From the NCBI GenBank assembly GCA_026396115.1, contig JAPLXL010000005.1, positions 66,967 through 130,966 on the forward strand: a DNA stretch of 64,000 nucleotides, written 5' to 3'. Source of the DNA: Candidatus Nealsonbacteria bacterium (GTDB lineage Bacteria > Patescibacteriota > Minisyncoccia > Minisyncoccales > RBG-13-42-11). Shown here piece after piece: positions 1 through 64,000 of this stretch. The position numbers and the translations under genes are program-made. How positions within the stretch are numbered: position 1 is the stretch's first letter; each line of letters opens with the position of its first letter. The notes beneath the pieces were generated by a model. The model was not told the origin of the DNA and made no database searches. It saw only the letters and a program-made list of their open reading frames with translations.

Positions 1-1122
1 TTCTAAAACATTTCCATAGACAATCTCTGACTGATTACAAAGTCTCACATCACCACGAGGGTTGACGGCGGCGAAAGTAAAACCAACTCCACAATCAGCA
101 AACATATTCTCAGTTATCAATCTTTCATCTAGACAAAAAGGGATGGCAGTGCCAAAACCAACAGGAATCCCGAAGTCTCTCTGCCCAGCTATCATTTGGC
201 TTAGAGCGATCCGGAATTGCTCAATTGTCGGCGCTATTTCTTTAGAACGCTTACTACCAATTCCTCCATCTTCAAACCGATCAACGAATACACTCTCCAT
301 CCCTAGTTGTTTGGCTAAACGGATTACCTCGTACATCTGATCAAAATTCCAAGCAGTTAGCACCGGGATACAACGAACATCAAAGCCATTCTCGATATAA
401 TATCTTGTACTAGCTACTGTTTTTTTGAATCCGCCTTTGATTTCGGTGTGCCATTCATGAATCTCTTTTATTCCATGGAATGGAATGCCAATACAAGCCA
501 ACCGTTTAGACAATCCTTTTAGACAAATCAATCCATTGGTAACAATAGTCACTGAGGATCTTTCTGCTAAAAGATTAATATAAGCGTTAAGTTGATTAAC
601 ACCAAGCAGAGATGGTTCGCCTCCGATTAAATAGACGTGGGGAATCCAGGATTCATAAATTGATTGAACAATCCGGTCAATTTTCTCTCTGTTAAAACCT
701 TCACCTCGTTTAGGGTTATAACAGAAAATACATCGGCTATTACAAGCATAAGTAGTCTCAATATGAACGAGGTGAGGAATGCTGGGAATGGTTAATTTGG
801 TCTTCATATTTTCCCTTCCCCTCTGACTCTTTTTTACCAAATCCAAAATAGTTTCGAAGGAGTCATTAGATGCAGAACGATTTCGTTTAATTGTTCCGCA
901 TTTCAGGCATCGGTGAGTAAGAATATATTCGCCTTGTTCTACCTCTACTCCTATTGGCTCCATCAATCCAAAACATTTGTTTTGTCTATCACCGGGGTTA
1001 ATATCAACATGCTTGCCGTATAAACAGGAAGGGCAGTGATTAGTATAGCCATTTCCGATTACCTTTTTTCCGCAATTCTCGCAGATAAAATTCTCTCGAC
1101 AACGACTGAATCTCTTTGCCAT
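1..1122 (-). CDS. RNHCP-domain / radical SAM (SPASM-like C-terminus) fusion ORF, C-terminus beyond window edge
   Basis: Absent from the ORF track because it runs off the window. My reverse translation starts at ATG 1122-1120, with AGGAGG upstream. It reads MAKRFSRCRENFICENCGKKVIGNGYTNHCPSCLYGKHVD (RNHCP motif). It continues in frame with no stop into MKTKLTIPSIPHLVHIETTYACNSRCIFCYNP (CxxxCxxC) and later NPRGDVRLCN. Confidence 0.7.
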   Translation of the reverse strand, partial: MAKRFSRCRENFICENCGKKVIGNGYTNHCPSCLYGKHVDINPGDRQNKCFGLMEPIGVEVEQGEYILTHRCLKCGTIKRNRSASNDSFETILDLVKKSQRGRENMKTKLTIPSIPHLVHIETTYACNSRCIFCYNPKRGEGFNREKIDRIVQSIYESWIPHVYLIGGEPSLLGVNQLNAYINLLAERSSVTIVTNGLICLKGLSKRLACIGIPFHGIKEIHEWHTEIKGGFKKTVASTRYYIENGFDVRCIPVLTAWNFDQMYEVIRLAKQLGMESVFVDRFEDGGIGSKRSKEIAPTIEQFRIALSQMIAGQRDFGIPVGFGTAIPFCLDERLITENMFADCGVGFTFAAVNPRGDVRLCNQSEIVYGNVLE

Positions 1123-1445
1123 TTGAGAGGCCTCCTTTCTTAAATTTTTAATGTACTTCTTTACCTAAATTTATTATCAGTAAATTTTAAGATTTTGTCA
1201 ACTTTTTGTAAAATATTTTCCAACAAAATTTTCCGGTGGAAAGTGGATTTTAGGCGGGCGGGGTGAAGCCCCACCTGCCCTCATCTCTTTTTTAGATTTC
1301 TTTTCTTGAATCTATATATTAAATTTGGTAAAATAATAGTGAAGGTTTGAGAAGATTTAATTCGTACAGCCACCAATATTTTTTTATCAGATCTTTAAAA
1401 AGGAATGTTCAAATTTCCAAGATTAACATAAGGAGGTGAAAGGAT

Positions 1446-1565
1446 ATGACTTTTAGTGGAATGATATGGAAAGCTGTTGCTTGGCTATTGATAGTAATAG
1501 TTGTATGTGGACTTGTTTTATATTTTACAAAAAACAAGAAGGAGGTAGGAAAGGAGAAGAAGTAG
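1446..1565 (+). CDS. small hydrophobic peptide (39 aa), hypothetical
   Basis: ATG lies after AAGGAGGTGA. MTFSGMIWKAVAWLLIVIVVCGLVLYFTKNKKEVGKEKK is one TM helix plus a Lys-rich tail. Below the ORF-track size cutoff. Confidence 0.35.
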   Translation: MTFSGMIWKAVAWLLIVIVVCGLVLYFTKNKKEVGKEKK

Positions 1566-1600
1566 TATGAAAAATATTGGAGTTATTGTCGGAAATATAA

Positions 1601-1637
1601 AAATAGGTCGGGGAAAATCTCGACCTATTTATTTTGG
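1601..1637. terminator. bidirectional rho-independent terminator
   Basis: AAATAGGTCG-gggaaaatct-CGACCTATTT forms a 10-bp stem. It is flanked by an A-run upstream and a T-run downstream. It lies downstream of the minus-strand sigma gene and the plus-strand mini-ORF. Confidence 0.5.
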
Positions 1638-1712
1638 TTTATATTATTCAGTAAAAGAGAACCACATCCAGAAAAAAAGAAGGCACTATTATTGTTTATT
1701 AAATAACAGCGC

Positions 1713-2576
1713 CTATTCTAATAATTCTCTTAGTTGCTGATTCTGGTTCAATTTTGTTAATGCCTTTTTTTGAATCTGGCGAGTTCTTTCCCTGGTTATA
1801 GAAAAAACTTTTCCTGCCTCTTGCAAAGTATGGCAGATTCCATCCTCCAATCCAAACCTCATGACCAAAATCTTATTTTCTCTCGGACTTAAACAAGATG
1901 ATAAAATTTCTTTTAGTTTTTCCTTTAAGTTTTCTTCTTCTGCTCTTAATAAAGGAGAATCCGCCTTTTCATCCTCTATAAAATAAATTAAAGTATCTTT
2001 TTCTTCATCTCCCGAAAGCGGGCTATCTAAAGAAATGGCATCATTCTTAATTTCTTTCAGCAGATTAACTTTTGTTATCTCAATTTTCAGCTCCTCTGCA
2101 ATTTCTTGAAGTGAGGGAGGACGTCTTAATTCTTGATAAAGTTTTGCTTCTGCTTTTTTGTATCTGACAACCATTCTTACTTTAGAAGCAGGAATGCGAA
2201 TAATTCTTGACTCATTTTCAAGGGTTCTCATTATGGCTTGGTTTATCCACCAAAGAGCATAAGTGGAAAATTTATATCCTTTTCTCAACTTAAATCTATT
2301 CACCGCTTTCATTAACCCGATGCTTCCTATTTGGCAAAGGTCGTTAAATTCTAAACCAAAGATCGAATGTGATTTTTTTATTTTCAGAGCCCAAAAACGC
2401 ACCAATCTTGTGTTTTTCTCTATAATTTTTCCCCATACTTCTTTATTTTCAGGATTTTTTTCCAATTCCTGGAATAATTCCTTCTCTTCTCGAGGAGAAA
2501 GGGCATAGGGCAAATAATCACTGTTCCAAAATCCAGAACTTACTTTTTGTAAAAGATCATTTAACATTTGATTCAC
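1713..2576 (-). CDS. RNA polymerase sigma factor, sigma-70 family (regions 2-4)
   Basis: 287 aa. Motifs: FSTYALWWINQAIMR (region 2), RIIRIPASKV (region 3), LSPRENKILVMRFGL...TLQEAGKVFSITRERTRQIQKKAL (region 4 HTH). GGAGGTG RBS. Confidence 0.85.
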   Translation of the reverse strand: MNQMLNDLLQKVSSGFWNSDYLPYALSPREEKELFQELEKNPENKEVWGKIIEKNTRLVRFWALKIKKSHSIFGLEFNDLCQIGSIGLMKAVNRFKLRKGYKFSTYALWWINQAIMRTLENESRIIRIPASKVRMVVRYKKAEAKLYQELRRPPSLQEIAEELKIEITKVNLLKEIKNDAISLDSPLSGDEEKDTLIYFIEDEKADSPLLRAEEENLKEKLKEILSSCLSPRENKILVMRFGLEDGICHTLQEAGKVFSITRERTRQIQKKALTKLNQNQQLRELLE

Positions 2577-2720
2577 CTCCTTTTTTAATTTAAATCAAAC
2601 GTCTTAAATTCCTTAAGATATAACATTGTTGTAGAAAATTGTAAAGTCCTTACTATTCCGCTATTATAATATTATAAAAAGGTTGAATTAATTAAATTTA
2701 TTTAAGAGGATTATTTAAAA

Positions 2721-2759
2721 AATCGCCAAGAAGGCGATTTTTTGTCTACGTGGTAGAAT
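2721..2759 (+). promoter_or_regulatory. junction repeat type A: hairpin + T-run + TGGTAGAAT (extended -10-like)
   Basis: aaTCGCCaagaaGGCGAttttttg...TGGTAGAAT. TAGAAT ends 6 nt before ATG 2766. Confidence 0.55.
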
Positions 2760-2765
2760 GGAGAT

Positions 2766-3494
2766 ATGCAAAATCCTATTTGTATTTCAACTGGCTGCGT
2801 ATATGAATTATCCGATGATAGGAACGATTTGATTGAAAAAATACGACAGTTTTCTCCGATAGGGATTATGGGAATTGAACTTTCTTTTGCTTATCCAGAA
2901 TACTTATTAAATTTTGACATAGATAATAACAATTTAGAGTACCTACAAGGATTAGAGTTTAATTCTATCCATGCTCCTAGGGAAAATATAACTTACGGCG
3001 AAAACAAAACAAGCAAAGAGGTTTTACAGAAAGTATCAGAATTATATAAACAAATAAATGCCAGAAATGTTGTCTTTCATGAAGAACAGATTGAGGACTA
3101 TAATTCAATAATAAGCAACAACTTTGTTTCATCAATAGAAAACGACGATTGGAGAAAACCAAGACACAATGTAGAGGATATTAAAAGTATTCTTGATAAA
3201 AATAAAAAATTAAAGTTCACCCTTGATTTTGCTCACGCTCTTTCAGTTTCCTCTTCAGACATAGCTGAATATATTAATTATTTTAAAGATAAGCTAATTG
3301 AAATTCATCTTTCTGTAATTGATAAAGATTTGGAAAAACACGATTTTTTACATAAATACGACAGCTCAGAGATAAGAAATTTACTTCAACCATTAAAGAC
3401 TGCTTTTGTTCCTGTAATTTTAGAAGCTGCCGTTTCTAACTTGGAAGAAATGAAATTTATTAAAAAGGAAATAGAGTATATAAAAAATTTGTAA
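2766..3494 (+). CDS. xylose isomerase-like TIM-barrel (sugar phosphate isomerase/epimerase family) protein
   Basis: 242 aa. Spaced IHAP / VVFHEE / LDFAHA / EIHLS strand-end motifs are typical of AP-endonuclease-2/xylose isomerase-like barrels. Weak call. Confidence 0.45.
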   Translation: MQNPICISTGCVYELSDDRNDLIEKIRQFSPIGIMGIELSFAYPEYLLNFDIDNNNLEYLQGLEFNSIHAPRENITYGENKTSKEVLQKVSELYKQINARNVVFHEEQIEDYNSIISNNFVSSIENDDWRKPRHNVEDIKSILDKNKKLKFTLDFAHALSVSSSDIAEYINYFKDKLIEIHLSVIDKDLEKHDFLHKYDSSEIRNLLQPLKTAFVPVILEAAVSNLEEMKFIKKEIEYIKNL

Positions 3495-3497
3495 AAT

Positions 3498-4094
3498 ATG
3501 AAAAAGACAAAAATAATTTTAGCTACAACATCTCCTTATCGTAAAGAAACATTTGGATATTTAGGTATCCCTTTTGAGGTAGAAGGAAGCAATACAGATG
3601 AATCTCAGGCAGAAAGAAATGACCCCGAAGAGTTAGTGAAGAACCTTTCTAAATTAAAGGCTGAGGCGGTTGCTAAAAACCATTCCGATGCTATCGTAAT
3701 CGGAATGGATTCTGTTACTTATTTTAACGATAAAATTCTTGAGAAACCAAAATCAAGAGAAGAAGATTTCCAAAGATTAAAAGAGCTTTCTGGAAATAAC
3801 CATCAATTCTACACAGGAGTTTATATAGTGAATACAGCTACAAATAAAGCGATTTCAAGAGTGGTTAAAACAGAGGTCTTTATGAGGAATCTTTCAGAAA
3901 AAGAGATTAACAAATATCTTGATGAAGACCCTCATTTTAACACCTATGCTTTAGGTTATGACCCCGTAAGGCACATTAGCTCGTCATTTGTCCAAAGAAT
4001 AGAAGGAAGTTATTATAATCTTTTAGGAGGTATTCCTTTGGAAACAATAGTTGAAATGTTAGGAGAAATAGGATATAAAGAAGAACAATTTTAA
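3498..4094 (+). CDS. maf: Maf-like nucleoside triphosphate pyrophosphatase
   Basis: 198 aa. Motifs: ILATTSPYRKETFGYLGIPF, VIGMDSV, YTGVYIV, GSYYNLLGGIPLE. Confidence 0.8.
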   Translation: MKKTKIILATTSPYRKETFGYLGIPFEVEGSNTDESQAERNDPEELVKNLSKLKAEAVAKNHSDAIVIGMDSVTYFNDKILEKPKSREEDFQRLKELSGNNHQFYTGVYIVNTATNKAISRVVKTEVFMRNLSEKEINKYLDEDPHFNTYALGYDPVRHISSSFVQRIEGSYYNLLGGIPLETIVEMLGEIGYKEEQF

Positions 4095-4106
4095 ATTAAC
4101 TCAATT

Positions 4107-4553
4107 ATGAAAATAACTATTTGTGGAAGTATCGCATTCCAAGATGAAGTGCTTTCTGTAAAAGAAAAATTAGAAAAATTAGGGCATGAGGTAAAGGTGT
4201 GGCCCCTTAAATTAGAAGATGGAAAAGGGCAATTGATTTCGGCCAAAGAATACTACAAGATACGGAAGATAGCAGCCGATGATGAGAAATGGGTTTGGGA
4301 TAGGAAAGCCGAAGCCGTCCTTAAGCATTTCGATAAAGTTTCCTGGTCGGATGCTATTTTAGTTGCGAATTACGATAAAAATAATGTTAATGGTTATATT
4401 GGGGGCAACACTTTAATGGAGATAGGTCTCGCTTTTTTCTTAAAAAAGAAAATCTATCTTTTAAATGAGATTCCAGAACTACCATATAAAGAAGAAATTT
4501 TAGGAGTAAGGCCTATTGTTCTTGGAGGTGATTTAAGTAAAATTACCAACTAA
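4107..4553 (+). CDS. nucleoside 2-deoxyribosyltransferase-like protein
   Basis: 148 aa. The MKITICGSIAF N-terminus and the GYIGGNTLMEIGLAF segment resemble the NDT/Rcl flavodoxin-like fold. Confidence 0.4.
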   Translation: MKITICGSIAFQDEVLSVKEKLEKLGHEVKVWPLKLEDGKGQLISAKEYYKIRKIAADDEKWVWDRKAEAVLKHFDKVSWSDAILVANYDKNNVNGYIGGNTLMEIGLAFFLKKKIYLLNEIPELPYKEEILGVRPIVLGGDLSKITN

Positions 4554-4623
4554 ACAGATTCTGACGTCGTTCACCATACGGAGCTAACGAAATATCGCCA
4601 AGAAGGCGGTTTTTTGGTAGAAT
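4553..4623 (+). repeat. junction repeat B+A (GATTCTGAC...GGAGCTAACG + hairpin + TGGTAGAAT)
   Basis: aacaGATTCTGACgtcgttcaccataCGGAGCTAacgaaataTCGCCaagaaGGCGGttttttGGTAGAAT. Starts at the stop codon of the upstream gene. Confidence 0.6.
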
Positions 4624-4680
4624 GAATCAACAAGGTTGAATAATATATTAAAAGTTTATTTGAATAAAAAATGAAGTAAT

Positions 4681-4935
4681 ATGGAAAAAGAAAAAATCAA
4701 AAAAGAAGAATTTAAAGTTTCTGGTGAAGACGTCGTTAAAAAAGTAAAGGAATTGATAAAAGAAGGAAATATCAGAAGAATTATCATCAAAAATGAGGAA
4801 AATAAGACTTTAGTTGAATTTCCCCTTACGATAGGTTTGGTTGGCGCTGCCCTATTGCCAGTCTGGGCGGCGATTGGTGCTATCGCAGCTTTAGTAGCTA
4901 ATTGTACAATCGTGGTCGAAAAAAGAGAAGGTTAA
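4681..4935 (+). CDS. DUF4342-like small protein with C-terminal hydrophobic helix
   Basis: 84 aa. FKVSGEDVVKKVKELIKEGNIRRIIIKNEENKTLVEFPLT followed by GLVGAALLPVWAAIGAIAALV. Confidence 0.5.
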   Translation: MEKEKIKKEEFKVSGEDVVKKVKELIKEGNIRRIIIKNEENKTLVEFPLTIGLVGAALLPVWAAIGAIAALVANCTIVVEKREG

Positions 4936-4940
4936 TTTCC

Positions 4941-4985
4941 AAAACAGGTTCTGACGTCGTCTGTTTCCCGGACATTTCACGTTCA
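4941..4985 (+). repeat. junction repeat type B
   Basis: aaaacaGGTTCTGACgtcgtctgtttcccgg, immediately after the stop of 4681..4935. Confidence 0.5.
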
Positions 4986-4988
4986 CTA

Positions 4989-5016
4989 TTGACTTTTTCT
5001 TTTCGAATAGTATACT
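4989..5016 (+). promoter_or_regulatory. sigma-70-type promoter for mgsA
   Basis: TTGACT, 16-nt spacer, TATACT. Confidence 0.5.
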
Positions 5017-5086
5017 CTTTATAGCTCTTTAAAATACTTAATTTTAGAGCGTGAGGTTTTTCTCAAAATTTAACAAAGGAGAATAA

Positions 5087-5467
5087 ATGATGCAAAAGAA
5101 AATTACAATAGCCTTGGTTTCTCATGATAAAAGAAAACTGAATTTGGTCGAATGGGTGAACAAAAATCGGAAAGAATTACAACAATTCGAACTTATTGGG
5201 ACTAGTGGTACGGCTAAAAAAATTAGCAAAATTACAGGATTAAAGGTGGAAGAGTTGGGACACGGACCAACTGGCGGGGATATAACGATTGCCTACAATA
5301 TTTTAGTTGGAAAGATAAATGTTCTGATCTTTTTTGTTGACACAGAGACAGCACATGGGCATGAACATTACATTCAATCCCTGATAAGAATAAGCATCAC
5401 TCAAAAAATACCCATTGCTTTGAACGATATCACCGCAGATTGCGTACTCCAATATTTATTGAAATAA
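5087..5467 (+). CDS. mgsA: methylglyoxal synthase
   Basis: 126 aa. Motifs: IALVSHDKRK, LIGTSGTAK, GPTGGDITIA, LIFFVDTETAHGHEH, IPIALN. AAGGAG RBS. Confidence 0.8.
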   Translation: MMQKKITIALVSHDKRKLNLVEWVNKNRKELQQFELIGTSGTAKKISKITGLKVEELGHGPTGGDITIAYNILVGKINVLIFFVDTETAHGHEHYIQSLIRISITQKIPIALNDITADCVLQYLLK

Positions 5468-5479
5468 TCATCACACATA

Positions 5480-5511
5480 TCAGGCCTGATATAGCTCAGG
5501 CCTGATTTTTA
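5480..5511 (+). terminator. rho-independent terminator
   Basis: TCAGGCCTGA-tatagc-TCAGGCCTGA followed by TTTTT. Confidence 0.6.
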
Positions 5512-5536
5512 AACTTTATAGAAGCATTAAATTTGA

Positions 5537-5565
5537 TTGACAAATTTAAAATAGAAGTATATAAT
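5537..5565 (+). promoter_or_regulatory. sigma-70-type promoter (repeated unit, copy 1)
   Basis: TTGACA-aatttaaaatagaagta-TATAAT. Nearly identical 30-nt block at 8394-8422. Confidence 0.6.
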
Positions 5566-5603
5566 AAATAATCTTAAAAATAAAAGAAAGGAGAGGAGTA
5601 AAA

Positions 5604-6128
5604 ATGAGTAAGTTCTTTAACATTTTCTTCAAGATGTTTCTTATAGCTGTGATAATATATTGTTTATACTCAATAATTATCGTCGTTGCCTCTTGGAATT
5701 ACAAGCCAGAAGATCAAATAATTAATAATCCTATTTTATCAGGGATAGAAACAGTTATCCTGGGTTCTGAAAAAGAATTACCATCCGAAAGTTCATTTGG
5801 AAAAGCTAAGGTATTTATAACTTTTAGGGAAGATGTATTGAAAGTATGGTTGTTTAATCCAAAAGTTTCAAAATGCTTTCTTTGCCAAGAGATAGAAGTC
5901 AGACCGAGTGGATATTTATCACGTGAAAAATCATGGCTATTATTTGTCGCACCACTTGATTTTTACATCAAAAGTGTTTCTTTAAAAGAAAATCTTTTAG
6001 AGATTAAATTAGGTATTTCAAAGGGCTTTGACAAATTTCAATTGGTACTTCTTGTATGCATGGCAGGGCTAATGGCTGTTTTATTAAAATCTTTAACTAA
6101 GAAACAAAATAAAAAGGTGCTGAGCTAA
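5604..6128 (+). CDS. hypothetical membrane protein
   Basis: 174 aa. N- and C-terminal hydrophobic helices. AGGAGAGGAG RBS. Confidence 0.5.
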   Translation: MSKFFNIFFKMFLIAVIIYCLYSIIIVVASWNYKPEDQIINNPILSGIETVILGSEKELPSESSFGKAKVFITFREDVLKVWLFNPKVSKCFLCQEIEVRPSGYLSREKSWLLFVAPLDFYIKSVSLKENLLEIKLGISKGFDKFQLVLLVCMAGLMAVLLKSLTKKQNKKVLS

Positions 6129-6170
6129 CGGCGCCTTTTTGATTAGTTAAAAAATGATAAATTGGTAAAA

Positions 6171-6201
6171 AATAGCCAAGCAGGCGGTTTTATGGTAGAA
6201 T
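6171..6201 (+). promoter_or_regulatory. junction repeat type A
   Basis: aatAGCCaagcaGGCGGttttaTGGTAGAAT. TAGAAT ends 7 nt before ATG 6209. Confidence 0.5.
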
Positions 6202-6208
6202 GAACTAT

Positions 6209-7336
6209 ATGATAAAAGAATTTAAAAAAGGAATATCTCTTCCTATAATAATCGTTATTTTAGCTCTCGTATTAATAGGCGGGGTGCTTATTTATTATTT
6301 TTTAATCAAAAATCCTGAATCCCCATCCTCGGGAGAAGAAACACTTATCAAAGTCGCCAGCCCGCAATCCAATCAGGAAATACAGAGCCCTTTTATAGTA
6401 AAAGGCGAAGCCAGAGGATATTGGTTTTTTGAGGCTACTTTTCCCACAAAACTGCTTGATGAAAATGGAAATATTATTAAGCAGACTATCGCCCAAGCCC
6501 AGGGAGAATGGATGACAGAGGATTTTGTCCCGTTTGAAGCCTTATTAACTTTTTCGGTTCCCAAAAATCAGAAAGGAACTCTCATTTTGGAAAAAGATAA
6601 TCCCTCGGGACTCCCCGAAAACGACGACGAAGTTAAAATTCCCATTCGTTTAAGCGCGACAGAAATACAAACTAATTTTTCCGAAACAGGAAATCTTGTA
6701 AAAGATAATCCCGGATTAAATCCCGGCGTTTGGTATTTGGTTTATGAAAAACCTGGGACTCCTGCTTTGAATGCCGAAATTAAATTTAACGAAGACAGTC
6801 TTTGTCAAATTGTCGCAGTTTCTCAATCTTGCCAGCAAACAGTACTTGAAGGAGGGGATAGAGTTGAGGTTACGGGTTGGGAAATAAACGGCATCTTGAT
6901 TGTTAAAAATATGGTGATACAAAAGACTTCCGAACAACTAAGGACGGTAAAATTGTATTACTATAATCCTAATTTGGATAAAGACAGCACTGGAAATATT
7001 CTTTGCAGCAGAAACGGCTTGGTAGCGGTGGAACGTGAAATTCCAATAACAAATACCCCTATCCAGGAAACAATAAGACTTCTTATTTCAGGAAATCTTA
7101 CCAGCGCAGAAAAGGCACAGGGCATTACTACCGAATATCCTTTACAAGAACTTAATCTAACGGCTGCATCATTAAATAGCGGCGTTTTGACGCTTACATT
7201 TGACGATTCCTACAACAAAACCGGCGGTGGTTCATGCCGGGTTGGTATTCTCTGGTTTCAGATTGAGGCTACTGCTAAGCAATTTCCCGAGGTTTCATCA
7301 GTACGCTTTATGCCCGAGGAATTATTCCAGCCATAA
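6209..7336 (+). CDS. secreted Gmad2 Ig-like + GerMN domain protein
   Basis: The track ORF starts at 6200, inside the TAGAAT box, so I prefer ATG 6209. Signal anchor. IKVASPQSNQEIQSPFIVKGEARGYWFFEATF (Gmad2-like). C-terminal KLYYYNPNLD...ETIRLLISG (GerMN-like). Confidence 0.6.
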   Translation: MIKEFKKGISLPIIIVILALVLIGGVLIYYFLIKNPESPSSGEETLIKVASPQSNQEIQSPFIVKGEARGYWFFEATFPTKLLDENGNIIKQTIAQAQGEWMTEDFVPFEALLTFSVPKNQKGTLILEKDNPSGLPENDDEVKIPIRLSATEIQTNFSETGNLVKDNPGLNPGVWYLVYEKPGTPALNAEIKFNEDSLCQIVAVSQSCQQTVLEGGDRVEVTGWEINGILIVKNMVIQKTSEQLRTVKLYYYNPNLDKDSTGNILCSRNGLVAVEREIPITNTPIQETIRLLISGNLTSAEKAQGITTEYPLQELNLTAASLNSGVLTLTFDDSYNKTGGGSCRVGILWFQIEATAKQFPEVSSVRFMPEELFQP

Positions 7337-7384
7337 ATCTACTGATTTTTTAGCAGCATAAAAGTAAATGTGTAGTTTTGACAA

Positions 7385-7416
7385 AAATCGCCAAGAAGGC
7401 GGTTTTTTGATAGAAT
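7385..7416 (+). promoter_or_regulatory. junction repeat type A
   Basis: aaaaTCGCCaagaaGGCGGttttttGATAGAAT. Confidence 0.5.
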
Positions 7417-7446
7417 AATATAAGAATTAAAATTAAACAAAATCAT

Positions 7447-7824
7447 ATGACAAAAATAACATTGTTTTGGTATATATTTTTAATTTTAAGTTTCATAGGT
7501 TTTTATTTAGCATACCTCTACGGGAAAAAAACTACAGAATTTAGGTGGAGTGAATATATAGCAATTATTATTATTCCGATTCTTTTTATTGTCTTCCTTA
7601 TTCTCTACTACGATTTTGCAATTCTAAAGCTGTTTATAGTAAGTGCCAGCATAGGTTTTGCAGCAGAAGGACTTATTGGTTTTGTATATGATAAGGTTCT
7701 CAATAGAAGATTGTGGACATATAATCGTCTAAGTATAAAAGGGTATACAAGTTATCTTAGTATTCCTCTTTGGGGAATTGCCGGGGTAATATTCTGGTTT
7801 ATCACTAAACTTGTTGGATTGTAA
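7447..7824 (+). CDS. multi-pass membrane protein (PF06541-like, putative ABC-transporter type IV family)
   Basis: 125 aa, 4 predicted TM helices. The AEGLIGFVYDKVLNRRLWTY segment resembles that family. Weak call. Confidence 0.45.
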   Translation: MTKITLFWYIFLILSFIGFYLAYLYGKKTTEFRWSEYIAIIIIPILFIVFLILYYDFAILKLFIVSASIGFAAEGLIGFVYDKVLNRRLWTYNRLSIKGYTSYLSIPLWGIAGVIFWFITKLVGL

Positions 7825-7908
7825 AATAGGTTCTAACAGTGTCCGGGAGCCAGGGTAGTAAGAGAATCGCCAATCAGCCTTCCAGCAAAGGCGATTTTTT
7901 GATAGAAT
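7823..7908 (+). repeat. junction repeat B+A
   Basis: aaaataGGTTCTAACagtgtccgggagcc...aaTCGCCaatcagccttccagcaaaGGCGAttttttGATAGAAT. TAGAAT ends 8 nt before ATG 7917. Confidence 0.6.
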
Positions 7909-7916
7909 AAAAATGT

Positions 7917-8393
7917 ATGAAAATTTATTTTGCGGGGTCAATTCGTGCTGGAAGAGTAGACCAAGAATCATATTTTAAAATAATTGAATATCTTAAAAAA
8001 TACGGACAGGTTTTGACCGAGCATGTTGGAGATAAGGATTTAACTGATTCAGGCGAGAAAAATATATCTGAAGGGGAAATTTATGAAAGAGATATGTCTT
8101 GGCTTAAAGAGACCGATGTTTTTATTGCTGAAATTTCAATCCCTTCTCTTGGCGTTGGTTATGAAATAGCAAAAGCTGAAGAATGGGGAAAAAGGATTCT
8201 ATGTCTTTGTAGGAAGCCAGAGGATGGAAAGAAAATATCTGCTATAATTAAAGGAAATAAGAACATAATCTTAAAAGAATACAATGATTTAGATGAGGCG
8301 TTTCAATATATTGATGATTTTTTAAACAAAACAGATTCTAACACCGTCCGTCCCTCGAAGCTAATAGCCCGAGCCTTTGGCTTGGGTTTTTGA
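7917..8393 (+). CDS. 2'-deoxynucleoside 5'-phosphate N-hydrolase (DNPH1/Rcl-like)
   Basis: MKIYFAGSIRAGRVDQESYFKIIEYLKKYGQVLTEHV and SIPSLGVGYEIAKAEEWGKRILCL closely follow the DNPH1 pattern (FCGSIRGGR...GKVLTEHV...PSLGVGYE). The last ~21 codons are encoded by a type B repeat. Confidence 0.75.
   Translation: MKIYFAGSIRAGRVDQESYFKIIEYLKKYGQVLTEHVGDKDLTDSGEKNISEGEIYERDMSWLKETDVFIAEISIPSLGVGYEIAKAEEWGKRILCLCRKPEDGKKISAIIKGNKNIILKEYNDLDEAFQYIDDFLNKTDSNTVRPSKLIARAFGLGF
8326..8392 (+). repeat. junction repeat type B, overlapping the 3' end of the DNPH1-like CDS
   Basis: aaaacaGATTCTAACaccgtccgtccCTCGAAGCTAatagcc... supplies the C-terminal tail KTDSNTVRPSKLIARAFGLGF and the stop. Confidence 0.55.
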
Positions 8394-8422
8394 TTGACAA
8401 ATTTAAAATAGAGGTATATAAC
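8394..8422 (+). promoter_or_regulatory. sigma-70-type promoter (repeated unit, copy 2)
   Basis: TTGACA-aatttaaaatagaggta-TATAAC. Confidence 0.55.
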
Positions 8423-8462
8423 ATAAACATCTCTAAAAAATAAAATAAAGGAGGTAAGTACA

Positions 8463-8873
8463 TTGACAAAGTTTAATAATGATTCAGGTTACTGCTACAT
8501 AATTCTCAGAGTGAAGCCGAATATCATAGAACTCAATGATGACAAAGGAATTTTCGGTATAGTAGAGGAGATTACATCGAGAGCTGTCGGTGCAGAACGA
8601 GCGAACATAGCTAAAATAATTTTGTGGGGTCCAGATATCCTTCATGCTCATAAAGAAACAGAGGAAACTTATATCTGTGTCAAGGGGGAAGGAGAGATTT
8701 TCCTTATTGACCAGATATTTGAATTCATTCCAGGTGTCAGGGTAATAGTCAGACCTGGAATTTTACACGCTGCTAGACCAAAAAACTGTGGAAAGTTGGT
8801 TTTCTTATGTGTATCTTCACCAGCTTTCAATCCTAAGGATGTGTATAATGATCCACGCGGTCGGGCATGGTAA
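8463..8873 (+). CDS. cupin domain protein
   Basis: 136 aa. TTG start 8 nt after AGGAGG. HAHKETEETYICVKGEGEIF...ILHAARP is the two-motif cupin pattern. Confidence 0.55.
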   Translation: MTKFNNDSGYCYIILRVKPNIIELNDDKGIFGIVEEITSRAVGAERANIAKIILWGPDILHAHKETEETYICVKGEGEIFLIDQIFEFIPGVRVIVRPGILHAARPKNCGKLVFLCVSSPAFNPKDVYNDPRGRAW

Positions 8874-8923
8874 GCATGGTAAATCGAAAAGATAGGAAAT
8901 GGAAGCAAAAAAACAATAAAAAA

Positions 8924-8957
8924 GCCGTCTTGAGTTTTGTACTCTTGACGGTTTTTT
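8924..8957 (+). terminator. rho-independent terminator
   Basis: GCCGTCttGAGT-tttgt-ACTCttGACGG followed by TTTTTT. Confidence 0.6.
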
Positions 8958-8972
8958 ATTTAAGGTTTCGTT

Positions 8973-9015
8973 AAATAGGTTCTAACATCGTTCCATAAAC
9001 ACAGCTACGATTTTT
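8973..9015 (+). repeat. junction repeat type B
   Basis: aaataGGTTCTAACatcgttccataaacacAGCTAcgatttttt. Confidence 0.5.
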
Positions 9016-9018
9016 TGG

Positions 9019-9047
9019 TTGACATTTTGCTTATTTTCTGGTAAAAA
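9019..9047 (+). promoter_or_regulatory. sigma-70-type promoter
   Basis: TTGACA, 17-nt spacer ending in TGg, TAAAAA. Confidence 0.4.
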
Positions 9048-9089
9048 ATAGATATGGCTTTTTAAAAATAAAATAGGAGGTGAGGGGCT

Positions 9090-9380
9090 ATGAAAGAAAA
9101 GAGTTTCATGAAAGAATATCCTTTCAGTCTTTGCGAAGATATTTGTTCTTTGTTTCTGGTTATTTTAGTATTTGGAGTTTCGTTGATATCAGTTTGGGCA
9201 CAGAAAACTTCCCTTTTATCAGGAGAAATGAGAGGTGGAGTAATAGCTATAAGTTGGTCTATATTTTTTGGTTTTTTGGTTTATTCCCAATCTAAACTAT
9301 TTAAAAAGGAGGAAAAAAATGAAAGAAAAGATAGAAGAATCAATAAACGAGAAAAAGAAAGAAAAAACCTATACTGCTGA
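9090..9380 (+). CDS. small membrane protein, hypothetical
   Basis: AGGAGGTGAGG RBS. Two hydrophobic helices followed by a Lys/Arg/Glu-rich tail. Confidence 0.4.
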   Translation: MKEKSFMKEYPFSLCEDICSLFLVILVFGVSLISVWAQKTSLLSGEMRGGVIAISWSIFFGFLVYSQSKLFKKEEKNERKDRRINKREKERKNLYC

Positions 9381-9585
9381 TGTGGTTAAAGCCCATATTG
9401 GTATGTATAGTGACATGGTTCATCTGACAGATAATTGGCATATTATAATGTCTTCTGATATTATGAAACGTTTTGAAGATACGATAAAAAGGGTTCGAAA
9501 AGAATTTCTGGACGAATTTAAGGATGAGGGATTTTACCACTATCTAAATAAAATGGAAAATACACTCAAATTTTCCCGAAGATAG
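9319..9585 (+). CDS. hypothetical protein
   Basis: ATG 9319 follows AAGGAGG; the track start 9268 has no RBS. 88 aa. Stop TAG 9583-9585 overlaps the tRNA-like fragment. Confidence 0.45.
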   Translation: MKEKIEESINEKKKEKTYTADVVKAHIGMYSDMVHLTDNWHIIMSSDIMKRFEDTIKRVRKEFLDEFKDEGFYHYLNKMENTLKFSRR

Positions 9586-9649
9586 TAATAGGGGACTACT
9601 TGTTCTCTAAATCCGAGAGACGCTGGTTCAAATCCGGCCGGAGGTGCCA
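9583..9649 (+). pseudogene. 5'-truncated tRNA-like fragment: D arm, anticodon arm (CUA in anticodon position), T arm, 3' acceptor + CCA
   Basis: TAGT-aatagggg-ACTA c TTGTT-cuCUAaa-TCCGA gagac GCTGG-ttcaaat-CCGGC CGGAGGT g CCA. Standard tRNA numbering fits from position 10 to 76. No complementary 5' acceptor strand exists upstream. The anticodon stem has only 3 canonical pairs. Confidence 0.5.
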
Positions 9650-9664
9650 ATTCTATATATAAAT

Positions 9665-9688
9665 AGCGGGCAATTGCTCGCTTTTTTA
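9665..9688 (+). terminator. terminator hairpin (repeated unit)
   Basis: AGCGGGCAATTGCTCGCT + TTTTTT. The same unit occurs at 12016-12039; a related TTGCTCGCTTTTTT occurs at 11465-11478. Confidence 0.55.
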
Positions 9689-9834
9689 TTTGCCAAAAAT
9701 CGATAATTAAAAAATTGATAAAACCCCAAAAAAGAGTTAAATTTAAAGAAGATCAAATGTTAAAAGAAAATCCAAAAAATAGAATAAAGGATTTACCGAA
9801 AATTGAACGACCGCGCGAAAAACTCATCGCATAG
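9688..9834 (+). pseudogene. duplicated radC upstream region + truncated radC 5' end (25 codons)
   Basis: ATG 9757: MLKENPKNRIKDLPKIERPREKLIA*, versus intact RadC MLRENQRKNRIKDLPKIERPRERLIS at 21782. The upstream 70 nt match 18868-18935. Confidence 0.7.
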
Positions 9835-9871
9835 ATTGGCTGGAGAAAAAAAATAAGGTTATAATTTGAAT

Positions 9872-10519
9872 ATGAAATTATTTTTAACATCAGCGGGATT
9901 GCCGCCAGAAACAACCGAAGAGTTTCTAAAATTACTCAACAAAAAACCCGAAGAAACTAAAATCTGTTTTATTACCACCGCCTCCCATCCAGAAGAGAAT
10001 AAGTGGTATGTAGAAAAAGACAGGGAGAGGCTATCGGAGTTAGGTTTTAAAATAACCGAATTTGATTTAAAGAAAGAAAATGAGAACTCTCTAAGAGACA
10101 AATTAAAAAATTTCGATGTCATTTTTGTCGAAGGGGGTAATACTTTCTATCTTTTAAAATATGTTCGAGAGAGCGGTTTTGATGAAGCTTTAAAGTTATT
10201 TTTAGAAAGAGGGGGAATTTATCTTGGGGTAAGCGCAGGCACCATAGTTACTGGGTTGAATATCGAATCCGCTAATTGGAAATATGCAGATAAAAATATA
10301 GTAAATTTAGAAGATTTAACTGGTCTAAAATTAGTTCCGTATGTGTTTTCTGTCCATATCGATGAGTCTAATTTAGATGTTGTTAAAAATATCGCAAATA
10401 AAGTTGATTATCCTGTGATTGCTTTAACCGATAAGCAGGCGCTTTTAATAGATAATGGAATAAAAAAAATCGTTGGAGGAGGAAAAAAATATGTATTTAA
10501 TACGGATACTAAACTATGA
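9872..10519 (+). CDS. peptidase E-like (S51 family) protein
   Basis: MKLFLTSAG, ICFITTAS, VIFVEGGNTFYLL, LGVSAGTIV (nucleophile-Ser context). Confidence 0.7.
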   Translation: MKLFLTSAGLPPETTEEFLKLLNKKPEETKICFITTASHPEENKWYVEKDRERLSELGFKITEFDLKKENENSLRDKLKNFDVIFVEGGNTFYLLKYVRESGFDEALKLFLERGGIYLGVSAGTIVTGLNIESANWKYADKNIVNLEDLTGLKLVPYVFSVHIDESNLDVVKNIANKVDYPVIALTDKQALLIDNGIKKIVGGGKKYVFNTDTKL

Positions 10520-11058
10520 AAAATAATGCAAAATTAATAATAAGCATATTAATCTGCGAGCTTGTTGGAGTTTTGGGCTCAATTTTCACAACGCCGGCGA
10601 TTAAAAGCTGGTATTTTTTTCTAGAAAAGCCCTTCTTTAGTCCGCCAAACTGGGTTTTTGCTCCGGTTTGGACAGTTTTATTTTTATTGATGGGTATCTC
10701 TTTATATCTGGTATGGGCAAAGAATTGGGTCAGCAAAGTTCCGGTCGGTAAGCCGGAATGGAAATCGTGGAATCCCATTTCGGCCAAATTGTGGACCGGT
10801 TCTTGGAAAGAAGAAAATGCAGTTGCGATTTTTGTCCTCCAGTTGGTTTTGAATATTTTGTGGTCGGTAATATTTTTCGGCTTGAAATTGCCAGGGCTGG
10901 CCTTTTTCGAAATTTTAATGCTCTGGTTCGCGATATTATATACAATTATAAATTTTTACCGGATATCCAAATCCGCGAGTTTCTTGCTTTTACCTTATAT
11001 TCTCTGGGTCACCTTCGCCGCAATTTTGAATTTCGCCGTATGGAGATTAAATTTGTAA
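10516..11058 (+). CDS. tspO: TspO/MBR tryptophan-rich sensory protein
   Basis: 180 aa, 5 TM. FFSPPNWVFAPVWTVLFLLMGISLYLVW, LNILWSVIFFG. ATGA overlap with the upstream gene. Confidence 0.85.
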   Translation: MKNNAKLIISILICELVGVLGSIFTTPAIKSWYFFLEKPFFSPPNWVFAPVWTVLFLLMGISLYLVWAKNWVSKVPVGKPEWKSWNPISAKLWTGSWKEENAVAIFVLQLVLNILWSVIFFGLKLPGLAFFEILMLWFAILYTIINFYRISKSASFLLLPYILWVTFAAILNFAVWRLNL

Positions 11059-11222
11059 ATTCTTTGCACGATTATTATTCCACACCAGACCTGCCCTCGT
11101 GTTGTAAAAATTGAGATAAGATTTAACATATCTCAAATAAATCGATAAAGTTGAGATATAATATTCTATATTTCAATATATGCCTAAGAATAACTTAAAC
11201 GAAAGGTTTCGCTTTCTTGCTC

Positions 11223-11251
11223 TTGACAAGCTCTCTTGATTACAGTAATAT
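11223..11251 (+). promoter_or_regulatory. sigma-70-type promoter in an ORF-free region
   Basis: TTGACA, 17-nt spacer, TAATAT. About 25 nt upstream of the tRNA-like element. Confidence 0.4.
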
Positions 11252-11275
11252 GATAACATTGCCCTTTTAAAAATT

Positions 11276-11414
11276 GACCCCTGTGTTGATGAACGTATCG
11301 GATATTAACCTATCACAGCACTGTTTTAATTTGACTGCGAGTTTAAAACAACAAAGATCGCGGTATACCCATATTATACTGCTCCGATAGTCGGTTTGAC
11401 TCCGACCAGGGGTC
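11276..11414 (+). ncRNA. tRNA-like structured RNA candidate (unclassified)
   Basis: An 8-bp terminal helix GACCCCTG/CAGGGGTC closes a ~139-nt segment. Its 3' side carries a T-arm-like GTCGG-tttgact-CCGAC directly abutting the helix. An internal GTATA-cccatat-TATAC hairpin is present. No ORF. Promoter upstream, and AGCGAGCAA...TTGCTCGCTTTTTT downstream. Confidence 0.3.
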
Positions 11415-11579
11415 TCGTCTTATAGATAGCGAGCAAATACAAATATAATCAAAATATAAAGATACCAATTGCTCGCTTTTTTCTTTGCCAAATATTGACA
11501 ATTCTTAGCTATTTGTTATTCTTAATTAGACGCAAGTATGTACTTGCTGAGTTATTTAAAATTTAAGGGGGTGAATATA

Positions 11580-11771
11580 ATGAGAGACATTAAAAAATGT
11601 GTGTTGTTATGTCCTAATACGTTTGAAGTTTTGCAATATGAATTGAAACCTTTACCTTGTAGTTATCCTGAAGAAGAAAAGTGTGGGAGTTATGTAAAAA
11701 TAATCCGAAGAAAAGAAAGAAAAACAGCTATAACTTTTTGTAAATATCAGGAAAAAAATCGGGAGGTATAA
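11580..11771 (+). CDS. small Cys-rich hypothetical protein
   Basis: ATG 11580 follows AAGGGGG. 63 aa with 6 Cys. Confidence 0.35.
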   Translation: MRDIKKCVLLCPNTFEVLQYELKPLPCSYPEEEKCGSYVKIIRRKERKTAITFCKYQEKNREV

Positions 11772-11858
11772 ATATTCCCCTCTTTTTTCTTAACAAGTTT
11801 TTTTGAAAATAGTAATATATAGCATTAATCGTCATTTATTGTTCTTTTTAAAAATTGG

Positions 11859-11995
11859 GCCCCCGTAGCTTAGTTGACTAGAGCACACGTCTTTCAAACG
11901 TCAGTAGGACTAGAAAACTATCCGTCGGTTTAAATCAAGGGGGACTACTCGTTTTCTAAATCCGAGAGACCACTGGTTCAAATCAGTGCGGGGGT
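11859..11995 (+). tRNA. aberrant ~137-nt tRNA-like gene (chimera of two tRNA-like modules)
   Basis: A canonical 5' part reads GCCCCCG ta GCTT-agttgacta-GAGC a cACGT-cuUUCaa-ACGTc plus a GGAcTAG-aaaa-CTATCC arm. A second module is homologous to 9591-9632, with CUA in the anticodon position. This is followed by T arm CACTG-gttcaaat-CAGTG and CGGGGGT, which pairs with the 5' GCCCCCG. Confidence 0.4.
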
Positions 11996-12015
11996 TCAAT
12001 AACTTTTATATAAAT

Positions 12016-12039
12016 AGCGGGCAATTGCTCGCTTTTTTC
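12016..12039 (+). terminator. terminator hairpin (repeated unit)
   Basis: AGCGGGCAATTGCTCGCT + TTTTTT, identical to 9665-9688. Confidence 0.55.
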
Positions 12040-12072
12040 TTTGCCAAAATTGGAATAGAGTAGGGGTTTTAG

Positions 12073-12108
12073 AAAATCGCTAATAAGGTGGTTTTTTACA
12101 TGGATAAT
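12073..12108 (+). promoter_or_regulatory. junction repeat type A variant
   Basis: aaaaTCGCtaataaGGTGGttttttacaTGGATAAT. Confidence 0.4.
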
Positions 12109-12160
12109 GCAACCTTCCTTATTTTTTTGCGTTGTGATAATAATAAATTGTGCAATTTTT

Positions 12161-12718
12161 ATGGATATTTCGGAAGAAAAAAGAAAAATAGGAGAGGCCA
12201 AAAAAAATCCCCAGGCTTTCGGTCAGCTTTATGATGAATTCTATAGGCCGATTTTAAAATACATTCTAAGGAGGACTTCCGATATTGAATTGGCCCAGGA
12301 TTTGACCTCGCAAACATTCTTCAAGGCGTTAAAGGGACTGAAAAAATTCCGCTGGCAGAACATTTCCTTTTCGGCGTGGCTTTATAGGATAGCGACAAAC
12401 GAAGTCAATGATTTTTACCGTAGGAAAAATAGGATTATTCAAATAAGTCTGGAAAAGCTTCCCGAAATTCCGTCTCAGGATTCTGCAGACAGCGATTTAA
12501 AGCTGGCAGAGGCAGAATTGGAAAGCAAAAAAGAATTCAAAATACTCAGTCAGAAAATCCGAAAACTGTCGCTTATTTACCAGACGGTCATAACCCTTCG
12601 TTTTTTTGAGAAGAAAAAAATATCCGAAATATCGCAAATAGTCGGAAAATCCGAAGGAACGATAAAATCCCAGCTCCATCGCGCCCTTGAAACGCTGAAA
12701 AAGGAAATGGAAGGGTAA
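12161..12718 (+). CDS. ECF-type RNA polymerase sigma factor
   Basis: I prefer ATG 12161; the track start 12107 lies inside the promoter-like repeat. FGQLYDEFYRPILKYILRR, AQDLTSQTFFKAL, WLYRIATNEVNDFYR (region 2), ISEISQIVGKSEGTIKSQLHRALETLK (region 4). Confidence 0.8.
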   Translation: MDISEEKRKIGEAKKNPQAFGQLYDEFYRPILKYILRRTSDIELAQDLTSQTFFKALKGLKKFRWQNISFSAWLYRIATNEVNDFYRRKNRIIQISLEKLPEIPSQDSADSDLKLAEAELESKKEFKILSQKIRKLSLIYQTVITLRFFEKKKISEISQIVGKSEGTIKSQLHRALETLKKEMEG

Positions 12719-12768
12719 ATGCAACCTTTTTTAAAATCAGCCGTTGTAGTTGTAATAGGTATAACAAA

Positions 12769-13548
12769 ATGAAAACAGAAGAATTGATTAAAAAATTAGA
12801 AAATACAGATCTTCCCGAAATTGAAATCCAAAGTCACAAGACTTCTTTAAAGATGGCTCTTTTGGACTCGGATTATTTCAAAAAAACGGGCTCTTTTGAA
12901 ATTTTCCGCAGATATTTAGCTTTAACCGTCCCGGCCCTAGCAGTATTGGTAATCCTGGGAGTCGTCGTAATCAGCCCGAAACTGACCGAGGCAAAAGCCT
13001 TGAAGATTGCGAGAAATAATCCGGAAATAAATAGATTAATCGAAGAGAAAAAAATGGTTTTGAGCGACGTCAAGGTAAAGGACGGTAAAGCGTATATTCT
13101 GCTCAATTCGTCAAAAACCGAAAGCACAACTGGAATCAATGTCCAAAAAAATAACAATGCCTCTGAAGATATGGAAGGCGCGATAGTCGAGGTGGATCTT
13201 GATAAAAAAGAGGTTTCGCAGATAAATTCCATCAACAGCGAAGAGGTTGCGCCCTTGAATGATAAAGAAAAAGAATCGGCAGGAGAAATAGCAAATAGCG
13301 AGGAAGTTGTCGGCCAGATAGTGCCCAAGGAAGCGACAATTGAAAAAATTCAGTCGTCTCTGCCGAAAAAAATCCGATTGATAGAAAGAAACAATGTTAT
13401 TGAAGTAACTTCAGAAACAAACGGCGAACAAAAAGCCGAAGTTCATTATATATTGGATGAAAAAAAATGGGTCGTGAAGGTCAACTTAAATGAAAGAAAA
13501 GTGGAAGAAATCGAATACTCTTCCGATAATAACAAAGGTCGAGATTAA
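12769..13548 (+). CDS. single-pass membrane protein, possible anti-sigma factor
   Basis: 259 aa. One TM helix (LALTVPALAVLVILGVVVI) after a ~45-aa cytoplasmic N-terminus. Position directly after the ECF sigma gene. Confidence 0.35.
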   Translation: MKTEELIKKLENTDLPEIEIQSHKTSLKMALLDSDYFKKTGSFEIFRRYLALTVPALAVLVILGVVVISPKLTEAKALKIARNNPEINRLIEEKKMVLSDVKVKDGKAYILLNSSKTESTTGINVQKNNNASEDMEGAIVEVDLDKKEVSQINSINSEEVAPLNDKEKESAGEIANSEEVVGQIVPKEATIEKIQSSLPKKIRLIERNNVIEVTSETNGEQKAEVHYILDEKKWVVKVNLNERKVEEIEYSSDNNKGRD

Positions 13549-13583
13549 ACAAATTTTAAAATAATGAATCAATGAAAATAAAC

Positions 13584-14267
13584 ATGAAAAAATTTTTACT
13601 GGGCTTGGCAATTTTTACGACTTTGGTATCGGTCGTAGTGGTACAAGCCAAAAATAATAACAGCGATGATGAAGATATAAAACCCAATACAGCCAACGTC
13701 TTGAAATCCGACTTGAAGCAGAGGATTCAAATCAACGAAACATCAGCCGGGAACATGGTCTGGCTCACGGGGGCGAAAATAACCGAGATTTCCGGGACAA
13801 CGACTACCAACCTTATAAAAGTAAAGGTATTCGGCCAGGACTATAAGGTTCAGATTGCCACGAGCACCAACGTGGTCAGACAATACTGGGGGAAATCGGC
13901 AATTGATTTATCGGAGTTTTCGGTGGGGGATATTATAAACGTCTACGGGACTCTCGATACGGCCGATTATTTCCTGGTTCACGCGAAAACCGTCCGCAAC
14001 GTTTCGATTCAAAAGCTTCACGCGGTTTTCACTGGAAAAATTCTGAGTATTGCTTCGTCTACGGGTTCCTTTACTATGGAAGCGAAAAGAAACGGAACAA
14101 GCTCGCTTTTGGTTAACACCGATTCGAATACAAAAATCTATCAGGGAAAAAACCTGAAAAGTTTTTCCGATTTGCAGGTCGGTATGAAAGTGATGGTTCG
14201 CGGAATCTGGGATAAAACAATATCAAAGATTCAGGCGCTACTTGTAAGAATGCAGCCAGCCCACTAA
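13584..14267 (+). CDS. secreted hypothetical protein
   Basis: MKKFLLGLAIFTTLVSVVVVQA signal peptide. Two similar beta-rich halves. Confidence 0.45.
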   Translation: MKKFLLGLAIFTTLVSVVVVQAKNNNSDDEDIKPNTANVLKSDLKQRIQINETSAGNMVWLTGAKITEISGTTTTNLIKVKVFGQDYKVQIATSTNVVRQYWGKSAIDLSEFSVGDIINVYGTLDTADYFLVHAKTVRNVSIQKLHAVFTGKILSIASSTGSFTMEAKRNGTSSLLVNTDSNTKIYQGKNLKSFSDLQVGMKVMVRGIWDKTISKIQALLVRMQPAH

Positions 14268-14307
14268 AGTGGAGAATTCCGAGGACTAAACGAAAATTGA
14301 TAGGGAA

Positions 14308-14338
14308 AATCCGTCCCTCTTTACGGGGCGGATTTTTT
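14308..14338 (+). terminator. rho-independent terminator
   Basis: AATCCGTCCC-tctttac-GGGGCGGATT + TTTTT. Confidence 0.65.
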
Positions 14339-14440
14339 GTATAGTGCTGGAAAATAAAAGATTTTTAAATTTTTATTTGAATTTAGGCAAAGATGGAGGC
14401 GTCTCACAATCTATGAATAAGAAGCCAATGTCGCATAATC

Positions 14441-14513
14441 CGTATTGGTTCGAATCCTACCCACCGAGCCAAACAAAAACCACCTTTTTATTGAGGCGGT
14501 TTTTTGGTAGAAT
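14441..14513 (+). repeat. junction repeat B+A (T-loop-like variant)
   Basis: cgtattGGTTCGAATCCtacccaCCGAGCCAaacaaaaACCACCtttttattgaGGCGGTtttttGGTAGAAT. TAGAAT ends 8 nt before ATG 14522. Confidence 0.55.
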
Positions 14514-14521
14514 AAAGAAAG

Positions 14522-15604
14522 ATGTTAATTACGCAAGGTAAAACTAATTGGAAATTTATACTAATTGTAGTTATTCTAGCCGCTATTGTTGGCGGGGGAG
14601 CTTTATGGTTTTCAGCAAAAAAAGAGTTACCTTATCAGCCGCCTGAAATCAAGAAAGTAGACGAAATCGCAAATTGGAAAACTTATAGAAATGAAGAGTA
14701 TGGATTTGAAATAAAATATCCGGAAAGTTGGGAAGTATTAAATAATAATCCTTATGGTGAGATACTGGATTTTTCTTTTCGCGATAAAAAGTATGAGGGA
14801 TCATTTGAATGGCCAGGATTGCGTATTACAGACAAGGACTTAGTAGGCGAGTTTAGTGATACTAAAATTCCCTTAAGGGTTTTTAAGAAAGAAGAGACAG
14901 AAAATGAAGTGATAAAAATCTACTTTGATGAAAGGGAAAGAAGATTATATGCAACTTGTGCTCTTTATCTTGAACCAGCCATAATTGAAACCTGCAATCA
15001 GATGCTTTCTACTTTTAGGTTTTTAGAAGAAGACACAGAGGATGAAACTGCTGACTGGAAGACATACAGGAATGAAGAATATGGGTTTGAAGTGAGATAC
15101 CCAATAGATTGGGAAATGCAAGAGAGAGGGGATGGTGTTAACTATGCTGAGCTTTTTTATCTTGAAAAAGAAGTAGGAGATTCGCAGTTTCAATTCATAG
15201 ACTTAGGAGTAGACGGTGACTGGTATCAGGTAACACGGATGCATTCAGAAATCATAATAGATCCTACAGATGCAAATGATCCAGATTCATGTCTTTCTAA
15301 TTTTGTAAATGTCCAAAGGGGAGAAATTGATTTTGCCGGACGAAAAGCCATTTCTTGGAAGCTTTTAACCGAAGAGGGTAATGTTTGGAGATCACATATT
15401 AAAATTTTAAATCCTCCCAGAGATTGGAAGGAAAATAATTGGATTCTAATCAACTATCTTATTTATGACACAGGGGAAAATTGTAAGATTCCAGTCAGCT
15501 ATTGTTCAAGGTTTGAGGGAAGAGTAAAGGTTTTCTGTAACACAGATAAAAAAGATAGCGAAATCGTTAACCAAATGCTTTCTACTTTTAGGTTTTTAGA
15601 CTAA
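14522..15604 (+). CDS. membrane-anchored protein with internally duplicated domain
   Basis: 360 aa, N-terminal TM. ANWKTYRNEEYGFEIKYPESWEV...CNQMLSTFRFLE is repeated as ADWKTYRNEEYGFEVRYPIDWEM...VNQMLSTFRFLD. Confidence 0.6.
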   Translation: MLITQGKTNWKFILIVVILAAIVGGGALWFSAKKELPYQPPEIKKVDEIANWKTYRNEEYGFEIKYPESWEVLNNNPYGEILDFSFRDKKYEGSFEWPGLRITDKDLVGEFSDTKIPLRVFKKEETENEVIKIYFDERERRLYATCALYLEPAIIETCNQMLSTFRFLEEDTEDETADWKTYRNEEYGFEVRYPIDWEMQERGDGVNYAELFYLEKEVGDSQFQFIDLGVDGDWYQVTRMHSEIIIDPTDANDPDSCLSNFVNVQRGEIDFAGRKAISWKLLTEEGNVWRSHIKILNPPRDWKENNWILINYLIYDTGENCKIPVSYCSRFEGRVKVFCNTDKKDSEIVNQMLSTFRFLD

Positions 15605-15680
15605 AAATAGGCTCTAAATCTACTAATCTTTCCCTAATTCTTCTCCAATCTAAGGTTCTGAATGCGTCCAATAGGGGAAG
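15604..15680 (+). repeat. junction repeat type B (subfamily shared with 16661-16712)
   Basis: ttctccaatctaaGGTTCTGAAtgcgtccaataggggaag, versus ctcttccaatcaatGGTTCTAAAtgagtcctgtagggggag. Confidence 0.5.
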
Positions 15681-15686
15681 CTACTC

Positions 15687-15715
15687 TTGACTTTTAATTT
15701 AAAGGGTGTTATTAT
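15687..15715 (+). promoter_or_regulatory. sigma-70-type promoter
   Basis: TTGACT, 17-nt spacer, TATTAT. Confidence 0.45.
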
Positions 15716-15770
15716 ATAAACAAGCCTGAAATAGGGTTGTTATTTAAAAATGAAATGAGGTGTTTTAAAA

Positions 15771-16127
15771 ATGTCTGAATTAAAGAAGAAAGCTTGGCAA
15801 GAACTCTTGAAGAAAGAACCAACCGATAAAGAATTGATTTATATTATCAAGTATGTGGAATCCCTAAGAGAGGAAGCTGGGCAAAAACTCTTAGAGAGAG
15901 ATCCAAGCAATGAAGGATTGATTTGTATCATGGGGCATGTATGGTCTCTAGCGGAAGAAGCTTGGAAAAAATTCTTAGAGCAAAATCCAACTAATGATGA
16001 TCTGCGTGATATTATTTTGCGTGTATCATCTTTATCATCTTTAAGAGATAGAGCTGGGAAAAAACTCTTGGAACAAAATCCAAGTAATGATGATCTATGT
16101 TTTATTATGCAACATTGTGACTTTTAA
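15771..16127 (+). CDS. alpha-helical repeat protein (four ~29-aa repeats)
   Basis: Repeating LLxxxPxNxxLxxIxxxVxSLxEEAxxK units (HEAT/PBS-lyase-like). Confidence 0.5.
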   Translation: MSELKKKAWQELLKKEPTDKELIYIIKYVESLREEAGQKLLERDPSNEGLICIMGHVWSLAEEAWKKFLEQNPTNDDLRDIILRVSSLSSLRDRAGKKLLEQNPSNDDLCFIMQHCDF

Positions 16128-16195
16128 AGAAGGTGAATGAAAGAGATGAATATTAAAAGGTAATAAAATGAATGAATTTTGGAAAGGAGTTAATA

Positions 16196-16546
16196 ATGAT
16201 AGTAATTAAAGTTTGGTGTCTTCCATCTGATCAGAGCGAAGATGATTTGAATCGTCTTCATCAGGCGATTGTGAAAGCTGCAGTATCTTTTCCCGAACTT
16301 TGTCTTCAAGACGAAAACGATATGACTTGTCTTTTTCCAGCCGATCTTATGAAGTATGGATTGGGAGAAGAAATTATCGTTGAAATTGATGGCTTGCCTG
16401 ATATGCTTTGGAAAAACCGAACAGTTCGTGAGCAACTTGCTCGGTGTGTTGGGGAAAGTGTTTCAGCTCTTTATCCCAGGGCAAAAGTTGAATGCTCTGT
16501 TAGAGAATTCAACCCTTCACAAGGAGTTTGGACTCAGAATAAGTAG
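16196..16546 (+). CDS. hypothetical protein
   Basis: ATG 16196 follows GGAAAGGAG. 116 aa. Confidence 0.45.
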   Translation: MIVIKVWCLPSDQSEDDLNRLHQAIVKAAVSFPELCLQDENDMTCLFPADLMKYGLGEEIIVEIDGLPDMLWKNRTVREQLARCVGESVSALYPRAKVECSVREFNPSQGVWTQNK

Positions 16547-16554
16547 TGAAGAAT

Positions 16555-16595
16555 AAATTCCTCGTAGAGAAGTATTTCTACGAGGAATTTTTATT
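16555..16595 (+). terminator. rho-independent terminator
   Basis: AAATTCCTCGTAGA-gaagtatt-TCTACGAGGAATTT + TTT. Confidence 0.7.
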
Positions 16596-16660
16596 TAATT
16601 TTATATTATAACTACTTTTTTTTGACTAATAAACATTAAATTACTTATTTCTTCCTTTAT

Positions 16661-16745
16661 TCTCTTCCAATCAATGGTTCTAAATGAGTCCTGTAGGGGG
16701 AGTTTGCTTCAAAGAATTGCCAATCAGGCGGTTTTTTGGTAGAAT
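16661..16745 (+). repeat. junction repeat B+A
   Basis: ...caatGGTTCTAAAtgagtcc...gaaTTGCCaatcaGGCGGttttttGGTAGAAT. Confidence 0.55.
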
Positions 16746-16787
16746 GATAATGTACGGATTAAAATAAAAGGTAATTATTTTATCAAC

Positions 16788-17672
16788 ATGAAAGGTTACG
16801 TAACAAATATTGAAAAAAAGACATTGGAAAACGATAATTTCCGCGAGGTTCTCTATACTTCAAAACATAGTCAATTAGTGCTCATGACCCTTAGGCCAAA
16901 AGAAGAAATCGGAATGGAGGTTCATCCAGATAATGACCAATTTTTCCGTTTTGAAAAAGGTCAGGGTAAGTGCATAATTGATGGTAACGAGTATGAGTTA
17001 AGAGATGGAGTGGCAGTAGTTGTTCCAGCAGGCGCTCAGCATAATATAATCAATACCTCTAACACAGATGAGCTAAAGTTATATACTATTTATTCACCAG
17101 CTCATCATAAAGATGGTATTGTCCGACCAACCAAGAAAGAAGCCGAAACAAATGAAGCAGAATTTGATGGTGCTACTAGTGAATATGCTATTACTAGAGA
17201 ATATACTAGTGAATTTAAGTATTGTCCAAGTTGCGGCAGTAAGATCGTCACCGACAATTCTTTTTTCTGCTCGCATTGCGGGCGTAAACTCCCAAAAATG
17301 GAGAATACGGGCGACTTTAATATAGAACAAGCAAGTTTTGATACTAATGAATCATTCCAACCAAAGGGTGGTGGTCAAGTCCAATCTATTCGTGGAAGGC
17401 CGGTTAAAGGGCAAAATTCTCTAGTAGGAGCAATACGAGCCCTACTGTTTATAGCATTTATTATAGGTATAATATTTTTTGTAAGACAATTTTTGGGCGG
17501 AGGCAAAGTCAGAAATTGTATAGCTTCCGTTTTAGGAAATCCTCCAGAATGCAGCGATTGTGATAATGTGTCTAGAAATACCACTATGAATGGTAGATCT
17601 ATAGGCAAGTGTATTCCTACCCATGTAGAAGGGGATATGTGTAATCTTGATTGCGGAGGGACGAAATATTAG
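16788..17672 (+). CDS. cupin - zinc ribbon - TM - Cys-rich C-terminal fusion protein
   Basis: N-terminal cupin (GMEVHPDNDQFFRFEKGQG...VPAGAQHNIIN), then YCPSCGSKIVTDNSFFCSHCGRKL, then TM (ALLFIAFIIGIIFFV), then a Cys-rich tail. Confidence 0.6.
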   Translation: MKGYVTNIEKKTLENDNFREVLYTSKHSQLVLMTLRPKEEIGMEVHPDNDQFFRFEKGQGKCIIDGNEYELRDGVAVVVPAGAQHNIINTSNTDELKLYTIYSPAHHKDGIVRPTKKEAETNEAEFDGATSEYAITREYTSEFKYCPSCGSKIVTDNSFFCSHCGRKLPKMENTGDFNIEQASFDTNESFQPKGGGQVQSIRGRPVKGQNSLVGAIRALLFIAFIIGIIFFVRQFLGGGKVRNCIASVLGNPPECSDCDNVSRNTTMNGRSIGKCIPTHVEGDMCNLDCGGTKY

Positions 17673-17705
17673 GTTTGTATTGCTTGAATTGGAAAATTCT
17701 CAATA

Positions 17706-17782
17706 AACTAAGTTCTAATATTGTACCATCCTCGGAGCCAAACAAAAACCGCCTTTTTATTGAGGCGGTTTTTTGGTAGAAT
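17706..17782 (+). repeat. junction repeat B+A
   Basis: aactaAGTTCTAATattgtaccatCCTCGGAGCCAaacaaaaACCGCCtttttattgaGGCGGTtttttGGTAGAAT. Confidence 0.6.
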
Positions 17783-17793
17783 GAGGTAATAAT

Positions 17794-18192
17794 ATGGAAA
17801 AAAAGATTAACAGATTTGTATATTGGACACCAAGAATTTTGTCAATCATCTTTATACTATTTTTAGCTATGTTCTCTTTAGATGTTTTTGATATGAAATT
17901 AGGTTTCTGGGAAACAGCATTGGGGTTATTTATGCATAATATCCCGGTATTTGTTTTGTCGATTGTTCTGTTAATATCTTGGAAACGCGAGATTGTCGGA
18001 GGAATTGCTTTTAATTTAGCCGGAGTATTATATGTTGTAATAATATTGATGAATATGTTGAGGAATTCATTCGAATGGTATATGGTATCTTGGATCCCAA
18101 TAGTTTCTGGACCAGCATTTCTTATAGGTGTTTTATTTATTATCAATTGGCGCAAAAAACAAAATAATCAAAAGGATGCGTCTACAAAATAG
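17794..18192 (+). CDS. multi-pass membrane protein, hypothetical
   Basis: 132 aa, 4 hydrophobic helices. Confidence 0.5.
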   Translation: MEKKINRFVYWTPRILSIIFILFLAMFSLDVFDMKLGFWETALGLFMHNIPVFVLSIVLLISWKREIVGGIAFNLAGVLYVVIILMNMLRNSFEWYMVSWIPIVSGPAFLIGVLFIINWRKKQNNQKDASTK

Positions 18193-18256
18193 GTTCTAAC
18201 GTCTTCCGTTCCTCGGAGCTACGAAAATCGCCAATCAGGCGGTTTTTTGGTAGAAT
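18187..18256 (+). repeat. junction repeat B+A (best-preserved copy)
   Basis: aaataGGTTCTAACgtcttccgttCCTCGGAGCTAcgaaaaTCGCCaatcaGGCGGttttttGGTAGAAT. Confidence 0.6.
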
Positions 18257-18295
18257 AATAGATAGATGAGTTTATAAATAGTATCTAATTAATTT

Positions 18296-18775
18296 ATGCC
18301 ACGAGTTCTTACCCAAACATTCGGAGTAGTCGGAGCAATATTAGAAAGAAACGGAAAAATACTTTTGGTTAAAGAAGCAAAAGAAATAGCCAAGGGAATG
18401 TGGAGTCATCCTGCTGGTTGGATTGATGTAGGGGAAAATCCCATTGAAGCAGTAAAAAGAGAAGTAAAAGAAGAAACAGGTTTTGATTTTAAACCAACAC
18501 ACATTCTTGGGGTTTACTCTTTGTTTAAGAAAAACCTAAAACAAAAATTTGGTATTACACCGCACCCCATTAAAATTATTTTTATTGGTAAAATATCCGA
18601 CAATAAAACAGGGAAGCTTCATAATGATGTTTCCGAAACTAAATTGTTTACACCGGAAGAAATATATCAGATGGATATAAGTACATTAAGAGACATGGAT
18701 ATAAAAAAGATGGTTAAAGATTATTTTGCGGGTAAATCTTATCCTTTAGATCTTTTAACTCATACAGAAGAATAA
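18296..18775 (+). CDS. NUDIX hydrolase
   Basis: Nudix box: PAGWIDVGENPIEAVKREVKEETG. Confidence 0.8.
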   Translation: MPRVLTQTFGVVGAILERNGKILLVKEAKEIAKGMWSHPAGWIDVGENPIEAVKREVKEETGFDFKPTHILGVYSLFKKNLKQKFGITPHPIKIIFIGKISDNKTGKLHNDVSETKLFTPEEIYQMDISTLRDMDIKKMVKDYFAGKSYPLDLLTHTEE

Positions 18776-18867
18776 ATGGGTGCAGGTATTCCAAAGTTAA
18801 AAACATAGGATACCAAGCCCTATAGCTATCCTTCATTAAAACGAAACCGTCAGGTTTTGCTTTTTAA

Positions 18868-18979
18868 TTTGGCAAAAATCGCCAATTGACAGTTTGATAA
18901 AAACCTAAAAAAGAGTTAAATTGGAAGAAGATCAAATGTCAAAAGAAAATCAAAGAAAAAATAGAATAAAGGATTTACC
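18868..18979 (+). pseudogene. second duplicated radC upstream region + radC 5' stub (~14 codons)
   Basis: tttggcaaaaatcg...ttgataaaaacctaaaaaagagttaaattggaagaagatcaaATGtcaaaagaaaatcaaagaaaaaatagaataaaggatttacc matches 9688-9800 and the first codons of radC at 21782. Confidence 0.65.
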
Positions 18980-19004
18980 CCAAAAGTTTTCCACCTTTTC
19001 GCCC

Positions 19005-19032
19005 TTGACATAGATACTTGATTTGGTATAAA
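19005..19032 (+). promoter_or_regulatory. sigma-70-type promoter with extended -10 for the AbiE operon
   Basis: TTGACA, 16-nt spacer ending in TGg, TATAAA. ATG 19045 is 12 nt downstream. Confidence 0.5.
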
Positions 19033-19044
19033 ATGATACTAAAT

Positions 19045-19638
19045 ATGGAAACTATATCGAAAGACAAAGCGATTAAAATTTTGCATAAAAAGAAAATTTC
19101 TTTTTTTGATATTATCGATGCTAAAAAGATTTTCGGTATTAAAAAAGAAAATACGCTTTATAAACTCTTACAAAGGTTAGAAAAAAGCGATGTTGTGCAA
19201 AGAATCGTCAAGGGTAAATATCTTTTTTCATTTAACGAAGCTAACGATTTTGAATTAGCCAATTTTTTAGTTAACCCCTCTTATATCTCTTTAGAATCCG
19301 CTCTTTCTTTCTATGGAATTTTGCCTCAATTTCCTTACACTATTACTTCTGTTACTCCCTTAAAATCAAAAAAGATAATTTATCAAGACAAAGAATACGA
19401 ATTCAGTCATTTGGAAAGTAAATATTTTTTTGGCTTTGTGAAAAGAGAGAGGTTTTTAATTGCTACACCTGAAAAAGCGCTTTTGGACGAATTCTATTTT
19501 ATGGCGAAAAAATTGAGAAAAATTCATTTTGAAGATTTAGATTTAAAATCAGTCGATAAGAAAAAACTCCAAACTTTAATTAAAAAATATCATTTCCTTC
19601 CTCTCCAAAATTTAATTAAAAAACTGAAATTAATTTAA
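19045..19638 (+). CDS. AbiEi-family type IV antitoxin / transcriptional regulator
   Basis: The track ORF 19018 starts upstream of the -10, so I prefer ATG 19045. N-terminal wHTH-like FFDIIDAKKIFGIKKENTLYKLLQRLEKSDVVQRIVKGKYLF. Paired with AbiEii. Confidence 0.7.
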   Translation: METISKDKAIKILHKKKISFFDIIDAKKIFGIKKENTLYKLLQRLEKSDVVQRIVKGKYLFSFNEANDFELANFLVNPSYISLESALSFYGILPQFPYTITSVTPLKSKKIIYQDKEYEFSHLESKYFFGFVKRERFLIATPEKALLDEFYFMAKKLRKIHFEDLDLKSVDKKKLQTLIKKYHFLPLQNLIKKLKLI

Positions 19639-19654
19639 TTTTTAAATATTAAAT

Positions 19655-20416
19655 ATGTTAGACAAGGAAACAGCCCAAGATTTATCCAAAAAATTAAATA
19701 TCGATTTATTTACAATCTATCGCGAGTATCTTCAACTTTTATTTTTAAAATATTTCTATAATCAAAAAGAAACAGACAAGGTTTATTTTAAAGGCGGAAC
19801 AGCTTTAAGGTTTTTATTCGGGTCCTTTAGATTTTCTGAAGATCTAGATTTTACTACTCTCTTATCAAAAGCAAAAACAAAAACCTTAATAGATAAAACC
19901 CTTCAAGATTTAAGTAAAGAAACGGAGGGCGTAGAGTTTAGAGAAACCGAATCAATTGCTAATTCTTTCTCGGGTAGAATTTTTCAAGAAAATCCAGAAT
20001 TCAATTTTCCTTTAACAATTAGATTAGACTTTTCTTTCAGAGAAAAACCCCTTCTTCCTGACACCTCTTTTATTGAGGCAATTTTTCCTATCGGACCTTA
20101 TCCTCAAGTTTCTCATTTTAAAATAGAGGAGTTGATGGCAGAAAAAGTAAGAGCAATCTTAACGAGAACCAGAGGTAGGGATTTTTTTGACCTTTATTTT
20201 ATGCTTTCGAAAAAAATCCTCATCGATTGGGAATTAGTAAATAAAAAAATGGCTTTGTATAAAAAGAAAGCAAATCTTAAGCAGCTAATTGAGATTATTG
20301 AAAAATTTCCCCAATCGGAAATAAAAGAAGATTTAACAAAATTTCTCCCAACTACTCATCGAAATTTAGTGACAAAAATAAAAGATTTAACCTTAGAAAA
20401 ATTAAAAAATTTATGA
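19655..20416 (+). CDS. AbiEii/AbiGii-family nucleotidyltransferase toxin
   Basis: YFKGGTALRFLFGSFRFSEDLDF (NTase G-x-S...D-x-D region), KVRAILTRTRGRDFFDL. Confidence 0.8.
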   Translation: MLDKETAQDLSKKLNIDLFTIYREYLQLLFLKYFYNQKETDKVYFKGGTALRFLFGSFRFSEDLDFTTLLSKAKTKTLIDKTLQDLSKETEGVEFRETESIANSFSGRIFQENPEFNFPLTIRLDFSFREKPLLPDTSFIEAIFPIGPYPQVSHFKIEELMAEKVRAILTRTRGRDFFDLYFMLSKKILIDWELVNKKMALYKKKANLKQLIEIIEKFPQSEIKEDLTKFLPTTHRNLVTKIKDLTLEKLKNL

Positions 20417-20460
20417 AACTCAAAAATCTACCGACTAATAATTAACTATTCAACGAGTAT

Positions 20461-21744
20461 ATGACCCAAAAAACTTTAATAATAATAGTAATAGCAACAA
20501 TTGTTGTAATTGGAGGGGTGTTTCTGTTTACACTCGTCCCAGAAACAACACCAGAGCCAACATCAAAACCAACCCCGGAACCGGTAACAAAACCCGAAGC
20601 TATAGAAGGAGTTACAACTGCCAATAACCAGTTTGCCCTGGATTTCTACACAAAAGCCAAAGACGAAGAAGGAAACAAAGAAGAGAATATTTTCTTTTCC
20701 CCTTATAGTTTATCAATCGCCCTGGCCATGACTTATGAGGGAGCTAAAGGGAAAACAGCAGAAGAAATGGAAGATGTTTTTTACTTTCCAAAAGACAATG
20801 ATTTTCGCCGGAAGGCGTTTTTAAGCCTTCATAGCTGGCTTACAAGGGAAGATACAGAACACGAACTTAATATTGCCAATGCTCTCTGGGCACAAAAAGA
20901 TTTTACTTTCTTGCAGGAATATTTTGATGTTATTACCACCTATTATCGGGGTTTAATTGAAAACCTTGATTTTACAGGAGATCCCGAAGGTTCAAGAATA
21001 ACAATCAACCAATGGGTAGAAGAACAAACCAAAGAAAAGATAAAGGATTTAATTCCTTCAGGAGTGATAAATGCTCTAACCCGATTAATTCTCACCAATG
21101 CCATTTACTTTAAAGGAGAGTGGGTACAGGAATTTAATCAAGAAGAAACAAAAGAAGAGAATTTTTATATTACCTCTGAAGAAACAGTAAAGGTTAATAT
21201 GATGCGGCGCTTAGATGAAGAAGCGGAATTCCCTTATTATGAAACAGAAGACCTTCAAATCCTTGAAATGCCTTATTCGGGTGAAGAAACCTCAATGCTT
21301 GTTTTACTTCCTAAAGAAGACAACTTAGAAAAAGCAGAAAAGCAGTTAACCGGAGAAAATCTTGTTATTTGGCAAGAAAATCTAAAAAAACAACGAGTTA
21401 AAGTGTATTTTCCCAAATTCAAATTAGAAACTAAATACTTTTTAAAACCGATCCTCGGTCAAATGGGAATGCCCACTGCTTTTACCGAAGCAGCTGATTT
21501 TTCCGGCATGACAGGTAAAAAAGATTTAATGATTGCTGAAGTAATCCATCAGGCTTTTGTTGAAGTGGATGAGAAAGGAACTGAAGCAGCAGCTGCAACA
21601 GCTGTGGAAATGGAACTGACTGCTATGCCAGCCGAGCCGGTTATTCCTGTTTTCCGCGCTGACAGACCGTTTATCTTTCTAATTCAAGAAAAAGAAACAG
21701 GCAGTATTCTCTTTATGGGGAGAGTAGTCAATCCTGCTTTGTAA
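20461..21744 (+). CDS. serpin family protease inhibitor, membrane-anchored/secreted
   Basis: 427 aa. NIFFSPYSLSIALAMTYEGAKGKTAEEM, hinge/RCL EVDEKGTEAAAATAVEM, FRADRPFIFLIQE. Confidence 0.9.
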   Translation: MTQKTLIIIVIATIVVIGGVFLFTLVPETTPEPTSKPTPEPVTKPEAIEGVTTANNQFALDFYTKAKDEEGNKEENIFFSPYSLSIALAMTYEGAKGKTAEEMEDVFYFPKDNDFRRKAFLSLHSWLTREDTEHELNIANALWAQKDFTFLQEYFDVITTYYRGLIENLDFTGDPEGSRITINQWVEEQTKEKIKDLIPSGVINALTRLILTNAIYFKGEWVQEFNQEETKEENFYITSEETVKVNMMRRLDEEAEFPYYETEDLQILEMPYSGEETSMLVLLPKEDNLEKAEKQLTGENLVIWQENLKKQRVKVYFPKFKLETKYFLKPILGQMGMPTAFTEAADFSGMTGKKDLMIAEVIHQAFVEVDEKGTEAAAATAVEMELTAMPAEPVIPVFRADRPFIFLIQEKETGSILFMGRVVNPAL

Positions 21745-21747
21745 ATC

Positions 21748-21769
21748 TGATGACGAAGTCCTCTTCGCC
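21748..21769 (+). repeat. half copy of the E element, the only one seen in the accessory zone
   Basis: GATGACGAAGTCCTCTTCGCC, between the serpin stop and the radC ATG. Confidence 0.4.
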
Positions 21770-21781
21770 TTACAAACTCAA

Positions 21782-22477
21782 ATGTTAAGAGAAAATCAAA
21801 GAAAAAATAGAATAAAGGACTTACCTAAAATTGAACGGCCAAGAGAGAGATTGATTTCAAAAGGAGCGGAGAACTTAAAAGACGAAGAGCTTTTGGCTAT
21901 TCTTCTAAGAACTGGTAGAGAAGGCAAAAATGTAATTGAGTTAGCAAAGCAAATTTTGAGAAAATACTCCAAAAAGCGACTTTTTAAAATGAAGTATGAG
22001 GATTTAATAAAAATCAAAGGAATAAATTCCGCTAAAACCTGCACAATTTTAGCTGCTGCTGAATTAGTAAAAAGAGCGCTGAAAGTACAAGATGAAACCT
22101 TGCCAATTATTAAATCAGTTAAAGATGTTGTAGCCCAAGCTGTTTATTTAAGAGATAAAACTCGCGAACATTTAATGACTATTTATCTTAATGCCAGAAA
22201 CGAGATGGTCTGGAAAAAACAATCAACATTTATCGGCACATTAAACGCCAATTTAGTTCACCCGCGAGAAATTTTTGAAGAAGCCCTTAAACATAATGCC
22301 GCCTCTGTAATTTTGGTTCATAACCACCCGTCAGGGGATAGCGAGCCATCAGAAGACGACTTAGAAATCACTAAACGTATTATTGAAGCCGGCAAAATAA
22401 TGGGAATTGACGTTTTAGACCACATCATCATTACCAAAACCAAAGTTTTTAGTTTCAAGGAGAACAAATTGATTTGA
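21782..22477 (+). CDS. radC: RadC-like JAB domain protein
   Basis: 231 aa. LSDEELLAILLRTG-like ELLAILLRTGREGKNV, and JAMM motif VHNHPSGDSEPSEDD. Confidence 0.9.
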   Translation: MLRENQRKNRIKDLPKIERPRERLISKGAENLKDEELLAILLRTGREGKNVIELAKQILRKYSKKRLFKMKYEDLIKIKGINSAKTCTILAAAELVKRALKVQDETLPIIKSVKDVVAQAVYLRDKTREHLMTIYLNARNEMVWKKQSTFIGTLNANLVHPREIFEEALKHNAASVILVHNHPSGDSEPSEDDLEITKRIIEAGKIMGIDVLDHIIITKTKVFSFKENKLI

Positions 22478-22511
22478 AAAAATCTTTAAAATATACTATA
22501 ATATCAATAAT

Positions 22512-23537
22512 ATGGATAAAAAATCTCTTATACAACAAATAGAACAATTAAGGAAATCCCGAGTAATTACTTATTTAACCAGCGATAGACAGGGTCCTGT
22601 TAATGCGAGGGTGGCAATTGATATCATCCCTGTAATAAGTAAACAATTACGGGAGATGGGAAGAGTAGAAAATATTGATTTGTTCTTATATAGTACGGGC
22701 GGGGATACTATGGTGCCGTGGAGGTTGGTTTCTATGGTTCGCGAATATTGCGACAAGTTTTCAGTTCTTGTTCCTTACAAAGCACACAGCGCTGCTACTA
22801 TGATAGCGCTTGGAGCCGACGAAATTGTGATGAGCGACCTTTCAGAACTTTCGCCGATTGACCCTTCAACTGCTAATGTTTTCAATCCGCAGGATCCGCA
22901 AAACCCGCAAAACCGCATTCCGATTTCAGTTGAAGACGTGATGGCTTATTTTGATTTGGCAAAAAATAAATTTGGTATTAAAAATGACGAGGAGCTTGCA
23001 AAAATATTCAATAAATTCGTAGAATCAAATCCACAAATTCATCCGTTGGCGCTGGGCAACGTTAATCGTACTTATAATTTAATTCGAATTCTTGCCAAGC
23101 GACTCCTAAAAAGCCACAAAACCACCATTAAAGAAGAAGAAATTGAAAAGATTGTTGATTACTTCACGGAAAAATTATATTCGCACCAGTACTTCATCGG
23201 ACGAAAAGAGGCAAAAGAAGATTTGGGGTTGGTGACTGTCATAAATGCCAACGAAACTTTATCAAAAGCAATAACAGATTTATACGAGGAATACGCGAAA
23301 GAAATGGAACTTGGTAAAATATGGAATCCGGAAAATGAATTAAGCAAAGAACAGGAGTTAATAAAAAATTACAAAATAGCCTTTATGGATAGTAGTGTTT
23401 TAAATAATTATTTTGAATTAGGAATAGAATTTAAAAGGCAAATGCAGCCGAATATTGTGTTTCCCGGACAACCGCAACAGGTTCAAATTTCTACACTACC
23501 AATAATTTTTAGAGTAATTAATCAGGGTTGGAAATAA
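22512..23537 (+). CDS. SDH-family Clp-fold serine protease
   Basis: 341 aa. IDLFLYSTGGDTMVPWRLVSMVREY, AHSAATMIALGADEIVMSDLSELSPIDP (ClpP/SppA-like Ser context). Confidence 0.65.
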   Translation: MDKKSLIQQIEQLRKSRVITYLTSDRQGPVNARVAIDIIPVISKQLREMGRVENIDLFLYSTGGDTMVPWRLVSMVREYCDKFSVLVPYKAHSAATMIALGADEIVMSDLSELSPIDPSTANVFNPQDPQNPQNRIPISVEDVMAYFDLAKNKFGIKNDEELAKIFNKFVESNPQIHPLALGNVNRTYNLIRILAKRLLKSHKTTIKEEEIEKIVDYFTEKLYSHQYFIGRKEAKEDLGLVTVINANETLSKAITDLYEEYAKEMELGKIWNPENELSKEQELIKNYKIAFMDSSVLNNYFELGIEFKRQMQPNIVFPGQPQQVQISTLPIIFRVINQGWK

Positions 23538-23557
23538 GATTAAATTTTTTAAAAACT

Positions 23558-23929
23558 ATGATTAAACTATTATTTGTGCATATTTGTGAGAATGCTTTTA
23601 TAAGCGAGGGGAGCAAAAATCTTAATATAATTGGAATTTTTGAGAATATAGGTGCTAGAAATTTCCCGGCTGTTCATCCTAAATTTTCAGTAGTTACTGG
23701 AATCCAAGGTGATGCCGGAAGCTACGATCAAACTTTGGTAATTATAAATCAACAGACCGGACAAGAGATTAGTCGTGTTGTTGGGAAGTCAAATATTCTA
23801 ACGCCCAATGCTAAAGCCATTTTTATTGGTAATTTTTTAATGATTGCTTTTCCGATGGCAGGTAAATATGTAGTAAATATTTTAATTAATAATAATAAAA
23901 TTGGCGATATAGAATTTAATGTTGGATAA
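23558..23929 (+). CDS. small beta-rich hypothetical protein
   Basis: 123 aa from ATG 23558. No motif I can name. Confidence 0.5.
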   Translation: MIKLLFVHICENAFISEGSKNLNIIGIFENIGARNFPAVHPKFSVVTGIQGDAGSYDQTLVIINQQTGQEISRVVGKSNILTPNAKAIFIGNFLMIAFPMAGKYVVNILINNNKIGDIEFNVG

Positions 23930-24386
23930 TATGGAGAAAACTAACATTATGAGTCAGACACTCGCCGATATTCCCTCAATGCACTCTACGTCGTCACCCC
24001 CTACACCAATCCCGTCACCCTCGCCCTCAACAGGATCGGAATCGAAAGGGCGAAGCTATACCATCCCACCAGGAGCATTTAGTTCTCTAACCGAAAAGGT
24101 AGGTTATCTCCAGTGGTTTATGTTTGGCGTAGTAATCATTGTTGGTTTAGGATTTGTTATAAATTTATTTGATATCTATAATTATAGATATAGTTATTTT
24201 AAGGATAAGGTTGATGATTTAGAGAAACAAAATGTGGTTTTAGAGAATAAAATAAAAAACGATATGACGACGAAGTCAGAAAAAGAAAGTCTAGAAAGAA
24301 TGATAAATAATCAACAGATTATGATAGAGGATTTAAAAAATTGTCTAAAAAACAAAAAATATTGGCAATACGAACAGTGTTTTTAA
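23919..24386 (+). CDS. single-pass membrane protein with Pro/Ser-rich N-terminus and coiled coil
   Basis: SSPPTPIPSPSPSTGSES, then TM WFMFGVVIIVGLGFVINLF, then heptad-like C-terminus. Overlaps the upstream stop. Confidence 0.5.
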   Translation: MLDNMEKTNIMSQTLADIPSMHSTSSPPTPIPSPSPSTGSESKGRSYTIPPGAFSSLTEKVGYLQWFMFGVVIIVGLGFVINLFDIYNYRYSYFKDKVDDLEKQNVVLENKIKNDMTTKSEKESLERMINNQQIMIEDLKNCLKNKKYWQYEQCF

Positions 24387-24395
24387 ATAATATCC

Positions 24396-26045
24396 ATGCC
24401 CATACTTAATTGGATTGGGAAAGAGAAAATTGTAAATCACGATAAAGAAGTGCCGTTTCGGCTCCTGAGGAAGAATAAAAAATACTCGCTCGGGAAGAGC
24501 GAGAATTTAATTATTGAAGGAGATAATTTGGAGGCATTAAAAGCATTAATGCCTTTTTATTATGGAAAAATTAAATGCATATATATTGATCCTCCATATA
24601 ATACCGGCAAAGAGAAGTGGGTTTACAATGATAAAGTTAATGCGCCAAAAATAAAAGAATGGCTTGATAGAGTAGTTGGACCAGAAGGAGAAGATTTATG
24701 TCGTCATGATAAATGGCTCTGTATGATGTATCCAAGATTAAAATTATTAAAAGATTTATTGAGCAATGATGGAGTAATTTTTGTAAGTATTGATGATAAT
24801 GAATTAACCAATCTAAAAACAGTCATGGATGATATTTTTGGAGTTAAGAATATAGTAGCCAATATTATTGTGCAAAGTAATCCAAGGGGAAAGCAACAGA
24901 TGAAAATCGCGGTGACACACGAATATCTATTAGTATATGCGAAAGATATAACCAAAGTAAAATTAAAAGACGCTGAATTGACGGAAAAGCAAATAAAAGA
25001 ATATAACAAAGTAGATGATAATGGAAGAAGATACAGAGAAATCGGCTTAAGAAAAAGGGGTGCGGCGGCTAGAAGGGTTGATGTCCCAAATTTATTTTAT
25101 CCAATTTATATTAATCCAAAAACAGACGCTGTCTCTTTAACACAAAGTAAATATTTTACTAAAAAATCCATACCCTTGTTAAGTAATAATGAAGAGGGTA
25201 GGTGGCGGTGGAGTAAAAAGAAATTTGGAAATAATAAAGATAAGTTAATTGGTAGAATAGTAAATGGTAACAAATGGGACGTTTTTGAAATGGATTATTT
25301 GTTAAAAGAAGATGAACAAAAATTAACAAAATATAAATCTGTATGGGTAGATAAAGAATTAAATTATGAAAAAGCCAAGGATCTTCTTAAACAGATATTT
25401 AATGGCAGGTCACCATTTGATTATCCTAAAACAACCTTTTTATTAAAAAGAATTATACAATTAATTACTAATCAAGAAGATTTAATTCTTGATTCTTTCG
25501 CTGGATCAGGAACTACTGGCCATGCTGTTTTAGATTTTAATAAAGAAGATGGCGGAAATAGGAAATTTATTTTAGTGGAGTTAGAAAAAAATATTGCAAA
25601 AAAAATTACTGCAGAACGAATAAAGAGAGTTATTCGAGGATATTTCTATAAAAAAAATAGGGGAGAAAAGATAAGAGTTAAAGGACTTGGTGGCGGGTTT
25701 GAATATGTAGAACTTGGTGAGCCACTTTTTAATGAAAACGGAATGATAAACGAAAAGGTTAGTTATGGCGATATGGCAAGATATATATTTTTTACAGAAA
25801 CCCATACAAACTTAGAAAGTAGAAACATTAAAGAAAATTATTTAGGAAGATACGGAGATTATCATTATTTCCTTCTTTTCGATGGAATTAAAAACAATAT
25901 ACTAAACAGGAAATTTCTAAAAGAAATTAAAAAGAAAGACGGCAAGAAGATTGTTTACGCAGATAAATGTTTATTAGACGAAGATATACTAGAGAAACAC
26001 CAAATTATTTTTAAACAGATACCGTACGAAGTGAAAATTTATTAA
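24396..26045 (+). CDS. mod: Type III restriction-modification methyltransferase (Mod)
   Basis: LNWIGKE N-terminus, IEGDNLEALKAL, IYIDPPYNTG (motif IV) before FAGSGTTGHAV (motif I), which is the beta-class order. Confidence 0.9.
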   Translation: MPILNWIGKEKIVNHDKEVPFRLLRKNKKYSLGKSENLIIEGDNLEALKALMPFYYGKIKCIYIDPPYNTGKEKWVYNDKVNAPKIKEWLDRVVGPEGEDLCRHDKWLCMMYPRLKLLKDLLSNDGVIFVSIDDNELTNLKTVMDDIFGVKNIVANIIVQSNPRGKQQMKIAVTHEYLLVYAKDITKVKLKDAELTEKQIKEYNKVDDNGRRYREIGLRKRGAAARRVDVPNLFYPIYINPKTDAVSLTQSKYFTKKSIPLLSNNEEGRWRWSKKKFGNNKDKLIGRIVNGNKWDVFEMDYLLKEDEQKLTKYKSVWVDKELNYEKAKDLLKQIFNGRSPFDYPKTTFLLKRIIQLITNQEDLILDSFAGSGTTGHAVLDFNKEDGGNRKFILVELEKNIAKKITAERIKRVIRGYFYKKNRGEKIRVKGLGGGFEYVELGEPLFNENGMINEKVSYGDMARYIFFTETHTNLESRNIKENYLGRYGDYHYFLLFDGIKNNILNRKFLKEIKKKDGKKIVYADKCLLDEDILEKHQIIFKQIPYEVKIY

Positions 26046-26047
26046 AC

Positions 26048-26464
26048 ATGGAATCAGCAAGAGAAAAGTTAATAAAGTTAATAGTAGCAGGCCAAAAGTC
26101 TGAGGAAAATAAGAAGTTCGGTGAATTTATTGTACAGACAAATAAAGTACAATTTTATTTATCCATACTTGTAGTACTGCAATCCTTTTTTCCCGATAAA
26201 AAGTATCGTGAATATGTTGAAGGAGCAGAATTCGGTTCCGTAATTAATTTATTTTGTGCTTGTGGAAAAAATGAAGAAGGTACAGTTAAATTTATTAAAA
26301 GACTGAGAAAATATAAAAAACAGAGAAACAGGTTGGCTCATAAGATGTTTTCTGCTGAAAAATTAACCAAAAAGGAATGTGAGCAAGCAATCATTGAGGG
26401 AGAGAAAATATTAAAAGACCTTTCTGTTTTTATTAAAGAAAAATTACCAGGAATTGAGATTTAA
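26048..26464 (+). CDS. small alpha-helical HEPN-like protein embedded between mod and res
   Basis: 138 aa. KKQRNRLAHKMF contains an Rx4H motif near the C-terminal third, as in minimal HEPN domains. 2-nt and 14-nt gaps to its neighbours. Confidence 0.45.
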   Translation: MESAREKLIKLIVAGQKSEENKKFGEFIVQTNKVQFYLSILVVLQSFFPDKKYREYVEGAEFGSVINLFCACGKNEEGTVKFIKRLRKYKKQRNRLAHKMFSAEKLTKKECEQAIIEGEKILKDLSVFIKEKLPGIEI

Positions 26465-26478
26465 AATTGTTGTAATAT

Positions 26479-28770
26479 ATGGAGCTTAAAAAATATCAGC
26501 AAAAAACACTAGATGAATTGCAGGAATATATTTTAGAGATGAGAAAATACGACACCGAAAAGGCGGCGGGTTTTGCGTTTATGATAAAAACAGATAAGCC
26601 ATATAATTGGTTGCCGGAGATTGGAAATAGCCCTTTTGTCTGTATCAAAGTTCCAACTGCGGGCGGCAAAACACTGATTGCCGTTTATGCGGTTGGATTA
26701 ATCTTGAAAGAATTTCTTTCGGAAAAAAATGATAGGGGATTGGTGATGTGGTTCGTGCCTTCGGATGCGATAAAAACACAAACCATTAATAACTTACGCA
26801 ATAAAAATCATCCATATAGGGAAGTCTTAGATAAAAGATTTAATAACGCAGTAAAAGTTTTTGACTTATCAGAAGCAAAATCTATTAAAAAGGATGACCT
26901 AATAGATAACCTTTGTATTATTATTTCTACTTTAAGCGCTTTCAGGCGGACCAATAAAGAATGGTTAAAAGTTTATCAAGATAATGGCAGTTTAATGGAG
27001 CATTTTGAGGGATTAAATAGTGATGATTTTGAATTTTTAGATAAAGACAAATCGGGAGAAATTAAATATTCTCTTTCAAATGTTATTAAATTGCATAACC
27101 CGTTAGTTATTGCTGATGAGGGTCATAGGGTTCAAACGCCTCTTTCATACGAGATGCTAAAAGATATTAACCCATCTTTTGTTTTAGAGTTTACTGCAAC
27201 ACCGAAAGGACAGAGTAACGTACTTGTGAATATTTTGGCCCGCGAATTAAAGAATGAAAAAATGATAAAAATGCCAATCTATTTGGCTAATAAAATGCCG
27301 TGGCAAGAAACGATTTATGAGGGAATTGAAAAAAGAAATAACTTGGAAAAAATTACTAAGAAAAACAAAGAAGTTTATATAAGACCGATTATGCTGATAC
27401 AAGCAGAGCAAGAAAAGGAAAATCGTAATAAAATTTATGTGGAAAAGATTCGCCAGTTTTTAATTAGTGAGGTAAAAATTCCAACAGAAGAGATCGCAGT
27501 TCAAACTAGCAAAACAAAAGAACTCCCAGTCTTAGAGATTCTTTCGAACAAAAGTTGTCCAATTAGGTATATTATTACTGTAAATGCTCTTCGCGAAGGA
27601 TGGGATTGCCCTTTTGCTTATATTTTAGTATCTGTTTCTAATTTAGGAGCTAGAATTGCAGTTGAACAGACAATAGGTAGAATTATGAGACTTCCATATG
27701 CGAAAGAACAAAATAATGCAGCTTTAAATTCTGCATATATTTTTGCCTCTACAAGAAACTTTAGCCAGACCTCAGAGATGGTGATTAAGGGATTACAAGA
27801 GAACGGTTACGAAGATGTCGTGCCCATAAAAAGTGGGGTTTCTATTATTAAGAATGAATTTCAAAAGAAGGTAAGCGATAAGAATATTATTGTCCCATAT
27901 ACCAATATTAAAGAAGGTTCTATTTTTAGGAAATTAGATTATGCGGGGGATTTAATAGGAAACGAATCTGTTTTAGAAACTAAGAATGTAGATATTGATT
28001 TTCAGATAATTGATGATAGCCAAATTATAAAAATTGATATTGGACAAGATGATCAACTTATGCGGGAAACCGTAGGAAAATTAGGCTTAATATATCATTA
28101 CAAAGATTTTACTAAAGATGATTTATTGTTATGGTTCCAAAGGAAAATACAGAGGAGTTTCATTTCAATGGAAGAAATGAAAAATTATTTAGAGAAAATT
28201 ATAGAAAGTTTGCTTGGAAAATATAAATTAAACCAATTAAGTGTTCATCGGTACAAAATCAAAGAAGTTATAGAAAAACAAATTAACCAAATCATTGATA
28301 GTGTAACTACCCAAAAGTTTAACAAATTAGCAGAGAAAGGATTAATTATTACTAAAGGAGAAGGTTTTGTGTTTTCCGATAAAATTGAATTATTAAGTCT
28401 CTGCTCTGACAATTTTAAAAAACATTTATATGAAAAAGCTGGGAAAATGAATAAAGAAGAATTAGATTTAGCTTATAGAATTGATGGTCTTTCAAATATA
28501 TTTTGGTGGTTTCGAAATCCTGAAAATAATGGGTTTCATATTCAAGGATGGTTAAAGAACAAATTTTATCCTGATTTTATTGTAAAAACAAAAAAATCAA
28601 ATTATTTCATATTAGAGTATAAAGGAGAACATTTAATGGGTTCAGAAGAGACCGATTACAAGAAAGCCATTGGTAAAAATTGGGAAAGATTGAGTAATGG
28701 TAAATATTGTTTTGAGTTAGTTGATAAAAAGAATATAGATAAGATTATAGATAAAATTTCTAAATTATAG
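26479..28770 (+). CDS. res: Type III restriction endonuclease (Res), helicase + PD-(D/E)xK
   Basis: Walker A KVPTAGGKTLIA, DEAH-like VIADEGHR, motif VI TIGRIMRL, C-terminal YPDFIV...ILEYKG. Confidence 0.9.
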   Translation: MELKKYQQKTLDELQEYILEMRKYDTEKAAGFAFMIKTDKPYNWLPEIGNSPFVCIKVPTAGGKTLIAVYAVGLILKEFLSEKNDRGLVMWFVPSDAIKTQTINNLRNKNHPYREVLDKRFNNAVKVFDLSEAKSIKKDDLIDNLCIIISTLSAFRRTNKEWLKVYQDNGSLMEHFEGLNSDDFEFLDKDKSGEIKYSLSNVIKLHNPLVIADEGHRVQTPLSYEMLKDINPSFVLEFTATPKGQSNVLVNILARELKNEKMIKMPIYLANKMPWQETIYEGIEKRNNLEKITKKNKEVYIRPIMLIQAEQEKENRNKIYVEKIRQFLISEVKIPTEEIAVQTSKTKELPVLEILSNKSCPIRYIITVNALREGWDCPFAYILVSVSNLGARIAVEQTIGRIMRLPYAKEQNNAALNSAYIFASTRNFSQTSEMVIKGLQENGYEDVVPIKSGVSIIKNEFQKKVSDKNIIVPYTNIKEGSIFRKLDYAGDLIGNESVLETKNVDIDFQIIDDSQIIKIDIGQDDQLMRETVGKLGLIYHYKDFTKDDLLLWFQRKIQRSFISMEEMKNYLEKIIESLLGKYKLNQLSVHRYKIKEVIEKQINQIIDSVTTQKFNKLAEKGLIITKGEGFVFSDKIELLSLCSDNFKKHLYEKAGKMNKEELDLAYRIDGLSNIFWWFRNPENNGFHIQGWLKNKFYPDFIVKTKKSNYFILEYKGEHLMGSEETDYKKAIGKNWERLSNGKYCFELVDKKNIDKIIDKISKL

Positions 28771-28772
28771 TT

Positions 28773-28806
28773 AAAAAGTCGAAAAATTAATTAAGAAATA
28801 AAAAAG
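28773..28806 (+). repeat. junction repeat type D (variant)
   Basis: aaaaagtcgaaaAATTAATTAAGAAATAAAAAA. Confidence 0.4.
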
Positions 28807-28838
28807 GTTGCTAAAATTTAAATTATATTTTAAAAATT

Positions 28839-29159
28839 ATGGCATTAATTAAATGTCCAGAATGTGGACACGAAGTCTCTGATGAGGCTTTATCTTGTCC
28901 AAACTGTGGTCATCCTCTAAAATCAATAAATCAGATTACACAACAATCACCTGTTACAATTGAGCAAACTGCGAAAAAATGGAAAGTGGTCAAGCTTGTA
29001 TCAGCTATATTTATGATTATCGGGCTCTTCCTTTTTCTTAGGGGCTTGTCAGCGGGAGGATTCGAAAATGCTAAAACCGGTCTAGGCTTTTTTATTGCTT
29101 TTGTGTCATTTATAGGTCTTTTAGTTGGTAAATTCGGGGCGTGGTGGACTAATAGATAA
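28839..29159 (+). CDS. zinc-ribbon membrane protein
   Basis: CPECGHEVSDEALSCPNCGH followed by two TM helices. Confidence 0.6.
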   Translation: MALIKCPECGHEVSDEALSCPNCGHPLKSINQITQQSPVTIEQTAKKWKVVKLVSAIFMIIGLFLFLRGLSAGGFENAKTGLGFFIAFVSFIGLLVGKFGAWWTNR

Positions 29160-29192
29160 TTTTTTACTTGATCAAATATTAACTGTTGCTGA

Positions 29193-29297
29193 TCTTTGGA
29201 GATCAGACCTCGTAATAAATACGAAAAACAAATCGACCAAATGGTTTATAAACTCTACGGCCTCACTCCGGAGGAGATAAAGATTATTGAAGAATAG
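29193..29297 (+). pseudogene. C-terminal remnant of a Type IIG/Eco57I-like R-M (or PglX-like) methyltransferase
   Basis: The open frame after stop 29190-29192 reads SLEIRPRNKYEKQIDQMVYKLYGLTPEEIKIIEE*. This is the characteristic LVYxLYGLTxEEIxIIE tail of that family. No upstream body is present. Confidence 0.55.
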
Positions 29298-29301
29298 AAT
29301 A

Positions 29302-30066
29302 ATGATGATTATAAAATGGGAGAAAATTAAATCTTTGCTTTTATTAAAATCGAATTGGTTTTTTATTATTTTTTTATTAACTTCTGCGGTTTTTATATTA
29401 TGGTTATTTTATATTTTTGGACACCAAATTTTTATAGAGACAATAAATGAATTCTTTCCTTGGGACGGCTGGAATACCGTATCTGCAATCGCTCTAATTA
29501 TTACAGCTATTGCGATTGGATGTCAGGCTTATTATACAAGAAAATATATGGAATTTGCGGTGACACCAAAGGTTTTTTTTACTATTCGGTCTATTGCGAG
29601 ATTAGAGTTAGAAGAAAAGTTTAAAGAGATCATCAATTTCTCCGAAAGAGAAAAATTAATTAAAGAAGAGTTAAATAAAAAATCTATAGATGAAAAACTG
29701 CAAGCTTATTTTTTTGTTAAAAATAACTCAAAATTTCCAGTTCTGTTTAGAGTGAAAATAGATTATAAAGACGAAGGACGAATAATAAAACACGTTAATC
29801 ATTATTGGGGAAACCCATTACATATTTATCCTGGTCTTATGCGGTATCCAGGTGTTATTGTTTTAAAAGACGTAATAGGCCCTGATAAAGATTATAAAGG
29901 AAAAACAATTATTGCTCATATTATGTATACTTATAGTCCAAGATTTGCACCAAGAATAAACTATGGAACATTTTCGGAACCATGGTGTTTTGATTTAGAA
30001 GAATTTAGATGGAGTGGACCAGAGGGTATTAAAGAAGAAAATCTAAACATCTTTAAAAGAGAGTAG
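29302..30066 (+). CDS. membrane protein (2 TM) with C-terminal soluble domain, hypothetical
   Basis: The track start is TTG 29287; I prefer ATG 29302. No recognisable motif. Confidence 0.5.
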   Translation: MMIIKWEKIKSLLLLKSNWFFIIFLLTSAVFILWLFYIFGHQIFIETINEFFPWDGWNTVSAIALIITAIAIGCQAYYTRKYMEFAVTPKVFFTIRSIARLELEEKFKEIINFSEREKLIKEELNKKSIDEKLQAYFFVKNNSKFPVLFRVKIDYKDEGRIIKHVNHYWGNPLHIYPGLMRYPGVIVLKDVIGPDKDYKGKTIIAHIMYTYSPRFAPRINYGTFSEPWCFDLEEFRWSGPEGIKEENLNIFKRE

Positions 30067-30107
30067 CTATATCTTGATTTTTTATTCATTACTAAAACAA
30101 GCCAAAC

Positions 30108-30140
30108 AAAAAGTCGAAGAATTAATTGAGAAATAAAATT
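30108..30140 (+). repeat. junction repeat type D
   Basis: aaaaagtcgaagAATTAATTGAGAAATAAAATT, immediately followed by ATG 30141 (15-codon uORF). Confidence 0.55.
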
Positions 30141-30180
30141 ATGGAAGAAGAAAGAAAACAAATCTGTAAAAATATGCCCT

Positions 30181-31260
30181 ATGTCTGATCCAGAAATACC
30201 TAAAATTGTATATTTATTTGGTGCAGGGGCAACTCATGCTGAAAAATTGCTTGAATGCAAAATAAAAGGAACTGGATTCAATGAACTCGGAGAATTAGAA
30301 AGGGGTGGTCTACTTGCCAGTGATATATCCAAGAGAGTGATTGATAAATTATTCCACGATAAGCCAGAAATTGCTAACGATTATGGCATTACCAAATTAT
30401 CCATTGATGATCCTAGACTAATCGAAAATGCAGATATCGAATTATTAATTTCGTTAGTTGAGACCTTAAAAACTGATAAATCTGAAAATGATGTTAAATT
30501 CTTAAAAGATTTTTTTAAAAAGGAGATTTCCGAAAACCTTTTAGTGGATGGAAATAATATTATTCCGAGATTATATAGTTCACTGCTTGAACTTCATGGG
30601 TTAATAGGGCACGAAGAACAGCTTATTGGATTTTTAACTTTGAACTACGATTCACTTTTTGAAAAATCATTTGAATTAATTAATAAAATACGATTTAATT
30701 ATGGATTGGCTATTGGAAATCCACCGATAAGTTGTAAACCAGAAGATTCTTATTTACTGAAATTGCATGGATCTTTCGATTGGTATCTCGATCTAGATAA
30801 TAATAAAATTATCATATCGACAAAGCAATCCGAGGAGCCACTATGGATTCCCCCGAGATTAAATAAAGAATATCTTGATTACCCATACAATTTAATTCAT
30901 GGAAAAGCATACGAATTATTAGGTCAATGTGATATTCTAAGGGTAGTAGGGTGTTCGTTAAATCAAAATGATATTAGATTGATTTCGTTATTATTCAAGA
31001 CCCAGAGGTTGAAACGATTAAAACCATATTTGATAGAAATTATTTCTCCTCCGGAAGCATGCCTTGATATTATTAAGAGATTAGGTCTTATTTTATCTTT
31101 TGACGAATCTTTCTATGATAAAGGATGGAATAAGTTTGGGATCGATGCTGATAATTCTTTTTTAGACTGGCTTTATTATAGGGCTATGAATATACGAGAA
31201 AAAATATCATTAGAAGAAACAATATATTTAAAAGATGTAGAAAAATGGATAAACTTATAA
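30181..31260 (+). CDS. SIR2-like (SIR2_2 family) protein, putative NAD+ hydrolase effector
   Basis: KIVYLFGAGATHAE, FLTLNYDSLFE, LLKLHGSFDW, LRVVGCSLNQND. These match the Gly loop plus the N/D and H catalytic positions of defence SIR2 proteins. Confidence 0.7.
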   Translation: MSDPEIPKIVYLFGAGATHAEKLLECKIKGTGFNELGELERGGLLASDISKRVIDKLFHDKPEIANDYGITKLSIDDPRLIENADIELLISLVETLKTDKSENDVKFLKDFFKKEISENLLVDGNNIIPRLYSSLLELHGLIGHEEQLIGFLTLNYDSLFEKSFELINKIRFNYGLAIGNPPISCKPEDSYLLKLHGSFDWYLDLDNNKIIISTKQSEEPLWIPPRLNKEYLDYPYNLIHGKAYELLGQCDILRVVGCSLNQNDIRLISLLFKTQRLKRLKPYLIEIISPPEACLDIIKRLGLILSFDESFYDKGWNKFGIDADNSFLDWLYYRAMNIREKISLEETIYLKDVEKWINL

Positions 31261-32303
31261 AATTTAGCAAAAAAAGAGAAGTCGAATCTTGGAAAGTTGT
31301 AGATTTGATATCAAAAATAGAATCCGGAGAGCTTGATTTAGATACCGAATACCAAAGAGACATAATATGGTCAAAGTCTAAAAAAGCATTGCTGATAGAT
31401 TCAATATTAAAGGATATTGATATACCAAAAATTTATTTAGCATATTTTTTAAAAGAAAAAAAATATGAATGTATCGATGGAAAACAAAGAATCGCGTCAG
31501 TTTTAGATTTTTATAATAATGTTTTACAAACAACATCAGGAGAACGTTTTAAGGAGTTGCCAGATAAAAATATTTTTTTAAATTATCAGTTTTCTGTAAG
31601 TATTATTCGAGAACCTACACCTCAAGATATTTCTGAATTATTCTATAGATTAAACATAGGAGTCCCATTAAATGGGGGGGAATTAATTCATGCGATGAGA
31701 GGAGACATGATAGATTTTATATTTACTACAATCGGGGAAAAGGGACCGTTTATTGGTAAAGTAGGCATGAAACAATATAGGTTTTCAAGAGAAATTGCCC
31801 TAGCACAAATCATTATAAACTCAATTTTTTTTAGAGGAACGGGTGATTTTGTTAGAGCTAGATATGAAGACCTTTATAAATTTTTGAGCAAAGAAGAAAA
31901 TATAAAATTTGATTCAGTCGTTATAAAAAAAGTTAAAAAAATTGAATCAATCTTGCTTGAACTTGAAAGAATTTTTGGAAAAGACATTACTAGACTTAAC
32001 AGAAAATCAGCCATAGTATCTGCATATTTATTTTGCGAAGAAATGATAGAAAAAAAGAGCATAAAAGATTTAGAAAAATTCCCACAATTCTATTTACAAT
32101 TATTGGATGAGATAAAACAACAGGCGAATTTAATAAAAAAATATCGTACGCCTACAAAAAAAATACTCCTTGAAAGATTTCAAAAAAATCTTCAACAGGC
32201 TTCTGTTGAAGGATATTCAATAAAACGAAGACAAGAATTTTTAGAGGAAGCGTTTACCTATTATCTAAAAAACGGTAAAATAATAGGAGATAATATTACT
32301 TAA
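31245..32303 (+). CDS. DUF262 (ParB-like NTPase, GmrSD N-terminal type) protein
   Basis: LDTEYQRDIIWSKSKKALLIDSILKDIDIPKIYL, YECIDGKQRIASVLDF, LFYRLNIGVPLNGGELI. No HNH/DUF1524 half. 16-nt overlap with the SIR2 gene. Confidence 0.75.
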   Translation: MDKLIKFSKKREVESWKVVDLISKIESGELDLDTEYQRDIIWSKSKKALLIDSILKDIDIPKIYLAYFLKEKKYECIDGKQRIASVLDFYNNVLQTTSGERFKELPDKNIFLNYQFSVSIIREPTPQDISELFYRLNIGVPLNGGELIHAMRGDMIDFIFTTIGEKGPFIGKVGMKQYRFSREIALAQIIINSIFFRGTGDFVRARYEDLYKFLSKEENIKFDSVVIKKVKKIESILLELERIFGKDITRLNRKSAIVSAYLFCEEMIEKKSIKDLEKFPQFYLQLLDEIKQQANLIKKYRTPTKKILLERFQKNLQQASVEGYSIKRRQEFLEEAFTYYLKNGKIIGDNIT

Positions 32304-33538
32304 TTATTCCGCCATATTAAAACACTTTCTCTCGAAGGATTTCTTTTAAACCGTTGCATTTGCTGGGCGCTATTTCCCCTATATCTTGCAGTGAATATGG
32401 CATCGGTTGATAAACCCACTTGCTCTCCTATATCTGCTAATATTTTATCAACTGGGACATTGATACCTCCAAACCTGACATTACTTACAACAAGGGCGAT
32501 TTTCCCATTCTTCTTTAGGCAGTTTTTCATTCGAAGCAACGAAAGATACATATCTTCGAAATATCCTTCAATCATCTTTGGAACTTGTGAATTATTTAGT
32601 CCAGCCTTTCTAATTTTATTAATTAACGCATCAATAATTCTTGGCTTTTTATAGCCGTTTGCTTCAAATTGCTTTTTTGCCTCAACGTGAGATCTAAGAG
32701 TGTTATATCTAATCTTTTTTAGTTCATCATGATTTTTAATAAAGCCCACAATTAATTCGAGCCCGTATATTCTTGTATAGTCATGTCTATTTGGATATGG
32801 CGGAGAAGTAATGATCGCATCGAATTTTCTTTTTGTCTTCAATACTCTCGAGTCTGATATTTTAGCACCTACCTTTACGTCTGGAAATTTGAAATCATTT
32901 ATAAATTTCCCAACGTCATTAATCATCGCCTCAATCTTTAATAAAAATTGCCTAGTTACCTCACCATTAATAATTGTTTTTTTCTTAATCCGGAGAAAGC
33001 CGCCCGATTTTGAAGTGTTACTTACCGATTCTAAGATACTTAGCAATCCTAACATATAAAAATCTCTTACCTTAGGATTCCTAATTGTATCAATCTTGGA
33101 TTTTAGGCAAAGTAATTCTTTTTTTGTATTAGGACTAAAAGCTTCCCGTATGATTTTGATATCAGGTAAATCAATGTTTTTTCGTGATAAAAATCCCTTT
33201 TTGTAAAATCTTCCAAGATATCGCCTTAAAATTATAGGTTGATAGTTTCTTGTTTTGACATTAGATAAGAAAACAGAAAAAGGAAGTATGTCAAAACCTT
33301 CGGAATAAATGCCCATCTCCTTACATGCAAGAAGGGTCGTGCCGCCGCCACAGAAGGGATCCAAAACCCATGAATTTCTGCCAAGATTAAATTCGTCAAT
33401 CAACTTTTTTACCAATTCTCCGGAGTAGCTATGTTTAAAAGCATACCAGTTGTATCTTGGTTTATTACGGTCACTAAAAGGGGATATAAGTGGACCATAT
33501 TCATTTGTTTTTACAACAAGAGGAACGGTAGTAGGCAT
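32300..33538 (-). CDS. DNA methyltransferase (N6-adenine / N4-cytosine type)
   Basis: VLDPFCGGGTTLLA (motif I) precedes AIITSPPYPNRHDY (motif IV). I prefer ATG 33538 over the track TTG 33613. 4-nt tail-to-tail overlap with the DUF262 gene. Confidence 0.75.
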   Translation of the reverse strand: MPTTVPLVVKTNEYGPLISPFSDRNKPRYNWYAFKHSYSGELVKKLIDEFNLGRNSWVLDPFCGGGTTLLACKEMGIYSEGFDILPFSVFLSNVKTRNYQPIILRRYLGRFYKKGFLSRKNIDLPDIKIIREAFSPNTKKELLCLKSKIDTIRNPKVRDFYMLGLLSILESVSNTSKSGGFLRIKKKTIINGEVTRQFLLKIEAMINDVGKFINDFKFPDVKVGAKISDSRVLKTKRKFDAIITSPPYPNRHDYTRIYGLELIVGFIKNHDELKKIRYNTLRSHVEAKKQFEANGYKKPRIIDALINKIRKAGLNNSQVPKMIEGYFEDMYLSLLRMKNCLKKNGKIALVVSNVRFGGINVPVDKILADIGEQVGLSTDAIFTARYRGNSAQQMQRFKRNPSRESVLIWRNN

Positions 33539-33684
33539 ATTGCTTTCGTAGCGAGAAAATCTTATTATATTATAACAAATTGTGCAGTTTATGGTAAGAT
33601 AAACGTCGGACAAGGTATATTGTACAACTTTCTATAAATAGATACAAAATAAAAAAGTTGAGTTTATGAGAATGAGGCAAAAAA

Positions 33685-33708
33685 TACCAAATTTAGCCAG
33701 AAGTTGAG
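33685..33708 (+). repeat. junction repeat type C
   Basis: taccAAATTTAGCCAGAAGTTGAG. Confidence 0.45.
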
Positions 33709-33734
33709 AAAATTCACTGAAATTTTTATTAAAA

Positions 33735-34484
33735 ATGATCTTTTTAAAAAATCTACAAAGATATAAAAATGTAATTCATGGAGTATTGGAGAGAAAAGAC
33801 GGTTCAGTCAATCCATTTTCTAATCCTAGGACCGAGGAGAATATTTTAAGGGCTTTAAAGAAGTTGGGATATAAAAATGCTGAGGTTGATAATTTAATTT
33901 TTGCCGATCAAGTTCACGGCAAGAATATTTATTTTTGTCCTCCGGGTGTTGGAGGTTATATCAAACTGCAAACTGACGGATTGATAACCAAGACCTCGGG
34001 TCAAATTTTGGTAATTAAGAGTGCTGATTGTTTACCAATTTTAATTTATGATCCGAAACAAGGGAAAGTGGGAGCAATTCATGCCGGGAGAGAAGGTATC
34101 ACGAAGGGAATTATTGAAATGACTATCAAGGCCTTTGATTCTCAACCATCCTCTTTGATTGTAGGAATTGATCCTCATATTAGAAAGTGCTGTTATTACT
34201 TAAAAAAGGAAAATGAAAATTTAACCCAGGAGTCTGAGCTGAAAAAGTATATTCAAAAGAGGAATGGGAAGTTCTATGTTGATTTAACTCAGGTTGTGAT
34301 TGATAAACTTTCAAAATTTGGGGTTAAAAAAGAGAATATTGAGGATTGCGGTATTTGTACTTTTTGCCAGACCGAGAGATTTTATTCGGCCCGCAAAAGA
34401 GAAAAGCAGCCAGAGATTTATCAAAAAGAAGAAGAACGATTTCCTTGTTTTGGAAGTTTTATTGGATTATTGCCAGAGAATTAA
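33735..34484 (+). CDS. pgeF: YfiH/PgeF (DUF152, laccase-domain) purine nucleoside enzyme / peptidoglycan editing factor
   Basis: FADQVHGKN, VIKSADCLPILIYDP, GAIHAGREG, and C-terminal CGICTFC. Confidence 0.8.
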   Translation: MIFLKNLQRYKNVIHGVLERKDGSVNPFSNPRTEENILRALKKLGYKNAEVDNLIFADQVHGKNIYFCPPGVGGYIKLQTDGLITKTSGQILVIKSADCLPILIYDPKQGKVGAIHAGREGITKGIIEMTIKAFDSQPSSLIVGIDPHIRKCCYYLKKENENLTQESELKKYIQKRNGKFYVDLTQVVIDKLSKFGVKKENIEDCGICTFCQTERFYSARKREKQPEIYQKEEERFPCFGSFIGLLPEN

Positions 34485-34520
34485 AGCAGATGCACAGAAC
34501 AAAATTAAAGAACGGTAAAT

Positions 34521-34546
34521 AATCAAAATTTAGGCCGAAGTTGAGG
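34521..34546 (+). repeat. junction repeat type C
   Basis: AATCAAAATTTAGGCCGAAGTTGAGG. Confidence 0.55.
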
Positions 34547-34610
34547 AAATTTACTAAAATTATGGGAAATTTGCCAAATTTTAACACAAATAAATCACAG
34601 ACAAGAAGGC

Positions 34611-34695
34611 TTGACAAGGGTTTTGGATTTGGTATACTTAAAATAGTTAATCCCACCGCTTTCTCGGTTCGCCGGGACAGCGGTTTTTATTTTTA
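34611..34695 (+). ncRNA. orphan promoter-terminator unit (possible ~50-nt sRNA)
   Basis: TTGACA, 16 nt ending in TGg, TATACT. About 15 nt later comes ACCGCT-tt-CTCGG-ttcg-CCGGG-aca-AGCGGT + TTTTTATTTTT. No ORF. Confidence 0.3.
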
Positions 34696-34823
34696 TGAAA
34701 AAAACATTATGTAGGGATTCCTAAGGGCCAATCGTACGGTCTTTCAAGTGTTGCCGACGATGTTAGATTATTAAGGTCGAAAGAAATAGAACAATTTTTA
34801 CCCGCATCGCTTATATAAAATTG

Positions 34824-34910
34824 AGAGAAAATGGGGTCAACTCTATTTTTAACAAAAAGTCGGAGAATTAATTGAGCCCATCCGACAAGCTCAAGGTAAA
34901 AAATAAAATT
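34824..34910 (+). repeat. junction repeat type D (long form with mini-ORF, plus a 24-nt insertion)
   Basis: aaaATGGGGTCAACTCTATTTTTAACAAAAAGTCGGAGAATTAATTGAg encodes MGSTLFLTKSRRIN*. The same block occurs at 37426-37487. Confidence 0.55.
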
Positions 34911-35315
34911 ATGGAAAGAGAACAAGTCGGTATTATATTTAGGAATAGTAAAGGAGAAATCCTTCTGCAACACAGAGATGAAAAGGCTCCAAGATACCCA
35001 AATTGTTGGGGATTTTTTGGAGGAAGAATAGAAGAAGGAGAAAATCAAGAATTAGCATTAAAAAGAGAGGTAGAGGAAGAATTAAAAATAAAAATAGAAT
35101 CTTATTATTTTTTTAAAAAGTATGACCTGAGGGATGGACAAGGCGATATTCGGGAATATTTTTATATTGCTCCTTTAAATACGGTTATCGAAGATTTAAA
35201 AAAGAATTTAAGTGAGGGAAACGACTTAAAATATTTTTCACTGGGGAAAATAAAGGAATTAAATACCCCAGATTACGAAAAACCTGTTTTTGATGATTTA
35301 TCTAATATCGCTTAA
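34911..35315 (+). CDS. NUDIX hydrolase
   Basis: ATG 34911 follows the type D repeat. Nudix box GFFGGRIEEGENQELALKREVEEELKI. Confidence 0.8.
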   Translation: MEREQVGIIFRNSKGEILLQHRDEKAPRYPNCWGFFGGRIEEGENQELALKREVEEELKIKIESYYFFKKYDLRDGQGDIREYFYIAPLNTVIEDLKKNLSEGNDLKYFSLGKIKELNTPDYEKPVFDDLSNIA

Positions 35316-35341
35316 TTCAAAATTTAGCCCGAAGTTGAAGG
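35314..35341 (+). repeat. junction repeat type C
   Basis: AATTCAAAATTTAGCCCGAAGTTGAAGG, starting at the stop codon. Confidence 0.55.
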
Positions 35342-35412
35342 AAAATTATGAAAAATTTTTAAAAGAAAATAAAATATTTGAAATCAAGGAAATCAAAAAG
35401 TAAAATAAAAAA

Positions 35413-35685
35413 ATGAAAAATCAATTTGAAAAAATTAAAAAAGAGGCGGAAGAGATTAAAAGAGAAGCTAAACAGAGGATAATCGGATATATTGTGGCGG
35501 CTTTTGGTTTGGTGGCCGGTTTGGCTTGGAACGAGGCAATTAAGTCCTTAATAGAATATCTTTTCCCCTTAAGCCGCAATACTCTTTTGTTAAAATTCGT
35601 TTATGCCGCCTTAATAACCTTGGTCTTGGTCTTTATCTCAATTTATTTGGTGAAATTATTTAAAGATTATGAAAAAGAAAAATAA
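35413..35685 (+). CDS. small membrane protein (DUF5654-like)
   Basis: 90 aa. IVAAFGLVAGLAWNEAIKSLIEYLFP plus a second TM. Confidence 0.5.
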   Translation: MKNQFEKIKKEAEEIKREAKQRIIGYIVAAFGLVAGLAWNEAIKSLIEYLFPLSRNTLLLKFVYAALITLVLVFISIYLVKLFKDYEKEK

Positions 35686-35908
35686 ACTAACCTGTAAAAC
35701 GGGGTCAAAGAAAAATATCATCAATAAAGAAGTTTTCGATAGAGAAATTGCTCTTTGTGAAATGTTGGCGAAAAAACACAAAGGAAAATGCGGCTGGGGC
35801 AAATGTAAGGATTGTGGGGTTATTCCATTTTTATATAAATTACACAATGGAGAATTATTAGAAGACCCCATTAAAATAAAGAAAATTAAAAATAAGATTT
35901 TAAAATAA
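35669..35908 (+). CDS. hypothetical Cys-containing small protein
   Basis: 79 aa. KGKCGWGKCKDCGVIPFLYK. Overlaps the upstream gene by 17 nt. Confidence 0.45.
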   Translation: MKKKNKLTCKTGSKKNIINKEVFDREIALCEMLAKKHKGKCGWGKCKDCGVIPFLYKLHNGELLEDPIKIKKIKNKILK

Positions 35909-35912
35909 ATAA

Positions 35913-36485
35913 ATGGAGGAGATTGAGGTTAAATTTTTGAATATTGACCCCGTTTTAATAGAAAAGAAACTGTTTGAATTGGGAGCCAAGAAAATTTTTG
36001 AAAAATTATACAGAAGAAGGGTTTTTGATTACCCCGATTACAGATTGGATAAATCTGGAGCTTGGTTAAGGCTTCGTGACGAAGGAGAAGAAATAACCCT
36101 TACCTTCAAACAAAGACTGGGCATGAAAAAAGGCGGAAATGGCAACGATATAAGCACGGAGGAAACCGGCATTCGGGTTAATGATTTTGATGCTACCGTC
36201 AATCTGCTATTAAAATTGGGCTTTGTGGAAAAGCATTATGTAGAGAACAAAAGAATAAGATATATGCTGGACGATATCGAATTTGATATAGATTTTTATC
36301 CAAAACTCGAACCGTTTATTGAAATCGAAGCTCCTTCATGGAAGAAAATTGATGAGGCGATTAAATTGCTGAACTTTGACCCAAAAGATAAAAAAATATT
36401 TTCCGCAACCCAAATTTATGCTCAAATGGGCATAATCGTCGACGATTACAAAGAAATAACTTTCGAAAGAATAATAAAGAAGTAA
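35913..36485 (+). CDS. CYTH-domain protein (class IV adenylate cyclase / triphosphate tunnel metalloenzyme)
   Basis: EIEVKFL N-terminal ExExK motif, LRLRDEGEEITLTFKQ. Confidence 0.75.
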   Translation: MEEIEVKFLNIDPVLIEKKLFELGAKKIFEKLYRRRVFDYPDYRLDKSGAWLRLRDEGEEITLTFKQRLGMKKGGNGNDISTEETGIRVNDFDATVNLLLKLGFVEKHYVENKRIRYMLDDIEFDIDFYPKLEPFIEIEAPSWKKIDEAIKLLNFDPKDKKIFSATQIYAQMGIIVDDYKEITFERIIKK

Positions 36486-36540
36486 TCAAAATTTAGGTCG
36501 AAGTTGAAAAGTCGCCAAGAAGGCAGTTTTTTGGTAGAAT
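36484..36540 (+). repeat. composite junction repeat C+A
   Basis: AATCAAAATTTAGGTCGAAGTTGAAAAGTCGCCaagaaGGCAGttttttGGTAGAAT. TAGAAT ends 6 nt before ATG 36547. Confidence 0.6.
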
Positions 36541-36546
36541 AAAAAC

Positions 36547-37386
36547 ATGAAAGAAAAAATTAAGCTAGTTTTTAAGACTATCTTTTTAATCGCCATAGTT
36601 TCGACGATAGCGATGTATTGGTATGACCAGTATAATTATTATTTTGGCGAATATTACGAATATACACTTGATTGTCCCTTAGGGAGCAATGTCGCCCTCA
36701 TAAAAATACAGGGAGAAATAGTTACTTACGGGACAGAATTAGTTGATTCAGAAAGCTCAGAGACAGTATCTGAAGATATAACATCGTCGGAAACAGTAGT
36801 TGAATATATAAATCAGATAGAAGGAGACGACTACATGGAGGCAATAATTGTAGAAATAGATTCGTATGGAGGCTCACCAGTAGCCTCTGAGGAGATAATG
36901 AATGCTTTAAAAAGAACTACAAAGCCAACTGTTGCGGTAATAAGAGAAGGTGGGGTTTCCGGGGCTTATCTTATAGCTTCGGGGGCTGATATAATATTTG
37001 CCAGTGAAATGTCAGACATAGGGGGAATCGGAATCACAATGTCTTATCTAGATTACTCTCAACAAAACAAACAAGAGGGCATAATCTATCAACAATTATC
37101 CTTGGGTAAGTTTAAGGATACGGGAGATCCGGATAAAAATTTAACGACTGAAGAAAAAGAGCTTCTTATGAGAGATATAAAGATACTACACGAAGCTTTT
37201 GTAAGAAGAGTGGCTGAAAACAGGGGATTAGATATTGAAAAAGTTGAAAAGTTAGCAGATGGCTCCACGATGTTGGGAATAGCCGCCAAGGAAAACGGGC
37301 TTATTGATGAAATAGGGGATATAAACGACGCAAAAAATTGGCTAAGAGAACAGTTTACGATAGAGCCGGAAATCTGTGTTTATTAA
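36547..37386 (+). CDS. sppA: signal peptide peptidase SppA (36K type, S49)
   Basis: N-terminal TM. IVEIDSYGGSPVASEEI, GVSGAYLIASGADIIFA, LSLGKFKDTGDP. Confidence 0.8.
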   Translation: MKEKIKLVFKTIFLIAIVSTIAMYWYDQYNYYFGEYYEYTLDCPLGSNVALIKIQGEIVTYGTELVDSESSETVSEDITSSETVVEYINQIEGDDYMEAIIVEIDSYGGSPVASEEIMNALKRTTKPTVAVIREGGVSGAYLIASGADIIFASEMSDIGGIGITMSYLDYSQQNKQEGIIYQQLSLGKFKDTGDPDKNLTTEEKELLMRDIKILHEAFVRRVAENRGLDIEKVEKLADGSTMLGIAAKENGLIDEIGDINDAKNWLREQFTIEPEICVY

Positions 37387-37425
37387 AATATAAAACAAAC
37401 TAAGCCGATGAAAGAAAAACAGGCA

Positions 37426-37487
37426 TAAAAAATGGGGTCAACTCTATTTTTAGTAAAAAGTCGGAGAATTAATTGAGAAATAAAAAT
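37426..37487 (+). repeat. junction repeat type D (long form with mini-ORF)
   Basis: aaaaATGGGGTCAACTCTATTTTTAGTAAAAAGTCGGAGAATTAATTGAGAAATAAAAAT encodes MGSTLFLVKSRRIN*. Confidence 0.55.
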
Positions 37488-37841
37488 ATGTCTAAAATGA
37501 CTATAAAAGAAGCTCAAGAAATTGTTGATAAGTGGATTAACACAACCGGGGTGCGATATTTTTCTGAACTCACAAATTTAGCTCAATTGGTTGAGGAAGT
37601 AGGTGAGGTTGCTCGAGTTATATCCAGAACTTATGGTGATCAGAGTTTTAAGAAATCAGAAGAGGGCAAAAAATTAGCTGATGAATTGGCGGATGTGCTT
37701 TTTGTACTTATATGTCTTGCCAACCAAACAGGTGTTGATTTAACAGAAGCACTTCAGAGGAATATTGAGAAAAAGACAAAAAGAGACAAGAATCGGCATC
37801 AAAATAATCCAAAATTAAAAAATCAAAACGTCAAAAATTAA
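37488..37841 (+). CDS. MazG-like nucleotide pyrophosphohydrolase
   Basis: LVEEVGEVARVI, ELADVLFVLICLANQTGVDL. The stop TAA lies inside the next type D repeat. Confidence 0.8.
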   Translation: MSKMTIKEAQEIVDKWINTTGVRYFSELTNLAQLVEEVGEVARVISRTYGDQSFKKSEEGKKLADELADVLFVLICLANQTGVDLTEALQRNIEKKTKRDKNRHQNNPKLKNQNVKN

Positions 37842-37859
37842 TTGAGAAATAATAAAAAT
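37826..37859 (+). repeat. junction repeat type D
   Basis: aaaacgtcaaaAATTAATTGAGAAATAATAAAAAT. Confidence 0.5.
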
Positions 37860-38447
37860 ATGGCAGAAGTTAAAGTTTTAATTGAAGGTTATACAACAGC
37901 CGATTCAGTATCCTCAAGCGGAGAAGAAAAAACATGCCCAACAATTACATTGGTGAGAGACGGAGATATTATTATGGTTGTTGACCCAGGAGTATTAGAA
38001 AATCAAAAAATGTTGGTTGATAAATTAAAAAAAGAAGGCCTAACAATAGATGATGTGAATGTTGTTTGTATAACCCATTCTCACATTGATCATTATAGGA
38101 ATATAGGCATGTTCCCTGAAGCAAAGACATTAGAATATTTTGGTTTATGGGACAGAAACACAGTGGAGGACTGGAAAGAACAATTTACAGAAAACATCCG
38201 GATTATAAAAACGCCGGGTCATAATTATGATTCAATAACTCTTCTTGTTAAAACAGATAATGGTATTGTCGCTATATGTGGAGATGTTTTTTGGAAAGAA
38301 GATTTCCCCAAAGACGATCCTTATGCTTCGGATAAAGAAAAGTTAGAAGAGAGCCGTAAGAAAGTTTTAGAAATGGCAGATTATATAATTCCTGGTCACG
38401 GAAAGATGTTTAAAGTTAAAAATAATCAAAATTTAGACCGAAGCTAA
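37860..38447 (+). CDS. MBL-fold metallo-hydrolase
   Basis: ATG 37860; the track TTG 37842 lies in the repeat. ITHSHIDHYRN, PGHNYDS, GDVFW, PGHG. The last 8 codons are encoded by a type C repeat. Confidence 0.8.
   Translation: MAEVKVLIEGYTTADSVSSSGEEKTCPTITLVRDGDIIMVVDPGVLENQKMLVDKLKKEGLTIDDVNVVCITHSHIDHYRNIGMFPEAKTLEYFGLWDRNTVEDWKEQFTENIRIIKTPGHNYDSITLLVKTDNGIVAICGDVFWKEDFPKDDPYASDKEKLEESRKKVLEMADYIIPGHGKMFKVKNNQNLDRS
38424..38445 (+). repeat. junction repeat type C overlapping a CDS 3' end
   Basis: AATCAAAATTTAGACCGAAGCT encodes NQNLDRS*. Confidence 0.5.
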
Positions 38448-38451
38448 ATTT

Positions 38452-38470
38452 GTTTAGGCTGAGCCTAAAC
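38452..38470 (+). other. 8-bp perfect hairpin
   Basis: GTTTAGGC-tga-GCCTAAAC. No T-run follows. Confidence 0.4.
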
Positions 38471-38520
38471 TTGGAGCCCATTTCAAAGGATAGTCGATTG
38501 AGAGGATTAGTTTCTTTAGA

Positions 38521-38571
38521 TTTGCATAGTTTTGCATACTATTTGCATAGTTTTGATTTTTTTGGTATGAT
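38521..38571 (+). promoter_or_regulatory. three TTTGCATA(G/C) direct repeats overlapping a promoter (candidate operator)
   Basis: Repeats at 38521, 38531 and 38542 (10- and 11-nt spacing). The third provides TTGCAT as the -35. 17-nt spacer ending in TGg, then TATGAT. ATG 38578 is 6 nt downstream. Confidence 0.5.
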
Positions 38572-38577
38572 TATTTT

Positions 38578-39297
38578 ATGGATAAGGAACTTTTAACCAT
38601 TGGCGAAGCCGCTGAATTTCTAGGTGTTTCTATCGATACATTGAGACGCTGGGATAAAAGCGGTAAGTTAGTTGCGACTCGAAAAGAGGGAGGAACGCAC
38701 CGGTATTATTTGAAAGGGGATCTGGCGCTTTTTTCTAGCGACTTATTGAAATTGGCAAAGGATTGGGCTTTTTCCGGAGGAGATATACCTCCAGAGTTTT
38801 ATTGCTCAAATAGCGCGATTTTCCAGGCAAGATTGTTGAGAATGCAGGATGTGCTTATAGCTTCTAAGAAAGCTGATAAGATTTTTTCTCTTATTGTCGC
38901 AGTGACCGGTGAGATCGGTAATAATTCTTATGATCATAATCTTGGTAATTGGCCTGACATGGCTGGAGTATTTTTTGGTTATGATATTAATAAAGGCACC
39001 ATTGTCTTAGCGGATCGGGGATTGGGTATTCTTGGAACATTAAGAAGGGTAAGACCTTCGCTTGCTAATCATCAAGACGCTCTTTTAGTTGCCTTCACAG
39101 AAATGATTTCTGGCCGAGCGCCTGAGAATCGTGGAAATGGTTTAAAGTTTGTTCGTAAGATTATTTCGGAGAACCCCATTGATCTGTTCTTCCAGAGCGG
39201 CGATGCTGAATTAAAAATGAAAGGCAATAATCCAAAGTTGGATATAGGGAAATCCAAGACCAATATTATAGGATGCTTTGCAATTATTAACTTTTAA
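38578..39297 (+). CDS. MerR/excisionase-type HTH fused to GHKL (HATPase_c-like) ATPase domain
   Basis: LLTIGEAAEFLGVSIDTLRRWDKSGKL, then GEIGNNSYDHN (N box-like), DRGLGI and NRGNGLKFV (G boxes). Confidence 0.6.
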   Translation: MDKELLTIGEAAEFLGVSIDTLRRWDKSGKLVATRKEGGTHRYYLKGDLALFSSDLLKLAKDWAFSGGDIPPEFYCSNSAIFQARLLRMQDVLIASKKADKIFSLIVAVTGEIGNNSYDHNLGNWPDMAGVFFGYDINKGTIVLADRGLGILGTLRRVRPSLANHQDALLVAFTEMISGRAPENRGNGLKFVRKIISENPIDLFFQSGDAELKMKGNNPKLDIGKSKTNIIGCFAIINF

Positions 39298-39307
39298 TCT
39301 CAAAAGT

Positions 39308-39577
39308 ATGATTATTGAACTAAAAAAATTTGGGAATACTCTCATATCAAGGCAGGCCGGACGAGAAGCATTTGCCGCATTTCAGCCGACCTTGCGCGAT
39401 GTTAATCCGGCAGAAAAGCTTGAGATAGATTTTGAAGGTGTTTTAACGTTTTCTCCCTCATGGGCGGATGAGTTTCTTACCCCGCTTATAAAAGAATTTG
39501 GCGATCGAGTTATTCTGCGTACTACCGATAATCCTTCTGTAAAGGCAACGTTGGAGATCTTGGAAAAAAGGAATTAA
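39308..39577 (+). CDS. DUF4325 (STAS-like) protein
   Basis: 89 aa. SRQAGREAF...LEIDFEGVLTFSPSWADEFL is typical of the STAS-like DUF4325 partner of GHKL ATPases. The stop lies inside a type D repeat. Confidence 0.6.
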   Translation: MIIELKKFGNTLISRQAGREAFAAFQPTLRDVNPAEKLEIDFEGVLTFSPSWADEFLTPLIKEFGDRVILRTTDNPSVKATLEILEKRN

Positions 39578-39615
39578 TTGAGAAATAAAATTAACTAATC
39601 AATTTTAGCCAAAGC
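39564..39615 (+). repeat. junction repeats D then C (degenerate)
   Basis: aaaaaaggAATTAATTGAGAAATAAAATTaactAATCAATTTTAGCCAAAGC. Confidence 0.45.
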
Positions 39616-39642
39616 ATTTAAAGGAGAAATATAAAACAAGCT

Positions 39643-40395
39643 ATGTTTAAAGCTAAAACAGATAAAATTTTCAAATTATCACAAGAGCATGCCGAAGTTG
39701 TAAAAGAATTAGAAGGAACTTTCGGCAAAAGAACGAATATCTATATTGATTTTGCAAATGTTATCCGTTGGCAGGAAAAACTCAATTGGCATATTGATTT
39801 AAAAAGATTAAAACAATTTTTCGATTCTTTTGATACAATAAATTTAGTTAAATTTTATAGCGGTACATTAGTTGGAAATATAGCATCTGAGAAATTTATA
39901 GAAGAGATAAGAAGTATGAAATACGATGTTCACACAAAACCAGTAAAAATAATGAAATTATCAATTGATGTTTCCAGTATTCCTGCAAATTCACCCGCAC
40001 TGCTTGAAAATTTTATAAGAAAACCGTTATTAAAAGAATTTAATCTTGAGACAATAGAATATTTGAATAAAAAACTTAAAGAATTAAACGATAAAGGCAT
40101 CAAATTTATTCAAGATAAAAAGTGCAATTTTGATGTAGAAATCGGGAGAGATATGCTTATTGACTATGAGAGAAACGACATTGATAATTTTATTTTATGG
40201 AGTGGTGATAGTGATTTTGCGGATCCAGTAAGTCAGCTTTTAAAAGACGGAAAGAAGGTTGTCATTTTCGGCACTGCAAGGAGAATTTCGCCAGAACTTT
40301 CAAATACTGGCGCTCAAATATTTGAAATTAAAAAGATAAAAGAATTTATTTGTTGGCCCAGAGAAAGCCAAAAGGACCCATTGCTGGGCCCTTAA
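39643..40395 (+). CDS. NYN-domain (LabA/PIN-like) putative ribonuclease
   Basis: IYIDFANV, ILWSGDSDFADPVSQLLKDGKKVVIFG. Confidence 0.7.
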   Translation: MFKAKTDKIFKLSQEHAEVVKELEGTFGKRTNIYIDFANVIRWQEKLNWHIDLKRLKQFFDSFDTINLVKFYSGTLVGNIASEKFIEEIRSMKYDVHTKPVKIMKLSIDVSSIPANSPALLENFIRKPLLKEFNLETIEYLNKKLKELNDKGIKFIQDKKCNFDVEIGRDMLIDYERNDIDNFILWSGDSDFADPVSQLLKDGKKVVIFGTARRISPELSNTGAQIFEIKKIKEFICWPRESQKDPLLGP

Positions 40396-40495
40396 GCTTT
40401 AGATTTTTGGTTAATTTTCGTTAACCAATTTTAATATATCAAAATGAATAATGTCTGTCAATAGTGACACATTGTGGATAATTTTCAATTTAAAT

Positions 40496-40511
40496 AATCA
40501 AAATTTAGCCC
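40496..40511 (+). repeat. junction repeat type C (truncated)
   Basis: AATCAAAATTTAGCCC. Confidence 0.4.
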
Positions 40512-40627
40512 ATATTAAAGAAAAAAATTAAGAACGCAAACCGCCCATCGCTGGGCAATTTTTATTTTCGCCCGAGAGTTTTTCCCGGGTTTTTGTTTTG
40601 CGGGCGATAAAGCTATAATAAAATAAT

Positions 40628-42073
40628 ATGAATTCTCTCAAAGATCATCGTACCAATTGGATACACATTTTAATTTGGGTGGTTTTAGTCTCGATCGTTG
40701 GCGGAGGAATTTTAGTTTATACGATGAAGGGACCAGAAAAAGAAGTTAAAGAAAAAAAACCGCCAAGCATTGGTGAATTAGAAAAAGAAGTTTTAGCTAC
40801 CAGCTACAAAAAAGAATATACATATGTGGGTAAACCGGAAGGAATGGTAAAGTTAGTGATAAAGAACAATTTAAATAAAAGCATTTGTTTTGAATCTTGT
40901 AATACTTATTATCCTCTCCAGAAAAAAGATACACGCTGGAAAAATGTTTATGAAAAAGCTTGTGAGATAAACCCTGTTAAAGAATGTATCAGCCCAAATG
41001 AAACTAAAATATTCGAATACGTTACTATTTGGAAAGAAAAGGGAATTTTCAAGTTCGCAGTTCCTGTTTGTGTTGATTGCGAGAACTTGATGAATTCGAG
41101 TTTCCGAGAAGATGGAATAATCTACTCCAACGAATTCACGGTTACAAAATTAAATGTTACAGAAGAAACGAATCTATCGTTAAAGGTTGAAATAGACCAG
41201 AATGACATCTCTTCCTACAGAGATTTTATCGAAAACAACAAGCAATATCAGAAACCAATATCAATGACTGAATTGCGGCGTCAAATTGAGAATGCCAGGG
41301 CCTATCTCGAAACTAATCCTTCGGGCAAGATTACTGATGATTTGAGAGAAAAAATTATTGAGGAATTAAACATAGGCTTTCTATTAGACGGACTTACCGA
41401 GAGAGAATTAGCAGTAACTACCGTTGCTTCGCAAGAGTATGAAGAATATATTGAAAAAGAATTGTTATTTGAAGACCCGCAAGTTGGAACTTTTTCTGCT
41501 CTACTTTTGATTCCTAAAGAGAATAAATCATATCCGGCAATTGTGGGCTTACATGGTCATGGCGATAATAACTATATTTTCAGAGACAAGTATCTTGGTA
41601 AAGAATTGGCAAAAGAAGGATTTGTAGTAATCATGCTTTCATTCAGGGCTATGTTTTGCGATGAAATAGAAAACAATATCAGCGAAGAATTGCTTTCGAA
41701 TAACTTTAGTTTAATGGGGCTGAGAGTTTATGAGACACTACTTCTGATAAAATATCTGAAATACAATGATTTTGTTGATGAGTCCAGGATAGGTATTATG
41801 GGCCATTCCGGCGGCAGTGATACGGCAAATTTAGTTTCAAGAATAAGCCCTGATATCAAGGCAGGAATTTATGATTTTGACACAGATATGCTTAATGTTT
41901 GTGGTGAGAGAGGAATTCATTGCGAAACAAACCCGGGTCTGGGCTATTATAATCCTCAAATAAATGACCGTTCTACATTAGGGTTTCCCTTTCGCATGTT
42001 TGAGTATGGTTATCCTGGCGAAAATGATAAACAGGAAGTAATAGAATTCTTTAAAGAAAAACTAGGGGAATGA
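40628..42073 (+). CDS. membrane-anchored alpha/beta hydrolase (dienelactone hydrolase/esterase-like C-terminus)
   Basis: N-terminal TM. C-terminal HGHGDN and nucleophile elbow GIMGHSGGSD. Confidence 0.55.
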   Translation: MNSLKDHRTNWIHILIWVVLVSIVGGGILVYTMKGPEKEVKEKKPPSIGELEKEVLATSYKKEYTYVGKPEGMVKLVIKNNLNKSICFESCNTYYPLQKKDTRWKNVYEKACEINPVKECISPNETKIFEYVTIWKEKGIFKFAVPVCVDCENLMNSSFREDGIIYSNEFTVTKLNVTEETNLSLKVEIDQNDISSYRDFIENNKQYQKPISMTELRRQIENARAYLETNPSGKITDDLREKIIEELNIGFLLDGLTERELAVTTVASQEYEEYIEKELLFEDPQVGTFSALLLIPKENKSYPAIVGLHGHGDNNYIFRDKYLGKELAKEGFVVIMLSFRAMFCDEIENNISEELLSNNFSLMGLRVYETLLLIKYLKYNDFVDESRIGIMGHSGGSDTANLVSRISPDIKAGIYDFDTDMLNVCGERGIHCETNPGLGYYNPQINDRSTLGFPFRMFEYGYPGENDKQEVIEFFKEKLGE

Positions 42074-42077
42074 AAAT

Positions 42078-42620
42078 ATGAAAACTAAAATTTTTGGAGG
42101 TAAGAAAATTACAATAAAGAAACTTTCAAAAAAAGATTTAAGAAATGCTAAAGAGTTTCAGGATTTTATTAATTCTTTGATTGAAGAAAAAGCTCAGATT
42201 TTACTTAATAAAAAATTATCGTTAAAAGAAGAAAAAGAATGGTTAAAAAGACGATTAGGACAAATTAAAAACCAAAAAACAGTTTTTCTATTGGCAGAAT
42301 GCGACAATAAGATCATTGGAACTACCGGCATTGATTTGGGCAGGGGGCGAGAAAACCACGTGGGAAACTTTGGAATCACCATCAGAAACGGTTATCGAGG
42401 AATTGGCTTGGGAAAGCATTTAATGAAAGAAATACTTAAATTGGCCAAAAAAGAATTACAGCCCAAACCAAAAATCATTAGATTAAGCGTTTTCTCCACT
42501 AATAAGCCGGCTATCGGGCTTTACAAAAAATACGGCTTCAAAAAAGCAGCCAGAATCCCAAAGCAACTCCAAGATAAAGGAAAACTATTAGATGAAATAA
42601 TAATGCTTTTAGAATTATGA
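42078..42620 (+). CDS. GNAT family N-acetyltransferase
   Basis: IRNGYRGIGLGKHLM (motif A), YKKYGFK. Confidence 0.8.
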   Translation: MKTKIFGGKKITIKKLSKKDLRNAKEFQDFINSLIEEKAQILLNKKLSLKEEKEWLKRRLGQIKNQKTVFLLAECDNKIIGTTGIDLGRGRENHVGNFGITIRNGYRGIGLGKHLMKEILKLAKKELQPKPKIIRLSVFSTNKPAIGLYKKYGFKKAARIPKQLQDKGKLLDEIIMLLEL

Positions 42621-42672
42621 AAAGAGAAATTGATGTATTAGTAAGGGCAATTATTGAAATAATCTGAAAACA

Positions 42673-43638
42673 ATGAAAACTAAAGAAATAAAAACCCGCG
42701 AATTAAACGCTGGAAAATTTATAAAAGAAAAAATAGAAGAAATATCAAAAACAGTAGGAAGTAATTCTGCCATTACTGCTTTGTCTGGCGGCGTAGACTC
42801 TTCGACCGCTACTCTGTTGGGGCACAAAGCATTGGGCGAGAAGCTCAAAGTAGTTTTCATTGACAATGGTTTAATGCGAGAGAATGAACCGCAAAAAGTG
42901 GCTTCAATGTTCGAAGAATTAGGGATTCTTGTTGAGATAATCGATGCCAAAAAACAATTCTTCAATGCCTTGAAAGGCGTTACTGATCCGGAACAAAAAC
43001 GAGAAGTTGTTACCCGAACTTTTTATAAAAAGATTTTTGCTAAATTAGTTAGAGAAAGTGGAGCAAAATGTCTTTTACAAGGAACCATTTTAACCGATAT
43101 AGAGGAAACCATTGCTGGCATCAAAAGACAGCATAATGTCTTTGAACAATTGGGTATTGATCCTGAAAAAGCATTTGGATACAAAATTATAGAACCGTTA
43201 AGACAGCTTCGCAAAGATGGTGTAAGAAAGATTGCCAAGGTTTTGGGTCTGCCAAAATCAATATATGAGAGAATGCCTTTCCCCGGGCCAGCTCTGGCCG
43301 CCAGAATAATTGGAGAAGTGACCCCCGAGAGAATAAAAATAATAAGAAAGGCAACTGCCATCGTGGAAGAAGAATTAAAAGAAACTGGTGCCTTCCAATA
43401 CTTGGCAATTTTACACCATGACCGAGTCACCGGAATAAGAAATAGGAAAAGAGATTTTGGACTCCAAATTGAAATCAGATGTTGGGAAAGTGTTGACGCG
43501 AGAACGGCAGCGCCAACCAGGTTGCCCTACGATATCTTAGAAACGTTGGCAAAAAGAATGACAAATGAAGTCCCCGGTGTGGTAAGTGTAACTTATAATA
43601 TAACATCAAAACCGCCTTCAACCATGGAAGCTATTTAA
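42673..43638 (+). CDS. guaA: GMP synthase ATP-pyrophosphatase subunit (subunit B, stand-alone)
   Basis: PP-loop ALSGGVDSS. C-terminal dimerisation region FPGPALAARIIGEV, ITSKPPSTMEA. No GATase domain in the ORF. Confidence 0.85.
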   Translation: MKTKEIKTRELNAGKFIKEKIEEISKTVGSNSAITALSGGVDSSTATLLGHKALGEKLKVVFIDNGLMRENEPQKVASMFEELGILVEIIDAKKQFFNALKGVTDPEQKREVVTRTFYKKIFAKLVRESGAKCLLQGTILTDIEETIAGIKRQHNVFEQLGIDPEKAFGYKIIEPLRQLRKDGVRKIAKVLGLPKSIYERMPFPGPALAARIIGEVTPERIKIIRKATAIVEEELKETGAFQYLAILHHDRVTGIRNRKRDFGLQIEIRCWESVDARTAAPTRLPYDILETLAKRMTNEVPGVVSVTYNITSKPPSTMEAI

Positions 43639-43642
43639 CCTT

Positions 43643-43670
43643 AAATCGAAGAATTAATTGAGAAAAAATT
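43643..43670 (+). repeat. junction repeat type D
   Basis: aaatcgaagAATTAATTGAGAAAAAATT followed by ATG 43671. Confidence 0.5.
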
Positions 43671-44183
43671 ATGGATATAAAAGAAGTTATTCAAAAAAGA
43701 TATAGTTGCCGGAGCTATAAAGATACTCCGGTGTCGGAGGAGAAATTAAAAAGTATTCTTGAGGCAGCCCAGCTTGCTCCTTCAGCTTCAAATCGTCAGC
43801 CATATAAATTTATTATTGTCAAAGATAAAGGAAAAAGAGAAAAATTAGCTGAAGCAGCTGGTCAAAGTTTTATTGCTGAAGCGCCAATTGTCATTGCCGG
43901 TGTTTCTTTAGAACCAGAAAGAATAATGAGTTGCGAAGTTCCAACTTATGCAGTTGATATAGCAATTGCAATGGAACATATAGCTCTTCAAGCTTGCGCA
44001 GAGGGTCTTGGAAGCTGTTGGATAGGAGCTTTTTCACAACAAGAAGCAAAAAAGATTCTCGGAGTTCCGGAAGAATATAAAGTAGTTGCTTTAATGCCTA
44101 TTGGTTATTCTGCAGATTTTCAAGGGTTAAAAGAGAAAAAGGATTTAGAAGAGCTCGCCGATTATGAAAAGTTTAAAATTTGA
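43671..44183 (+). CDS. nitroreductase family protein
   Basis: RYSCRSY, LAPSASNRQPYKFIIV, SCWIGAF. Confidence 0.8.
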   Translation: MDIKEVIQKRYSCRSYKDTPVSEEKLKSILEAAQLAPSASNRQPYKFIIVKDKGKREKLAEAAGQSFIAEAPIVIAGVSLEPERIMSCEVPTYAVDIAIAMEHIALQACAEGLGSCWIGAFSQQEAKKILGVPEEYKVVALMPIGYSADFQGLKEKKDLEELADYEKFKI

Positions 44184-44713
44184 CACTGGATAAGGAAATG
44201 AAACCGTTTTCCAAAAACATTATATTTTTAGACACAGAATTCTCAAGCTTAGACCCTTATAGAGGAGAAATACTTTCTATAGGTTTAGTGAAATTAGATG
44301 GTAAGGAATTGTATATAGAATTAAAGCATAACGGTGAAGTTGATGAGTGGGTAGAAAAAAATATTATTCCTAGTCTTAAAAAGCCCAAAGTGAGCAGAGA
44401 AGAAGCTGTAGAGAGAATTAAAGAATTCATTGGTGATACAGAGCCATATATGGTTGGATACGTTAATCAGTTTGATGCAATTTATTGGCATAAATTATTC
44501 GGTATTGAAAACAATCCTTGCCATTGGATACCCATTGATTTTGCCTCTATATTGTTCGCTTCAGGAATAAATCCTGAAAGGTATAATTGTGAAAATAAAA
44601 ATAATTTTTACAAAGAAATAGGCATTGACCATAGCAAATACAGAAAACACCATGCCTTAGATGATGCTAAACTTTTAAGAGAAGTTTATTTGAGATTTGT
44701 TGAGGATAAATAA
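44180..44713 (+). CDS. DEDDh 3'-5' exonuclease (DnaQ/RNase T-like)
   Basis: IIFLDTEFSS (Exo I), GYVNQFDAIYW (Exo II), HHALDDAKLL (Exo III). Confidence 0.7.
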   Translation: MTLDKEMKPFSKNIIFLDTEFSSLDPYRGEILSIGLVKLDGKELYIELKHNGEVDEWVEKNIIPSLKKPKVSREEAVERIKEFIGDTEPYMVGYVNQFDAIYWHKLFGIENNPCHWIPIDFASILFASGINPERYNCENKNNFYKEIGIDHSKYRKHHALDDAKLLREVYLRFVEDK

Positions 44714-44743
44714 TCTGGGGACTGTCCCAGGGAAAAAAAGTAA

Positions 44744-44898
44744 TATCGCTAGGAAATTTTTATTTGATTTTTCATAGACAGGTGACATAGTATAGATAGC
44801 TCTTTTAAAAATTTTAAATTTAGTAGAGAAGGGAGAGGAAAGAACTATGAAGAAAATTGCTGATTATTGTGAATTGTTAAAGCCTAAAGAAAAGGAGG
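44744..44898 (+). repeat. duplicated promoter/leader block, copy 1
   Basis: atcgctaggaaattttt...tagctcttttaaaaattttaaatttagtagagaagggagaggaaagaactATGaagaaaattgctgattattgtgaattgttaaagcctaaagaaaaggagg. The last ~100 nt are near-identical to 46322-46422. Confidence 0.6.
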
Positions 44899-44906
44899 GA
44901 GTCCCA

Positions 44907-45095
44907 ATGACTAAAAAAGAAATTCCTTTGACGCTCTTTACAAAGGAACAAAAAATGAGAATTTGGCAGGTAATTCACGCTAATACGCAAGAAGGTGACC
45001 GTCGTCCTTCTGAAGTTGTTGCTGATGCGCCATATAATGGTAACGAAGAAAAATATTTGCGCGAAATGGCGCAATGGCACAAAGTAGCTCTTTAG
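44907..45095 (+). CDS. hypothetical small protein
   Basis: ATG 44907 follows AAAGGAGGG. The track start 44847 lies in the duplicated leader, whose ATG is ATA in copy 2. Confidence 0.45.
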   Translation: MTKKEIPLTLFTKEQKMRIWQVIHANTQEGDRRPSEVVADAPYNGNEEKYLREMAQWHKVAL

Positions 45096-45184
45096 TACAA
45101 TTTTGGTCCCGGCGAGATTTCTAGCTAAAAGTTTCCAGCTAAAAGTCTTGTCGGGCTTTTTATTTTATGAGCGGGATATCAGAT

Positions 45185-45212
45185 GGGCAATCGGACGGTT
45201 TTTTGATAGAAT
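45185..45212 (+). promoter_or_regulatory. junction repeat type A (degenerate)
   Basis: gggcaaTCGGacGGttttttGATAGAAT. TAGAAT ends 8 nt before ATG 45221. Confidence 0.4.
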
Positions 45213-45220
45213 AAATAATT

Positions 45221-46021
45221 ATGACAAAAAATAAAAATATAACTTGGTCGTATAATAACTATGCAGAAAAATGGGCGAAGAGAATGCGCGAAGGAGGAGA
45301 TAGCGCTCATAGATATTTAGAGAAACCCGCTATGTACGGCAAACTCCCCAATTTAAAAAATAAATCAGTCCTTTGCATAGGATGCGGCACAGGGGAAGAA
45401 TGTAATTATATTAAATCTTTAGGAGTTAAAAAAATAGCAGGGATTGATATTTCAAAGAGATTAATTGGTTATGCCAAAAAGAATTATCCTGATATAGAAT
45501 TTCACACTATGGACATGGAAAAGCTTAATTTTCCAAAATCAAGTTTTGATTTTGTTTATTCCAGCTTAGGGCTCCATTATCTTAAGAATTGGACAAAGGT
45601 GTTAAGAAATGTATCTAAAGTATTGAAGAAAAATGGAACCTTTTTATTTTCTACTCATCATCCAATGAGGTGGGGAGCAGAAAAAAAGAGAGCCGGGATA
45701 ACAAAAAAGAGATCCAAAGATAAAAGATGGGTTTTAATGGGGTATGTTAAATATAATGATGAGAAAAAATATAAAGTTTACGGAGATTATCTTAATGCAA
45801 GAAAAGTTAAAGACATATGGTTTGATGAATTTAAAATTAGTTATTATCATAAACCATTATCGTTAATCATAAAGGAAATTCTTAACTCTGGCTTTAAAAT
45901 TGTTGATTTTATTGAACCAAAGCCTATTAATTCTGCAAAAAATAAGGATAGAAGATTTTGGGAGATTCATCGGAAAATTCCCTTGTTTATAATTTTTGAA
46001 TTGAAAAAAGATAAAAAATAA
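45221..46021 (+). CDS. class I SAM-dependent methyltransferase
   Basis: VLCIGCGTGEE (motif I), FDFVYSSLGLHY, LKKNGTFLFS. Confidence 0.8.
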   Translation: MTKNKNITWSYNNYAEKWAKRMREGGDSAHRYLEKPAMYGKLPNLKNKSVLCIGCGTGEECNYIKSLGVKKIAGIDISKRLIGYAKKNYPDIEFHTMDMEKLNFPKSSFDFVYSSLGLHYLKNWTKVLRNVSKVLKKNGTFLFSTHHPMRWGAEKKRAGITKKRSKDKRWVLMGYVKYNDEKKYKVYGDYLNARKVKDIWFDEFKISYYHKPLSLIIKEILNSGFKIVDFIEPKPINSAKNKDRRFWEIHRKIPLFIIFELKKDKK

Positions 46022-46024
46022 ACT

Positions 46025-46171
46025 ATGGCAGAATTAAAAATTCTTCCTTATTATCAAAAATTCTTAAAAGACTTTAAAAAAGAAAAGAGTAAAATCTCCA
46101 AAGTCATTAAAAATATTGAAATCCATCATATCGGAAGCACAGCTGTTCCCGGCTTAGGCGGTAAGGGATAA
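46025..46171 (+). pseudogene. truncated GrpB-family gene (48 codons)
   Basis: MAELKILPYYQKFLKDFKKEKSKISKVIKNIEIHHIGSTAVPGLGGKG*. The HIGSTAVPGL motif is present, but the protein stops ~120 aa short of normal length. Confidence 0.55.
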
Positions 46172-46237
46172 CAAAATGACAAAAGAATTGCTCAGGGAGA
46201 TTATTGTTAAACGAAGAAGATTGTTTAGTAAATAAAG

Positions 46238-46422
46238 CCTATCGTTAGGAAATTTTTTTTCAATTGACGATAAGAATTAAATATTATATACTAAAAATAC
46301 TCTAATAAAAGGTATTTTTAACTAGCTCTTTTAAAAATTTTAAATTTAGTAGAGAAAGGGGAGGAAAGAACTATAAAGAAAATTGCTGATTATTGTGAAT
46401 TGTTAGAGCCTAAAGAAAAGGA
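46238..46422 (+). repeat. duplicated promoter/leader block, copy 2
   Basis: atcgttaggaaattttt, TTGACG-17-TATACT, then the ~100-nt leader with ATG->ATA and AAA->GAG changes. Confidence 0.6.
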
Positions 46423-46489
46423 GGTCTGAAAATGAAAATAGCAAAAAATAGTTCTTTTAATTGAGAAAAATTGAAAGGAGGATTTAAAA

Positions 46490-46777
46490 ATGCTGGTAAG
46501 ATTGAATAAGGTTAAGATAGGAGACAAGTTTATGTTTTCTAGTGATGTAGAAAAAAAGCTGAGAATCCATGGGACTTTTAGAGCTTCCGTTCCGTACACC
46601 AATGACAAAATTCTGATTAGGAAAGAGTCGTCGAAAAAAGGTTATTTGCTTGAATACTTTAAAACAGGTACTTTACTGAAAGATGTCAAAACAGGACAAG
46701 TGTGGAAGTTTCCAAATGAGGTATTAGGCATTGTTAATCAAATATTGTTGTTGAATAATGAGAGACTAGTTGGTTGA
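46490..46777 (+). CDS. hypothetical protein
   Basis: 95 aa. GAAAGGAGG RBS. Confidence 0.5.
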   Translation: MLVRLNKVKIGDKFMFSSDVEKKLRIHGTFRASVPYTNDKILIRKESSKKGYLLEYFKTGTLLKDVKTGQVWKFPNEVLGIVNQILLLNNERLVG

Positions 46778-46792
46778 AAGGAGATAAAAAAA

Positions 46793-47116
46793 ATGAAAAT
46801 CCAAAAGATTTTTGCTGCCATCCGAAAGATTTTCGATACTGTTACATACATTACTGTATATCGTATTGTTTCTTTCCTGGGGATAATATTGATGCTTGGT
46901 ATAATTATCAACTCGATCTATTTTAAACACGATGCAACTAAACTTTTTGTTATTTTTTTATCGGCCTTGGACTTATTCGTCATTGTTTCTTTGCTCTTTG
47001 TTGTAAATTCGTTTACCCGAGCCGCAGTGAAGGGTGAAGAAGAGGATTTATCCTCTTTGACTAAGCAACAAGACGAAAAAATAACAGTTTCTCAAAAAGA
47101 GGGGCTCACTAAATAA
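46793..47116 (+). CDS. hypothetical membrane protein
   Basis: 107 aa, two TM helices. GAAAGGAG RBS. Confidence 0.5.
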   Translation: MKIQKIFAAIRKIFDTVTYITVYRIVSFLGIILMLGIIINSIYFKHDATKLFVIFLSALDLFVIVSLLFVVNSFTRAAVKGEEEDLSSLTKQQDEKITVSQKEGLTK

Positions 47117-47173
47117 AGCCCTCTTTTATTTTAAGCGATTGAATTTTGCCGGATTTATTGATAGATTTAAAAT

Positions 47174-48499
47174 ATGGAAAACCAAAACAAAGATCAACCT
47201 CTGGCAGACAGAATAAGACCTTATTCTCTTGATGACTTTTTTGGTCAGGAAGAAATAGTGGGAGAAAAGAAGTTGTTAAGGCAAGCCATAGAATCTGACA
47301 GATTGCCCTCAATGATTTTTTGGGGGCCCCCGGGAAGCGGAAAAACTACTTTGGCTTTTATTATTGCCAAACAAACCAAATCAGAATTTTATCAAACGAG
47401 CGCTGTTTCCTGCGGCTTGAAAGAATTAAAACAAGTAATAGACGAGGCGAAAAACAATGCCAAACTCGGCAAAAAAACAATATTTTTTTTAGACGAAATT
47501 CATCGTTGGAACAAAAGACAGCAAGATTCCCTTTTGCCGTTCGTAGAAAAAGGATTAATTCTTCTTATTGGCGCCACGACAGAAAATCCAAGTTTTGAAG
47601 TGATAAGCCCTTTGCTTTCAAGGTGCCAAGTTTTTGTTTTCAAACCACTTAACAGAAAACATATTTCGAAAATAATCAACAAAGCCCTAAAAAACAAAGA
47701 GAAGGGATTCGGCAACCTAAATATTAAGATTGAAAAAAACATTATTGATATCATAGCTCAAATGAGCAACGGAGACGCCAGAAAAGCTCTTAATGTTATA
47801 GAATACGCTGTCTTAACCTCACCCAACTTTGAATATTTTCAACTATCAAAATCCAAAAAGAACCAGGGCAAAGAGACTTCGTCTCTTCTTCCCCCTCGCT
47901 CCGCTCGGGAGGGCGGAGAAAATGAAATAAAAATCACGGCTGATATTGTAAAAGAATCCTTTCAAAAATCTTACTTGCTTTATGATAAAGGAGGGGAAGA
48001 GCATTATAATATTATTTCCGCCCTTCATAAATCAATAAGAGGATCTGACGCCGATGCTGCTCTTTATTGGTTAGCCAGGATGATTGAAGCAGGAGAAGAT
48101 CCTTTATATATTGCCAGAAGAATTATCCGTTTTGCCTCAGAAGACATAGGTCTGGCTAATTCGCGCGCCTTAGAGCAAGCAGTGGCTGTTTATCAAACAT
48201 GTCATTTTATTGGAGTGCCGGAATGCAATCTGGCATTGGCTCAAGCAGTGGTTTATATGGCAAAATGTAAAAAATCAAATGAGCTCTATGTTGCTTATGA
48301 AAAAGCTGCTCGCGATGTTAAAGAATACGGAAATTTGCCGATTCCTCTGCATCTGCGTAACGCTCCCACTCAATTAATGAAAGATTTAGGATATGGTGAA
48401 GATTACAAATACAGCCCAAATTTTAATTACAAGGAAAAACAGGAATATTTTCCCGAAAAATTAAAGAGAAGGAAATATTTCAAAAACCATAAAGATTAA
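47174..48499 (+). CDS. rarA: replication-associated recombination protein A (AAA+ ATPase)
   Basis: LADRIRPYSLDDFFGQEEI, Walker A GPPGSGKTT, FFLDEIHRWNK, GATTENPSFE, SIRGSDADAALYWLARMIEAGEDP. Confidence 0.9.
   Translation: MENQNKDQPLADRIRPYSLDDFFGQEEIVGEKKLLRQAIESDRLPSMIFWGPPGSGKTTLAFIIAKQTKSEFYQTSAVSCGLKELKQVIDEAKNNAKLGKKTIFFLDEIHRWNKRQQDSLLPFVEKGLILLIGATTENPSFEVISPLLSRCQVFVFKPLNRKHISKIINKALKNKEKGFGNLNIKIEKNIIDIIAQMSNGDARKALNVIEYAVLTSPNFEYFQLSKSKKNQGKETSSLLPPRSAREGGENEIKITADIVKESFQKSYLLYDKGGEEHYNIISALHKSIRGSDADAALYWLARMIEAGEDPLYIARRIIRFASEDIGLANSRALEQAVAVYQTCHFIGVPECNLALAQAVVYMAKCKKSNELYVAYEKAARDVKEYGNLPIPLHLRNAPTQLMKDLGYGEDYKYSPNFNYKEKQEYFPEKLKRRKYFKNHKD
47867..47918 (-). repeat. double-hairpin palindromic element (E) copy inside rarA CDS
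   Basis: GGCAAAGAGACttcGTCTCTTCTTCCCCCTCGCTCCGCTCGGGAGGGCGGAG encodes GKETSSLLPPRSAREGGE between conserved RarA blocks. Confidence 0.65.
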
Positions 48500-48527
48500 A
48501 GCGCTATCAATTGAAAAATTTGAAGAA

Positions 48528-48950
48528 TTGGTAAACGAAGGAATTAAAGCTATCCCTAAGGGGTTTTTGGAAAAATTAGATAATGTAGAGATTATTGTTG
48601 AAGAAACACCTACCCCGGAACAATTAAGAAAACTAAAAATCAGAAAAGGTTCTTTTCTTTTTGGTTTATATGAAGGCGTTCCTCAAACAAAAAGGTGGCG
48701 CTACGGACAGGTTTTACCGGACAAAATAACAATTTTTAAAAATCCAATTGAAAGAGTAGCTCGTTTTAAAGAGTCGGCAAGGGCGAAGAGAACAAGTTCT
48801 CTTCTTCACCTTCGTCCCGCTTCGCGAGACTCGGTAATCAAAGAAATTGTTAAAAATACGGTCTGGCACGAAATTGCTCATCATTTTGGCATGGATGAAA
48901 AAAGAGTAAGACAAGCCGAATCTCACCGAATTGAAAAAATTAATTTGTAA
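48528..48950 (+). CDS. zincin-like metallopeptidase family protein (DUF1025-like)
   Basis: NVEIIVEETP, FGLYEGVP, TVWHEIAHHFGMDE (HExxH). The start is uncertain: the frame stays open upstream to 48489 without an ATG. Confidence 0.65.
   Translation: MVNEGIKAIPKGFLEKLDNVEIIVEETPTPEQLRKLKIRKGSFLFGLYEGVPQTKRWRYGQVLPDKITIFKNPIERVARFKESARAKRTSSLLHLRPASRDSVIKEIVKNTVWHEIAHHFGMDEKRVRQAESHRIEKINL
48781..48834 (-). repeat. E element copy inside the metallopeptidase CDS
   Basis: GGGCGAAGAGAACaagTTCTCTTCTTCACCTTCGTCCCGCTTCGCGAGACTCGG encodes RAKRTSSLLHLRPASRDS. Confidence 0.65.
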
Positions 48951-48952
48951 AA

Positions 48953-49004
48953 GTCGAAGAGAGCTTCACTCTCTTCTTCACCTTCGCTTCCTTCGGAAAC
49001 TCGG
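48953..49004 (-). repeat. E element copy, intergenic, ending 3 nt before ATG 49008
   Basis: GTCGAAGAGAGCttcaCTCTCTTCTTCACCTTCGCTTCCttcGGAAACTCGG. Confidence 0.7.
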
Positions 49005-49007
49005 TAT

Positions 49008-49862
49008 ATGAAAAAACCTTTAATTTTGGGTTTAATTTTAATAATCCTGGCCGGAGGAATTTGGTTTTTCTGGCCCTTTTTTCAATTAGAACTTTTAGAA
49101 GTTAAAATCGCTCTACCAAAAATTGTAAAATTGGCAGAAAAAGAAATTTCTCTCCCACCGCCTCTTCAAGCAGTAGAAAAAGAAAAACCCGAGGTAATTT
49201 TAACTCAACAAGGTGTAATTGAATGGACAAATATCCAGAGAAAAAAATACGGTCTTTCCGCATTTGAAGAAAATTCAAAGTTAAACGCCATGGCTCAGGC
49301 TAAAGTTGAAGATATGTTCCAAAATCAATATTTTTCCCATTATTCTCTTTTGGGTGAAGGGGTAGGGGATTTGGCAAAAGATTTTGATTACGAATTTCTT
49401 GCTATTGGCGAAAATTTAGCTATGGGTAATTTTGAAAGCGATGAAAATTTAGTTGAGGCCTGGATGGCAAGTCCCGGTCACCGAGAAAATATTCTAAGTC
49501 AAAGCTATCGGGAAATCGGGGTAGCTATTCAAAAGGGCATATTTAACGGAAATTCAGTTTGGCTGGCAGTCCAGCACTTTGGACTTCCGCTTTCAGCCTG
49601 CCCTCAGCCAAGCGAAATAATTAGATTGGAAATTGAAAAAAATCAGCAGGAACTTGAAGAACTTCAAGGATTATTACCGGAAGCTCTGAGCGAGCTGCAA
49701 GCAATGAGACCAAAACGGACAAGTTTTTATCAGCAAAAATTAGAAGAATACAATAATTTAGTGGAGAAATATAATAATCTTTTAGCAGAAAATAAAACGC
49801 TTATTGATCAATATAATGCAGAAATTCAACAATTTAATCAGTGTATTGTTGAGTTAAGATAA
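49008..49862 (+). CDS. CAP/SCP domain protein with C-terminal coiled coil
   Basis: N-terminal TM. YFSHYS, GENLAMG, VEAWMASPGHRENIL, YREIGVA. Confidence 0.75.
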   Translation: MKKPLILGLILIILAGGIWFFWPFFQLELLEVKIALPKIVKLAEKEISLPPPLQAVEKEKPEVILTQQGVIEWTNIQRKKYGLSAFEENSKLNAMAQAKVEDMFQNQYFSHYSLLGEGVGDLAKDFDYEFLAIGENLAMGNFESDENLVEAWMASPGHRENILSQSYREIGVAIQKGIFNGNSVWLAVQHFGLPLSACPQPSEIIRLEIEKNQQELEELQGLLPEALSELQAMRPKRTSFYQQKLEEYNNLVEKYNNLLAENKTLIDQYNAEIQQFNQCIVELR

Positions 49863-49914
49863 ACCAGTTATTTACTATTTTTACTCGGCTTTTATCATCT
49901 TTTCGGCCTACTTT

Positions 49915-49947
49915 AAAACCCGAGGGAAGACATCCCGCGGGTTTTTA
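49915..49947. terminator. bidirectional terminator between convergent genes
   Basis: AACCCG-a-GGGA-agaca-TCCC-g-CGGGTT, flanked by AAAA and TTTTT. Confidence 0.6.
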
Positions 49948-49952
49948 CTCAA

Positions 49953-50000
49953 CCATCGAGCGTCAGTAAAGAGGGGAGAAGAACTAACGTTCTTCAACCC
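49953..50000 (+). repeat. E element copy overlapping the 3' end of efp
   Basis: CCATCGAGCGTCAGTAAAGAGGGGAGAAGAACtaacGTTCTTCAACCC. The efp stop and last codons (VEER*) lie in its second hairpin. Confidence 0.55.
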
Positions 50001-50553
50001 TTCTTACATATTCGCCTTTTTCGGTATTTACCTCAATAATATCTCCTTCTTTAATAAAGAGAGGAACATTGATATTGTCTCCTGTTTCCAGCTTTACTGT
50101 TTTTGTGCCGCCTTGGGCTCTGTCACCCTTAACACCCGGAGGCGCTTCAATGACTTTCAATTGAACCTTAATTGGTAGAGAAATATTAATTATCTTACTT
50201 TGAAATTGAACTCCCTCAATAATTTCATTCGGCTTTAAAAAAATAACACTCTCTCCTATGGTTTCTTTCGGTAATTCAAAACGAGCCGAAGAATTATTCT
50301 CTTTAGAAAAGAAAAACTTATCTCGGTGGAAATAGAGAAATTTTACTTTTATTTTTTCAATTTCTGCTATTTCAAACTCTTCGCCGGGATGGAAAGTTTT
50401 GGAAATAACATTGCCGGTAATTAAGTTTTTAATTTTTGTCTGAACAATAGAACTGCCCCTTCCTTTAAAAACAAAAGATGAATCTAAAACCTCGTAGGGC
50501 TGGTCGTCCAAAATAAGTCTTATCCCTTTTTTCAAATCATTGTGCGACAACAT
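49984..50553 (-). CDS. efp: elongation factor P
   Basis: 189 aa. NDLKKGIRLILDDQPYEVLDSSFVFKGRGSSIVQTKIKNLITG, PPGVKGDRAQGGTKTVKLETG. Confidence 0.9.
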   Translation of the reverse strand: MLSHNDLKKGIRLILDDQPYEVLDSSFVFKGRGSSIVQTKIKNLITGNVISKTFHPGEEFEIAEIEKIKVKFLYFHRDKFFFSKENNSSARFELPKETIGESVIFLKPNEIIEGVQFQSKIINISLPIKVQLKVIEAPPGVKGDRAQGGTKTVKLETGDNINVPLFIKEGDIIEVNTEKGEYVRRVEER

Positions 50554-50603
50554 ATTGTTAATTGTTATTATTCAACTTACGATGTTGAATATGGGATGGT
50601 AAT

Positions 50604-51650
50604 TCACTTCAGTATTGCGCCTATAAAATCCAAGTGACCTCTTATAAAATCTTCGGCTATCATTTCTTTTTTACCTTCCATTTGTAATTTTTCAATAAGC
50701 AAAAAATCTTTTTTACACTGGATGCCAATTTCATTTTGAGGAACGACTAATACCTTACCAATAGGGTATTTAATTTTATCCGGTGACTTAAAAACCCTGG
50801 CTTTTAAAACTTTAATTTTTATTAATTTGCCTTTATTTTCCCAAATTATATAACTGCCCGGCCAAGGATAAAAAGTCCTAATTTCTCTTTCTAATAGTTC
50901 TACCGGTTTTTTCCAATCTATTTTTCCGTCTTTTTTGAATAAAATTTTCGTGAAAGTTACCTGAGCATCATCTTGTTCTTTAGGTTTTATCAGCCCTTTA
51001 ACCCATTTGGGAATAGTTTCTAATAGTAGGTAAGCGCCCAATTGAGCTAATTTATTATGAAGGGTCTCTGCGGTTTCTTGTTCTTTAATTTCTAAGCTTT
51101 TTTGAGAGATGATCGGACCATGATCAATTTTTTCATCCATTAAAATTATTGTCACCCCGGATTTTTTTTCGCCATTTAAAATAGTAAATTGAATTGGTGA
51201 AGGTCCGCGATATTTTGGCAATAATGAAGGATGAATGTTCAAAAAACCAAATTTGGGAATATCTAATATATCTTTCGGGATTATCTGACCATAGGCTGCC
51301 AGAATTCCTAAATCTGGTTTTAAATTTTTAATTTTTAATTTTAAATGGGCGAAGAAGGCTTGCCTTCTTCTTCCCCCTTCGCTATCGCTCGGGAGAGCGA
51401 AGACGGCTTTGCCGTCTTCTTTCGCCTCGCTCCGCTGCCGCGGAACTCGGCTTTCAATTCTTTCTGGCTGTTCAACCGGAATACCATATTTCCGGGCAAC
51501 CACTTTGACCGGTGGGGGAGTTAAAATTTGTTTCCTGCCTACGGGTTTATCGGGCGAGCTAATAACCAAAACGGGCGGGTAGCCGCCTTTGATTAATTCT
51601 TCCAAGATAATAGCGCCAAACTCCGGCGTTCCTATAAAAATTATTTTCAT
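50604..51650 (-). CDS. fmt: methionyl-tRNA formyltransferase with ~37-aa insertion
   Basis: MKIIFIGTPEFG, NIHPSLLPKYRGPSPIQ. ATG at 51650 (ATGA overlap with the upstream gene). The ESRVPRQRSEAKEDGKAVFALPSDSEGGRRRQAFFAH segment is absent from the Fmt sequences I know. Confidence 0.9.
   Translation of the reverse strand: MKIIFIGTPEFGAIILEELIKGGYPPVLVISSPDKPVGRKQILTPPPVKVVARKYGIPVEQPERIESRVPRQRSEAKEDGKAVFALPSDSEGGRRRQAFFAHLKLKIKNLKPDLGILAAYGQIIPKDILDIPKFGFLNIHPSLLPKYRGPSPIQFTILNGEKKSGVTIILMDEKIDHGPIISQKSLEIKEQETAETLHNKLAQLGAYLLLETIPKWVKGLIKPKEQDDAQVTFTKILFKKDGKIDWKKPVELLEREIRTFYPWPGSYIIWENKGKLIKIKVLKARVFKSPDKIKYPIGKVLVVPQNEIGIQCKKDFLLIEKLQMEGKKEMIAEDFIRGHLDFIGAILK
51347..51395 (-). repeat. E element copy a inside fmt CDS
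   Basis: GGGCGAAGAAGGCttgCCTTCTTCTTCCCCCTTCGCTATCGCTCGGGAG. Confidence 0.65.
51397..51450 (-). repeat. E element copy b inside fmt CDS (tandem with copy a)
   Basis: GCGAAGACGGCtttGCCGTCTTCTTTCGCCTCGCTCCGCTGCCGCGGAACTCGG. Confidence 0.6.
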
Positions 51651-52324
51651 TTGACTATTCTCCATTCTATTTCTTCTTTCTTGCCAGCGAATTCAAGCCA
51701 ATTTCCGCCCTCATCAATAACATACCATTTTCTTTTGGTTTCTGACCAGACCATTAGATTACCCAGAAAATAAGGTTTTTTAACAATTTCTTTTGGTTTT
51801 AATTTGTCCAACTCCAGCCATTTTTTAAATACGGTTTCAATGGCATAATCCAAACCGCGGGAATTTGCCCATTCAGCCACTTTATCAATAGCTTTTTTGG
51901 CTCTTTCAACAGAACCGGCTAATTCCACCAACTCTTTTGCCGGCCGAGTGAATCTCGAATAAACTATCTTTCTTTTTTTGGCATTTCTTTTAAGTTCCGT
52001 CAAAGATACTCCTTTCGTTTCAAAATAATGCGTTATCACCTGTTGGATAGCTGTTTCTTTTTTTAATTCCTCAAAATACTTAATTTTACCTTTATCTAAA
52101 TATTCTTTAACTTTTTCTGATATACTTTTACCAATACCCGAAATTTCTTTAATGCCCGCAAGACCTTTTTCTTTATAAAGCAGAGAAACATCTTTATCTA
52201 AGTTTTCCAAAGATTGCGCCGCTTTCCGGTAGGCGGACGGCTTAAAGATTATCCCTTTTATTTCAAGAAGTTCCGCAATTTCATAAAATATCTTTGCAAT
52301 TTTTTTATTATTCATATTTTTCAA
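51647..52324 (-). CDS. helix-hairpin-helix protein (PolX N-terminal-like) with unknown C-terminal domain
   Basis: IAKIFYEIAELLEIKGIIFKPSAYRKAAQSLENL...IKEISGIGKSISEKVKEYL resembles the 8-kDa/HhH part of family X polymerases. No polymerase core. Confidence 0.5.
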   Translation of the reverse strand: MKNMNNKKIAKIFYEIAELLEIKGIIFKPSAYRKAAQSLENLDKDVSLLYKEKGLAGIKEISGIGKSISEKVKEYLDKGKIKYFEELKKETAIQQVITHYFETKGVSLTELKRNAKKRKIVYSRFTRPAKELVELAGSVERAKKAIDKVAEWANSRGLDYAIETVFKKWLELDKLKPKEIVKKPYFLGNLMVWSETKRKWYVIDEGGNWLEFAGKKEEIEWRIVK

Positions 52325-52868
52325 CTGTAAATTTATAAATTATAATTTTTTCTTTTCCGGGATTAATTCCTCCTTTCTGACAAGCAATGGAAATTTGTTG
52401 TTCTATGGTATCAACTTCTTCTAAATCCGGCAGCAAAAGCCCTGATTTAAAGGGAACTCGGTCGTCAAACACCACATCCTCATCGGGATAGGCAAAAGGG
52501 GCTGTTTTTACAATTATACCAAATTTTTTAGGATTCAAGGTTTCCATATCTTTGACTGGTTCGGGATAACTTAAAACATAAACTGTATAAGAAAGGTAGG
52601 GGAGTTCTTCTTCTTTAATTGGCGAAAAACGATAATCTTCAGTAGCGGCAGCCACTGCATTATGAATGATTTCCTCGGCTATATTTATTTTGGTCGGCAA
52701 ATAAGTCCCAATACAGCCCTTCAACTTACCATCTTTTTCAATAGTAACAAAGGTTCCGGATTTTCTCCCGAGAAACTCTTCCGGTAAATCTTTTGGTACT
52801 TCAATAATTTTTCCATCTTTTATGTAATTTTCCACCGCCTTTTTGGCAAGTAAAACGTAAGGGTTCAT
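52308..52868 (-). CDS. AMMECR1 domain protein (AmmeMemoRadiSam system protein A-like)
   Basis: 186 aa. SGTFVTIEKDGKLKGCIGT, DYRFSPI. Confidence 0.8.
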   Translation of the reverse strand: MNPYVLLAKKAVENYIKDGKIIEVPKDLPEEFLGRKSGTFVTIEKDGKLKGCIGTYLPTKINIAEEIIHNAVAAATEDYRFSPIKEEELPYLSYTVYVLSYPEPVKDMETLNPKKFGIIVKTAPFAYPDEDVVFDDRVPFKSGLLLPDLEEVDTIEQQISIACQKGGINPGKEKIIIYKFTVEKYE

Positions 52869-52874
52869 AAAATT

Positions 52875-53249
52875 TTACAATCTATTTTTTTTCAAGTCTT
52901 CGTTAATTTGTATTATCTGTTGTTTAATTCTTTCGGCTTCGTTTTCTACTGTTTCGCCTTCATATTCGCCGGCGTGAGCCGGAGCGCCTTTGTAAATTGG
53001 CCGTTTTTGATCCAAGTGCAAATTAAAAATTAAATTTTCATTTTCCCGAGCGTCAGCGAAGGGGGAAGAAGAAAGTTTACTTTCTTCGCCCTCAATTTTC
53101 AAATAAATATGAAATCTCGGATAACCTTTTGGAGGCCGAGTAAAGATGAACTCTTTCTTTTCTTTATCTTCTTTCTGGAAATGATATCCAATTTTTCTCA
53201 TCAAGCTATAAAGATTTTCGTTAAAAGGCCCCTTTAAGCCAAATTTCAT
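52875..53249 (-). CDS. hypothetical protein carrying an E element
   Basis: 124 aa. No recognisable motif. The EGEESKLSSSPFADARE segment is encoded by the repeat. Confidence 0.45.
   Translation of the reverse strand: MKFGLKGPFNENLYSLMRKIGYHFQKEDKEKKEFIFTRPPKGYPRFHIYLKIEGEESKLSSSPFADARENENLIFNLHLDQKRPIYKGAPAHAGEYEGETVENEAERIKQQIIQINEDLKKNRL
53045..53091 (+). repeat. E element copy inside hypothetical CDS
   Basis: CCCGAGCGTCAGCGAAGGGGGAAGAAGAAAGtttaCTTTCTTCGCCC. Confidence 0.6.
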
Positions 53250-53290
53250 ATTATTTTAATTTCTACTAATTTTGGTTCTCTGTCCATTAA

Positions 53291-54655
53291 TTAAAGAACT
53301 GGTAAATATTCTTTTATTTCATAGGGGCTGACTTCCTTTTCATATCTTTTGCCAACTGATTTTTTATATCTTTGCCATTCAATTTCTTTATTTTGAATTA
53401 TTTTTTGAAATATATGAGGAGTCAATGTCTCTTTTATCAATTTGCTCTTTTTAAAAAGATTTAGTGCTTCATTTAAATTTTTTGATAGGGTTTTAATTTT
53501 CTTTTTTTTCATTTCAGTTTTTGTCATTTCATAAATATCTTTTTCCTCGGGTGGAGAAATTTTTAAATTTTCCTTTATTCCTTGAATTCCAGCTGCTTGA
53601 ATTGTGGCCAAAACCAAATAAATATTGCAGGCGGGATCAGACGATCTAAATTCAATTCTGGTGGCAACTTCGGCTTTGGCTAAATGGGCTTCCGGAACTC
53701 TAATGTAAGCTGATCTATTTTTTCTTCCCCAGGCCAAATAAACTGGAGCTTCATAGCCTGGAATCAATCTTTTATAAGAATTTATCCATTGGTTTGGAAT
53801 TAATTGAATTTCTTTCCCGTATTTAATCAAACCCATTAAATATTTTTTTGCTAAATCAGAAAGGGAATCTTTTTTATTTCTAAAAAATAAATTTTTATTC
53901 CCATACCATAATGACAAATGCAAATGCATACCAGAACCATTAACATAAGTAACTGGTTTTGGCATAAAAGAGGCAAAAAGCCCCAATTTTTGGGAAACTC
54001 TTTTTATGACATATTTTGCCAAAATTATTGAATCAGCAATGGTCAGGGCATCCCCATATTGAAGATCAATTTCATGTTGACTAGGAGCAACCTCGTGGTG
54101 ATCACATTCACAGAAAATACCCATTTCTTTTAAATAAAATTGGCTTACCTTTCTAATTTCTCCCCATTTTCCACCATAAAAATAACCACCGTGATCTAAC
54201 AAAATGGGCTCTTTTTCACTTCCAAAAATAAAAAATTCTAATTCTGGACCGGTAAGAAGTCTCCCAAATTTTTTATTTTTCTCTAAAGTTTTCTTTAGAA
54301 TATAGCGAGAATCTCCGGCAAAGTGTTCTCCTTTGGGATTAAAGATGTCGCCAAATACTACTGCCTCTTTCCAAATCACTCCTTGAACATCATAATCCCA
54401 GGGCAAAACTCTAAAAGTCTCTGGATCAGGAACAATAATTAAATCCGATTCCTCAATTCTGGCAAATCCCTCGACTGAACTCCCATCAAAGCCTTTTCCT
54501 ATTCCAAAAGCTGATTTCATTTCTTCCGAAGGAATGGTAAAACTCATTCCTCTCCCCAAAACATCGGAGAAAATTATCCTGACAAATCTAACCAATTTAT
54601 TTTTCTTTAAAAAATCCAAAACCTCTTTTTCACTTTTAAAATTAAAATTTTTCAT
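53291..54655 (-). CDS. glnA: glutamine synthetase (type I)
   Basis: 454 aa. FDGSSVEGFARIEESDLIIVPD, GPELEFFIF, HHEVAPSQHEIDL, NGSGMHLHLSL, RIEFRSSDPACN. Confidence 0.9.
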   Translation of the reverse strand: MKNFNFKSEKEVLDFLKKNKLVRFVRIIFSDVLGRGMSFTIPSEEMKSAFGIGKGFDGSSVEGFARIEESDLIIVPDPETFRVLPWDYDVQGVIWKEAVVFGDIFNPKGEHFAGDSRYILKKTLEKNKKFGRLLTGPELEFFIFGSEKEPILLDHGGYFYGGKWGEIRKVSQFYLKEMGIFCECDHHEVAPSQHEIDLQYGDALTIADSIILAKYVIKRVSQKLGLFASFMPKPVTYVNGSGMHLHLSLWYGNKNLFFRNKKDSLSDLAKKYLMGLIKYGKEIQLIPNQWINSYKRLIPGYEAPVYLAWGRKNRSAYIRVPEAHLAKAEVATRIEFRSSDPACNIYLVLATIQAAGIQGIKENLKISPPEEKDIYEMTKTEMKKKKIKTLSKNLNEALNLFKKSKLIKETLTPHIFQKIIQNKEIEWQRYKKSVGKRYEKEVSPYEIKEYLPVL

Positions 54656-54659
54656 ATTT

Positions 54660-55280
54660 TTACTTTAGTTTAAAGTTTACCACTAAATAGCCGACGCCAA
54701 AGGGACCTTCATAAGATAAAATTTCGGGTTTATAATTTATTCCCGATTCTTCAAGAATCCCTAAAAGAAAACAAAAAGATCGCAAACCGCATTCGCCGGC
54801 CTCAAGATATTTATTATCTAATTTCAAAATGTTTTCGACGTCTTTATTTTTTAAAGATTCGATTAATTCTTTATCAAATTTTGGACCCTCAAGATGAAAG
54901 CCATAGGGACCGTCTTCTTTTAAACAATGCGACAGATCGCCGGAAGCAATAACAGCAATTTTGGATTTTTGATTTTGGATTTTGGATTTATAAACTTTTT
55001 TCCCATCTTCAAAATAAAATTTTGGCTCTTCTAGCCCCATTAAATAAGTTTTTATTTCTCCCTTAAATCCTTGTGCAAGAAAGTGCAAGGGAACGTTAAA
55101 ACCCCAATCGGGATGAGGAGCAGAAATGATGATTGAATCCGGATTTGATTCTTTTAATTTATTACCCAAACTATTTAAACTTTCAATAGTTTTCTTTACT
55201 TGTTTTCTGTCTTTTTCAGAACCAACTGAAGGTAAAATTATTGGCGGGTGTGGGGATATACAAGCAAAAATAATTGGCAT
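54660..55280 (-). CDS. class III extradiol dioxygenase subunit B-like (LigB/Memo superfamily) protein
   Basis: 206 aa. ACISPHPPIILP, IIISAPH, ASGDLSH. Sits next to the radical SAM partner, so it may be the Memo-like member of the triad. Confidence 0.5.
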   Translation of the reverse strand: MPIIFACISPHPPIILPSVGSEKDRKQVKKTIESLNSLGNKLKESNPDSIIISAPHPDWGFNVPLHFLAQGFKGEIKTYLMGLEEPKFYFEDGKKVYKSKIQNQKSKIAVIASGDLSHCLKEDGPYGFHLEGPKFDKELIESLKNKDVENILKLDNKYLEAGECGLRSFCFLLGILEESGINYKPEILSYEGPFGVGYLVVNFKLK

Positions 55281-55299
55281 ATTATTTTAAGGCGATGAG

Positions 55300-56343
55300 C
55301 TAAAGCTCATCTTGACGCTTCGCTAATGCTTGCGTTATTAAATTTAAATTTTCTCCGCATTTTGAGCATTTGCCTTGTTTATCATAGCGGGAAATAACAT
55401 AACCCGTTCTATCAATTACCAAGGCATTACATTTCGGGCAGAAAGTGTCTTCTGAAGGAAGACCGGGAACGTTCCCAGTATAGACGTATTTTAAACCTGT
55501 TTCTTTTCCAATTCTATAAGCCATTTCCAGAGTCTCAACCGAGGTCTCCGGTAAGTGCTGTAATTTCCAAGAAATGGCTCCGGAAAACTGGCTGATATGC
55601 CAGGGAGTTTCAGTCCCCAATTCTTCCTTAATAAATTTAGCAATATCTCTAAACATTTCTTTCGAATCTGAAAGAGTAGGAATTACTAAAGTTGTTATTT
55701 CCGTCCAAACTCCGTATTTTTTCATTAATTTGGCGGTATCTAAAACCGGTCTAAGCCGCGCTCCGCAAACCTTTTTATAAAATTCTTCGGAAAAACTTTT
55801 TATATCGATATTAATGGCATCGAGATAGGGGATTACTAATTTGGCTGATTCTTTTGACATAAATCCATTGGAAACAAAATTATTCTTTAAACCTGCTTTT
55901 TTGGCTAACTTCATTGTGTCCAGGGCATACTCCAAAAAGATAACTGGTTCCGTGTAAGTGTAAGAAATGCTCGGTAATTTATTTTTTAAAGCAATTTTAA
56001 CAATCTCTTTTGGCGATAAATCCTCGCCCGGAATTTCTTTTGTCACTTTGAAACCTTGAGAAATGTCACTGTTTTGGCAGTTAGCGCATTTCAAATTGCA
56101 ACCAACCGTAGCAATTGATAATGAATAAGTTCCCGGTAAAAAATGGAAAAACGGCTTTTTTTCGATTGGGTCAATATGTATAGCAACAGTTTTGCCATAA
56201 ACTAATGAATAAAGTTTACCATCAATGTTTTCTCTCACGCCACAAATTCCACGTTTACCCGGCGAAATAACGCAGTAATGAGCACAATTTAAACACTGAA
56301 TTTTCTTATCTTTTAATTTTTTGTATAAATAAGCCTCTTTCAT
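55300..56343 (-). CDS. AmmeMemoRadiSam-system radical SAM enzyme (PflA-like)
   Basis: N-terminal CLNCAHYC, core GCNLKCANCQN, C-terminal CPKC...CSKCG. Confidence 0.8.
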   Translation of the reverse strand: MKEAYLYKKLKDKKIQCLNCAHYCVISPGKRGICGVRENIDGKLYSLVYGKTVAIHIDPIEKKPFFHFLPGTYSLSIATVGCNLKCANCQNSDISQGFKVTKEIPGEDLSPKEIVKIALKNKLPSISYTYTEPVIFLEYALDTMKLAKKAGLKNNFVSNGFMSKESAKLVIPYLDAINIDIKSFSEEFYKKVCGARLRPVLDTAKLMKKYGVWTEITTLVIPTLSDSKEMFRDIAKFIKEELGTETPWHISQFSGAISWKLQHLPETSVETLEMAYRIGKETGLKYVYTGNVPGLPSEDTFCPKCNALVIDRTGYVISRYDKQGKCSKCGENLNLITQALAKRQDEL

Positions 56344-56384
56344 GATTCTTTAATTGTAGACCTTTTTATGATAAAATTCAATCG

Positions 56385-56954
56385 ATGAGACACAGAGTAT
56401 TTGTTGCCATAAATTTACCAGAAAATATAAAAAATAAGCTGGCTGAATACCAAGAAAAAATGCCCGATCTGCCGGTTAGATGGACAAAAAAGGAGAATTT
56501 ACATATCACCTTGATGTTTTTAGGCTATTTAATTGATGAAGAACTTTTTGAAGTCTGTAATATTACAAAAGAAATAGCTTCAAAAAATCAATCTTTTTCT
56601 ATAAATTTAAAAAAGATTATTTATGGCCCCCCCAAGAAAATTCCGCCCCGGCTGGTCTGGGTAGAAGGCGAAAAGTCAGAAGAATTGGGAAAATTACAAA
56701 AAGATTTAGAAAATTCTTTTTTGACTTCGCCGGTTAAAGGGTTGGAATCGGAGAGCCGACCTTATACTTCTCATATTAGCTTAGGAAGAATTAAAACCTG
56801 GGAGTTCAAACAGATTGAGCCCGAAGAAAGACCGGAAATTAACGAAGACATTAATTCAAGTTTTGAAGTGAATTCGATTGAAGTAATGGAAAGTCAATTA
56901 AAAAGAACTGGTCCCTATTATACAATTTTAGAATCATGCCCGCTCAAAAGTTAA
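56385..56954 (+). CDS. thpR: RNA 2',3'-cyclic phosphodiesterase (2H family, LigT/ThpR)
   Basis: Two HxT/S motifs: LHITLMFLG and SHISLGR. Confidence 0.8.
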   Translation: MRHRVFVAINLPENIKNKLAEYQEKMPDLPVRWTKKENLHITLMFLGYLIDEELFEVCNITKEIASKNQSFSINLKKIIYGPPKKIPPRLVWVEGEKSEELGKLQKDLENSFLTSPVKGLESESRPYTSHISLGRIKTWEFKQIEPEERPEINEDINSSFEVNSIEVMESQLKRTGPYYTILESCPLKS

Positions 56955-58294
56955 AAATACACTTTATTGGTATTGGCGGAATTGGGGTTTCCGCCTTAGC
57001 TCAGTATTATCTATCCAAAGGCCATAAAGTCAGCGGCTCGGATTTAGTTTCTTCCGAAATCACCGAAGCCCTAAAAGAAAAAGGAGTTAAGCTCTTTATT
57101 GGCAGGCATAAAGCTGAAAATTTACCAAAAAGAGTAGATATGGTAATTTACAGTCCGGCCGTATCAACAGATAACCCCGAATTAAAAGAAGCTAAAAAAA
57201 AAGAAACTAAATATTTAAGTTATCCTGAAGCTCTTGGAGAATTAACCAAGAAATATTTTACAATTGCGGTTTCCGGCACTCATGGAAAAAGTACGACCAC
57301 GGCGATGATTGGACTTTTATTGGTTAAGGCCGGTTTGGATCCAACGGTAATTATTGGAACAAAACTAAAAGAATTCGGTGACACTAACTGCCGGGTAGGG
57401 AAGTCAAGGTATTTAGTCATTGAAGCTGATGAATATATGGCTTCTTTTTTAAACTATTGGCCTAAAATTATCGTTTTGCCTTCAATTGAAAAAGACCATC
57501 TTGATTATTATAAAAATCTAAATAATATTCTTAAATCATTCAAAGAATATATTTTCCATCTGCCGAAAGACGGGACTTTGGTCAAAAATAATGACGACAA
57601 AAATATCAGAAAAATAATATACACAGGTAACACCTGTGTCTATTCGCTGAAACAGCCAGAAGCTAAAAAATTAAAGAAAATTTTAAAAATACCGGGAGAA
57701 CATAACATTTCTAATGCTTTGGCAGCTTTAACTGTTGCCAGAATTTTAAAAATTCCGGATAGAATTTCTTTCAAAGCCCTGTCGGAATATAAGGGTTCCT
57801 GGCGGCGTTTCGAAGAAAAAAAGATAAAAATAAGGCGCAACGAGAACAGTTCTCGTTGCGTTAATTTAATATCGGATTACGGACATCATCCTACTGAAAT
57901 AAAGGTAACCCTTAAAGCGGCGCGGGAAAAATATCCAGAAAAGAAAATCTGGTGCGTTTACCAGCCCCACCAATATCAAAGAACATATTATTTATTTGCT
58001 GATTTTGTAAAAGCTTTCAAACAAGCCCTTAGACCAACTCAAGGCAAACCCCAGATGGACAAAATAATAATCACAGATATTTATGACGTGGCTGGCAGGG
58101 AAGAGAAAAATATAAAAAAGAAGGTTAGTTCACAAAAATTGGTAAAAGCGGTTAAAAAAAACAAGGTAATTTATCTGCCGAAAGAGAAAATATTAGATTA
58201 TCTTAAAAAAAACCTGTCTAATTTTGATATTTTAATAATTATGGGGGCCGGAGACATTTATACCATTGCTAACTACTTGACAGAAAAACACTAA
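56936..58294 (+). CDS. murC: UDP-N-acetylmuramate--L-alanine ligase
   Basis: IHFIGIGGIGVSALA, VSGTHGKSTTTAM, DYGHHPTEI. Confidence 0.9.
   Translation: MPAQKLKIHFIGIGGIGVSALAQYYLSKGHKVSGSDLVSSEITEALKEKGVKLFIGRHKAENLPKRVDMVIYSPAVSTDNPELKEAKKKETKYLSYPEALGELTKKYFTIAVSGTHGKSTTTAMIGLLLVKAGLDPTVIIGTKLKEFGDTNCRVGKSRYLVIEADEYMASFLNYWPKIIVLPSIEKDHLDYYKNLNNILKSFKEYIFHLPKDGTLVKNNDDKNIRKIIYTGNTCVYSLKQPEAKKLKKILKIPGEHNISNALAALTVARILKIPDRISFKALSEYKGSWRRFEEKKIKIRRNENSSRCVNLISDYGHHPTEIKVTLKAAREKYPEKKIWCVYQPHQYQRTYYLFADFVKAFKQALRPTQGKPQMDKIIITDIYDVAGREEKNIKKKVSSQKLVKAVKKNKVIYLPKEKILDYLKKNLSNFDILIIMGAGDIYTIANYLTEKH
57836..57860. repeat. 12-bp perfect inverted repeat inside murC
   Basis: CGCAACGAGAAC-a-GTTCTCGTTGCG encodes RNENSSRC. 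It resembles the second hairpin of the E element. Confidence 0.5.
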
Positions 58295-58338
58295 TAAAAG
58301 AAAATGGAAGTAGAACTCCGATCAAGGTCGAATCATTT

Positions 58339-58391
58339 ACCGAGCTTCCGAAGGAAGCGAAGGTGAAGAAGAGGATGAAGTCCTCTTCGAC
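58339..58391 (+). repeat. E element copy, intergenic (near-consensus)
   Basis: ACCGAGCTTCCgaaGGAAGCGAAGGTGAAGAAGAGGAtgaagTCCTCTTCGAC. Confidence 0.7.
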
Positions 58392-58425
58392 TTAAATTTT
58401 TCATTTTTAACTTTTAATTTTTAAT

Positions 58426-58566
58426 ATGACGACATTATTTTGGATAATTGTGGCAATTCTGGCGATTGGAATTATCTGGTATGCAACGACAAAAAATAAA
58501 AAGGGAAAATCGTTGCCAAAAAAACCAGAAGGACCAACACCACCACCCGAAACACCGACAATGTAA
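58426..58566 (+). CDS. small hydrophobic peptide (46 aa), hypothetical
   Basis: MTTLFWIIVAILAIGIIWYATTKNKKGKSLPKKPEGPTPPPETPTM. Below the track cutoff. No clear RBS. Confidence 0.3.
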   Translation: MTTLFWIIVAILAIGIIWYATTKNKKGKSLPKKPEGPTPPPETPTM

Positions 58567-58672
58567 ACTAAGACCCGGGTGACAATGAAGGGAAAATAAA
58601 AGAAAATAAAATTAGAAAAACAAAGGTCGGAAAGAAGATTGAAAAAAGATTGTTAATCAATAAACTTTGCTT

Positions 58673-58747
58673 ATGACGTGGCTTTATATAATTTTGGCCG
58701 TGGTGGTTATCGGAGTAGTAATTTATCTGGTAACCAAAAAAAAGTAG
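58673..58747 (+). CDS. small hydrophobic peptide (24 aa), hypothetical
   Basis: MTWLYIILAVVVIGVVIYLVTKKK, followed by a terminator. Confidence 0.25.
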   Translation: MTWLYIILAVVVIGVVIYLVTKKK

Positions 58748-58772
58748 GAAACAGGAATGTAGTACCAAAAAT

Positions 58773-58802
58773 CCCGCTGCGTTTGGCACGGCGGGTTTTT
58801 TG
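58773..58802 (+). terminator. rho-independent terminator
   Basis: CCCGCTG-cgtttggca-CGGCGGG + TTTTTT. Confidence 0.6.
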
Positions 58803-58896
58803 GGAATCAATTAATAATCTCTTAACTAAAAAACCATCTCTTCAGGGCATGGTTTTTTATTGGAGAATATAGTATAATAAAAAATAACCTCGCACA

Positions 58897-58941
58897 CCCG
58901 AATCGCAATGAAGGGCGAAGAAGAGATTTATCTCTTCGACC
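58897..58941 (+). repeat. E element copy (partial) just upstream of aspS
   Basis: CCCGAATCGCAATGAAGGGCGAAGAAGAGAtttaTCTCTTCGACC. It creates the spurious N-terminal extension MKGEEEIYLFDHW in the track ORF. Confidence 0.55.
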
Positions 58942-58964
58942 ACTGGGACACAAGCAATAAAATT

Positions 58965-60344
58965 ATGCAAAGAGTATTAAATATAGAAACGATCAAATAT
59001 ATTAATAAAAATGTTAAAGTTTGCGGTTGGGTTAATTCACGTCGGGACCACGGCGGAATAGTTTTTTTAGATTTAAGAGACAGGTCGGGAATTCTACAGA
59101 TAGTCGTCACTCCCACCGCCGAGTTGGCAAAAGATATAAAAAATGAATATGTTTTAGAAATTGAAGGAAAAATCCAGAAAAGACCGATTAAAATGTTCAA
59201 TCCCGAACTGGAAACAGGAGAGATAGAATTGAAAGCCGAAAATATCAATATCTTAGCTAAGGCTGAAACGCTTCCTTTTGATTTAAAAGATTTAAATGTG
59301 AGCTTGCCCGTTCTTTTAGATTACAGGCCAATAACCTTACGGAATAAAAAAATTCAAGCAATTTTCAAAATTGAAGAAGAGGCGATTAATAGTTTCAGGA
59401 AAACAATGAAAGATTTGGGATTTGCCGAATTCCAAGCGCCGACAATCGTGCCGGTTGCCACCGAAGGCGGAGCAGAAGTTTTCCATATTGATTACTTTAA
59501 TGGAGATGCTTATTTAGCCCAAAGCCCCCAATTATATAAGCAAATCTTAGTTGGCGTTTTTGAAAGAATTTTTACTATAACGCGCGCTTATCGGGCCGAA
59601 CCCAGCGTGACCACCCGCCATCTGACAGAATATATCAGTTTGGATGCAGAAATGGGCTTTATCAATTCTTGGCAAGATTTAATGGATTTTTGCGAAACCG
59701 TAATCAGAAACATCTTTTTGGATTTAGGAAAAAGCTGCCAAAAAGAGTTAAAATTATTTTCAGCCACTCTTCCCAAATTAGGCGAGAAAATTCCAAGATT
59801 AAAAATGAAAGAAGCTCAAGAAATTATTTTCAAAAGAACCCAAAGGGATAATAGGGAATCTCCGGATTTGGAACCGGAAGACGAAAAAGAAATCTATGAA
59901 TTTGCCAAAGAAAAATACGGCTCAGAATTAATCTTCATCTCTCACTATCCAACTAAAAAAAGGCCTTTTTACACTTTCCCTGACCCAAAAGATCCCGAAT
60001 ACACTTTAAGCTTTGATCTTTTGTGCCGTGGATTGGAAATAGTCACCGGCGGCCAGAGAATTAATGATTATGAAAAATTGGTGAAAAATATAAAAAAACG
60101 GAAAATGAAGATTAAAGATTTTAAGTTTTATTTGCAGGCATTTAAATACGGCATGCCGCCTGAGGGTGGTTTTTGTTTGGGAGCCGAAAGAATAGTTAAG
60201 CAAATTCTGGATTTGGAAAATGTTCGGGAAGCCAGTTTATTCCCGCGGGATATGGCGAGAATCGACCAAAGATTATCTGTTTCTAAAAAAAGAAACCCCC
60301 GAAGAAAAACAAGTTCTCTATCGGGTAATAAGTTGAAAAAATGA
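58965..60344 (+). CDS. aspS: aspartate--tRNA ligase (short, no GAD insertion; possibly non-discriminating)
   Basis: VCGWVNSRRDHGGIVFLDLRDRSGILQIV, FRAEPSVTTRHLTEY (motif 2), GMPPEGGFCLGAERIV (motif 3). I prefer ATG 58965. Confidence 0.75.
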   Translation: MQRVLNIETIKYINKNVKVCGWVNSRRDHGGIVFLDLRDRSGILQIVVTPTAELAKDIKNEYVLEIEGKIQKRPIKMFNPELETGEIELKAENINILAKAETLPFDLKDLNVSLPVLLDYRPITLRNKKIQAIFKIEEEAINSFRKTMKDLGFAEFQAPTIVPVATEGGAEVFHIDYFNGDAYLAQSPQLYKQILVGVFERIFTITRAYRAEPSVTTRHLTEYISLDAEMGFINSWQDLMDFCETVIRNIFLDLGKSCQKELKLFSATLPKLGEKIPRLKMKEAQEIIFKRTQRDNRESPDLEPEDEKEIYEFAKEKYGSELIFISHYPTKKRPFYTFPDPKDPEYTLSFDLLCRGLEIVTGGQRINDYEKLVKNIKKRKMKIKDFKFYLQAFKYGMPPEGGFCLGAERIVKQILDLENVREASLFPRDMARIDQRLSVSKKRNPRRKTSSLSGNKLKK

Positions 60345-61408
60345 ATTCAAGAAGCGAGTTTCCATTAAAGTCCTCTTCGCCCACCGAGCTTCCGCAGGAA
60401 GCGAAGGTGAAGAAGAGAGCGAAGCTCTCTTCGCCCATAAAAATTTTTCTTATTGTTTTTATATTAAGCTTGCCTATTTTCTGGGAGATTAATATTTTGG
60501 AAGGAAAGTTGAAAAGTTTTTTTTATTGGCGAGAAATTGCGGAAAATCCTCAATTTTTGGCTGCTCAGGCAAATCAATTAATTCTTGAACAAAAATTAAG
60601 AAATTTAGAGCCCTTCAGGAATAAAAATATTCCTGATTTGGAAATTGAAGCCAAATCAGCAATTTCGGTTCTGAACGATAATAAAGTTAAAGAAAAAGTG
60701 CTTTTTGAAAAAGAAAATAATCAAAAACTGCCAATAGCCAGTTTAACCAAACTGATGACCGCCTGGGTTGTCTTGGAATATTATGATCTTTCAAAAGAAA
60801 TCACAATTTCTAAATTGGCAGCTAATCAATATGGGGATATTAGAGGGCTGGAAGATGGAAGAACTTTTCCGGTAAAATATTTTCTTTATCCTTTATTGAT
60901 GGAATCAAGCAATGGGGCTGCTTTCGCTTTGGCTAATGATTATGAAGAAATGTCAGAAAGAAATTTTGTGGAATTAATGAACCAAGAAGCAAAAAAAATT
61001 GGGCTTGACGATACTTTTTTTAACAATCCCAGCGGCCTTGACCCGGAAGATTCAAAAACAGAAATGAATTATTCAACGGCCAATGATTTGGTAAAGCTTG
61101 CTAAAAAATTATTAGAAAAACAATTAATTTGGGATATACTTTCCATCCCCAGATATTCTGAGTACGGACCGGAATTAATTAACACCAACAGGTTTTTAAT
61201 TGACGATCCTGCAGATTGGCAAGAAAAAATAATTGGCGGAAAAACGGGTTATACGGACAAAGCCGGAGGATGCTTGCTTTTGGTTATAAAAGCGCCAAGA
61301 TCCCAGGGTTTTTTAATTAGTATAATTTTGGGGGCAGACGGAAAAGAAAACAGATTTGAAGAAATGAGAAAGCTAATTGACTGGCTTAACCAAGCCTATA
61401 AATGGTAA
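60341..61408 (+). CDS. D-alanyl-D-alanine carboxypeptidase (S11)
   Basis: IASLTKLMT (SxxK), ESSNGAA (SxN), GKTGYT (KTG). The N-terminus before the TM is repeat-encoded. Confidence 0.8.
   Translation: MNSRSEFPLKSSSPTELPQEAKVKKRAKLSSPIKIFLIVFILSLPIFWEINILEGKLKSFFYWREIAENPQFLAAQANQLILEQKLRNLEPFRNKNIPDLEIEAKSAISVLNDNKVKEKVLFEKENNQKLPIASLTKLMTAWVVLEYYDLSKEITISKLAANQYGDIRGLEDGRTFPVKYFLYPLLMESSNGAAFALANDYEEMSERNFVELMNQEAKKIGLDDTFFNNPSGLDPEDSKTEMNYSTANDLVKLAKKLLEKQLIWDILSIPRYSEYGPELINTNRFLIDDPADWQEKIIGGKTGYTDKAGGCLLLVIKAPRSQGFLISIILGADGKENRFEEMRKLIDWLNQAYKW
60383..60436 (+). repeat. E element copy inside the dac CDS N-terminus (preceded by a half copy at 60351-60382)
   Basis: ACCGAGCTTCCgcaGGAAGCGAAGGTGAAGAAGAGAGcgaaGCTCTCTTCGCCC encodes TELPQEAKVKKRAKLSSP. 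Confidence 0.7.
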
Positions 61409-61412
61409 TATT

Positions 61413-62558
61413 ATGTACTTGCCTGAAGCAGCCATAGATGTTATTAAAATTTTTACTTTGGGAACAGTTAGTTTTATTATTGCTTTTTTGCTAACGCCCT
61501 TTTTAACTTATTTTTCGTATAAATATAAACTCTGGCGCAAAGAAGTAAGGCAAAAAGCAATTGACGGCGGAGAGGTAACCGTTTTTCAAAAATTTCACAA
61601 AGAAGGAGAAATAAATGTTCCAAGAATGGGCGGAATTTTAATTTGGGGAACGATCTTGATAACAATTTTTTTGTTTTGGGGAATTTCGCAAATAACTGAT
61701 ATTTGGTGGTTGGATAAGTTGAATTTTTTAAGCAGAAGTCAAACATGGCTTCCTCTTTTTGCTTTAATCGCAGCTTCTTTATTAGGCCTAACCGACGATG
61801 TCTTGCAGGTTTTTGGCTCGCCTTCATACCATAACGAAAAAAAAGTGCCAAAGGCTTTAAAATTAATAAAATCATTTTTCGTTTGGTGTGGGGGTAAAGG
61901 AAAATATATTGGCGGCGGATTAAGCTTAAAACGGAGAATTCTTTTGATGGGTTTAATAGGTCTTATTGGAGGTTGGTGGTTTTTTGCCAAACTTGGCTGG
62001 TCTACCTTGCATGTGCCCGGGGCGGGAGATTTTGAAATTGGCACTTGGTATATTCCTTTATTTGTTGTTGTTATGATAGCCACCTATTCAGGCGGGGTAA
62101 TTGACGGTTTGGATGGGTTAGCAGGCGGTTCTTTTGCTGCTATTTTTGCCGCTTTCGCCGGAATTGCTTTGTTTTTGGGCCAAATTGATATTGCCGCTTT
62201 CTGCACAGCAATCTTAGGAGCATTGCTGGCCTTTTTATGGTTTAATATTCCGCCTGCCAGATTCTATATGGGAGAGAGTGGAATAATGGGACTCTGTGCC
62301 GCTTTAACCGTGATTGCTTTTTTAACTGATTCTGTTTTAGTTTTGCCAATTATTGGATTTTTATTAGTAATTGAGTCGGGCTCCGTAATCCTGCAGCTTC
62401 TTTCAAAAAAGTTTAGACATAAAAAAATCTTTTTATCTGCTCCAATTCACCAGCACTTTGAAGCCAGTGGCTGGCCCCATTATAAAGTAACAATGCGATT
62501 TTGGATTATCGGGGCAGTGATGGCAATTGTTGGAATTACCATTAGATTATTCGGCTAA
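61413..62558 (+). CDS. mraY: phospho-N-acetylmuramoyl-pentapeptide transferase
   Basis: GLTDDVLQV, DGLDGLAGG, GESGIMGLC, multi-pass membrane protein. I prefer ATG 61413. Confidence 0.85.
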   Translation: MYLPEAAIDVIKIFTLGTVSFIIAFLLTPFLTYFSYKYKLWRKEVRQKAIDGGEVTVFQKFHKEGEINVPRMGGILIWGTILITIFLFWGISQITDIWWLDKLNFLSRSQTWLPLFALIAASLLGLTDDVLQVFGSPSYHNEKKVPKALKLIKSFFVWCGGKGKYIGGGLSLKRRILLMGLIGLIGGWWFFAKLGWSTLHVPGAGDFEIGTWYIPLFVVVMIATYSGGVIDGLDGLAGGSFAAIFAAFAGIALFLGQIDIAAFCTAILGALLAFLWFNIPPARFYMGESGIMGLCAALTVIAFLTDSVLVLPIIGFLLVIESGSVILQLLSKKFRHKKIFLSAPIHQHFEASGWPHYKVTMRFWIIGAVMAIVGITIRLFG

Positions 62559-62580
62559 AAAATCCTCTAAAAATATCTCA

Positions 62581-62647
62581 GTCGAAAGAGAATTTCATTC
62601 GTCGAGTCAAAGACGAGACGAAAGAAGAAAAACTTTTCTTCGCACTC
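62581..62647. repeat. degenerate E-related repeat, intergenic
   Basis: GTCGAAAGAGaatttcattCGTCgagtcaaaGACGagaCGAAAGAAGAAAAacTTTTCTTCGCAC. Confidence 0.4.
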
Positions 62648-62705
62648 TTTTTTATCCCATTAGAAATATTTATTTATAATGGGGTTTGTGCTATTCTGAA
62701 AGCAG

Positions 62706-62761
62706 GTCGAAGATAGCTTCGCACTCTTCTTTATCTTCGCTTTCGCTGTGCGAAAGCTCGG
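62706..62761 (-). repeat. E element copy ending 3 nt before the murD ATG
   Basis: GTCGAAGATAGCttcgcaCTCTTCTTTATCTTCGCTTTCGCtgtGCGAAAGCTCGG. Confidence 0.6.
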
Positions 62762-62764
62762 AGA

Positions 62765-64000
62765 ATGAAATTAAAAGAATTAAAGAGCAAAAGAATCCTG
62801 ATTTTGGGTTTTGGCCGGGAGGGAAGGAATACTTTTAGGTTTTTAAGGAAACTCTTTCCAAAAAAAGTTTTAGGAATAGCGGATAAAAATGAAAAAGTTG
62901 ACCAAAGTTGCTTAGCTACCGAGCTTCCATTTATGGAAGCGAAGGTGGAGAAGAAGGAATCTTCTTCGACTAAGCTAAGCAACCGAAAGATCAAGTTTTA
63001 TAAGCTTCATTTGGGAGAAAATTACCTTAAGGTTCTGAATGATTACGATGTGATAATCAAATCACCGGGCATCCCTTTCAAAATTATTCCGAGATCGGAA
63101 CTACGAAAATTGACTTCACAGACAGAGATTTTTTTTGATAATTACCAAGGCCAAATTATTGGAATTACGGGAACTAAAGGGAAAGGCACTACAGCTGCAA
63201 TGATTTATGAAATTTTGAAAGTAGAAGGCATCAAAGCACATTTAATCGGCAATATTGGTAAACCCGTATTAAATCTTTTACCGAGACCCACGAAGTGGGG
63301 CGAAGGGGGAGATGAAGCAAGGCTTCAGCGACCATTTTCGGCGAGACCAGATGTTTATGTTTATGAATTGTCCAGTCATCAACTTTACGATCTTAAAAAA
63401 TCTCCCCACATCGCCGTTTTTTTAAACCTTTTTGCGGACCATTTAGATTATTATCGAAATTTTAAAGAATACGCAGACGCCAAAGCCAATATTACCATTC
63501 ATCAAAAAAAAGATGATTATTTGGTCTATAATGCTCAAGATAAAATTGTTAAAGAAATTGCTAAAAAATCAAAAGCTAAAAAAGTTCCAATCAAAGGAGA
63601 GTATTACGAATTGAATAAAGTTGCAGCCAGGGCCGTCGGCAGACTTTTCAAAATTTCTTCAAAAATTATTGAAAAAGCTATTAAAGAATTTAAACATCTT
63701 CCTCATAGATTGGAATTGGTAGGAACATTTGAAAGAATTACTTTTTATAATGACGCCTCGGCAACCATACCCGAAGCAACTATGGCAGCTATGGAAACTT
63801 TAGGAAATAAAGTAGAAACAATTATCCTGGGTGGTTCTGACAAGAATATTGATTTTAAGAATTTAGCCAAAAAAGTTTTAGAAAGTAAAATAAAAACTGT
63901 AATTTTATTTCCTATAACTGGAAAACGAATCTGGAAAGATATTGTGCGACAAAAAAGAAAGGAAACGAACAGAAAGGGTAGGGTACTGAATCATTTTTTT
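62765..64000 (+). CDS. murD: UDP-N-acetylmuramoylalanine--D-glutamate ligase, 3' end beyond window
   Basis: Not in the track (no stop in window). My translation: MKLKELKSKRILILGFGREGRN, IIKSPGIP, GITGTKGKGTTAAM, YELSSHQL, HRLELVG. Two repeat-encoded insertions. Confidence 0.85.
   Translation, partial: MKLKELKSKRILILGFGREGRNTFRFLRKLFPKKVLGIADKNEKVDQSCLATELPFMEAKVEKKESSSTKLSNRKIKFYKLHLGENYLKVLNDYDVIIKSPGIPFKIIPRSELRKLTSQTEIFFDNYQGQIIGITGTKGKGTTAAMIYEILKVEGIKAHLIGNIGKPVLNLLPRPTKWGEGGDEARLQRPFSARPDVYVYELSSHQLYDLKKSPHIAVFLNLFADHLDYYRNFKEYADAKANITIHQKKDDYLVYNAQDKIVKEIAKKSKAKKVPIKGEYYELNKVAARAVGRLFKISSKIIEKAIKEFKHLPHRLELVGTFERITFYNDASATIPEATMAAMETLGNKVETIILGGSDKNIDFKNLAKKVLESKIKTVILFPITGKRIWKDIVRQKRKETNRKGRVLNHFF
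62918..62970 (+). repeat. E element copy inside murD CDS (with extra 8-bp outer stem at 62910-62980)
   Basis: GCTTAGCT-ACCGAGCTTCCatttatGGAAGCGAAGGTGGAGAAGAAGGAatCTTCTTCGAC-t-AAGCTAAGC encodes LATELPFMEAKVEKKESSSTKLS. Confidence 0.7.
63280..63333 (+). repeat. E element copy inside murD CDS
   Basis: ACCGAGACCCACgaaGTGGGGCGAAGGGGGAGATGAAGCaaGGCTTCAGCGACC encodes PRPTKWGEGGDEARLQRP, between GNIGKPVLNLL and DVYVYELSSHQL. Confidence 0.65.

Follow-up and report, generated by a model that had tools for sequence, protein, structure and literature searches.

A putative tRNA-like non-coding RNA with a multi-hairpin variable region in Candidatus Nealsonbacteria

The stretch of 64,000 nucleotides analysed here, referred to as the window, is ordinary chromosome of low GC content (~34%). 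It encodes glutamine synthetase, a Mur ligase, a class II aminoacyl-tRNA synthetase and an ECF sigma factor, as well as a type III restriction system and a serpin. Three RNA cassettes are present within it: a short copy beginning at 9591 (copy 1), a tRNA-shaped RNA of a sister family (RNA3), and the 137-base gene at 11859-11996 on the + strand, named RNA2, which was the subject of a first-pass annotation. The genes between the 9591 copy and RNA2 are a radC fragment and those for a peptidase S51, TspO and a 63-aa protein. The cassettes have a common terminator design, AGCGRGC…TTGCTCGCTTTTTT, and a leader ending in TTTTAAAAATTG is common to both of the long RNAs, RNA2 and RNA3. The coordinates of the features are given in Table 1.

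Table 1. Features of the three RNA cassettes and of the small gene between RNA3 and RNA2, numbered from the first base of the window
Feature	Position	Strand	Description
Copy 1, 5'-truncated paralogue	9591-9649	+	Insertion end, hairpin c, T arm, acceptor 3' strand
Copy 1 terminator	9665-9688	+	Identical to RNA2 terminator
RNA3 promoter	11223-11251	+	CTTGACA-N14-(T/C)AGTAATA frame at 11222-11250
RNA3, sister-family member	11276-11414	+	139 nt, tRNA-shaped
RNA3 long-loop terminator	11428-11482	+	Downstream of RNA3
63-aa protein	11580-11771	+	Four invariant cysteines; between RNA3 and RNA2
RNA2 promoter-like site	11790-11818	+	TTAACA, 17 nt spacer, TAATAT
RNA2 5' leader, putative	11826-11858	+	Ends in TTTTTAAAAATTGG; start approximate
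RNA2 acceptor 5' strand	11859-11865	+	GCCCCCG; complementary to 11989-11995
RNA2 D arm	11868-11884	+	GCTT/AGTTGACTA/GAGC; U8 A9 directly before
RNA2 anticodon-like arm	11886-11902	+	CACGT/CTTTCAA/ACGTC; 4 bp ACGU/ACGU plus C·C mismatch
RNA2 variable-region insertion, first part	11903-11952	+	i1, half T arm, purine tract AAGGGGGA
RNA2 hairpin i1	11907-11923	+	GGAcTAG-AAAA-CTATCC; within insertion
RNA2 half T arm	11924-11936	+	GTCGGTTTAAATC; matches sister-family T arm GTCGGTTTGACTC at 11390-11402
RNA2 hairpin c	11953-11969	+	UUUCU/AAAUCCG/AGAGA; adjoins T arm
RNA2 T arm	11971-11988	+	CACTG/GTTCAAAT/CAGTG; 5 bp, loop 8 nt
RNA2 acceptor 3' strand and discriminator	11989-11996	+	CGGGGGT (11989-11995) and discriminator T; CCA not encoded
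RNA2 intrinsic terminator	12016-12039	+	AGCGGGCAATTGCTCGCT then T run; identical to terminator 9665-9688

The 5' part of RNA2 is as the first-pass annotation described it. The acceptor strand GCCCCCG, the TA and the D arm are present where it placed them, as are an anticodon-type arm with the loop CUUUCAA, which has UUC at positions 34-36, and the hairpin GGAcTAG. It was likewise correct that CGGGGGT pairs with the 5' GCCCCCG, so that RNA2 closes by a single acceptor stem. Its statement that no T arm follows the hairpin holds for a complete arm, but half of a T arm, GTCGGTTTAAATC, is found there. The D loop has G-A at the site of the usual tRNA G18-G19, and the T loop, at 8 nt, is one base above the standard. 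From 11940 onwards the insertion is common to copy 1 from 9591.

RNA2 forms a transcription unit with a promoter-like site and an intrinsic terminator on either side. A promoter frame CTTGACA-N14-(T/C)AGTAATA lies upstream of RNA3 and of every related RNA gene that was compared; the -35 box of RNA2 is TTAACA in the window and TTGACA in the RNA2-slot loci L004, L006 and L007. The leader is conserved with that of RNA3 (…TTTTAAAAATTG, directly followed by ACCCCTG), with L006-L009, and with L016 and L020, and would be removed by RNase P.

Two gene finders give different answers on whether a tRNA is present, which was the check the first-pass annotation had proposed. ARAGORN at default settings reported neither a tRNA nor a tmRNA in the whole window. 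The tRNA model of Rfam matched RNA2 at 11859-11996 over the full length of the model with 31 bits (gathering score 29), and tRNA is the only Rfam family to reach its gathering score within the 64 kb. In this alignment 65 nt are taken as an insertion in the variable region, and the fit additionally relies on pairing C with C in the anticodon stem, on one more base in the T arm and on two non-standard pairs. A tRNA with an intron in the anticodon loop was considered and rejected, the ARAGORN solutions of this kind appearing only at lowered thresholds and being mutually inconsistent.

Two assemblies made independently, L001 (Logan) and L004 (JGI), both contain RNA2 as one contiguous gene, and an assembly chimera is therefore excluded. 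RNA2 is present in three independent samples, and the sole difference seen within the RNA is one base (L001, L004). In the minimum-energy fold of RNA2, GUCUUUC at 11889-11895 pairs with GAGAGAC at 11964-11970, destroying the anticodon-like arm. This alternative is 9 kcal/mol more stable than the cloverleaf, the gap being 1-3 kcal/mol in L016 and L020. The long-range stem is only partly kept in these relatives (L016 retains 6 bp of it, L020 about 4), and it was not adopted as the fold of the family.

Full-length relatives of the RNA2 design are found at L016 3401-3550, L020 1212-1364 and L021 570-722, on contigs that were found via homologues of the protein upstream of the short copy. In each of these more distant relatives the RNA gene sits at a conserved place on the chromosome, downstream of this P0124-family protein, which is 63-65% identical to that of the window. 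All three genes have the promoter frame, the leader, a 7-bp acceptor stem, U8-A9 and a D arm, then a 4-bp arm with a 7-nt loop, an insertion of 58-80 nt, a standard T arm of 5 bp and 7 nt, a discriminator, an encoded CCA and a terminator. The L016 gene scores 41.4 bits against the Rfam tRNA model with the insertion placed as in RNA2, which is less tidy than its L016 relative in having the longer T loop, no encoded CCA and the TTAACA box. RNA2 has a variable region of 65 nt and L016 and L020 one of 75-80 nt, with several hairpins in each; that at the i1 position in L016 is GGAUUAUAC-AAAAC-UUAUAUCC. The acceptor/T arrangement is 7/5 in all full-length members. After removal of the insertion in silico, ARAGORN at default settings calls the core of each full-length gene a tRNA: Glu-UUC (RNA2), 'Stop'-UUA (L016) and Ala-AGC (L020/L021).

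Helix conservation was assessed in a family set of four distinct full-length and four truncated sequences from one narrow lineage, so that the following covariation counts are small. Pairing is 100% in the acceptor stem (five sequences; one compensatory pair, C-G to U-A), in the D stem (one compensatory pair, GUUU/GAAC in L016) and in hairpin c (six sequences; two compensatory pairs), and the T stem has compensatory changes at 4 of its 5 pairs among the 3' parts of six distinct sequences. To keep the columns in register, one base was dropped for these counts from the T loop of RNA2 and from the hairpin c loop of L020, and one linker base from L005 and L019. Hairpin c reads UYUCU/AGAGA in most sequences and UCCUU/GAGGA in L020. 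The anticodon-like stem is invariant across the family sequences compared. The pairing values of the helices are above those of all or nearly all shuffles and of every slid register; for hairpin c and the T stem the observed values were not attained by any of 500 shuffles, and the slid registers all fell far below them. A covariance model built from the family (R1) was run on the window and on all fetched loci and added no further members.

RNA2 appears to belong to a lineage-specific family in Candidatus Nealsonbacteria-like Patescibacteria. The plan of this family is probably that of a canonical tRNA body in which the variable loop is replaced by a domain of 50-80 nt with about three hairpins. 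Exact-pattern scans of the GTDB representative genomes with the shared block and with the core of the sister family gave no matches, and scans of IMG/VR gave either nothing or one chance match in an unrelated GC-rich contig. A blastn search with 11200-12060 had no match in phage and plasmid collections, and at E values up to 10 Rfam 15 matched none of its ribozyme, intron, tmRNA and Y RNA families in the region. With no family match in Rfam 15, the GTDB representatives, IMG/VR or the phage and plasmid collections, the RNA2 family would seem to be previously undescribed.

The first-pass annotation had read a second module in the 3' part of RNA2, with CUA at the anticodon position. The comparison of sequences does not bear this out. 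Among five distinct sequences the proposed 5+7+5 arm pairs at 44% and shows no covariation, which is no better than the shuffled or slid controls, and in L016 none of its five pairs can form. The CUA (11956-11958) consists of two stem bases and the first loop base of hairpin c, and is UUA in L020. As to TAG as a sense codon, which the annotation had raised, this is an ordinary stop in the window: the 53 long ORFs end in TAA (37), TGA (10) or TAG (6), and each of those ended by TAG has another stop within 4-20 codons downstream. RNA2 is on this comparison neither an amber-reading nor a two-anticodon tRNA.

In the anticodon-like loop of the family U33, A37 and A38 are kept and only positions 32 and 34-36 vary, a pattern that genuine anticodon loops show too. 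At 34-36, the triplet reads UUC in the window gene, UUA in the L016 gene and AGC in those of L020/L021. Because it drifts in this way between orthologues, RNA2 is probably not a decoder. The discriminator bases of the family genes also differ, being U, A, U and G. TAA and TAG serve as ordinary stops in L016 as they do in the window, and TAA closes 5 of the 10 genes on the L016 contig. With stops used normally, a tRNA that read ochre or amber codons efficiently would do harm there. The family is therefore unlikely to be a set of ordinary decoders, with the pattern of the loop leaving this a small probability.

The block of about 45 nt that the first-pass annotation found in common between RNA2 and the 9591 region is confirmed. 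As a 31-nt core, GGGGACTACTYGTTYTCTAAATCCGAGAGAC, it has exactly two exact occurrences in the 64 kb, at 9591 and 11940, with a chance expectation of none. The similarity runs on through the T arm and the identical terminator, at 84% over 115 nt. The annotation was also right in giving the short copy its own T stem (T arm GCTGG/TTCAAAT/CCGGC), a different acceptor strand (CGGAGGT) and an encoded CCA, which here follows a discriminator G. Its D arm does not stand up: in L003, L005 and L019 the -10 box of the short-copy promoter is fused directly to the transcript (TAGTAATA followed by GGGGACTAC), so that the supposed D 3' strand ACTA abuts the -10 box and the 'TAGT…ACTA' stem is the junction of promoter and transcript. 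In the window the -35 box of copy 1 and the terminator of the upstream gene have been lost by a deletion of ~90 nt.

The full-length genes of L016, L020 and L021 occupy the locus of copy 1, which therefore arose by a 5' deletion in place. The shared block is explained if the two genes are paralogues of one family, copy 1 being 5'-deleted and RNA2 full-length. L003 and L005 are 95% identical over the copy-1 block and 66% identical over the adjacent coding sequence, which suggests either selection or recent spread. A split or permuted tRNA was also considered, in which a separate 5' half would serve copy 1; searches for such a half (AGTAGTCCCC, RCCTCCG) gave only matches at the level of chance.

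RNA3 belongs to a sister family. It has an 8-bp acceptor stem, GACCCCUG/CAGGGGUC, and a T arm GUCGG/UUUGACU/CCGAC, and a long arm closed by AUCGGA/UCCGAU replaces the anticodon arm. Members of the sister family have an acceptor stem of 8-9 bp, U8, an optional D arm and a T arm, and the long arm, with its AUCGGA/UCCGAU closing, holds variable hairpins. Pairing in the acceptor and T helices is 94%, and four pairs are compensatory. L009 has a shorter member, of 118 nt, at the RNA3 position.

The slot that holds RNA2 in the window is occupied in L006, L007 and L008/L009 by different tRNA-shaped RNAs of 151-289 nt, so that the RNA bodies at this slot span 137 to 289 nt. The slot's flanks in L006/L007 share 89-99% identity with those in the window and the RNA bodies only 44-58%, which indicates that the RNA cassettes are swapped between strains. 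There are also strains with a 95% identical sigma factor in which the cassette is absent altogether. The pattern indicates that the exchange is homologous, occurring between the conserved promoter/leader and terminator sequences. The half T arm within RNA2 may be a footprint of exchange with the sister family.

Allo-tRNAs and irregular tRNA-like sequences have been found in soil and sediment bacteria (Mukai et al. 2017, as reviewed in PMC7609411). They have long variable arms and highly diverse anticodons, including ochre-reading ones, some have five-stem junctions, and some cannot be used in E. coli translation (PMC7609411). The RNA2 family is similar to these in consisting of non-canonical tRNA-shaped genes with an enlarged variable arm and widely varying anticodons, having a long variable region and three triplets among four genes. 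It differs from them in that they are defined by a 12-bp acceptor domain with an 8/4 or 9/3 acceptor/T arrangement and that of the RNA2 family is the standard 7/5, in that their variable arm is one stem-loop and not 50-80 nt with about three hairpins, and in that their hosts are Clostridia, Proteobacteria and Acidobacteria and not Patescibacteria. The variable region of canonical tRNAs is 4-5 nt or, in class II, a single stem-loop of >10 nt (PMC7609411); the RNA2 family departs from both, and it also departs from canonical tRNAs in lacking an anticodon that is conserved between orthologues and compatible with the code.

YrlA and the tRNA-like domain of tmRNA are also stable RNAs that imitate the acceptor/T/D part of a tRNA, the remainder of the molecule having a non-decoding job. 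YrlA bears modifications of the tRNA type, and the M. smegmatis form can be cleaved by RNase P and can receive CCA (PMC4201824). It differs in being encoded beside Ro60; of 20 proteins of the window that were scanned, none had a Ro60/TROVE domain, and no Y RNA was matched in the region by Rfam at E values up to 10. The criteria for tmRNA include pseudoknots and a tag reading frame, which it needs; a full tmRNA was reported by neither ARAGORN nor Rfam, the latter giving only a 12-bit local match to the T arm. G3·U70 is required in tmRNA, and position 3-70 in the RNA2 family is C-G or U·G. The RNA2 family further differs from both YrlA and tmRNA in keeping a complete anticodon-like arm.

Partial tRNA genes derived from integration (PMC9897764) are similar in that a complete and a partial copy, with a 3' block of ~45 nt in common, lie within a few kilobases of each other, and gene finders can mistake such fragments for tRNAs (PMC9897764). 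The short copy here differs in keeping its own promoter and in having arisen by deletion; no integrase was found, and the geometry is wrong for insertion at a tRNA 3' end. Foreign hairpins are also placed in a tRNA body in aptamer-tagged tRNAs and engineered scaffolds, where the body gives folding, processing and stability (PMC7590224, PMC3753655). Those constructs are synthetic and the RNA2 family is natural and evolving. RNA2 is probably best filed as a variant among tRNA-like non-coding RNAs, the comparative set being small but consistent.

On balance it appears probable that RNA2 is a tRNA-derived non-coding gene, a non-decoding mimic that arrived by cassette exchange and acts as follows. 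The tRNA body would route the transcript into tRNA maturation, with RNase P cutting at the acceptor stem, the 3' end being trimmed and the CCA being either encoded or added, and it would also supply a stable L-shaped scaffold. The working part would be the enlarged variable domain or the tRNA mimicry itself, and the RNA could bind or titrate a protein that recognises tRNA. RNA2 would have reached its slot by homologous exchange between the conserved promoter/leader and terminator flanks. Of the three explanations offered in the first-pass annotation, an intervening sequence in a tRNA comes closest to this, in that there is extra material between the anticodon-like arm and the T arm.

For the window's own copy the main rival is that RNA2 is dead even if the family works elsewhere: it would be a recombinant of family pieces, already decaying and still present only on account of its recent origin. 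This is unlikely, yet deserves serious consideration. The 8-nt T loop, for which Rfam needs an inserted base along with two non-standard pairs, the weakened -35 box and the stray half T arm inside the insertion could all be signs of decay, as could the 9 kcal/mol between the minimum-energy fold and the cloverleaf. RNA2 is without an encoded CCA, whereas L016, L020, L021 and copy 1 encode it, and copy 1, which is the other family gene of this genome, is clearly truncated and has lost its -35 box. However, the acceptor stem and the 5-bp T stem of RNA2 are both perfect, and the 3' strand of the T stem differs from that of copy 1 at three positions, which suggests that pairing has been maintained. 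The promoter, leader and terminator are intact, and the presence of the RNA in three independent samples with one base different also speaks against a dead gene.

It is improbable that RNA2 is a working tRNA(Glu, UUC) or other decoder, in which the insertion is tolerated in the manner of class II or is removed after transcription. Its core passes ARAGORN at default settings without the insertion, the Rfam tRNA match is above threshold, U33, A37 and A38 are conserved, and relatives encode CCA. Against this, UUA in L016 and AGC in L020/L021 are found at the same locus, UUA would read the TAA that terminates half of the genes on its contig, and A34, as in AGC, is to our knowledge not normal for bacterial decoders. 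The differing discriminators argue against one shared synthetase identity. Engineered tRNAs do accept hairpins grafted into a long variable arm (PMC7590224). Removal of a variable-loop insertion has no known bacterial route, and neither a ribozyme nor an intron family of Rfam matches. Similarly improbable is that the family are chargeable tRNAs of a new structural class, with a standard 7/5 body and a variable domain of giant size and several hairpins. They would then be recognised by a synthetase indifferent to the anticodon, in the way SerRS recognises long variable arms, and might serve in occasional recoding (the ochre-reading UUA of L016) or as aminoacyl donors outside the ribosome, with strain-level cassette swapping tuning the payload. 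The first-pass annotation had also offered scars of integration into tRNA genes, which is very improbable. Direct repeats of ~115 nt at 9591 and 11940 do flank 2.3 kb, the region varies between strains (L002), and partial tRNA genes commonly form by integration (PMC9897764). No integrase or recombinase was found between or beside the repeats, however, and the terminator is part of the repeat. Integration into a tRNA 3' end would leave the partial copy 3' of the complete gene, but here it is found 2.3 kb to the 5' side on the same strand, and both the full-length gene at its locus in relatives and its beginning exactly at the promoter -10 box point to internal deletion. The suggestion of a suppressor-like tRNA on a mobile element, in which the second module is an amber-reading (CUA) or tRNAPyl-like unit, is contradicted by the comparative data that place the CUA in hairpin c, and its probability is negligible. 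Counted from the CUA to the T arm, the spacing agrees with tRNA numbering and U33 and A37 are in place, CTCTAAATCC resembles the anticodon loop of tRNAPyl, and ARAGORN gives a 'tRNA-Pyl' at 9572-9649, only with the threshold at 70% of default. But the arm is poorly paired without covariation, the CUA is not conserved, TAG is a stop backed by a second one nearby in each of the six ORFs that it ends, and the module has neither its own D arm nor a 5' acceptor strand, the apparent D stem abutting the -10 box.

The genomes of Patescibacteria are tiny and have little room for decoration. A conserved, separately transcribed tRNA look-alike whose variable domain is enlarged therefore points, in such a genome, to a real job, and the case is strengthened by the swapping of inner domains between strains in the sister family. 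Possible jobs are tRNA mimicry, regulation and conflict with tRNA-targeting enzymes. Gene finders either miss such genes, as with ARAGORN, or label them tRNAs, as with Rfam. Naive calls here would be a tRNA-Glu, a 'stop-reading' tRNA or a tRNA-Ala, and could seed false claims of suppressor tRNAs or altered codes in uncultured bacteria.

The P0124-family protein upstream of copy 1 is identical to a GenBank protein from a Candidatus Nealsonbacteria MAG, encoded there on a contig of 225 kb. It had no family match; its predicted structure is a three-helix bundle (mean pLDDT 74), with no significant match in the PDB. The 63-aa protein matched neither a Pfam nor a PHROG family. It accompanies these RNA cassettes in other strains, and its homologues are near-identical ones plus two distant ones in which the four cysteines are kept. 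In the sister strain L002 a Fic gene lies between the TspO and NUDIX genes, and the window has about 7 kb at this site instead, from 11188. The neighbourhood therefore varies between strains.

Between genes, the control regions of this genome follow a highly stereotyped layout, with eight near-identical terminator-plus-promoter modules in the window. The terminators of the sister-family RNAs (11428-11482 in the window and 917-969 in the related contig L006) have the same hairpin as that found at 12016 behind RNA2, the tRNA-shaped RNA with an oversized variable region, with the addition of a loop insertion of about 30 nt. The consensus of the dispersed repeat is AAAYAGRTTCTAACRYCKTYC…CCTCGGAGCTA, and two of its copies terminate 3' in …GGTTCGAATCCTACCCACCGAGCCA and …CCTCGGAGCCA. 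With their T loop, 3' acceptor strand and CCA, these copies look like decayed tRNA 3' ends.

Features of the window and related contigs (window coordinates unless a contig is named)
Feature	Coordinates	Remarks
Terminator-plus-promoter module (8 copies)	2718-2744, 4590-4647, 6168-6225, 7383-7440, 16712-16769, 18223-18280, 36507-36564, 45183-45236	Near-identical; ATCGCCAAGAAGGCGGTTTTTTGGTAGAAT
Dispersed repeat	4548-4587, 8325-8364, 8969-9008, 18183-18222; further 14440-14475, 17715-17745	Directly ahead of terminators
Conserved intergenic element	14380-14475; L010 1570-1680; L011 290-400	Contains GTCGCATAAYC
63-aa protein gene	11580-11771	Accompanies RNA cassettes
radC 5' ends (3)	9758-9832, 18937-18985, 21782-22477	

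In strains without the RNA cassettes, the conserved intergenic element is located upstream of the ECF sigma operon. Its GTCGCATAAYC motif resembles a CAU anticodon loop, and the L010 and L011 copies also hold GGACCTAAATCCGG, which is similar to CTAAATCCG of the block that RNA2 shares with the 5'-truncated copy. The sigma factor gene itself (start 12161) is preceded by an ECF-type promoter-like motif, GCAACC-N16-CGTT, at 12120-12150, and this is kept in L006-L008, L010 and L011.

The 63-aa cassette protein has four invariant cysteines (C7, C27, C35 and C54). A distant homologue with 50% identity is present in contig L022 (111-353), where it belongs to a series of tightly packed, very small ORFs on the same strand that looks phage- or plasmid-like. 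In L019, the truncated tRNA-like copy is followed about 0.5 kb downstream by an AbiEii-family gene and its likely partner (3605-4919). Members of the AbiEii family have been reported as modifiers of tRNA 3' ends; the proximity in L019 may be coincidence.

The regions upstream of the three radC 5' ends are ~85% identical. Only the third site carries a full-length radC (231 aa), and the first reaches a stop after 24 codons. The complete 375-aa Fic gene located between TspO and NUDIX in L002 (710-1837) is reduced in the window to its first eight bases, ATGCCTAA, at 11181-11188, with approximately 7 kb of different genes in its position.

Follow-up and report, generated by a model that had tools for sequence, protein, structure and literature searches.

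Two short repeat families mark gene junctions and strain breakpoints in accessory-gene arrays of Patescibacteria

Two families of short repeats, C and D, were found at the junctions between genes in an accessory stretch of a Candidatus Nealsonbacteria (Patescibacteria/CPR) contig. The repeats had a constant placement and orientation with respect to the genes, stop codons that they carry were used by ORFs, near-identical copies stood beside unrelated genes, and homology breakpoints between relatives fell on them. We consider it probable (about 0.58) that C and D serve the accessory-gene arrays of Patescibacteria as portable junction modules, acting both as punctuation and as recombination joints. 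A sequence-only reading of this DNA had proposed that the repeats write the ends and starts of ORFs as genes are shuffled as cassettes. It was supported on two counts: elsewhere the repeats were again found at gene junctions, and structural variation between related strains was bounded by them. No description of the C or D motifs was found in the literature searched. The near-verbatim recurrence of the repeats in Patescibacteria MAGs and in more than 120 contigs, and the strain breakpoints at copies of them, are new here.

The window, that is, the whole 64-kb stretch of the contig that was analysed, also carries cellular housekeeping genes. It contained 14 copies of the two families, all at 28.7-43.7 kb, all in one orientation and only at junctions (Table 1). 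Between 24 and 46 kb almost all ORFs were on the + strand, the sole exception named being a methylase gene (32300-33613). C and D were limited to this accessory stretch. None was found in the ~48 kb of housekeeping genes, among them those for sigma factors, a tRNA synthetase, EF-P, a Mur ligase and glutamine synthetase, where their place is taken by another repeat, family A, and by canonical GGAGG sites. This distribution bears on the idea that the competence machinery uses C or D as a DNA uptake signal sequence. The DUS of Neisseria and the USS of Haemophilus are dense and genome-wide, and they occur in both orientations, inside and outside genes. By comparison C and D are sparse, with only 14 copies within 16 kb of the window, a single orientation and none in the housekeeping regions. 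An uptake function is therefore extremely unlikely, even though the uptake sequences of other bacteria often lie just 3' of genes and Patescibacteria are naturally competent (PMC10633639).

Table 1. Positions of C, D and accompanying modules in the window
Feature	Position	Strand	Remarks
D copy 1 (TTAAG instead of TTGAG)	28773..28805	+	just 3' of the type III restriction res stop
ATG after D copy 1	28839, 34 nt on	+	Zn-ribbon gene
D copy 2, consensus AAAAAGTCGAAGAATTAATTGAGAAATAAAATT-ATG	30108..30143	+	ATG starts a 15-codon uORF overlapping the SIR2 start
C copy 1, weak, 76% to reference	33679..33712	+	upstream of YfiH/Cu-oxidase_4 gene
C copy 2, consensus	34516..34549	+	after YfiH gene
M1 (AAAATGGGGTCAACTCTATTTTTAAC), 5' extension of D long form	34828..34853	+	holds mini-ORF start
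D copy 3	34854..34913	+	ends in NUDIX ATG (34911); 20-nt insert after TTGAG
20-nt insert CCCATCCGACAAGCTCAAGG	34877-34896	+	splits D copy 3 after TTGAG
C copy 3	35310..35343	+	its TAA 35313-35315 is the NUDIX stop
C copy 4	36479..36512	+	its TAA 36483-36485 is the CYTH stop; runs straight into family A
Family A copy	36505..36549	+	hairpin CGCC..GGC, T-run, TGGTAGAAT 6 nt before SppA ATG
M1 + D copy 4	37429..37490	+	ends in MazG ATG (37488)
D copy 5	37824..37862	+	MazG stop TAA 37839-37841; ends in MBL ATG (37860)
C copy 5, diverged	38419..38452	+	MBL end NQNLDRS* inside
D copy 6	39560..39592	+	DUF4325 stop TAA 39575-39577; without ATG; C2 directly after
C2 (TAATCAATTTTAGCCAAAGCATTTAAAGGAG...)	39593..39645	+	canonical AAAGGAG Shine-Dalgarno before NYN ATG (39643)
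C copy 7, 79% to reference	40491..40524	+	after NYN gene
Terminator-like hairpin GCCCATCGCTGGGC + T-run	40543-40566	+	3' of C copy 7
D copy 7	43640..43673	+	ends in nitroreductase ATG (43671)

Family D (AAAAAGTCGAAGAATTAATTGAGAAATAAAATT-ATG) lay close to start codons. Its 22-mer, with up to 3 mismatches, gave 3 matches in the window against 0.03 expected, and a repeat search returned six copies (28769, 30104, 34850, 37451, 37820 and 43636). With a seventh copy at 39571, all seven positions named earlier were recovered. The copies had been described as stopping all three frames, and direct reading agreed, with TAA, TGA and TAA within 14 nt of TAATTGAGAAATAA. As had been claimed, MazG and the DUF4325 gene end on the TAA borne by D (at 37841 and 39577), and ATG codons follow the repeat at 30141 (the uORF) and at the starts of the NUDIX, MazG, MBL and nitroreductase genes. 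In other loci, all three stops borne by D served ORFs of at least 80 aa. The distance to the ATG had been called fixed. From GAG to ATG it was 10 nt in three window copies, 13 nt at 37824 and 8 nt at 43640, whereas the ATG came 34 nt past the repeat at 28773 and none followed 39571. The mode, 8-16 nt after GAG, thus held up, but not a strict rule. D was positioned within operons, without a promoter or terminator.

Family C (TAATCAAAATTTAGGCCGAAGTTGAG) lay close to stop codons. Its 24-mer matched four times in the window against 0.00 expected, and the repeat search returned six copies (33679, 34516, 35310, 36479, 38419 and 40491). The seventh copy of the earlier count, at 39597, turned out to be a distinct variant, C2 (TCAATTTTAGCCAAAGC...AAAGGAG), in which AAAGGAG stands where C has TTGAGG; C2 was also present in contig L051. 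C itself carries TAA, TAG and TGA in three frames, a point absent from the sequence-only reading. That reading was right about the MBL gene, which reads seven extra codons (NQNLDRS*) into C, since the usual AAAAAATAA stop context is one A short there. Often C was found between a stop codon and a terminator. The arrangement of copy 7 with its hairpin recurred in four other contigs (L075, L079, L087 and L104). Copy 2 was followed by a conserved module of promoter and short hairpin (34611-34695), and in the related contig L049 the same gene end and C led into a different gene. The gap between C and the following ATG ranged between 0 nt and over 100 nt, so that the element in its entirety is no ribosome-binding site.

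Junctions were mosaics that combined C, C2, D, M1, A and hairpin inserts. M1 preceded C or a hairpin in other contigs, and an 80-nt insertion in L049 contained it. The mini-ORF MGSTLFL(T/V)KSRRIN was read directly in both long forms of D, with its ATG at 34831 and 37432, as stated earlier; it is not a conserved coding unit, since the module elsewhere lacks the ATG or is in another frame. Inserts homologous to the one at 34877-34896 followed C in L005 and followed C or D in L076, L082, L085 and L110. Hairpins of 31-35 nt (CCCCAGTAGTAGA...TCACTACGGGG) were inserted in D after TTGAG or in C after TAATCAA. The family A copy at 36505..36549 is a terminator combined with an extended -10 promoter for a leaderless mRNA, with TG preceding the hexamer (36512-36540); there were nine further copies of family A. 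The fusion of C with family A at 36484-36544 was present as described, although it was not a one-off event, for the composite recurs in other genomes. Finally, AAAAGTCG had been put forward as a possible breakpoint. It occurred six times on the + strand, five of them in D or A contexts, but is not established as a specific breakpoint; breakpoints gathered where the C and D cores begin or end.

C and D were near-verbatim in many other Patescibacteria MAGs. The exact C 21-mer occurred in more than 120 metagenome contigs, and a D 20-mer was found in 16 Patescibacteria-labelled loci of different MAGs, where the similarity extended into the flanks although there had been no selection for this; C was on the same strand in the D-bearing Patescibacteria loci. 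The ..TCGAA flank accompanied 13 of the 18 Patescibacteria copies of the D 20-mer, and 12 of the 18 had an ATG within 5 nt, versus one each among 17 chance matches in other phyla. Across 20 loci from Patescibacteria and 80 metagenome loci chosen independently, on short contigs and with automatic taxon labels for several of the MAGs, the repeats were non-random, lying at gene junctions and co-oriented with the genes. Relative to C, the D core was on the same strand in 56 cases and on the opposite strand in none (independent metagenome sample), and C2 in 23 and none, respectively (metagenome loci). ORFs ended at C in 64 of the 70 copies in the metagenome sample, and 31 of these 64 used the stop borne by C. 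The genes beside the repeats were diverse: 91 flanking ORFs matched 90 Pfam families, all small accessory enzymes, and the CYTH and NUDIX proteins of the window were 27-29% identical to the C-adjacent ones in L005. Co-oriented arrays were also seen in L018, L005, L025 and L051. In IMG/VR, C was absent, and the five matches to D are likely due to chance.

We then compared close relatives. L049 (97-98% identical) shares exactly positions 37835-39570 of the window, from one D copy to the next. The homology stops at 39570, where L049 has a native end of its own, EKK*. L002 (97.5%) follows the window as far as 38425, where C begins, and then continues from 28791, beside the D copy at 28773, so that the segment 28791-28855 is joined to the MBL stop. 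The sequence shared at this joint is no more than AAATAA, which points to microhomology or illegitimate joining here. The joint is located outside the conserved cores. The MBL gene formed a unit bounded by D and C in nine contigs with differing neighbours; three kinds of upstream junction and four kinds of downstream junction assorted independently over the nine. A module variant, GAAATAATAAAAAT-ATG, travels with the MBL gene, and homologous genes retain their own variant.

After quantification over 149 loci, breakpoints were about 10-fold enriched at modules. Of 534 internal homology breakpoints, 24% lay within 10 nt of a module core, versus 2.3% of random positions; the share due to C is inflated, as the metagenome sample was selected on C. 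Within intergenic space alone the values were 33% and 12%, a 2.7-fold enrichment. HSPs ended at the right edge of C and started at its left edge, their ends being scattered over the full width of C and not fixed on one nucleotide, and 27 HSPs had modules at both ends. Such mapping identifies only the shared sequence as the joint, and from it we infer recombination at the modules.

The enrichment within intergenic space helps to judge whether C and D could be purely cis-acting, selected expression signals, read by a conserved Patescibacteria factor (the ribosome, an RNase or an RNA-binding protein), with C as a 3'-UTR/post-stop element and D as an intercistronic restart element. Breakpoints would then occur there merely because intergenic DNA tolerates them. 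The strict co-orientation with genes (56:0), the closeness of C to stops and of D to starts, the purine/A-rich and unstructured nature of both families, the canonical Shine-Dalgarno sequence in C2 and the frequent position of C ahead of a terminator are all in line with this reading. We nevertheless regard it as unlikely, because modules are enriched in breakpoints even in comparison with other intergenic positions, because the ~48 kb of housekeeping genes do without them, and because the ATG follows C at highly variable distances, 0 nt included.

The structure of the repeats and the proteins encoded near them were also considered. Folding of C and D was no better than that of shuffled sequences (z -0.49 and +0.78), and neither contained a hairpin, stem-loop, dyad symmetry, self-complementarity, terminal inverted repeats, a visible target-site duplication or a sigma-70-like promoter match. 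Rfam 15 gave no match at C or D in the window, at the gathering threshold or at E<=1, and none in 137 kb of module-rich loci. At 19-50 kb of the window no gene for an integrase, resolvase or transposase was present, and a sample of 150 random ORFs from module-bearing contigs had no recombinase among its 25 commonest Pfam families. The lack of dyad symmetry and hairpins and of such genes in these samples weighs against C and/or D being sites of a dedicated, integron-like site-specific recombination system with its recombinase gene in another part of the genome, as do the spread of HSP ends across C and the L002 joint outside the cores. Such a system would resemble what was observed in several respects. 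Co-oriented, diverse and mostly promoterless single-gene units end in the same ~30-nt sequence, like an ORF with its attC; units with modules on both sides recur in different contexts; conservation exceeds what homology anchoring alone needs; and the stretch 39571-39630, where C2 directly adjoins D without an intervening gene, resembles an empty cassette. On balance, we find it improbable.

Very unlikely, in our view, is the spread of C and D by transposition as selfish, MITE/REP-like elements that target stop codons or junctions, with recombination as a by-product. In its favour, the junctions are mosaics of several short modules, present in one close relative and missing from another, and so resemble BIME, NIME or BOX mosaics, but C and D have none of the terminal features listed above and no hairpin, the opposite orientation was never found, and no Y1, DDE or RAYT-type transposase recurred in the sampled ORFs. 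The retention of their own module variant by homologous genes, as with MBL, is also at odds with it.

According to the junction-module reading, C would be a gene-end module that starts at or a few bases from the stop codon and is followed by the next start codon, a terminator, or a terminator/promoter (family A). D would be a gene-start module inside operons, made of three-frame stops, an unstructured A/U-rich spacer and an ATG mostly 10 nt after GAG. Together they would frame single genes or small gene groups. Because the same 25-40 nt sequences stand at many junctions in many genomes, they could act as short homology patches at which incoming or resident DNA would recombine. A single gene could then be replaced, inserted or lost with its neighbours unaffected, the module stopping any upstream frame that enters it and setting the start codon for the next gene. 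The modules may be required for translation restart or 3'-end function. Exchange would rely on homologous or short-homology recombination without a dedicated recombinase, and natural transformation would plausibly precede it. A length of 25-40 nt is short for RecA-dependent exchange, which weighs against this explanation. Natural competence is documented in Patescibacteria (PMC10633639), and "individually transferred genes" between Patescibacteria have been reported (PMC12455944).

The conservation of ~30 nt across MAGs exceeds the need of a weak ribosome-binding site or stop context, and a sequence-specific factor may therefore take part. Taken further, C and D might be recognition sites for a trans-acting factor in a phylum-wide, sequence-specific single-gene cassette system, a possibility to which we give little credence. 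The candidate factor would be a recombinase, competence-linked machinery or an RNase; in the last case, polycistronic RNA would be cut at D to give leaderless mRNAs. If such a system exists, accessory genes would circulate between species already punctuated, by a mechanism distinct from integrons.

Patescibacteria are a very large, mostly uncultivated group with tiny genomes. How single genes move between them has been unclear so far, and a ~30-nt junction vocabulary would offer a concrete and testable route. C and D are also practical markers for variable gene arrays in MAGs, and they could serve as insulator or junction parts for genetic work in Patescibacteria.

Several known systems share features with these arrays. 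Integron cassettes, including CALINs (attC clusters without integrase), likewise form co-oriented, mostly promoterless arrays of single ORFs of diverse accessory function with a conserved element 3' of each ORF, and their units occur in varied contexts. However, attC is an imperfect palindrome (R''-L''...L'-R') of 57-141 nt, whereas C and D have 25-40 nt and no such structure; IntI, attI and Pc, which integrons have, were not seen here (IntI was searched for in the window at 19-50 kb and in the sampled ORFs); and in these arrays the 5' side has an element of its own, D, from which the start codon takes its context. BIME/REP of Enterobacteria, NIME/dRS3 and Correia of Neisseria and BOX of pneumococcus are extragenic mosaics of short modules, often right after stops or between operon genes, and are tied to recombination and variable gene content, as are C and D. 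Those units are palindromic, can lie in either orientation and are restricted to a species or genus, in contrast to the non-palindromic, strictly gene-oriented C and D, which overlap stop and start codons and are found in many MAGs. The hairpin modules beside C and D in relatives fit the MITE/REP-BIME type better. In Neisseria minimal mobile elements and Acinetobacter pdif modules, genes are swapped at fixed joints without a transposase in the unit, as here, but the homology of the former lies in conserved flanking genes instead of short repeats, and the latter use 28-bp XerC/XerD sites in inverted pairs on plasmids, while C and D show no visible Xer-like dyad.

C and D are best read as a cellular analogue of the PeSL (promoter-early stem-loop) sequences, the "mobile regulatory cassettes" of T4-type phages (Arbiol et al. 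2010, PMC2839356; Comeau et al. 2014, PMC4122927). In both cases, short conserved repeats lie between small, co-oriented, non-essential ORFs in hyperplastic regions, close relatives differ by insertions, deletions and replacements whose endpoints coincide with the motif, and homologous recombination between copies has been proposed. In PeSL, mini-circles arise when neighbouring copies recombine. The anatomy of PeSL, a sigma-70-like promoter plus a terminator stem-loop, is that of family A (hairpin, T-run, TGGTAGAAT), whereas C and D are unstructured stop/start junctions. PeSL belong to phage genomes and are confined to one phage lineage, whereas C and D are in a cellular Patescibacteria genome, are common to many species and are, in IMG/VR, absent (C) or at chance level (D). 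The finding would thus carry the idea of the mobile regulatory cassette from T4-type phages into cellular genomes.

Two families of junction repeats had been described in the window, a gene-start repeat that precedes ATG (family D) and a gene-end repeat at stop codons (family C), and both were found at the positions given by the sequence-only reading. When the window was searched, a 22-mer of D had 3 matches against 0.03 expected, and a 24-mer of C had 4 against 0.00. Seven copies of C had been counted; a repeat finder recovered six, and the seventh proved to be a related variant, C2, which reads TCAATTTTAGCCAAAGC...AAAGGAG, the canonical AAAGGAG replacing the TTGAGG block. As had been claimed for D, TAA, TGA and TAA occupy three different frames over a 14-nt span. 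C likewise holds TAA, TAG and TGA, one per frame, a point absent from the earlier reading. The D-borne TAA is indeed the stop codon of MazG (37841) and of the DUF4325 gene (39577). The NUDIX, MazG, MBL and nitroreductase genes start right after D, and the C terminus of the MBL-fold protein, NQNLDRS with its stop, falls inside C. The distance from D to ATG, described as fixed, is modal and not invariant. The mini-ORF MGSTLFL(T/V)KSRRIN, taken to be conserved, is not, for M1, the 5' extension module of the long forms of D, occurs elsewhere without an ATG or in another frame. A D-borne ATG also starts a 15-codon upstream ORF (MEEERKQICKNMPYV and a stop; window 30141-30188), the stop of which overlaps the SIR2 start (ATGTCTGA). 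This overlap could be a case of translational coupling or a frameshifted N terminus. Outside the reported range, partial D-like pieces lie at 46454-46470 and 48949-48959, so the module-bearing stretch may extend to about 49 kb; the piece TTTTAATTGAGAAAAA precedes a canonical GGAGG site, and the piece AAAAGTCGAAG precedes a hairpin.

Repeat copies, gene content and other repeats of the window
Feature	Position in window	Remarks
Family D copies	28769, 30104, 34850, 37451, 37820, 43636	repeat finder (n = 6); seventh copy at 39571
Family C copies	33679, 34516, 35310, 36479, 38419, 40491	repeat finder (n = 6)
C2	39597	related variant of C
Family A copies	2716-45216, e.g. 7381-7420, 18221-18260, 36505-36544	ten copies; TG(G/A)TAGAAT ahead of ATG
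Accessory genes	24-46 kb	type III restriction-modification pair, SIR2 + GmrSD, YfiH, NUDIX, DUF5654, CYTH, SppA, MazG, MBL, MerR-like protein + DUF4325, NYN, hydrolase, GNAT, GMP-synthase-like PP-ATPase, nitroreductase, RNase T
Housekeeping genes	rest of window	sigma factors, class II tRNA synthetase, formyltransferase, EF-P, Mur ligase, MraY-type transferase, glutamine synthetase
Direct repeat, 102 nt	44797-44898 and 46323-46424	96% identical, 1.5 kb apart, methyltransferase gene between
Long repeats	9680-9779 / 18859-18958; 18932-18984 / 21778-21830	85-91% identical; upstream of and into 5' ends of RadC-like genes
Tandem coding repeats	15772-16108	84 nt

C and D were restricted to the accessory array, in which nearly all ORFs lie on the + strand. 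The housekeeping remainder of the window had zero copies of either, and the genes there have a canonical GGAGG site or family A in front of them. The latter consists of a hairpin, a T-run and then TGGTAGAAT 6-8 nt ahead of ATG; it joins a terminator to an extended -10 promoter from which leaderless mRNAs start. Its placement implies that leaderless or near-leaderless mRNAs are widespread in this organism. Some further features of the window were observed. The long repeats at the RadC-like genes point to paralogous RadC cassettes. An Rfam tRNA match at 11859-11996 (138 nt; 31 bits, the threshold being 29) would imply a long intron, and ARAGORN found no tRNA anywhere in the window. Just 5' of the MerR-type gene, three direct repeats TTTGCATAGTTTTGCATACTATTTGCATAGTTTTG (38520-38577) overlap its TG-extended -10; this element is kept in a related contig, L049, and is probably the operator of the MerR-type regulator.

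The occurrence of the repeats beyond the window was then considered. A scan for a D 20-mer, with one genome per species, matched 33 DNA stretches. Sixteen loci with 18 copies came from MAGs labelled Nealsonbacteria, Parcubacteria, Patescibacteria or Saccharibacteria, plus one labelled Anaerolineaceae, the taxon labels of several MAGs having been assigned automatically. At unselected positions, these copies had the ..TCGAA flank in 13/18 and an ATG within 5 nt in 12/18; for matches from other phyla, each figure was 1/17. Family C occurred 16 times in the 16 D-bearing loci, always on D's strand. In one of them, L018, which belongs to the complete genome CP179888.1, the modules at six successive small-gene junctions read D, D, D, C, C and C+D. 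The CYTH and NUDIX proteins encoded beside C in another locus, L005, were 27-29% identical to those of the window. GIY-YIG nuclease genes were seen at L005 4780-5322 and at L018 2338-2727, within C/D-bounded arrays of the complete Nealsonbacteria genome (CP179888.1), in which two arrays are visible. They may represent free-standing homing endonucleases and promote exchange in the manner of the seg genes of T4.

An exact scan of metagenomes for a C 21-mer gave at least 120 contigs, and an independent sample of 80 loci (446 kb), chosen on C, was analyzed. An ORF of at least 50 aa ended at C in 64 of the 70 copies; among these ORFs, the stop was the TAA of TAATC in 19, the internal TAG in 11 and the TGA in 1. 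All 56 D-core matches were on the strand of C, as were all 23 copies of C2 (23:0), and family A was found 48 times on the same strand and twice on the opposite one. The 91 flanking ORFs fell into 90 distinct Pfam families, including GNAT, PD-(D/E)XK and SNase nucleases, nitroreductase, MazG, HD, Macro, AbiJ and PIF1, and no core machinery was among the 25 flanking-ORF families listed. For 150 random ORFs of module-bearing contigs, the leading families were DUF3800, NYN, DNA methylases, NUDIX, GNAT and Mrr.

We examined gene exchange between strains around the MBL gene. The MBL-fold protein (187-195 aa, window 37860-38447) has more than 2,700 homologues, and those at 75-96% identity come from many CPR lineages and one DPANN archaeon. 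The sequences suggest that this single gene has been exchanged recently and very widely. At 80% identity, the DPANN copy (Diapherotrites, L041) has unrelated genes beside it and lacks both C and D. In the window copy, a single A ahead of the stop has been lost, and 7 codons of family C have been added to the gene. MBL neighbours vary by contig. L048 is 100% identical to window 37868-44826, and L001 is collinear with the window at 98.4% identity. L002 is 97.5% identical to window 37310-38425, and the homology stops exactly at the first base of C. Past that point it resumes at window 28791-28855, on the right-hand side of the D copy at 28773. This jump places a Zn-ribbon gene next after MBL; an exact-protein look-up for its product gave no match. 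Only AAATAA is common to both partners at the joint, so it is not a chimera that repeats induced during assembly. L049 matches window 37835-39570 at 96.7-98.2% identity, and the shared block runs from a D core (37836) to the base preceding the next D (39571). Beyond this block, the neighbours are DUF3307 and a 154-aa ORF in L049 versus MazG and NYN in the window. The DUF4325 protein ends in its native EKK in L049 and in EKRN, written by D, in the window. L049 also has the YfiH 3' end and C followed by a histidine phosphatase gene where the window has the NUDIX array. The expected structural variation between related strains was thus present and bounded by the repeats. Upstream of MBL, we found D, D with a hairpin insert, or family A; downstream, a C variant with the MerR gene, C with a promoter/short-hairpin module, a hairpin-split C, or the Zn-ribbon upstream region. 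The upstream and downstream types combine independently.

Breakpoints were then quantified as HSP ends internal to both contigs, with HSPs taken at an identity of 85% or more (149 loci, 898 kb, mostly short metagenome assemblies). After quantification, 24.3% of the 534 breakpoints, for which BLAST HSP ends give approximate crossover positions only, fell no more than 10 nt from a core of C, D, A or C2, compared with 2.3% of random positions (maximum 3.9% in 200 trials). Junction space made up 19% of the sequence yet held 69% of the breakpoints, and within it 32.7% were within 10 nt of a core versus 12% at random (maximum 16.3%). Around C, homology ends clustered at the right edge and homology starts at the left edge, which is the signature of a shared joint. 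Module cores were present at both ends of 27 of the 163 doubly internal HSPs. With breakpoints placed in this way, C and D are unlikely to be purely regulatory elements.

Several other identities were rejected or judged unlikely. Neither C nor D matched an Rfam family, whether in the window, at either threshold, or across 137 kb of related loci, and their folding energies were no better than those of shuffles. Neither C nor D is a sigma-70-like promoter; in D, tested also as an extended -10, TTGAGAAAT lacks the key -11 A when set against the family A sequence, and a promoter scan was negative. Nor is D the remnant of a protein C terminus (..AKQKVEELIEK and a stop). That frame had a median open length of 18 codons and reached 80 aa or more in 4/99 copies, extended left arms had no consistent start codon, and the K/E/R substitutions are expected from a purine-rich tract. 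Phage-associated elements were discounted as well, with C absent from IMG/VR and 5 matches of D that are likely chance. For a trans partner of C/D (TTCGAC..CTCAA), the window offered no convincing candidate. As to a possible common descent of D from family A, or of D from C, alignment scores exceeded shuffles for some copies only. C and D have no imperfect palindrome and are not attC-like sites. Because the copies are few, in a single orientation and confined to the accessory stretch, uptake signals are unlikely. A dedicated recombination system acting at C and D seems improbable too. No integrase is encoded in window 19-50 kb, and no recombinase was among the frequent families of the 150 random ORFs; the strong conservation leaves room for a sequence-specific factor.

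Other small modules accompany these junctions. At window 34611-34695, some 50 nt containing AGTTAATCCCACCGC, a hairpin and a T-run come after a strong promoter (TTGACA-16-TATACT with TG). This module, also found in L051 (7060-7148), L070 and L114, travels directly 3' of a C copy in several contigs, beside differing genes, and looks like a tiny conserved sRNA gene. A further hairpin family of 31-35 nt, CCCC[A/G]GTAGTAGA-loop-TCACTACGGGG, is absent from the window and occurs in L049, L050, L025, L012, L070 and others. Its copies interrupt D after TTGAG or C after TAATCAA, or follow M1, and behave like a small insertion element within junction mosaics. A 20-nt insert, CCCNTYCGRCAAGCTCARGG (window 34877-34896; L005 6866-6884, L076, L082, L085 and L110), complements both conserved C/D blocks (TYCGRC with GYCGRA, GCTCA with TTGAG). 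In the window it pairs perfectly with the D blocks GTCGGA/TTGAGC, in L005 the pairing is partly compensated, and the upstream partner is missing from several other copies. In the window, the insert and the D blocks may form an H-type pseudoknot.

We propose that C is a gene-end module, the TAA of which often serves as the stop codon, and that D is a gene-start module within operons. Both would stop translation in any frame. A terminator hairpin frequently comes after C (e.g., window 36505 and 40543), and an unstructured A/U-rich run and then ATG follow both modules, which may have a direct effect on translation or 3' ends. Since many junctions across many genomes share these 25-40 nt, C and D could offer short homology patches, and recombination there would exchange one gene at a time with the punctuation left correct. 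We infer a pathway of homologous or short-homology recombination; a plausible source of its DNA is natural transformation, documented for Patescibacteria (PMC10633639).

The C and D motif strings were absent from the literature searched, in which we found no description of such repeats in CPR; a study of horizontal transfer in 125 Patescibacteria genomes reports individually transferred genes and leaves such repeats unmentioned (PMC12455944). Integron cassettes are alike in array layout and unlike in site structure and enzyme. BIME, NIME and BOX mosaics share the modular vocabulary, but are palindrome-based and occur in both orientations. The closest analogue is the PeSLs of T4-type phages, short composites of promoter and terminator that lie between the small ORFs of hyperplastic regions, described as 'mobile regulatory cassettes' mediating modular shuffling (PMC2839356, PMC4122927). 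Family A has this promoter/terminator anatomy, whereas C and D are stop/start junctions, lie in a cellular genome and are common to many species.
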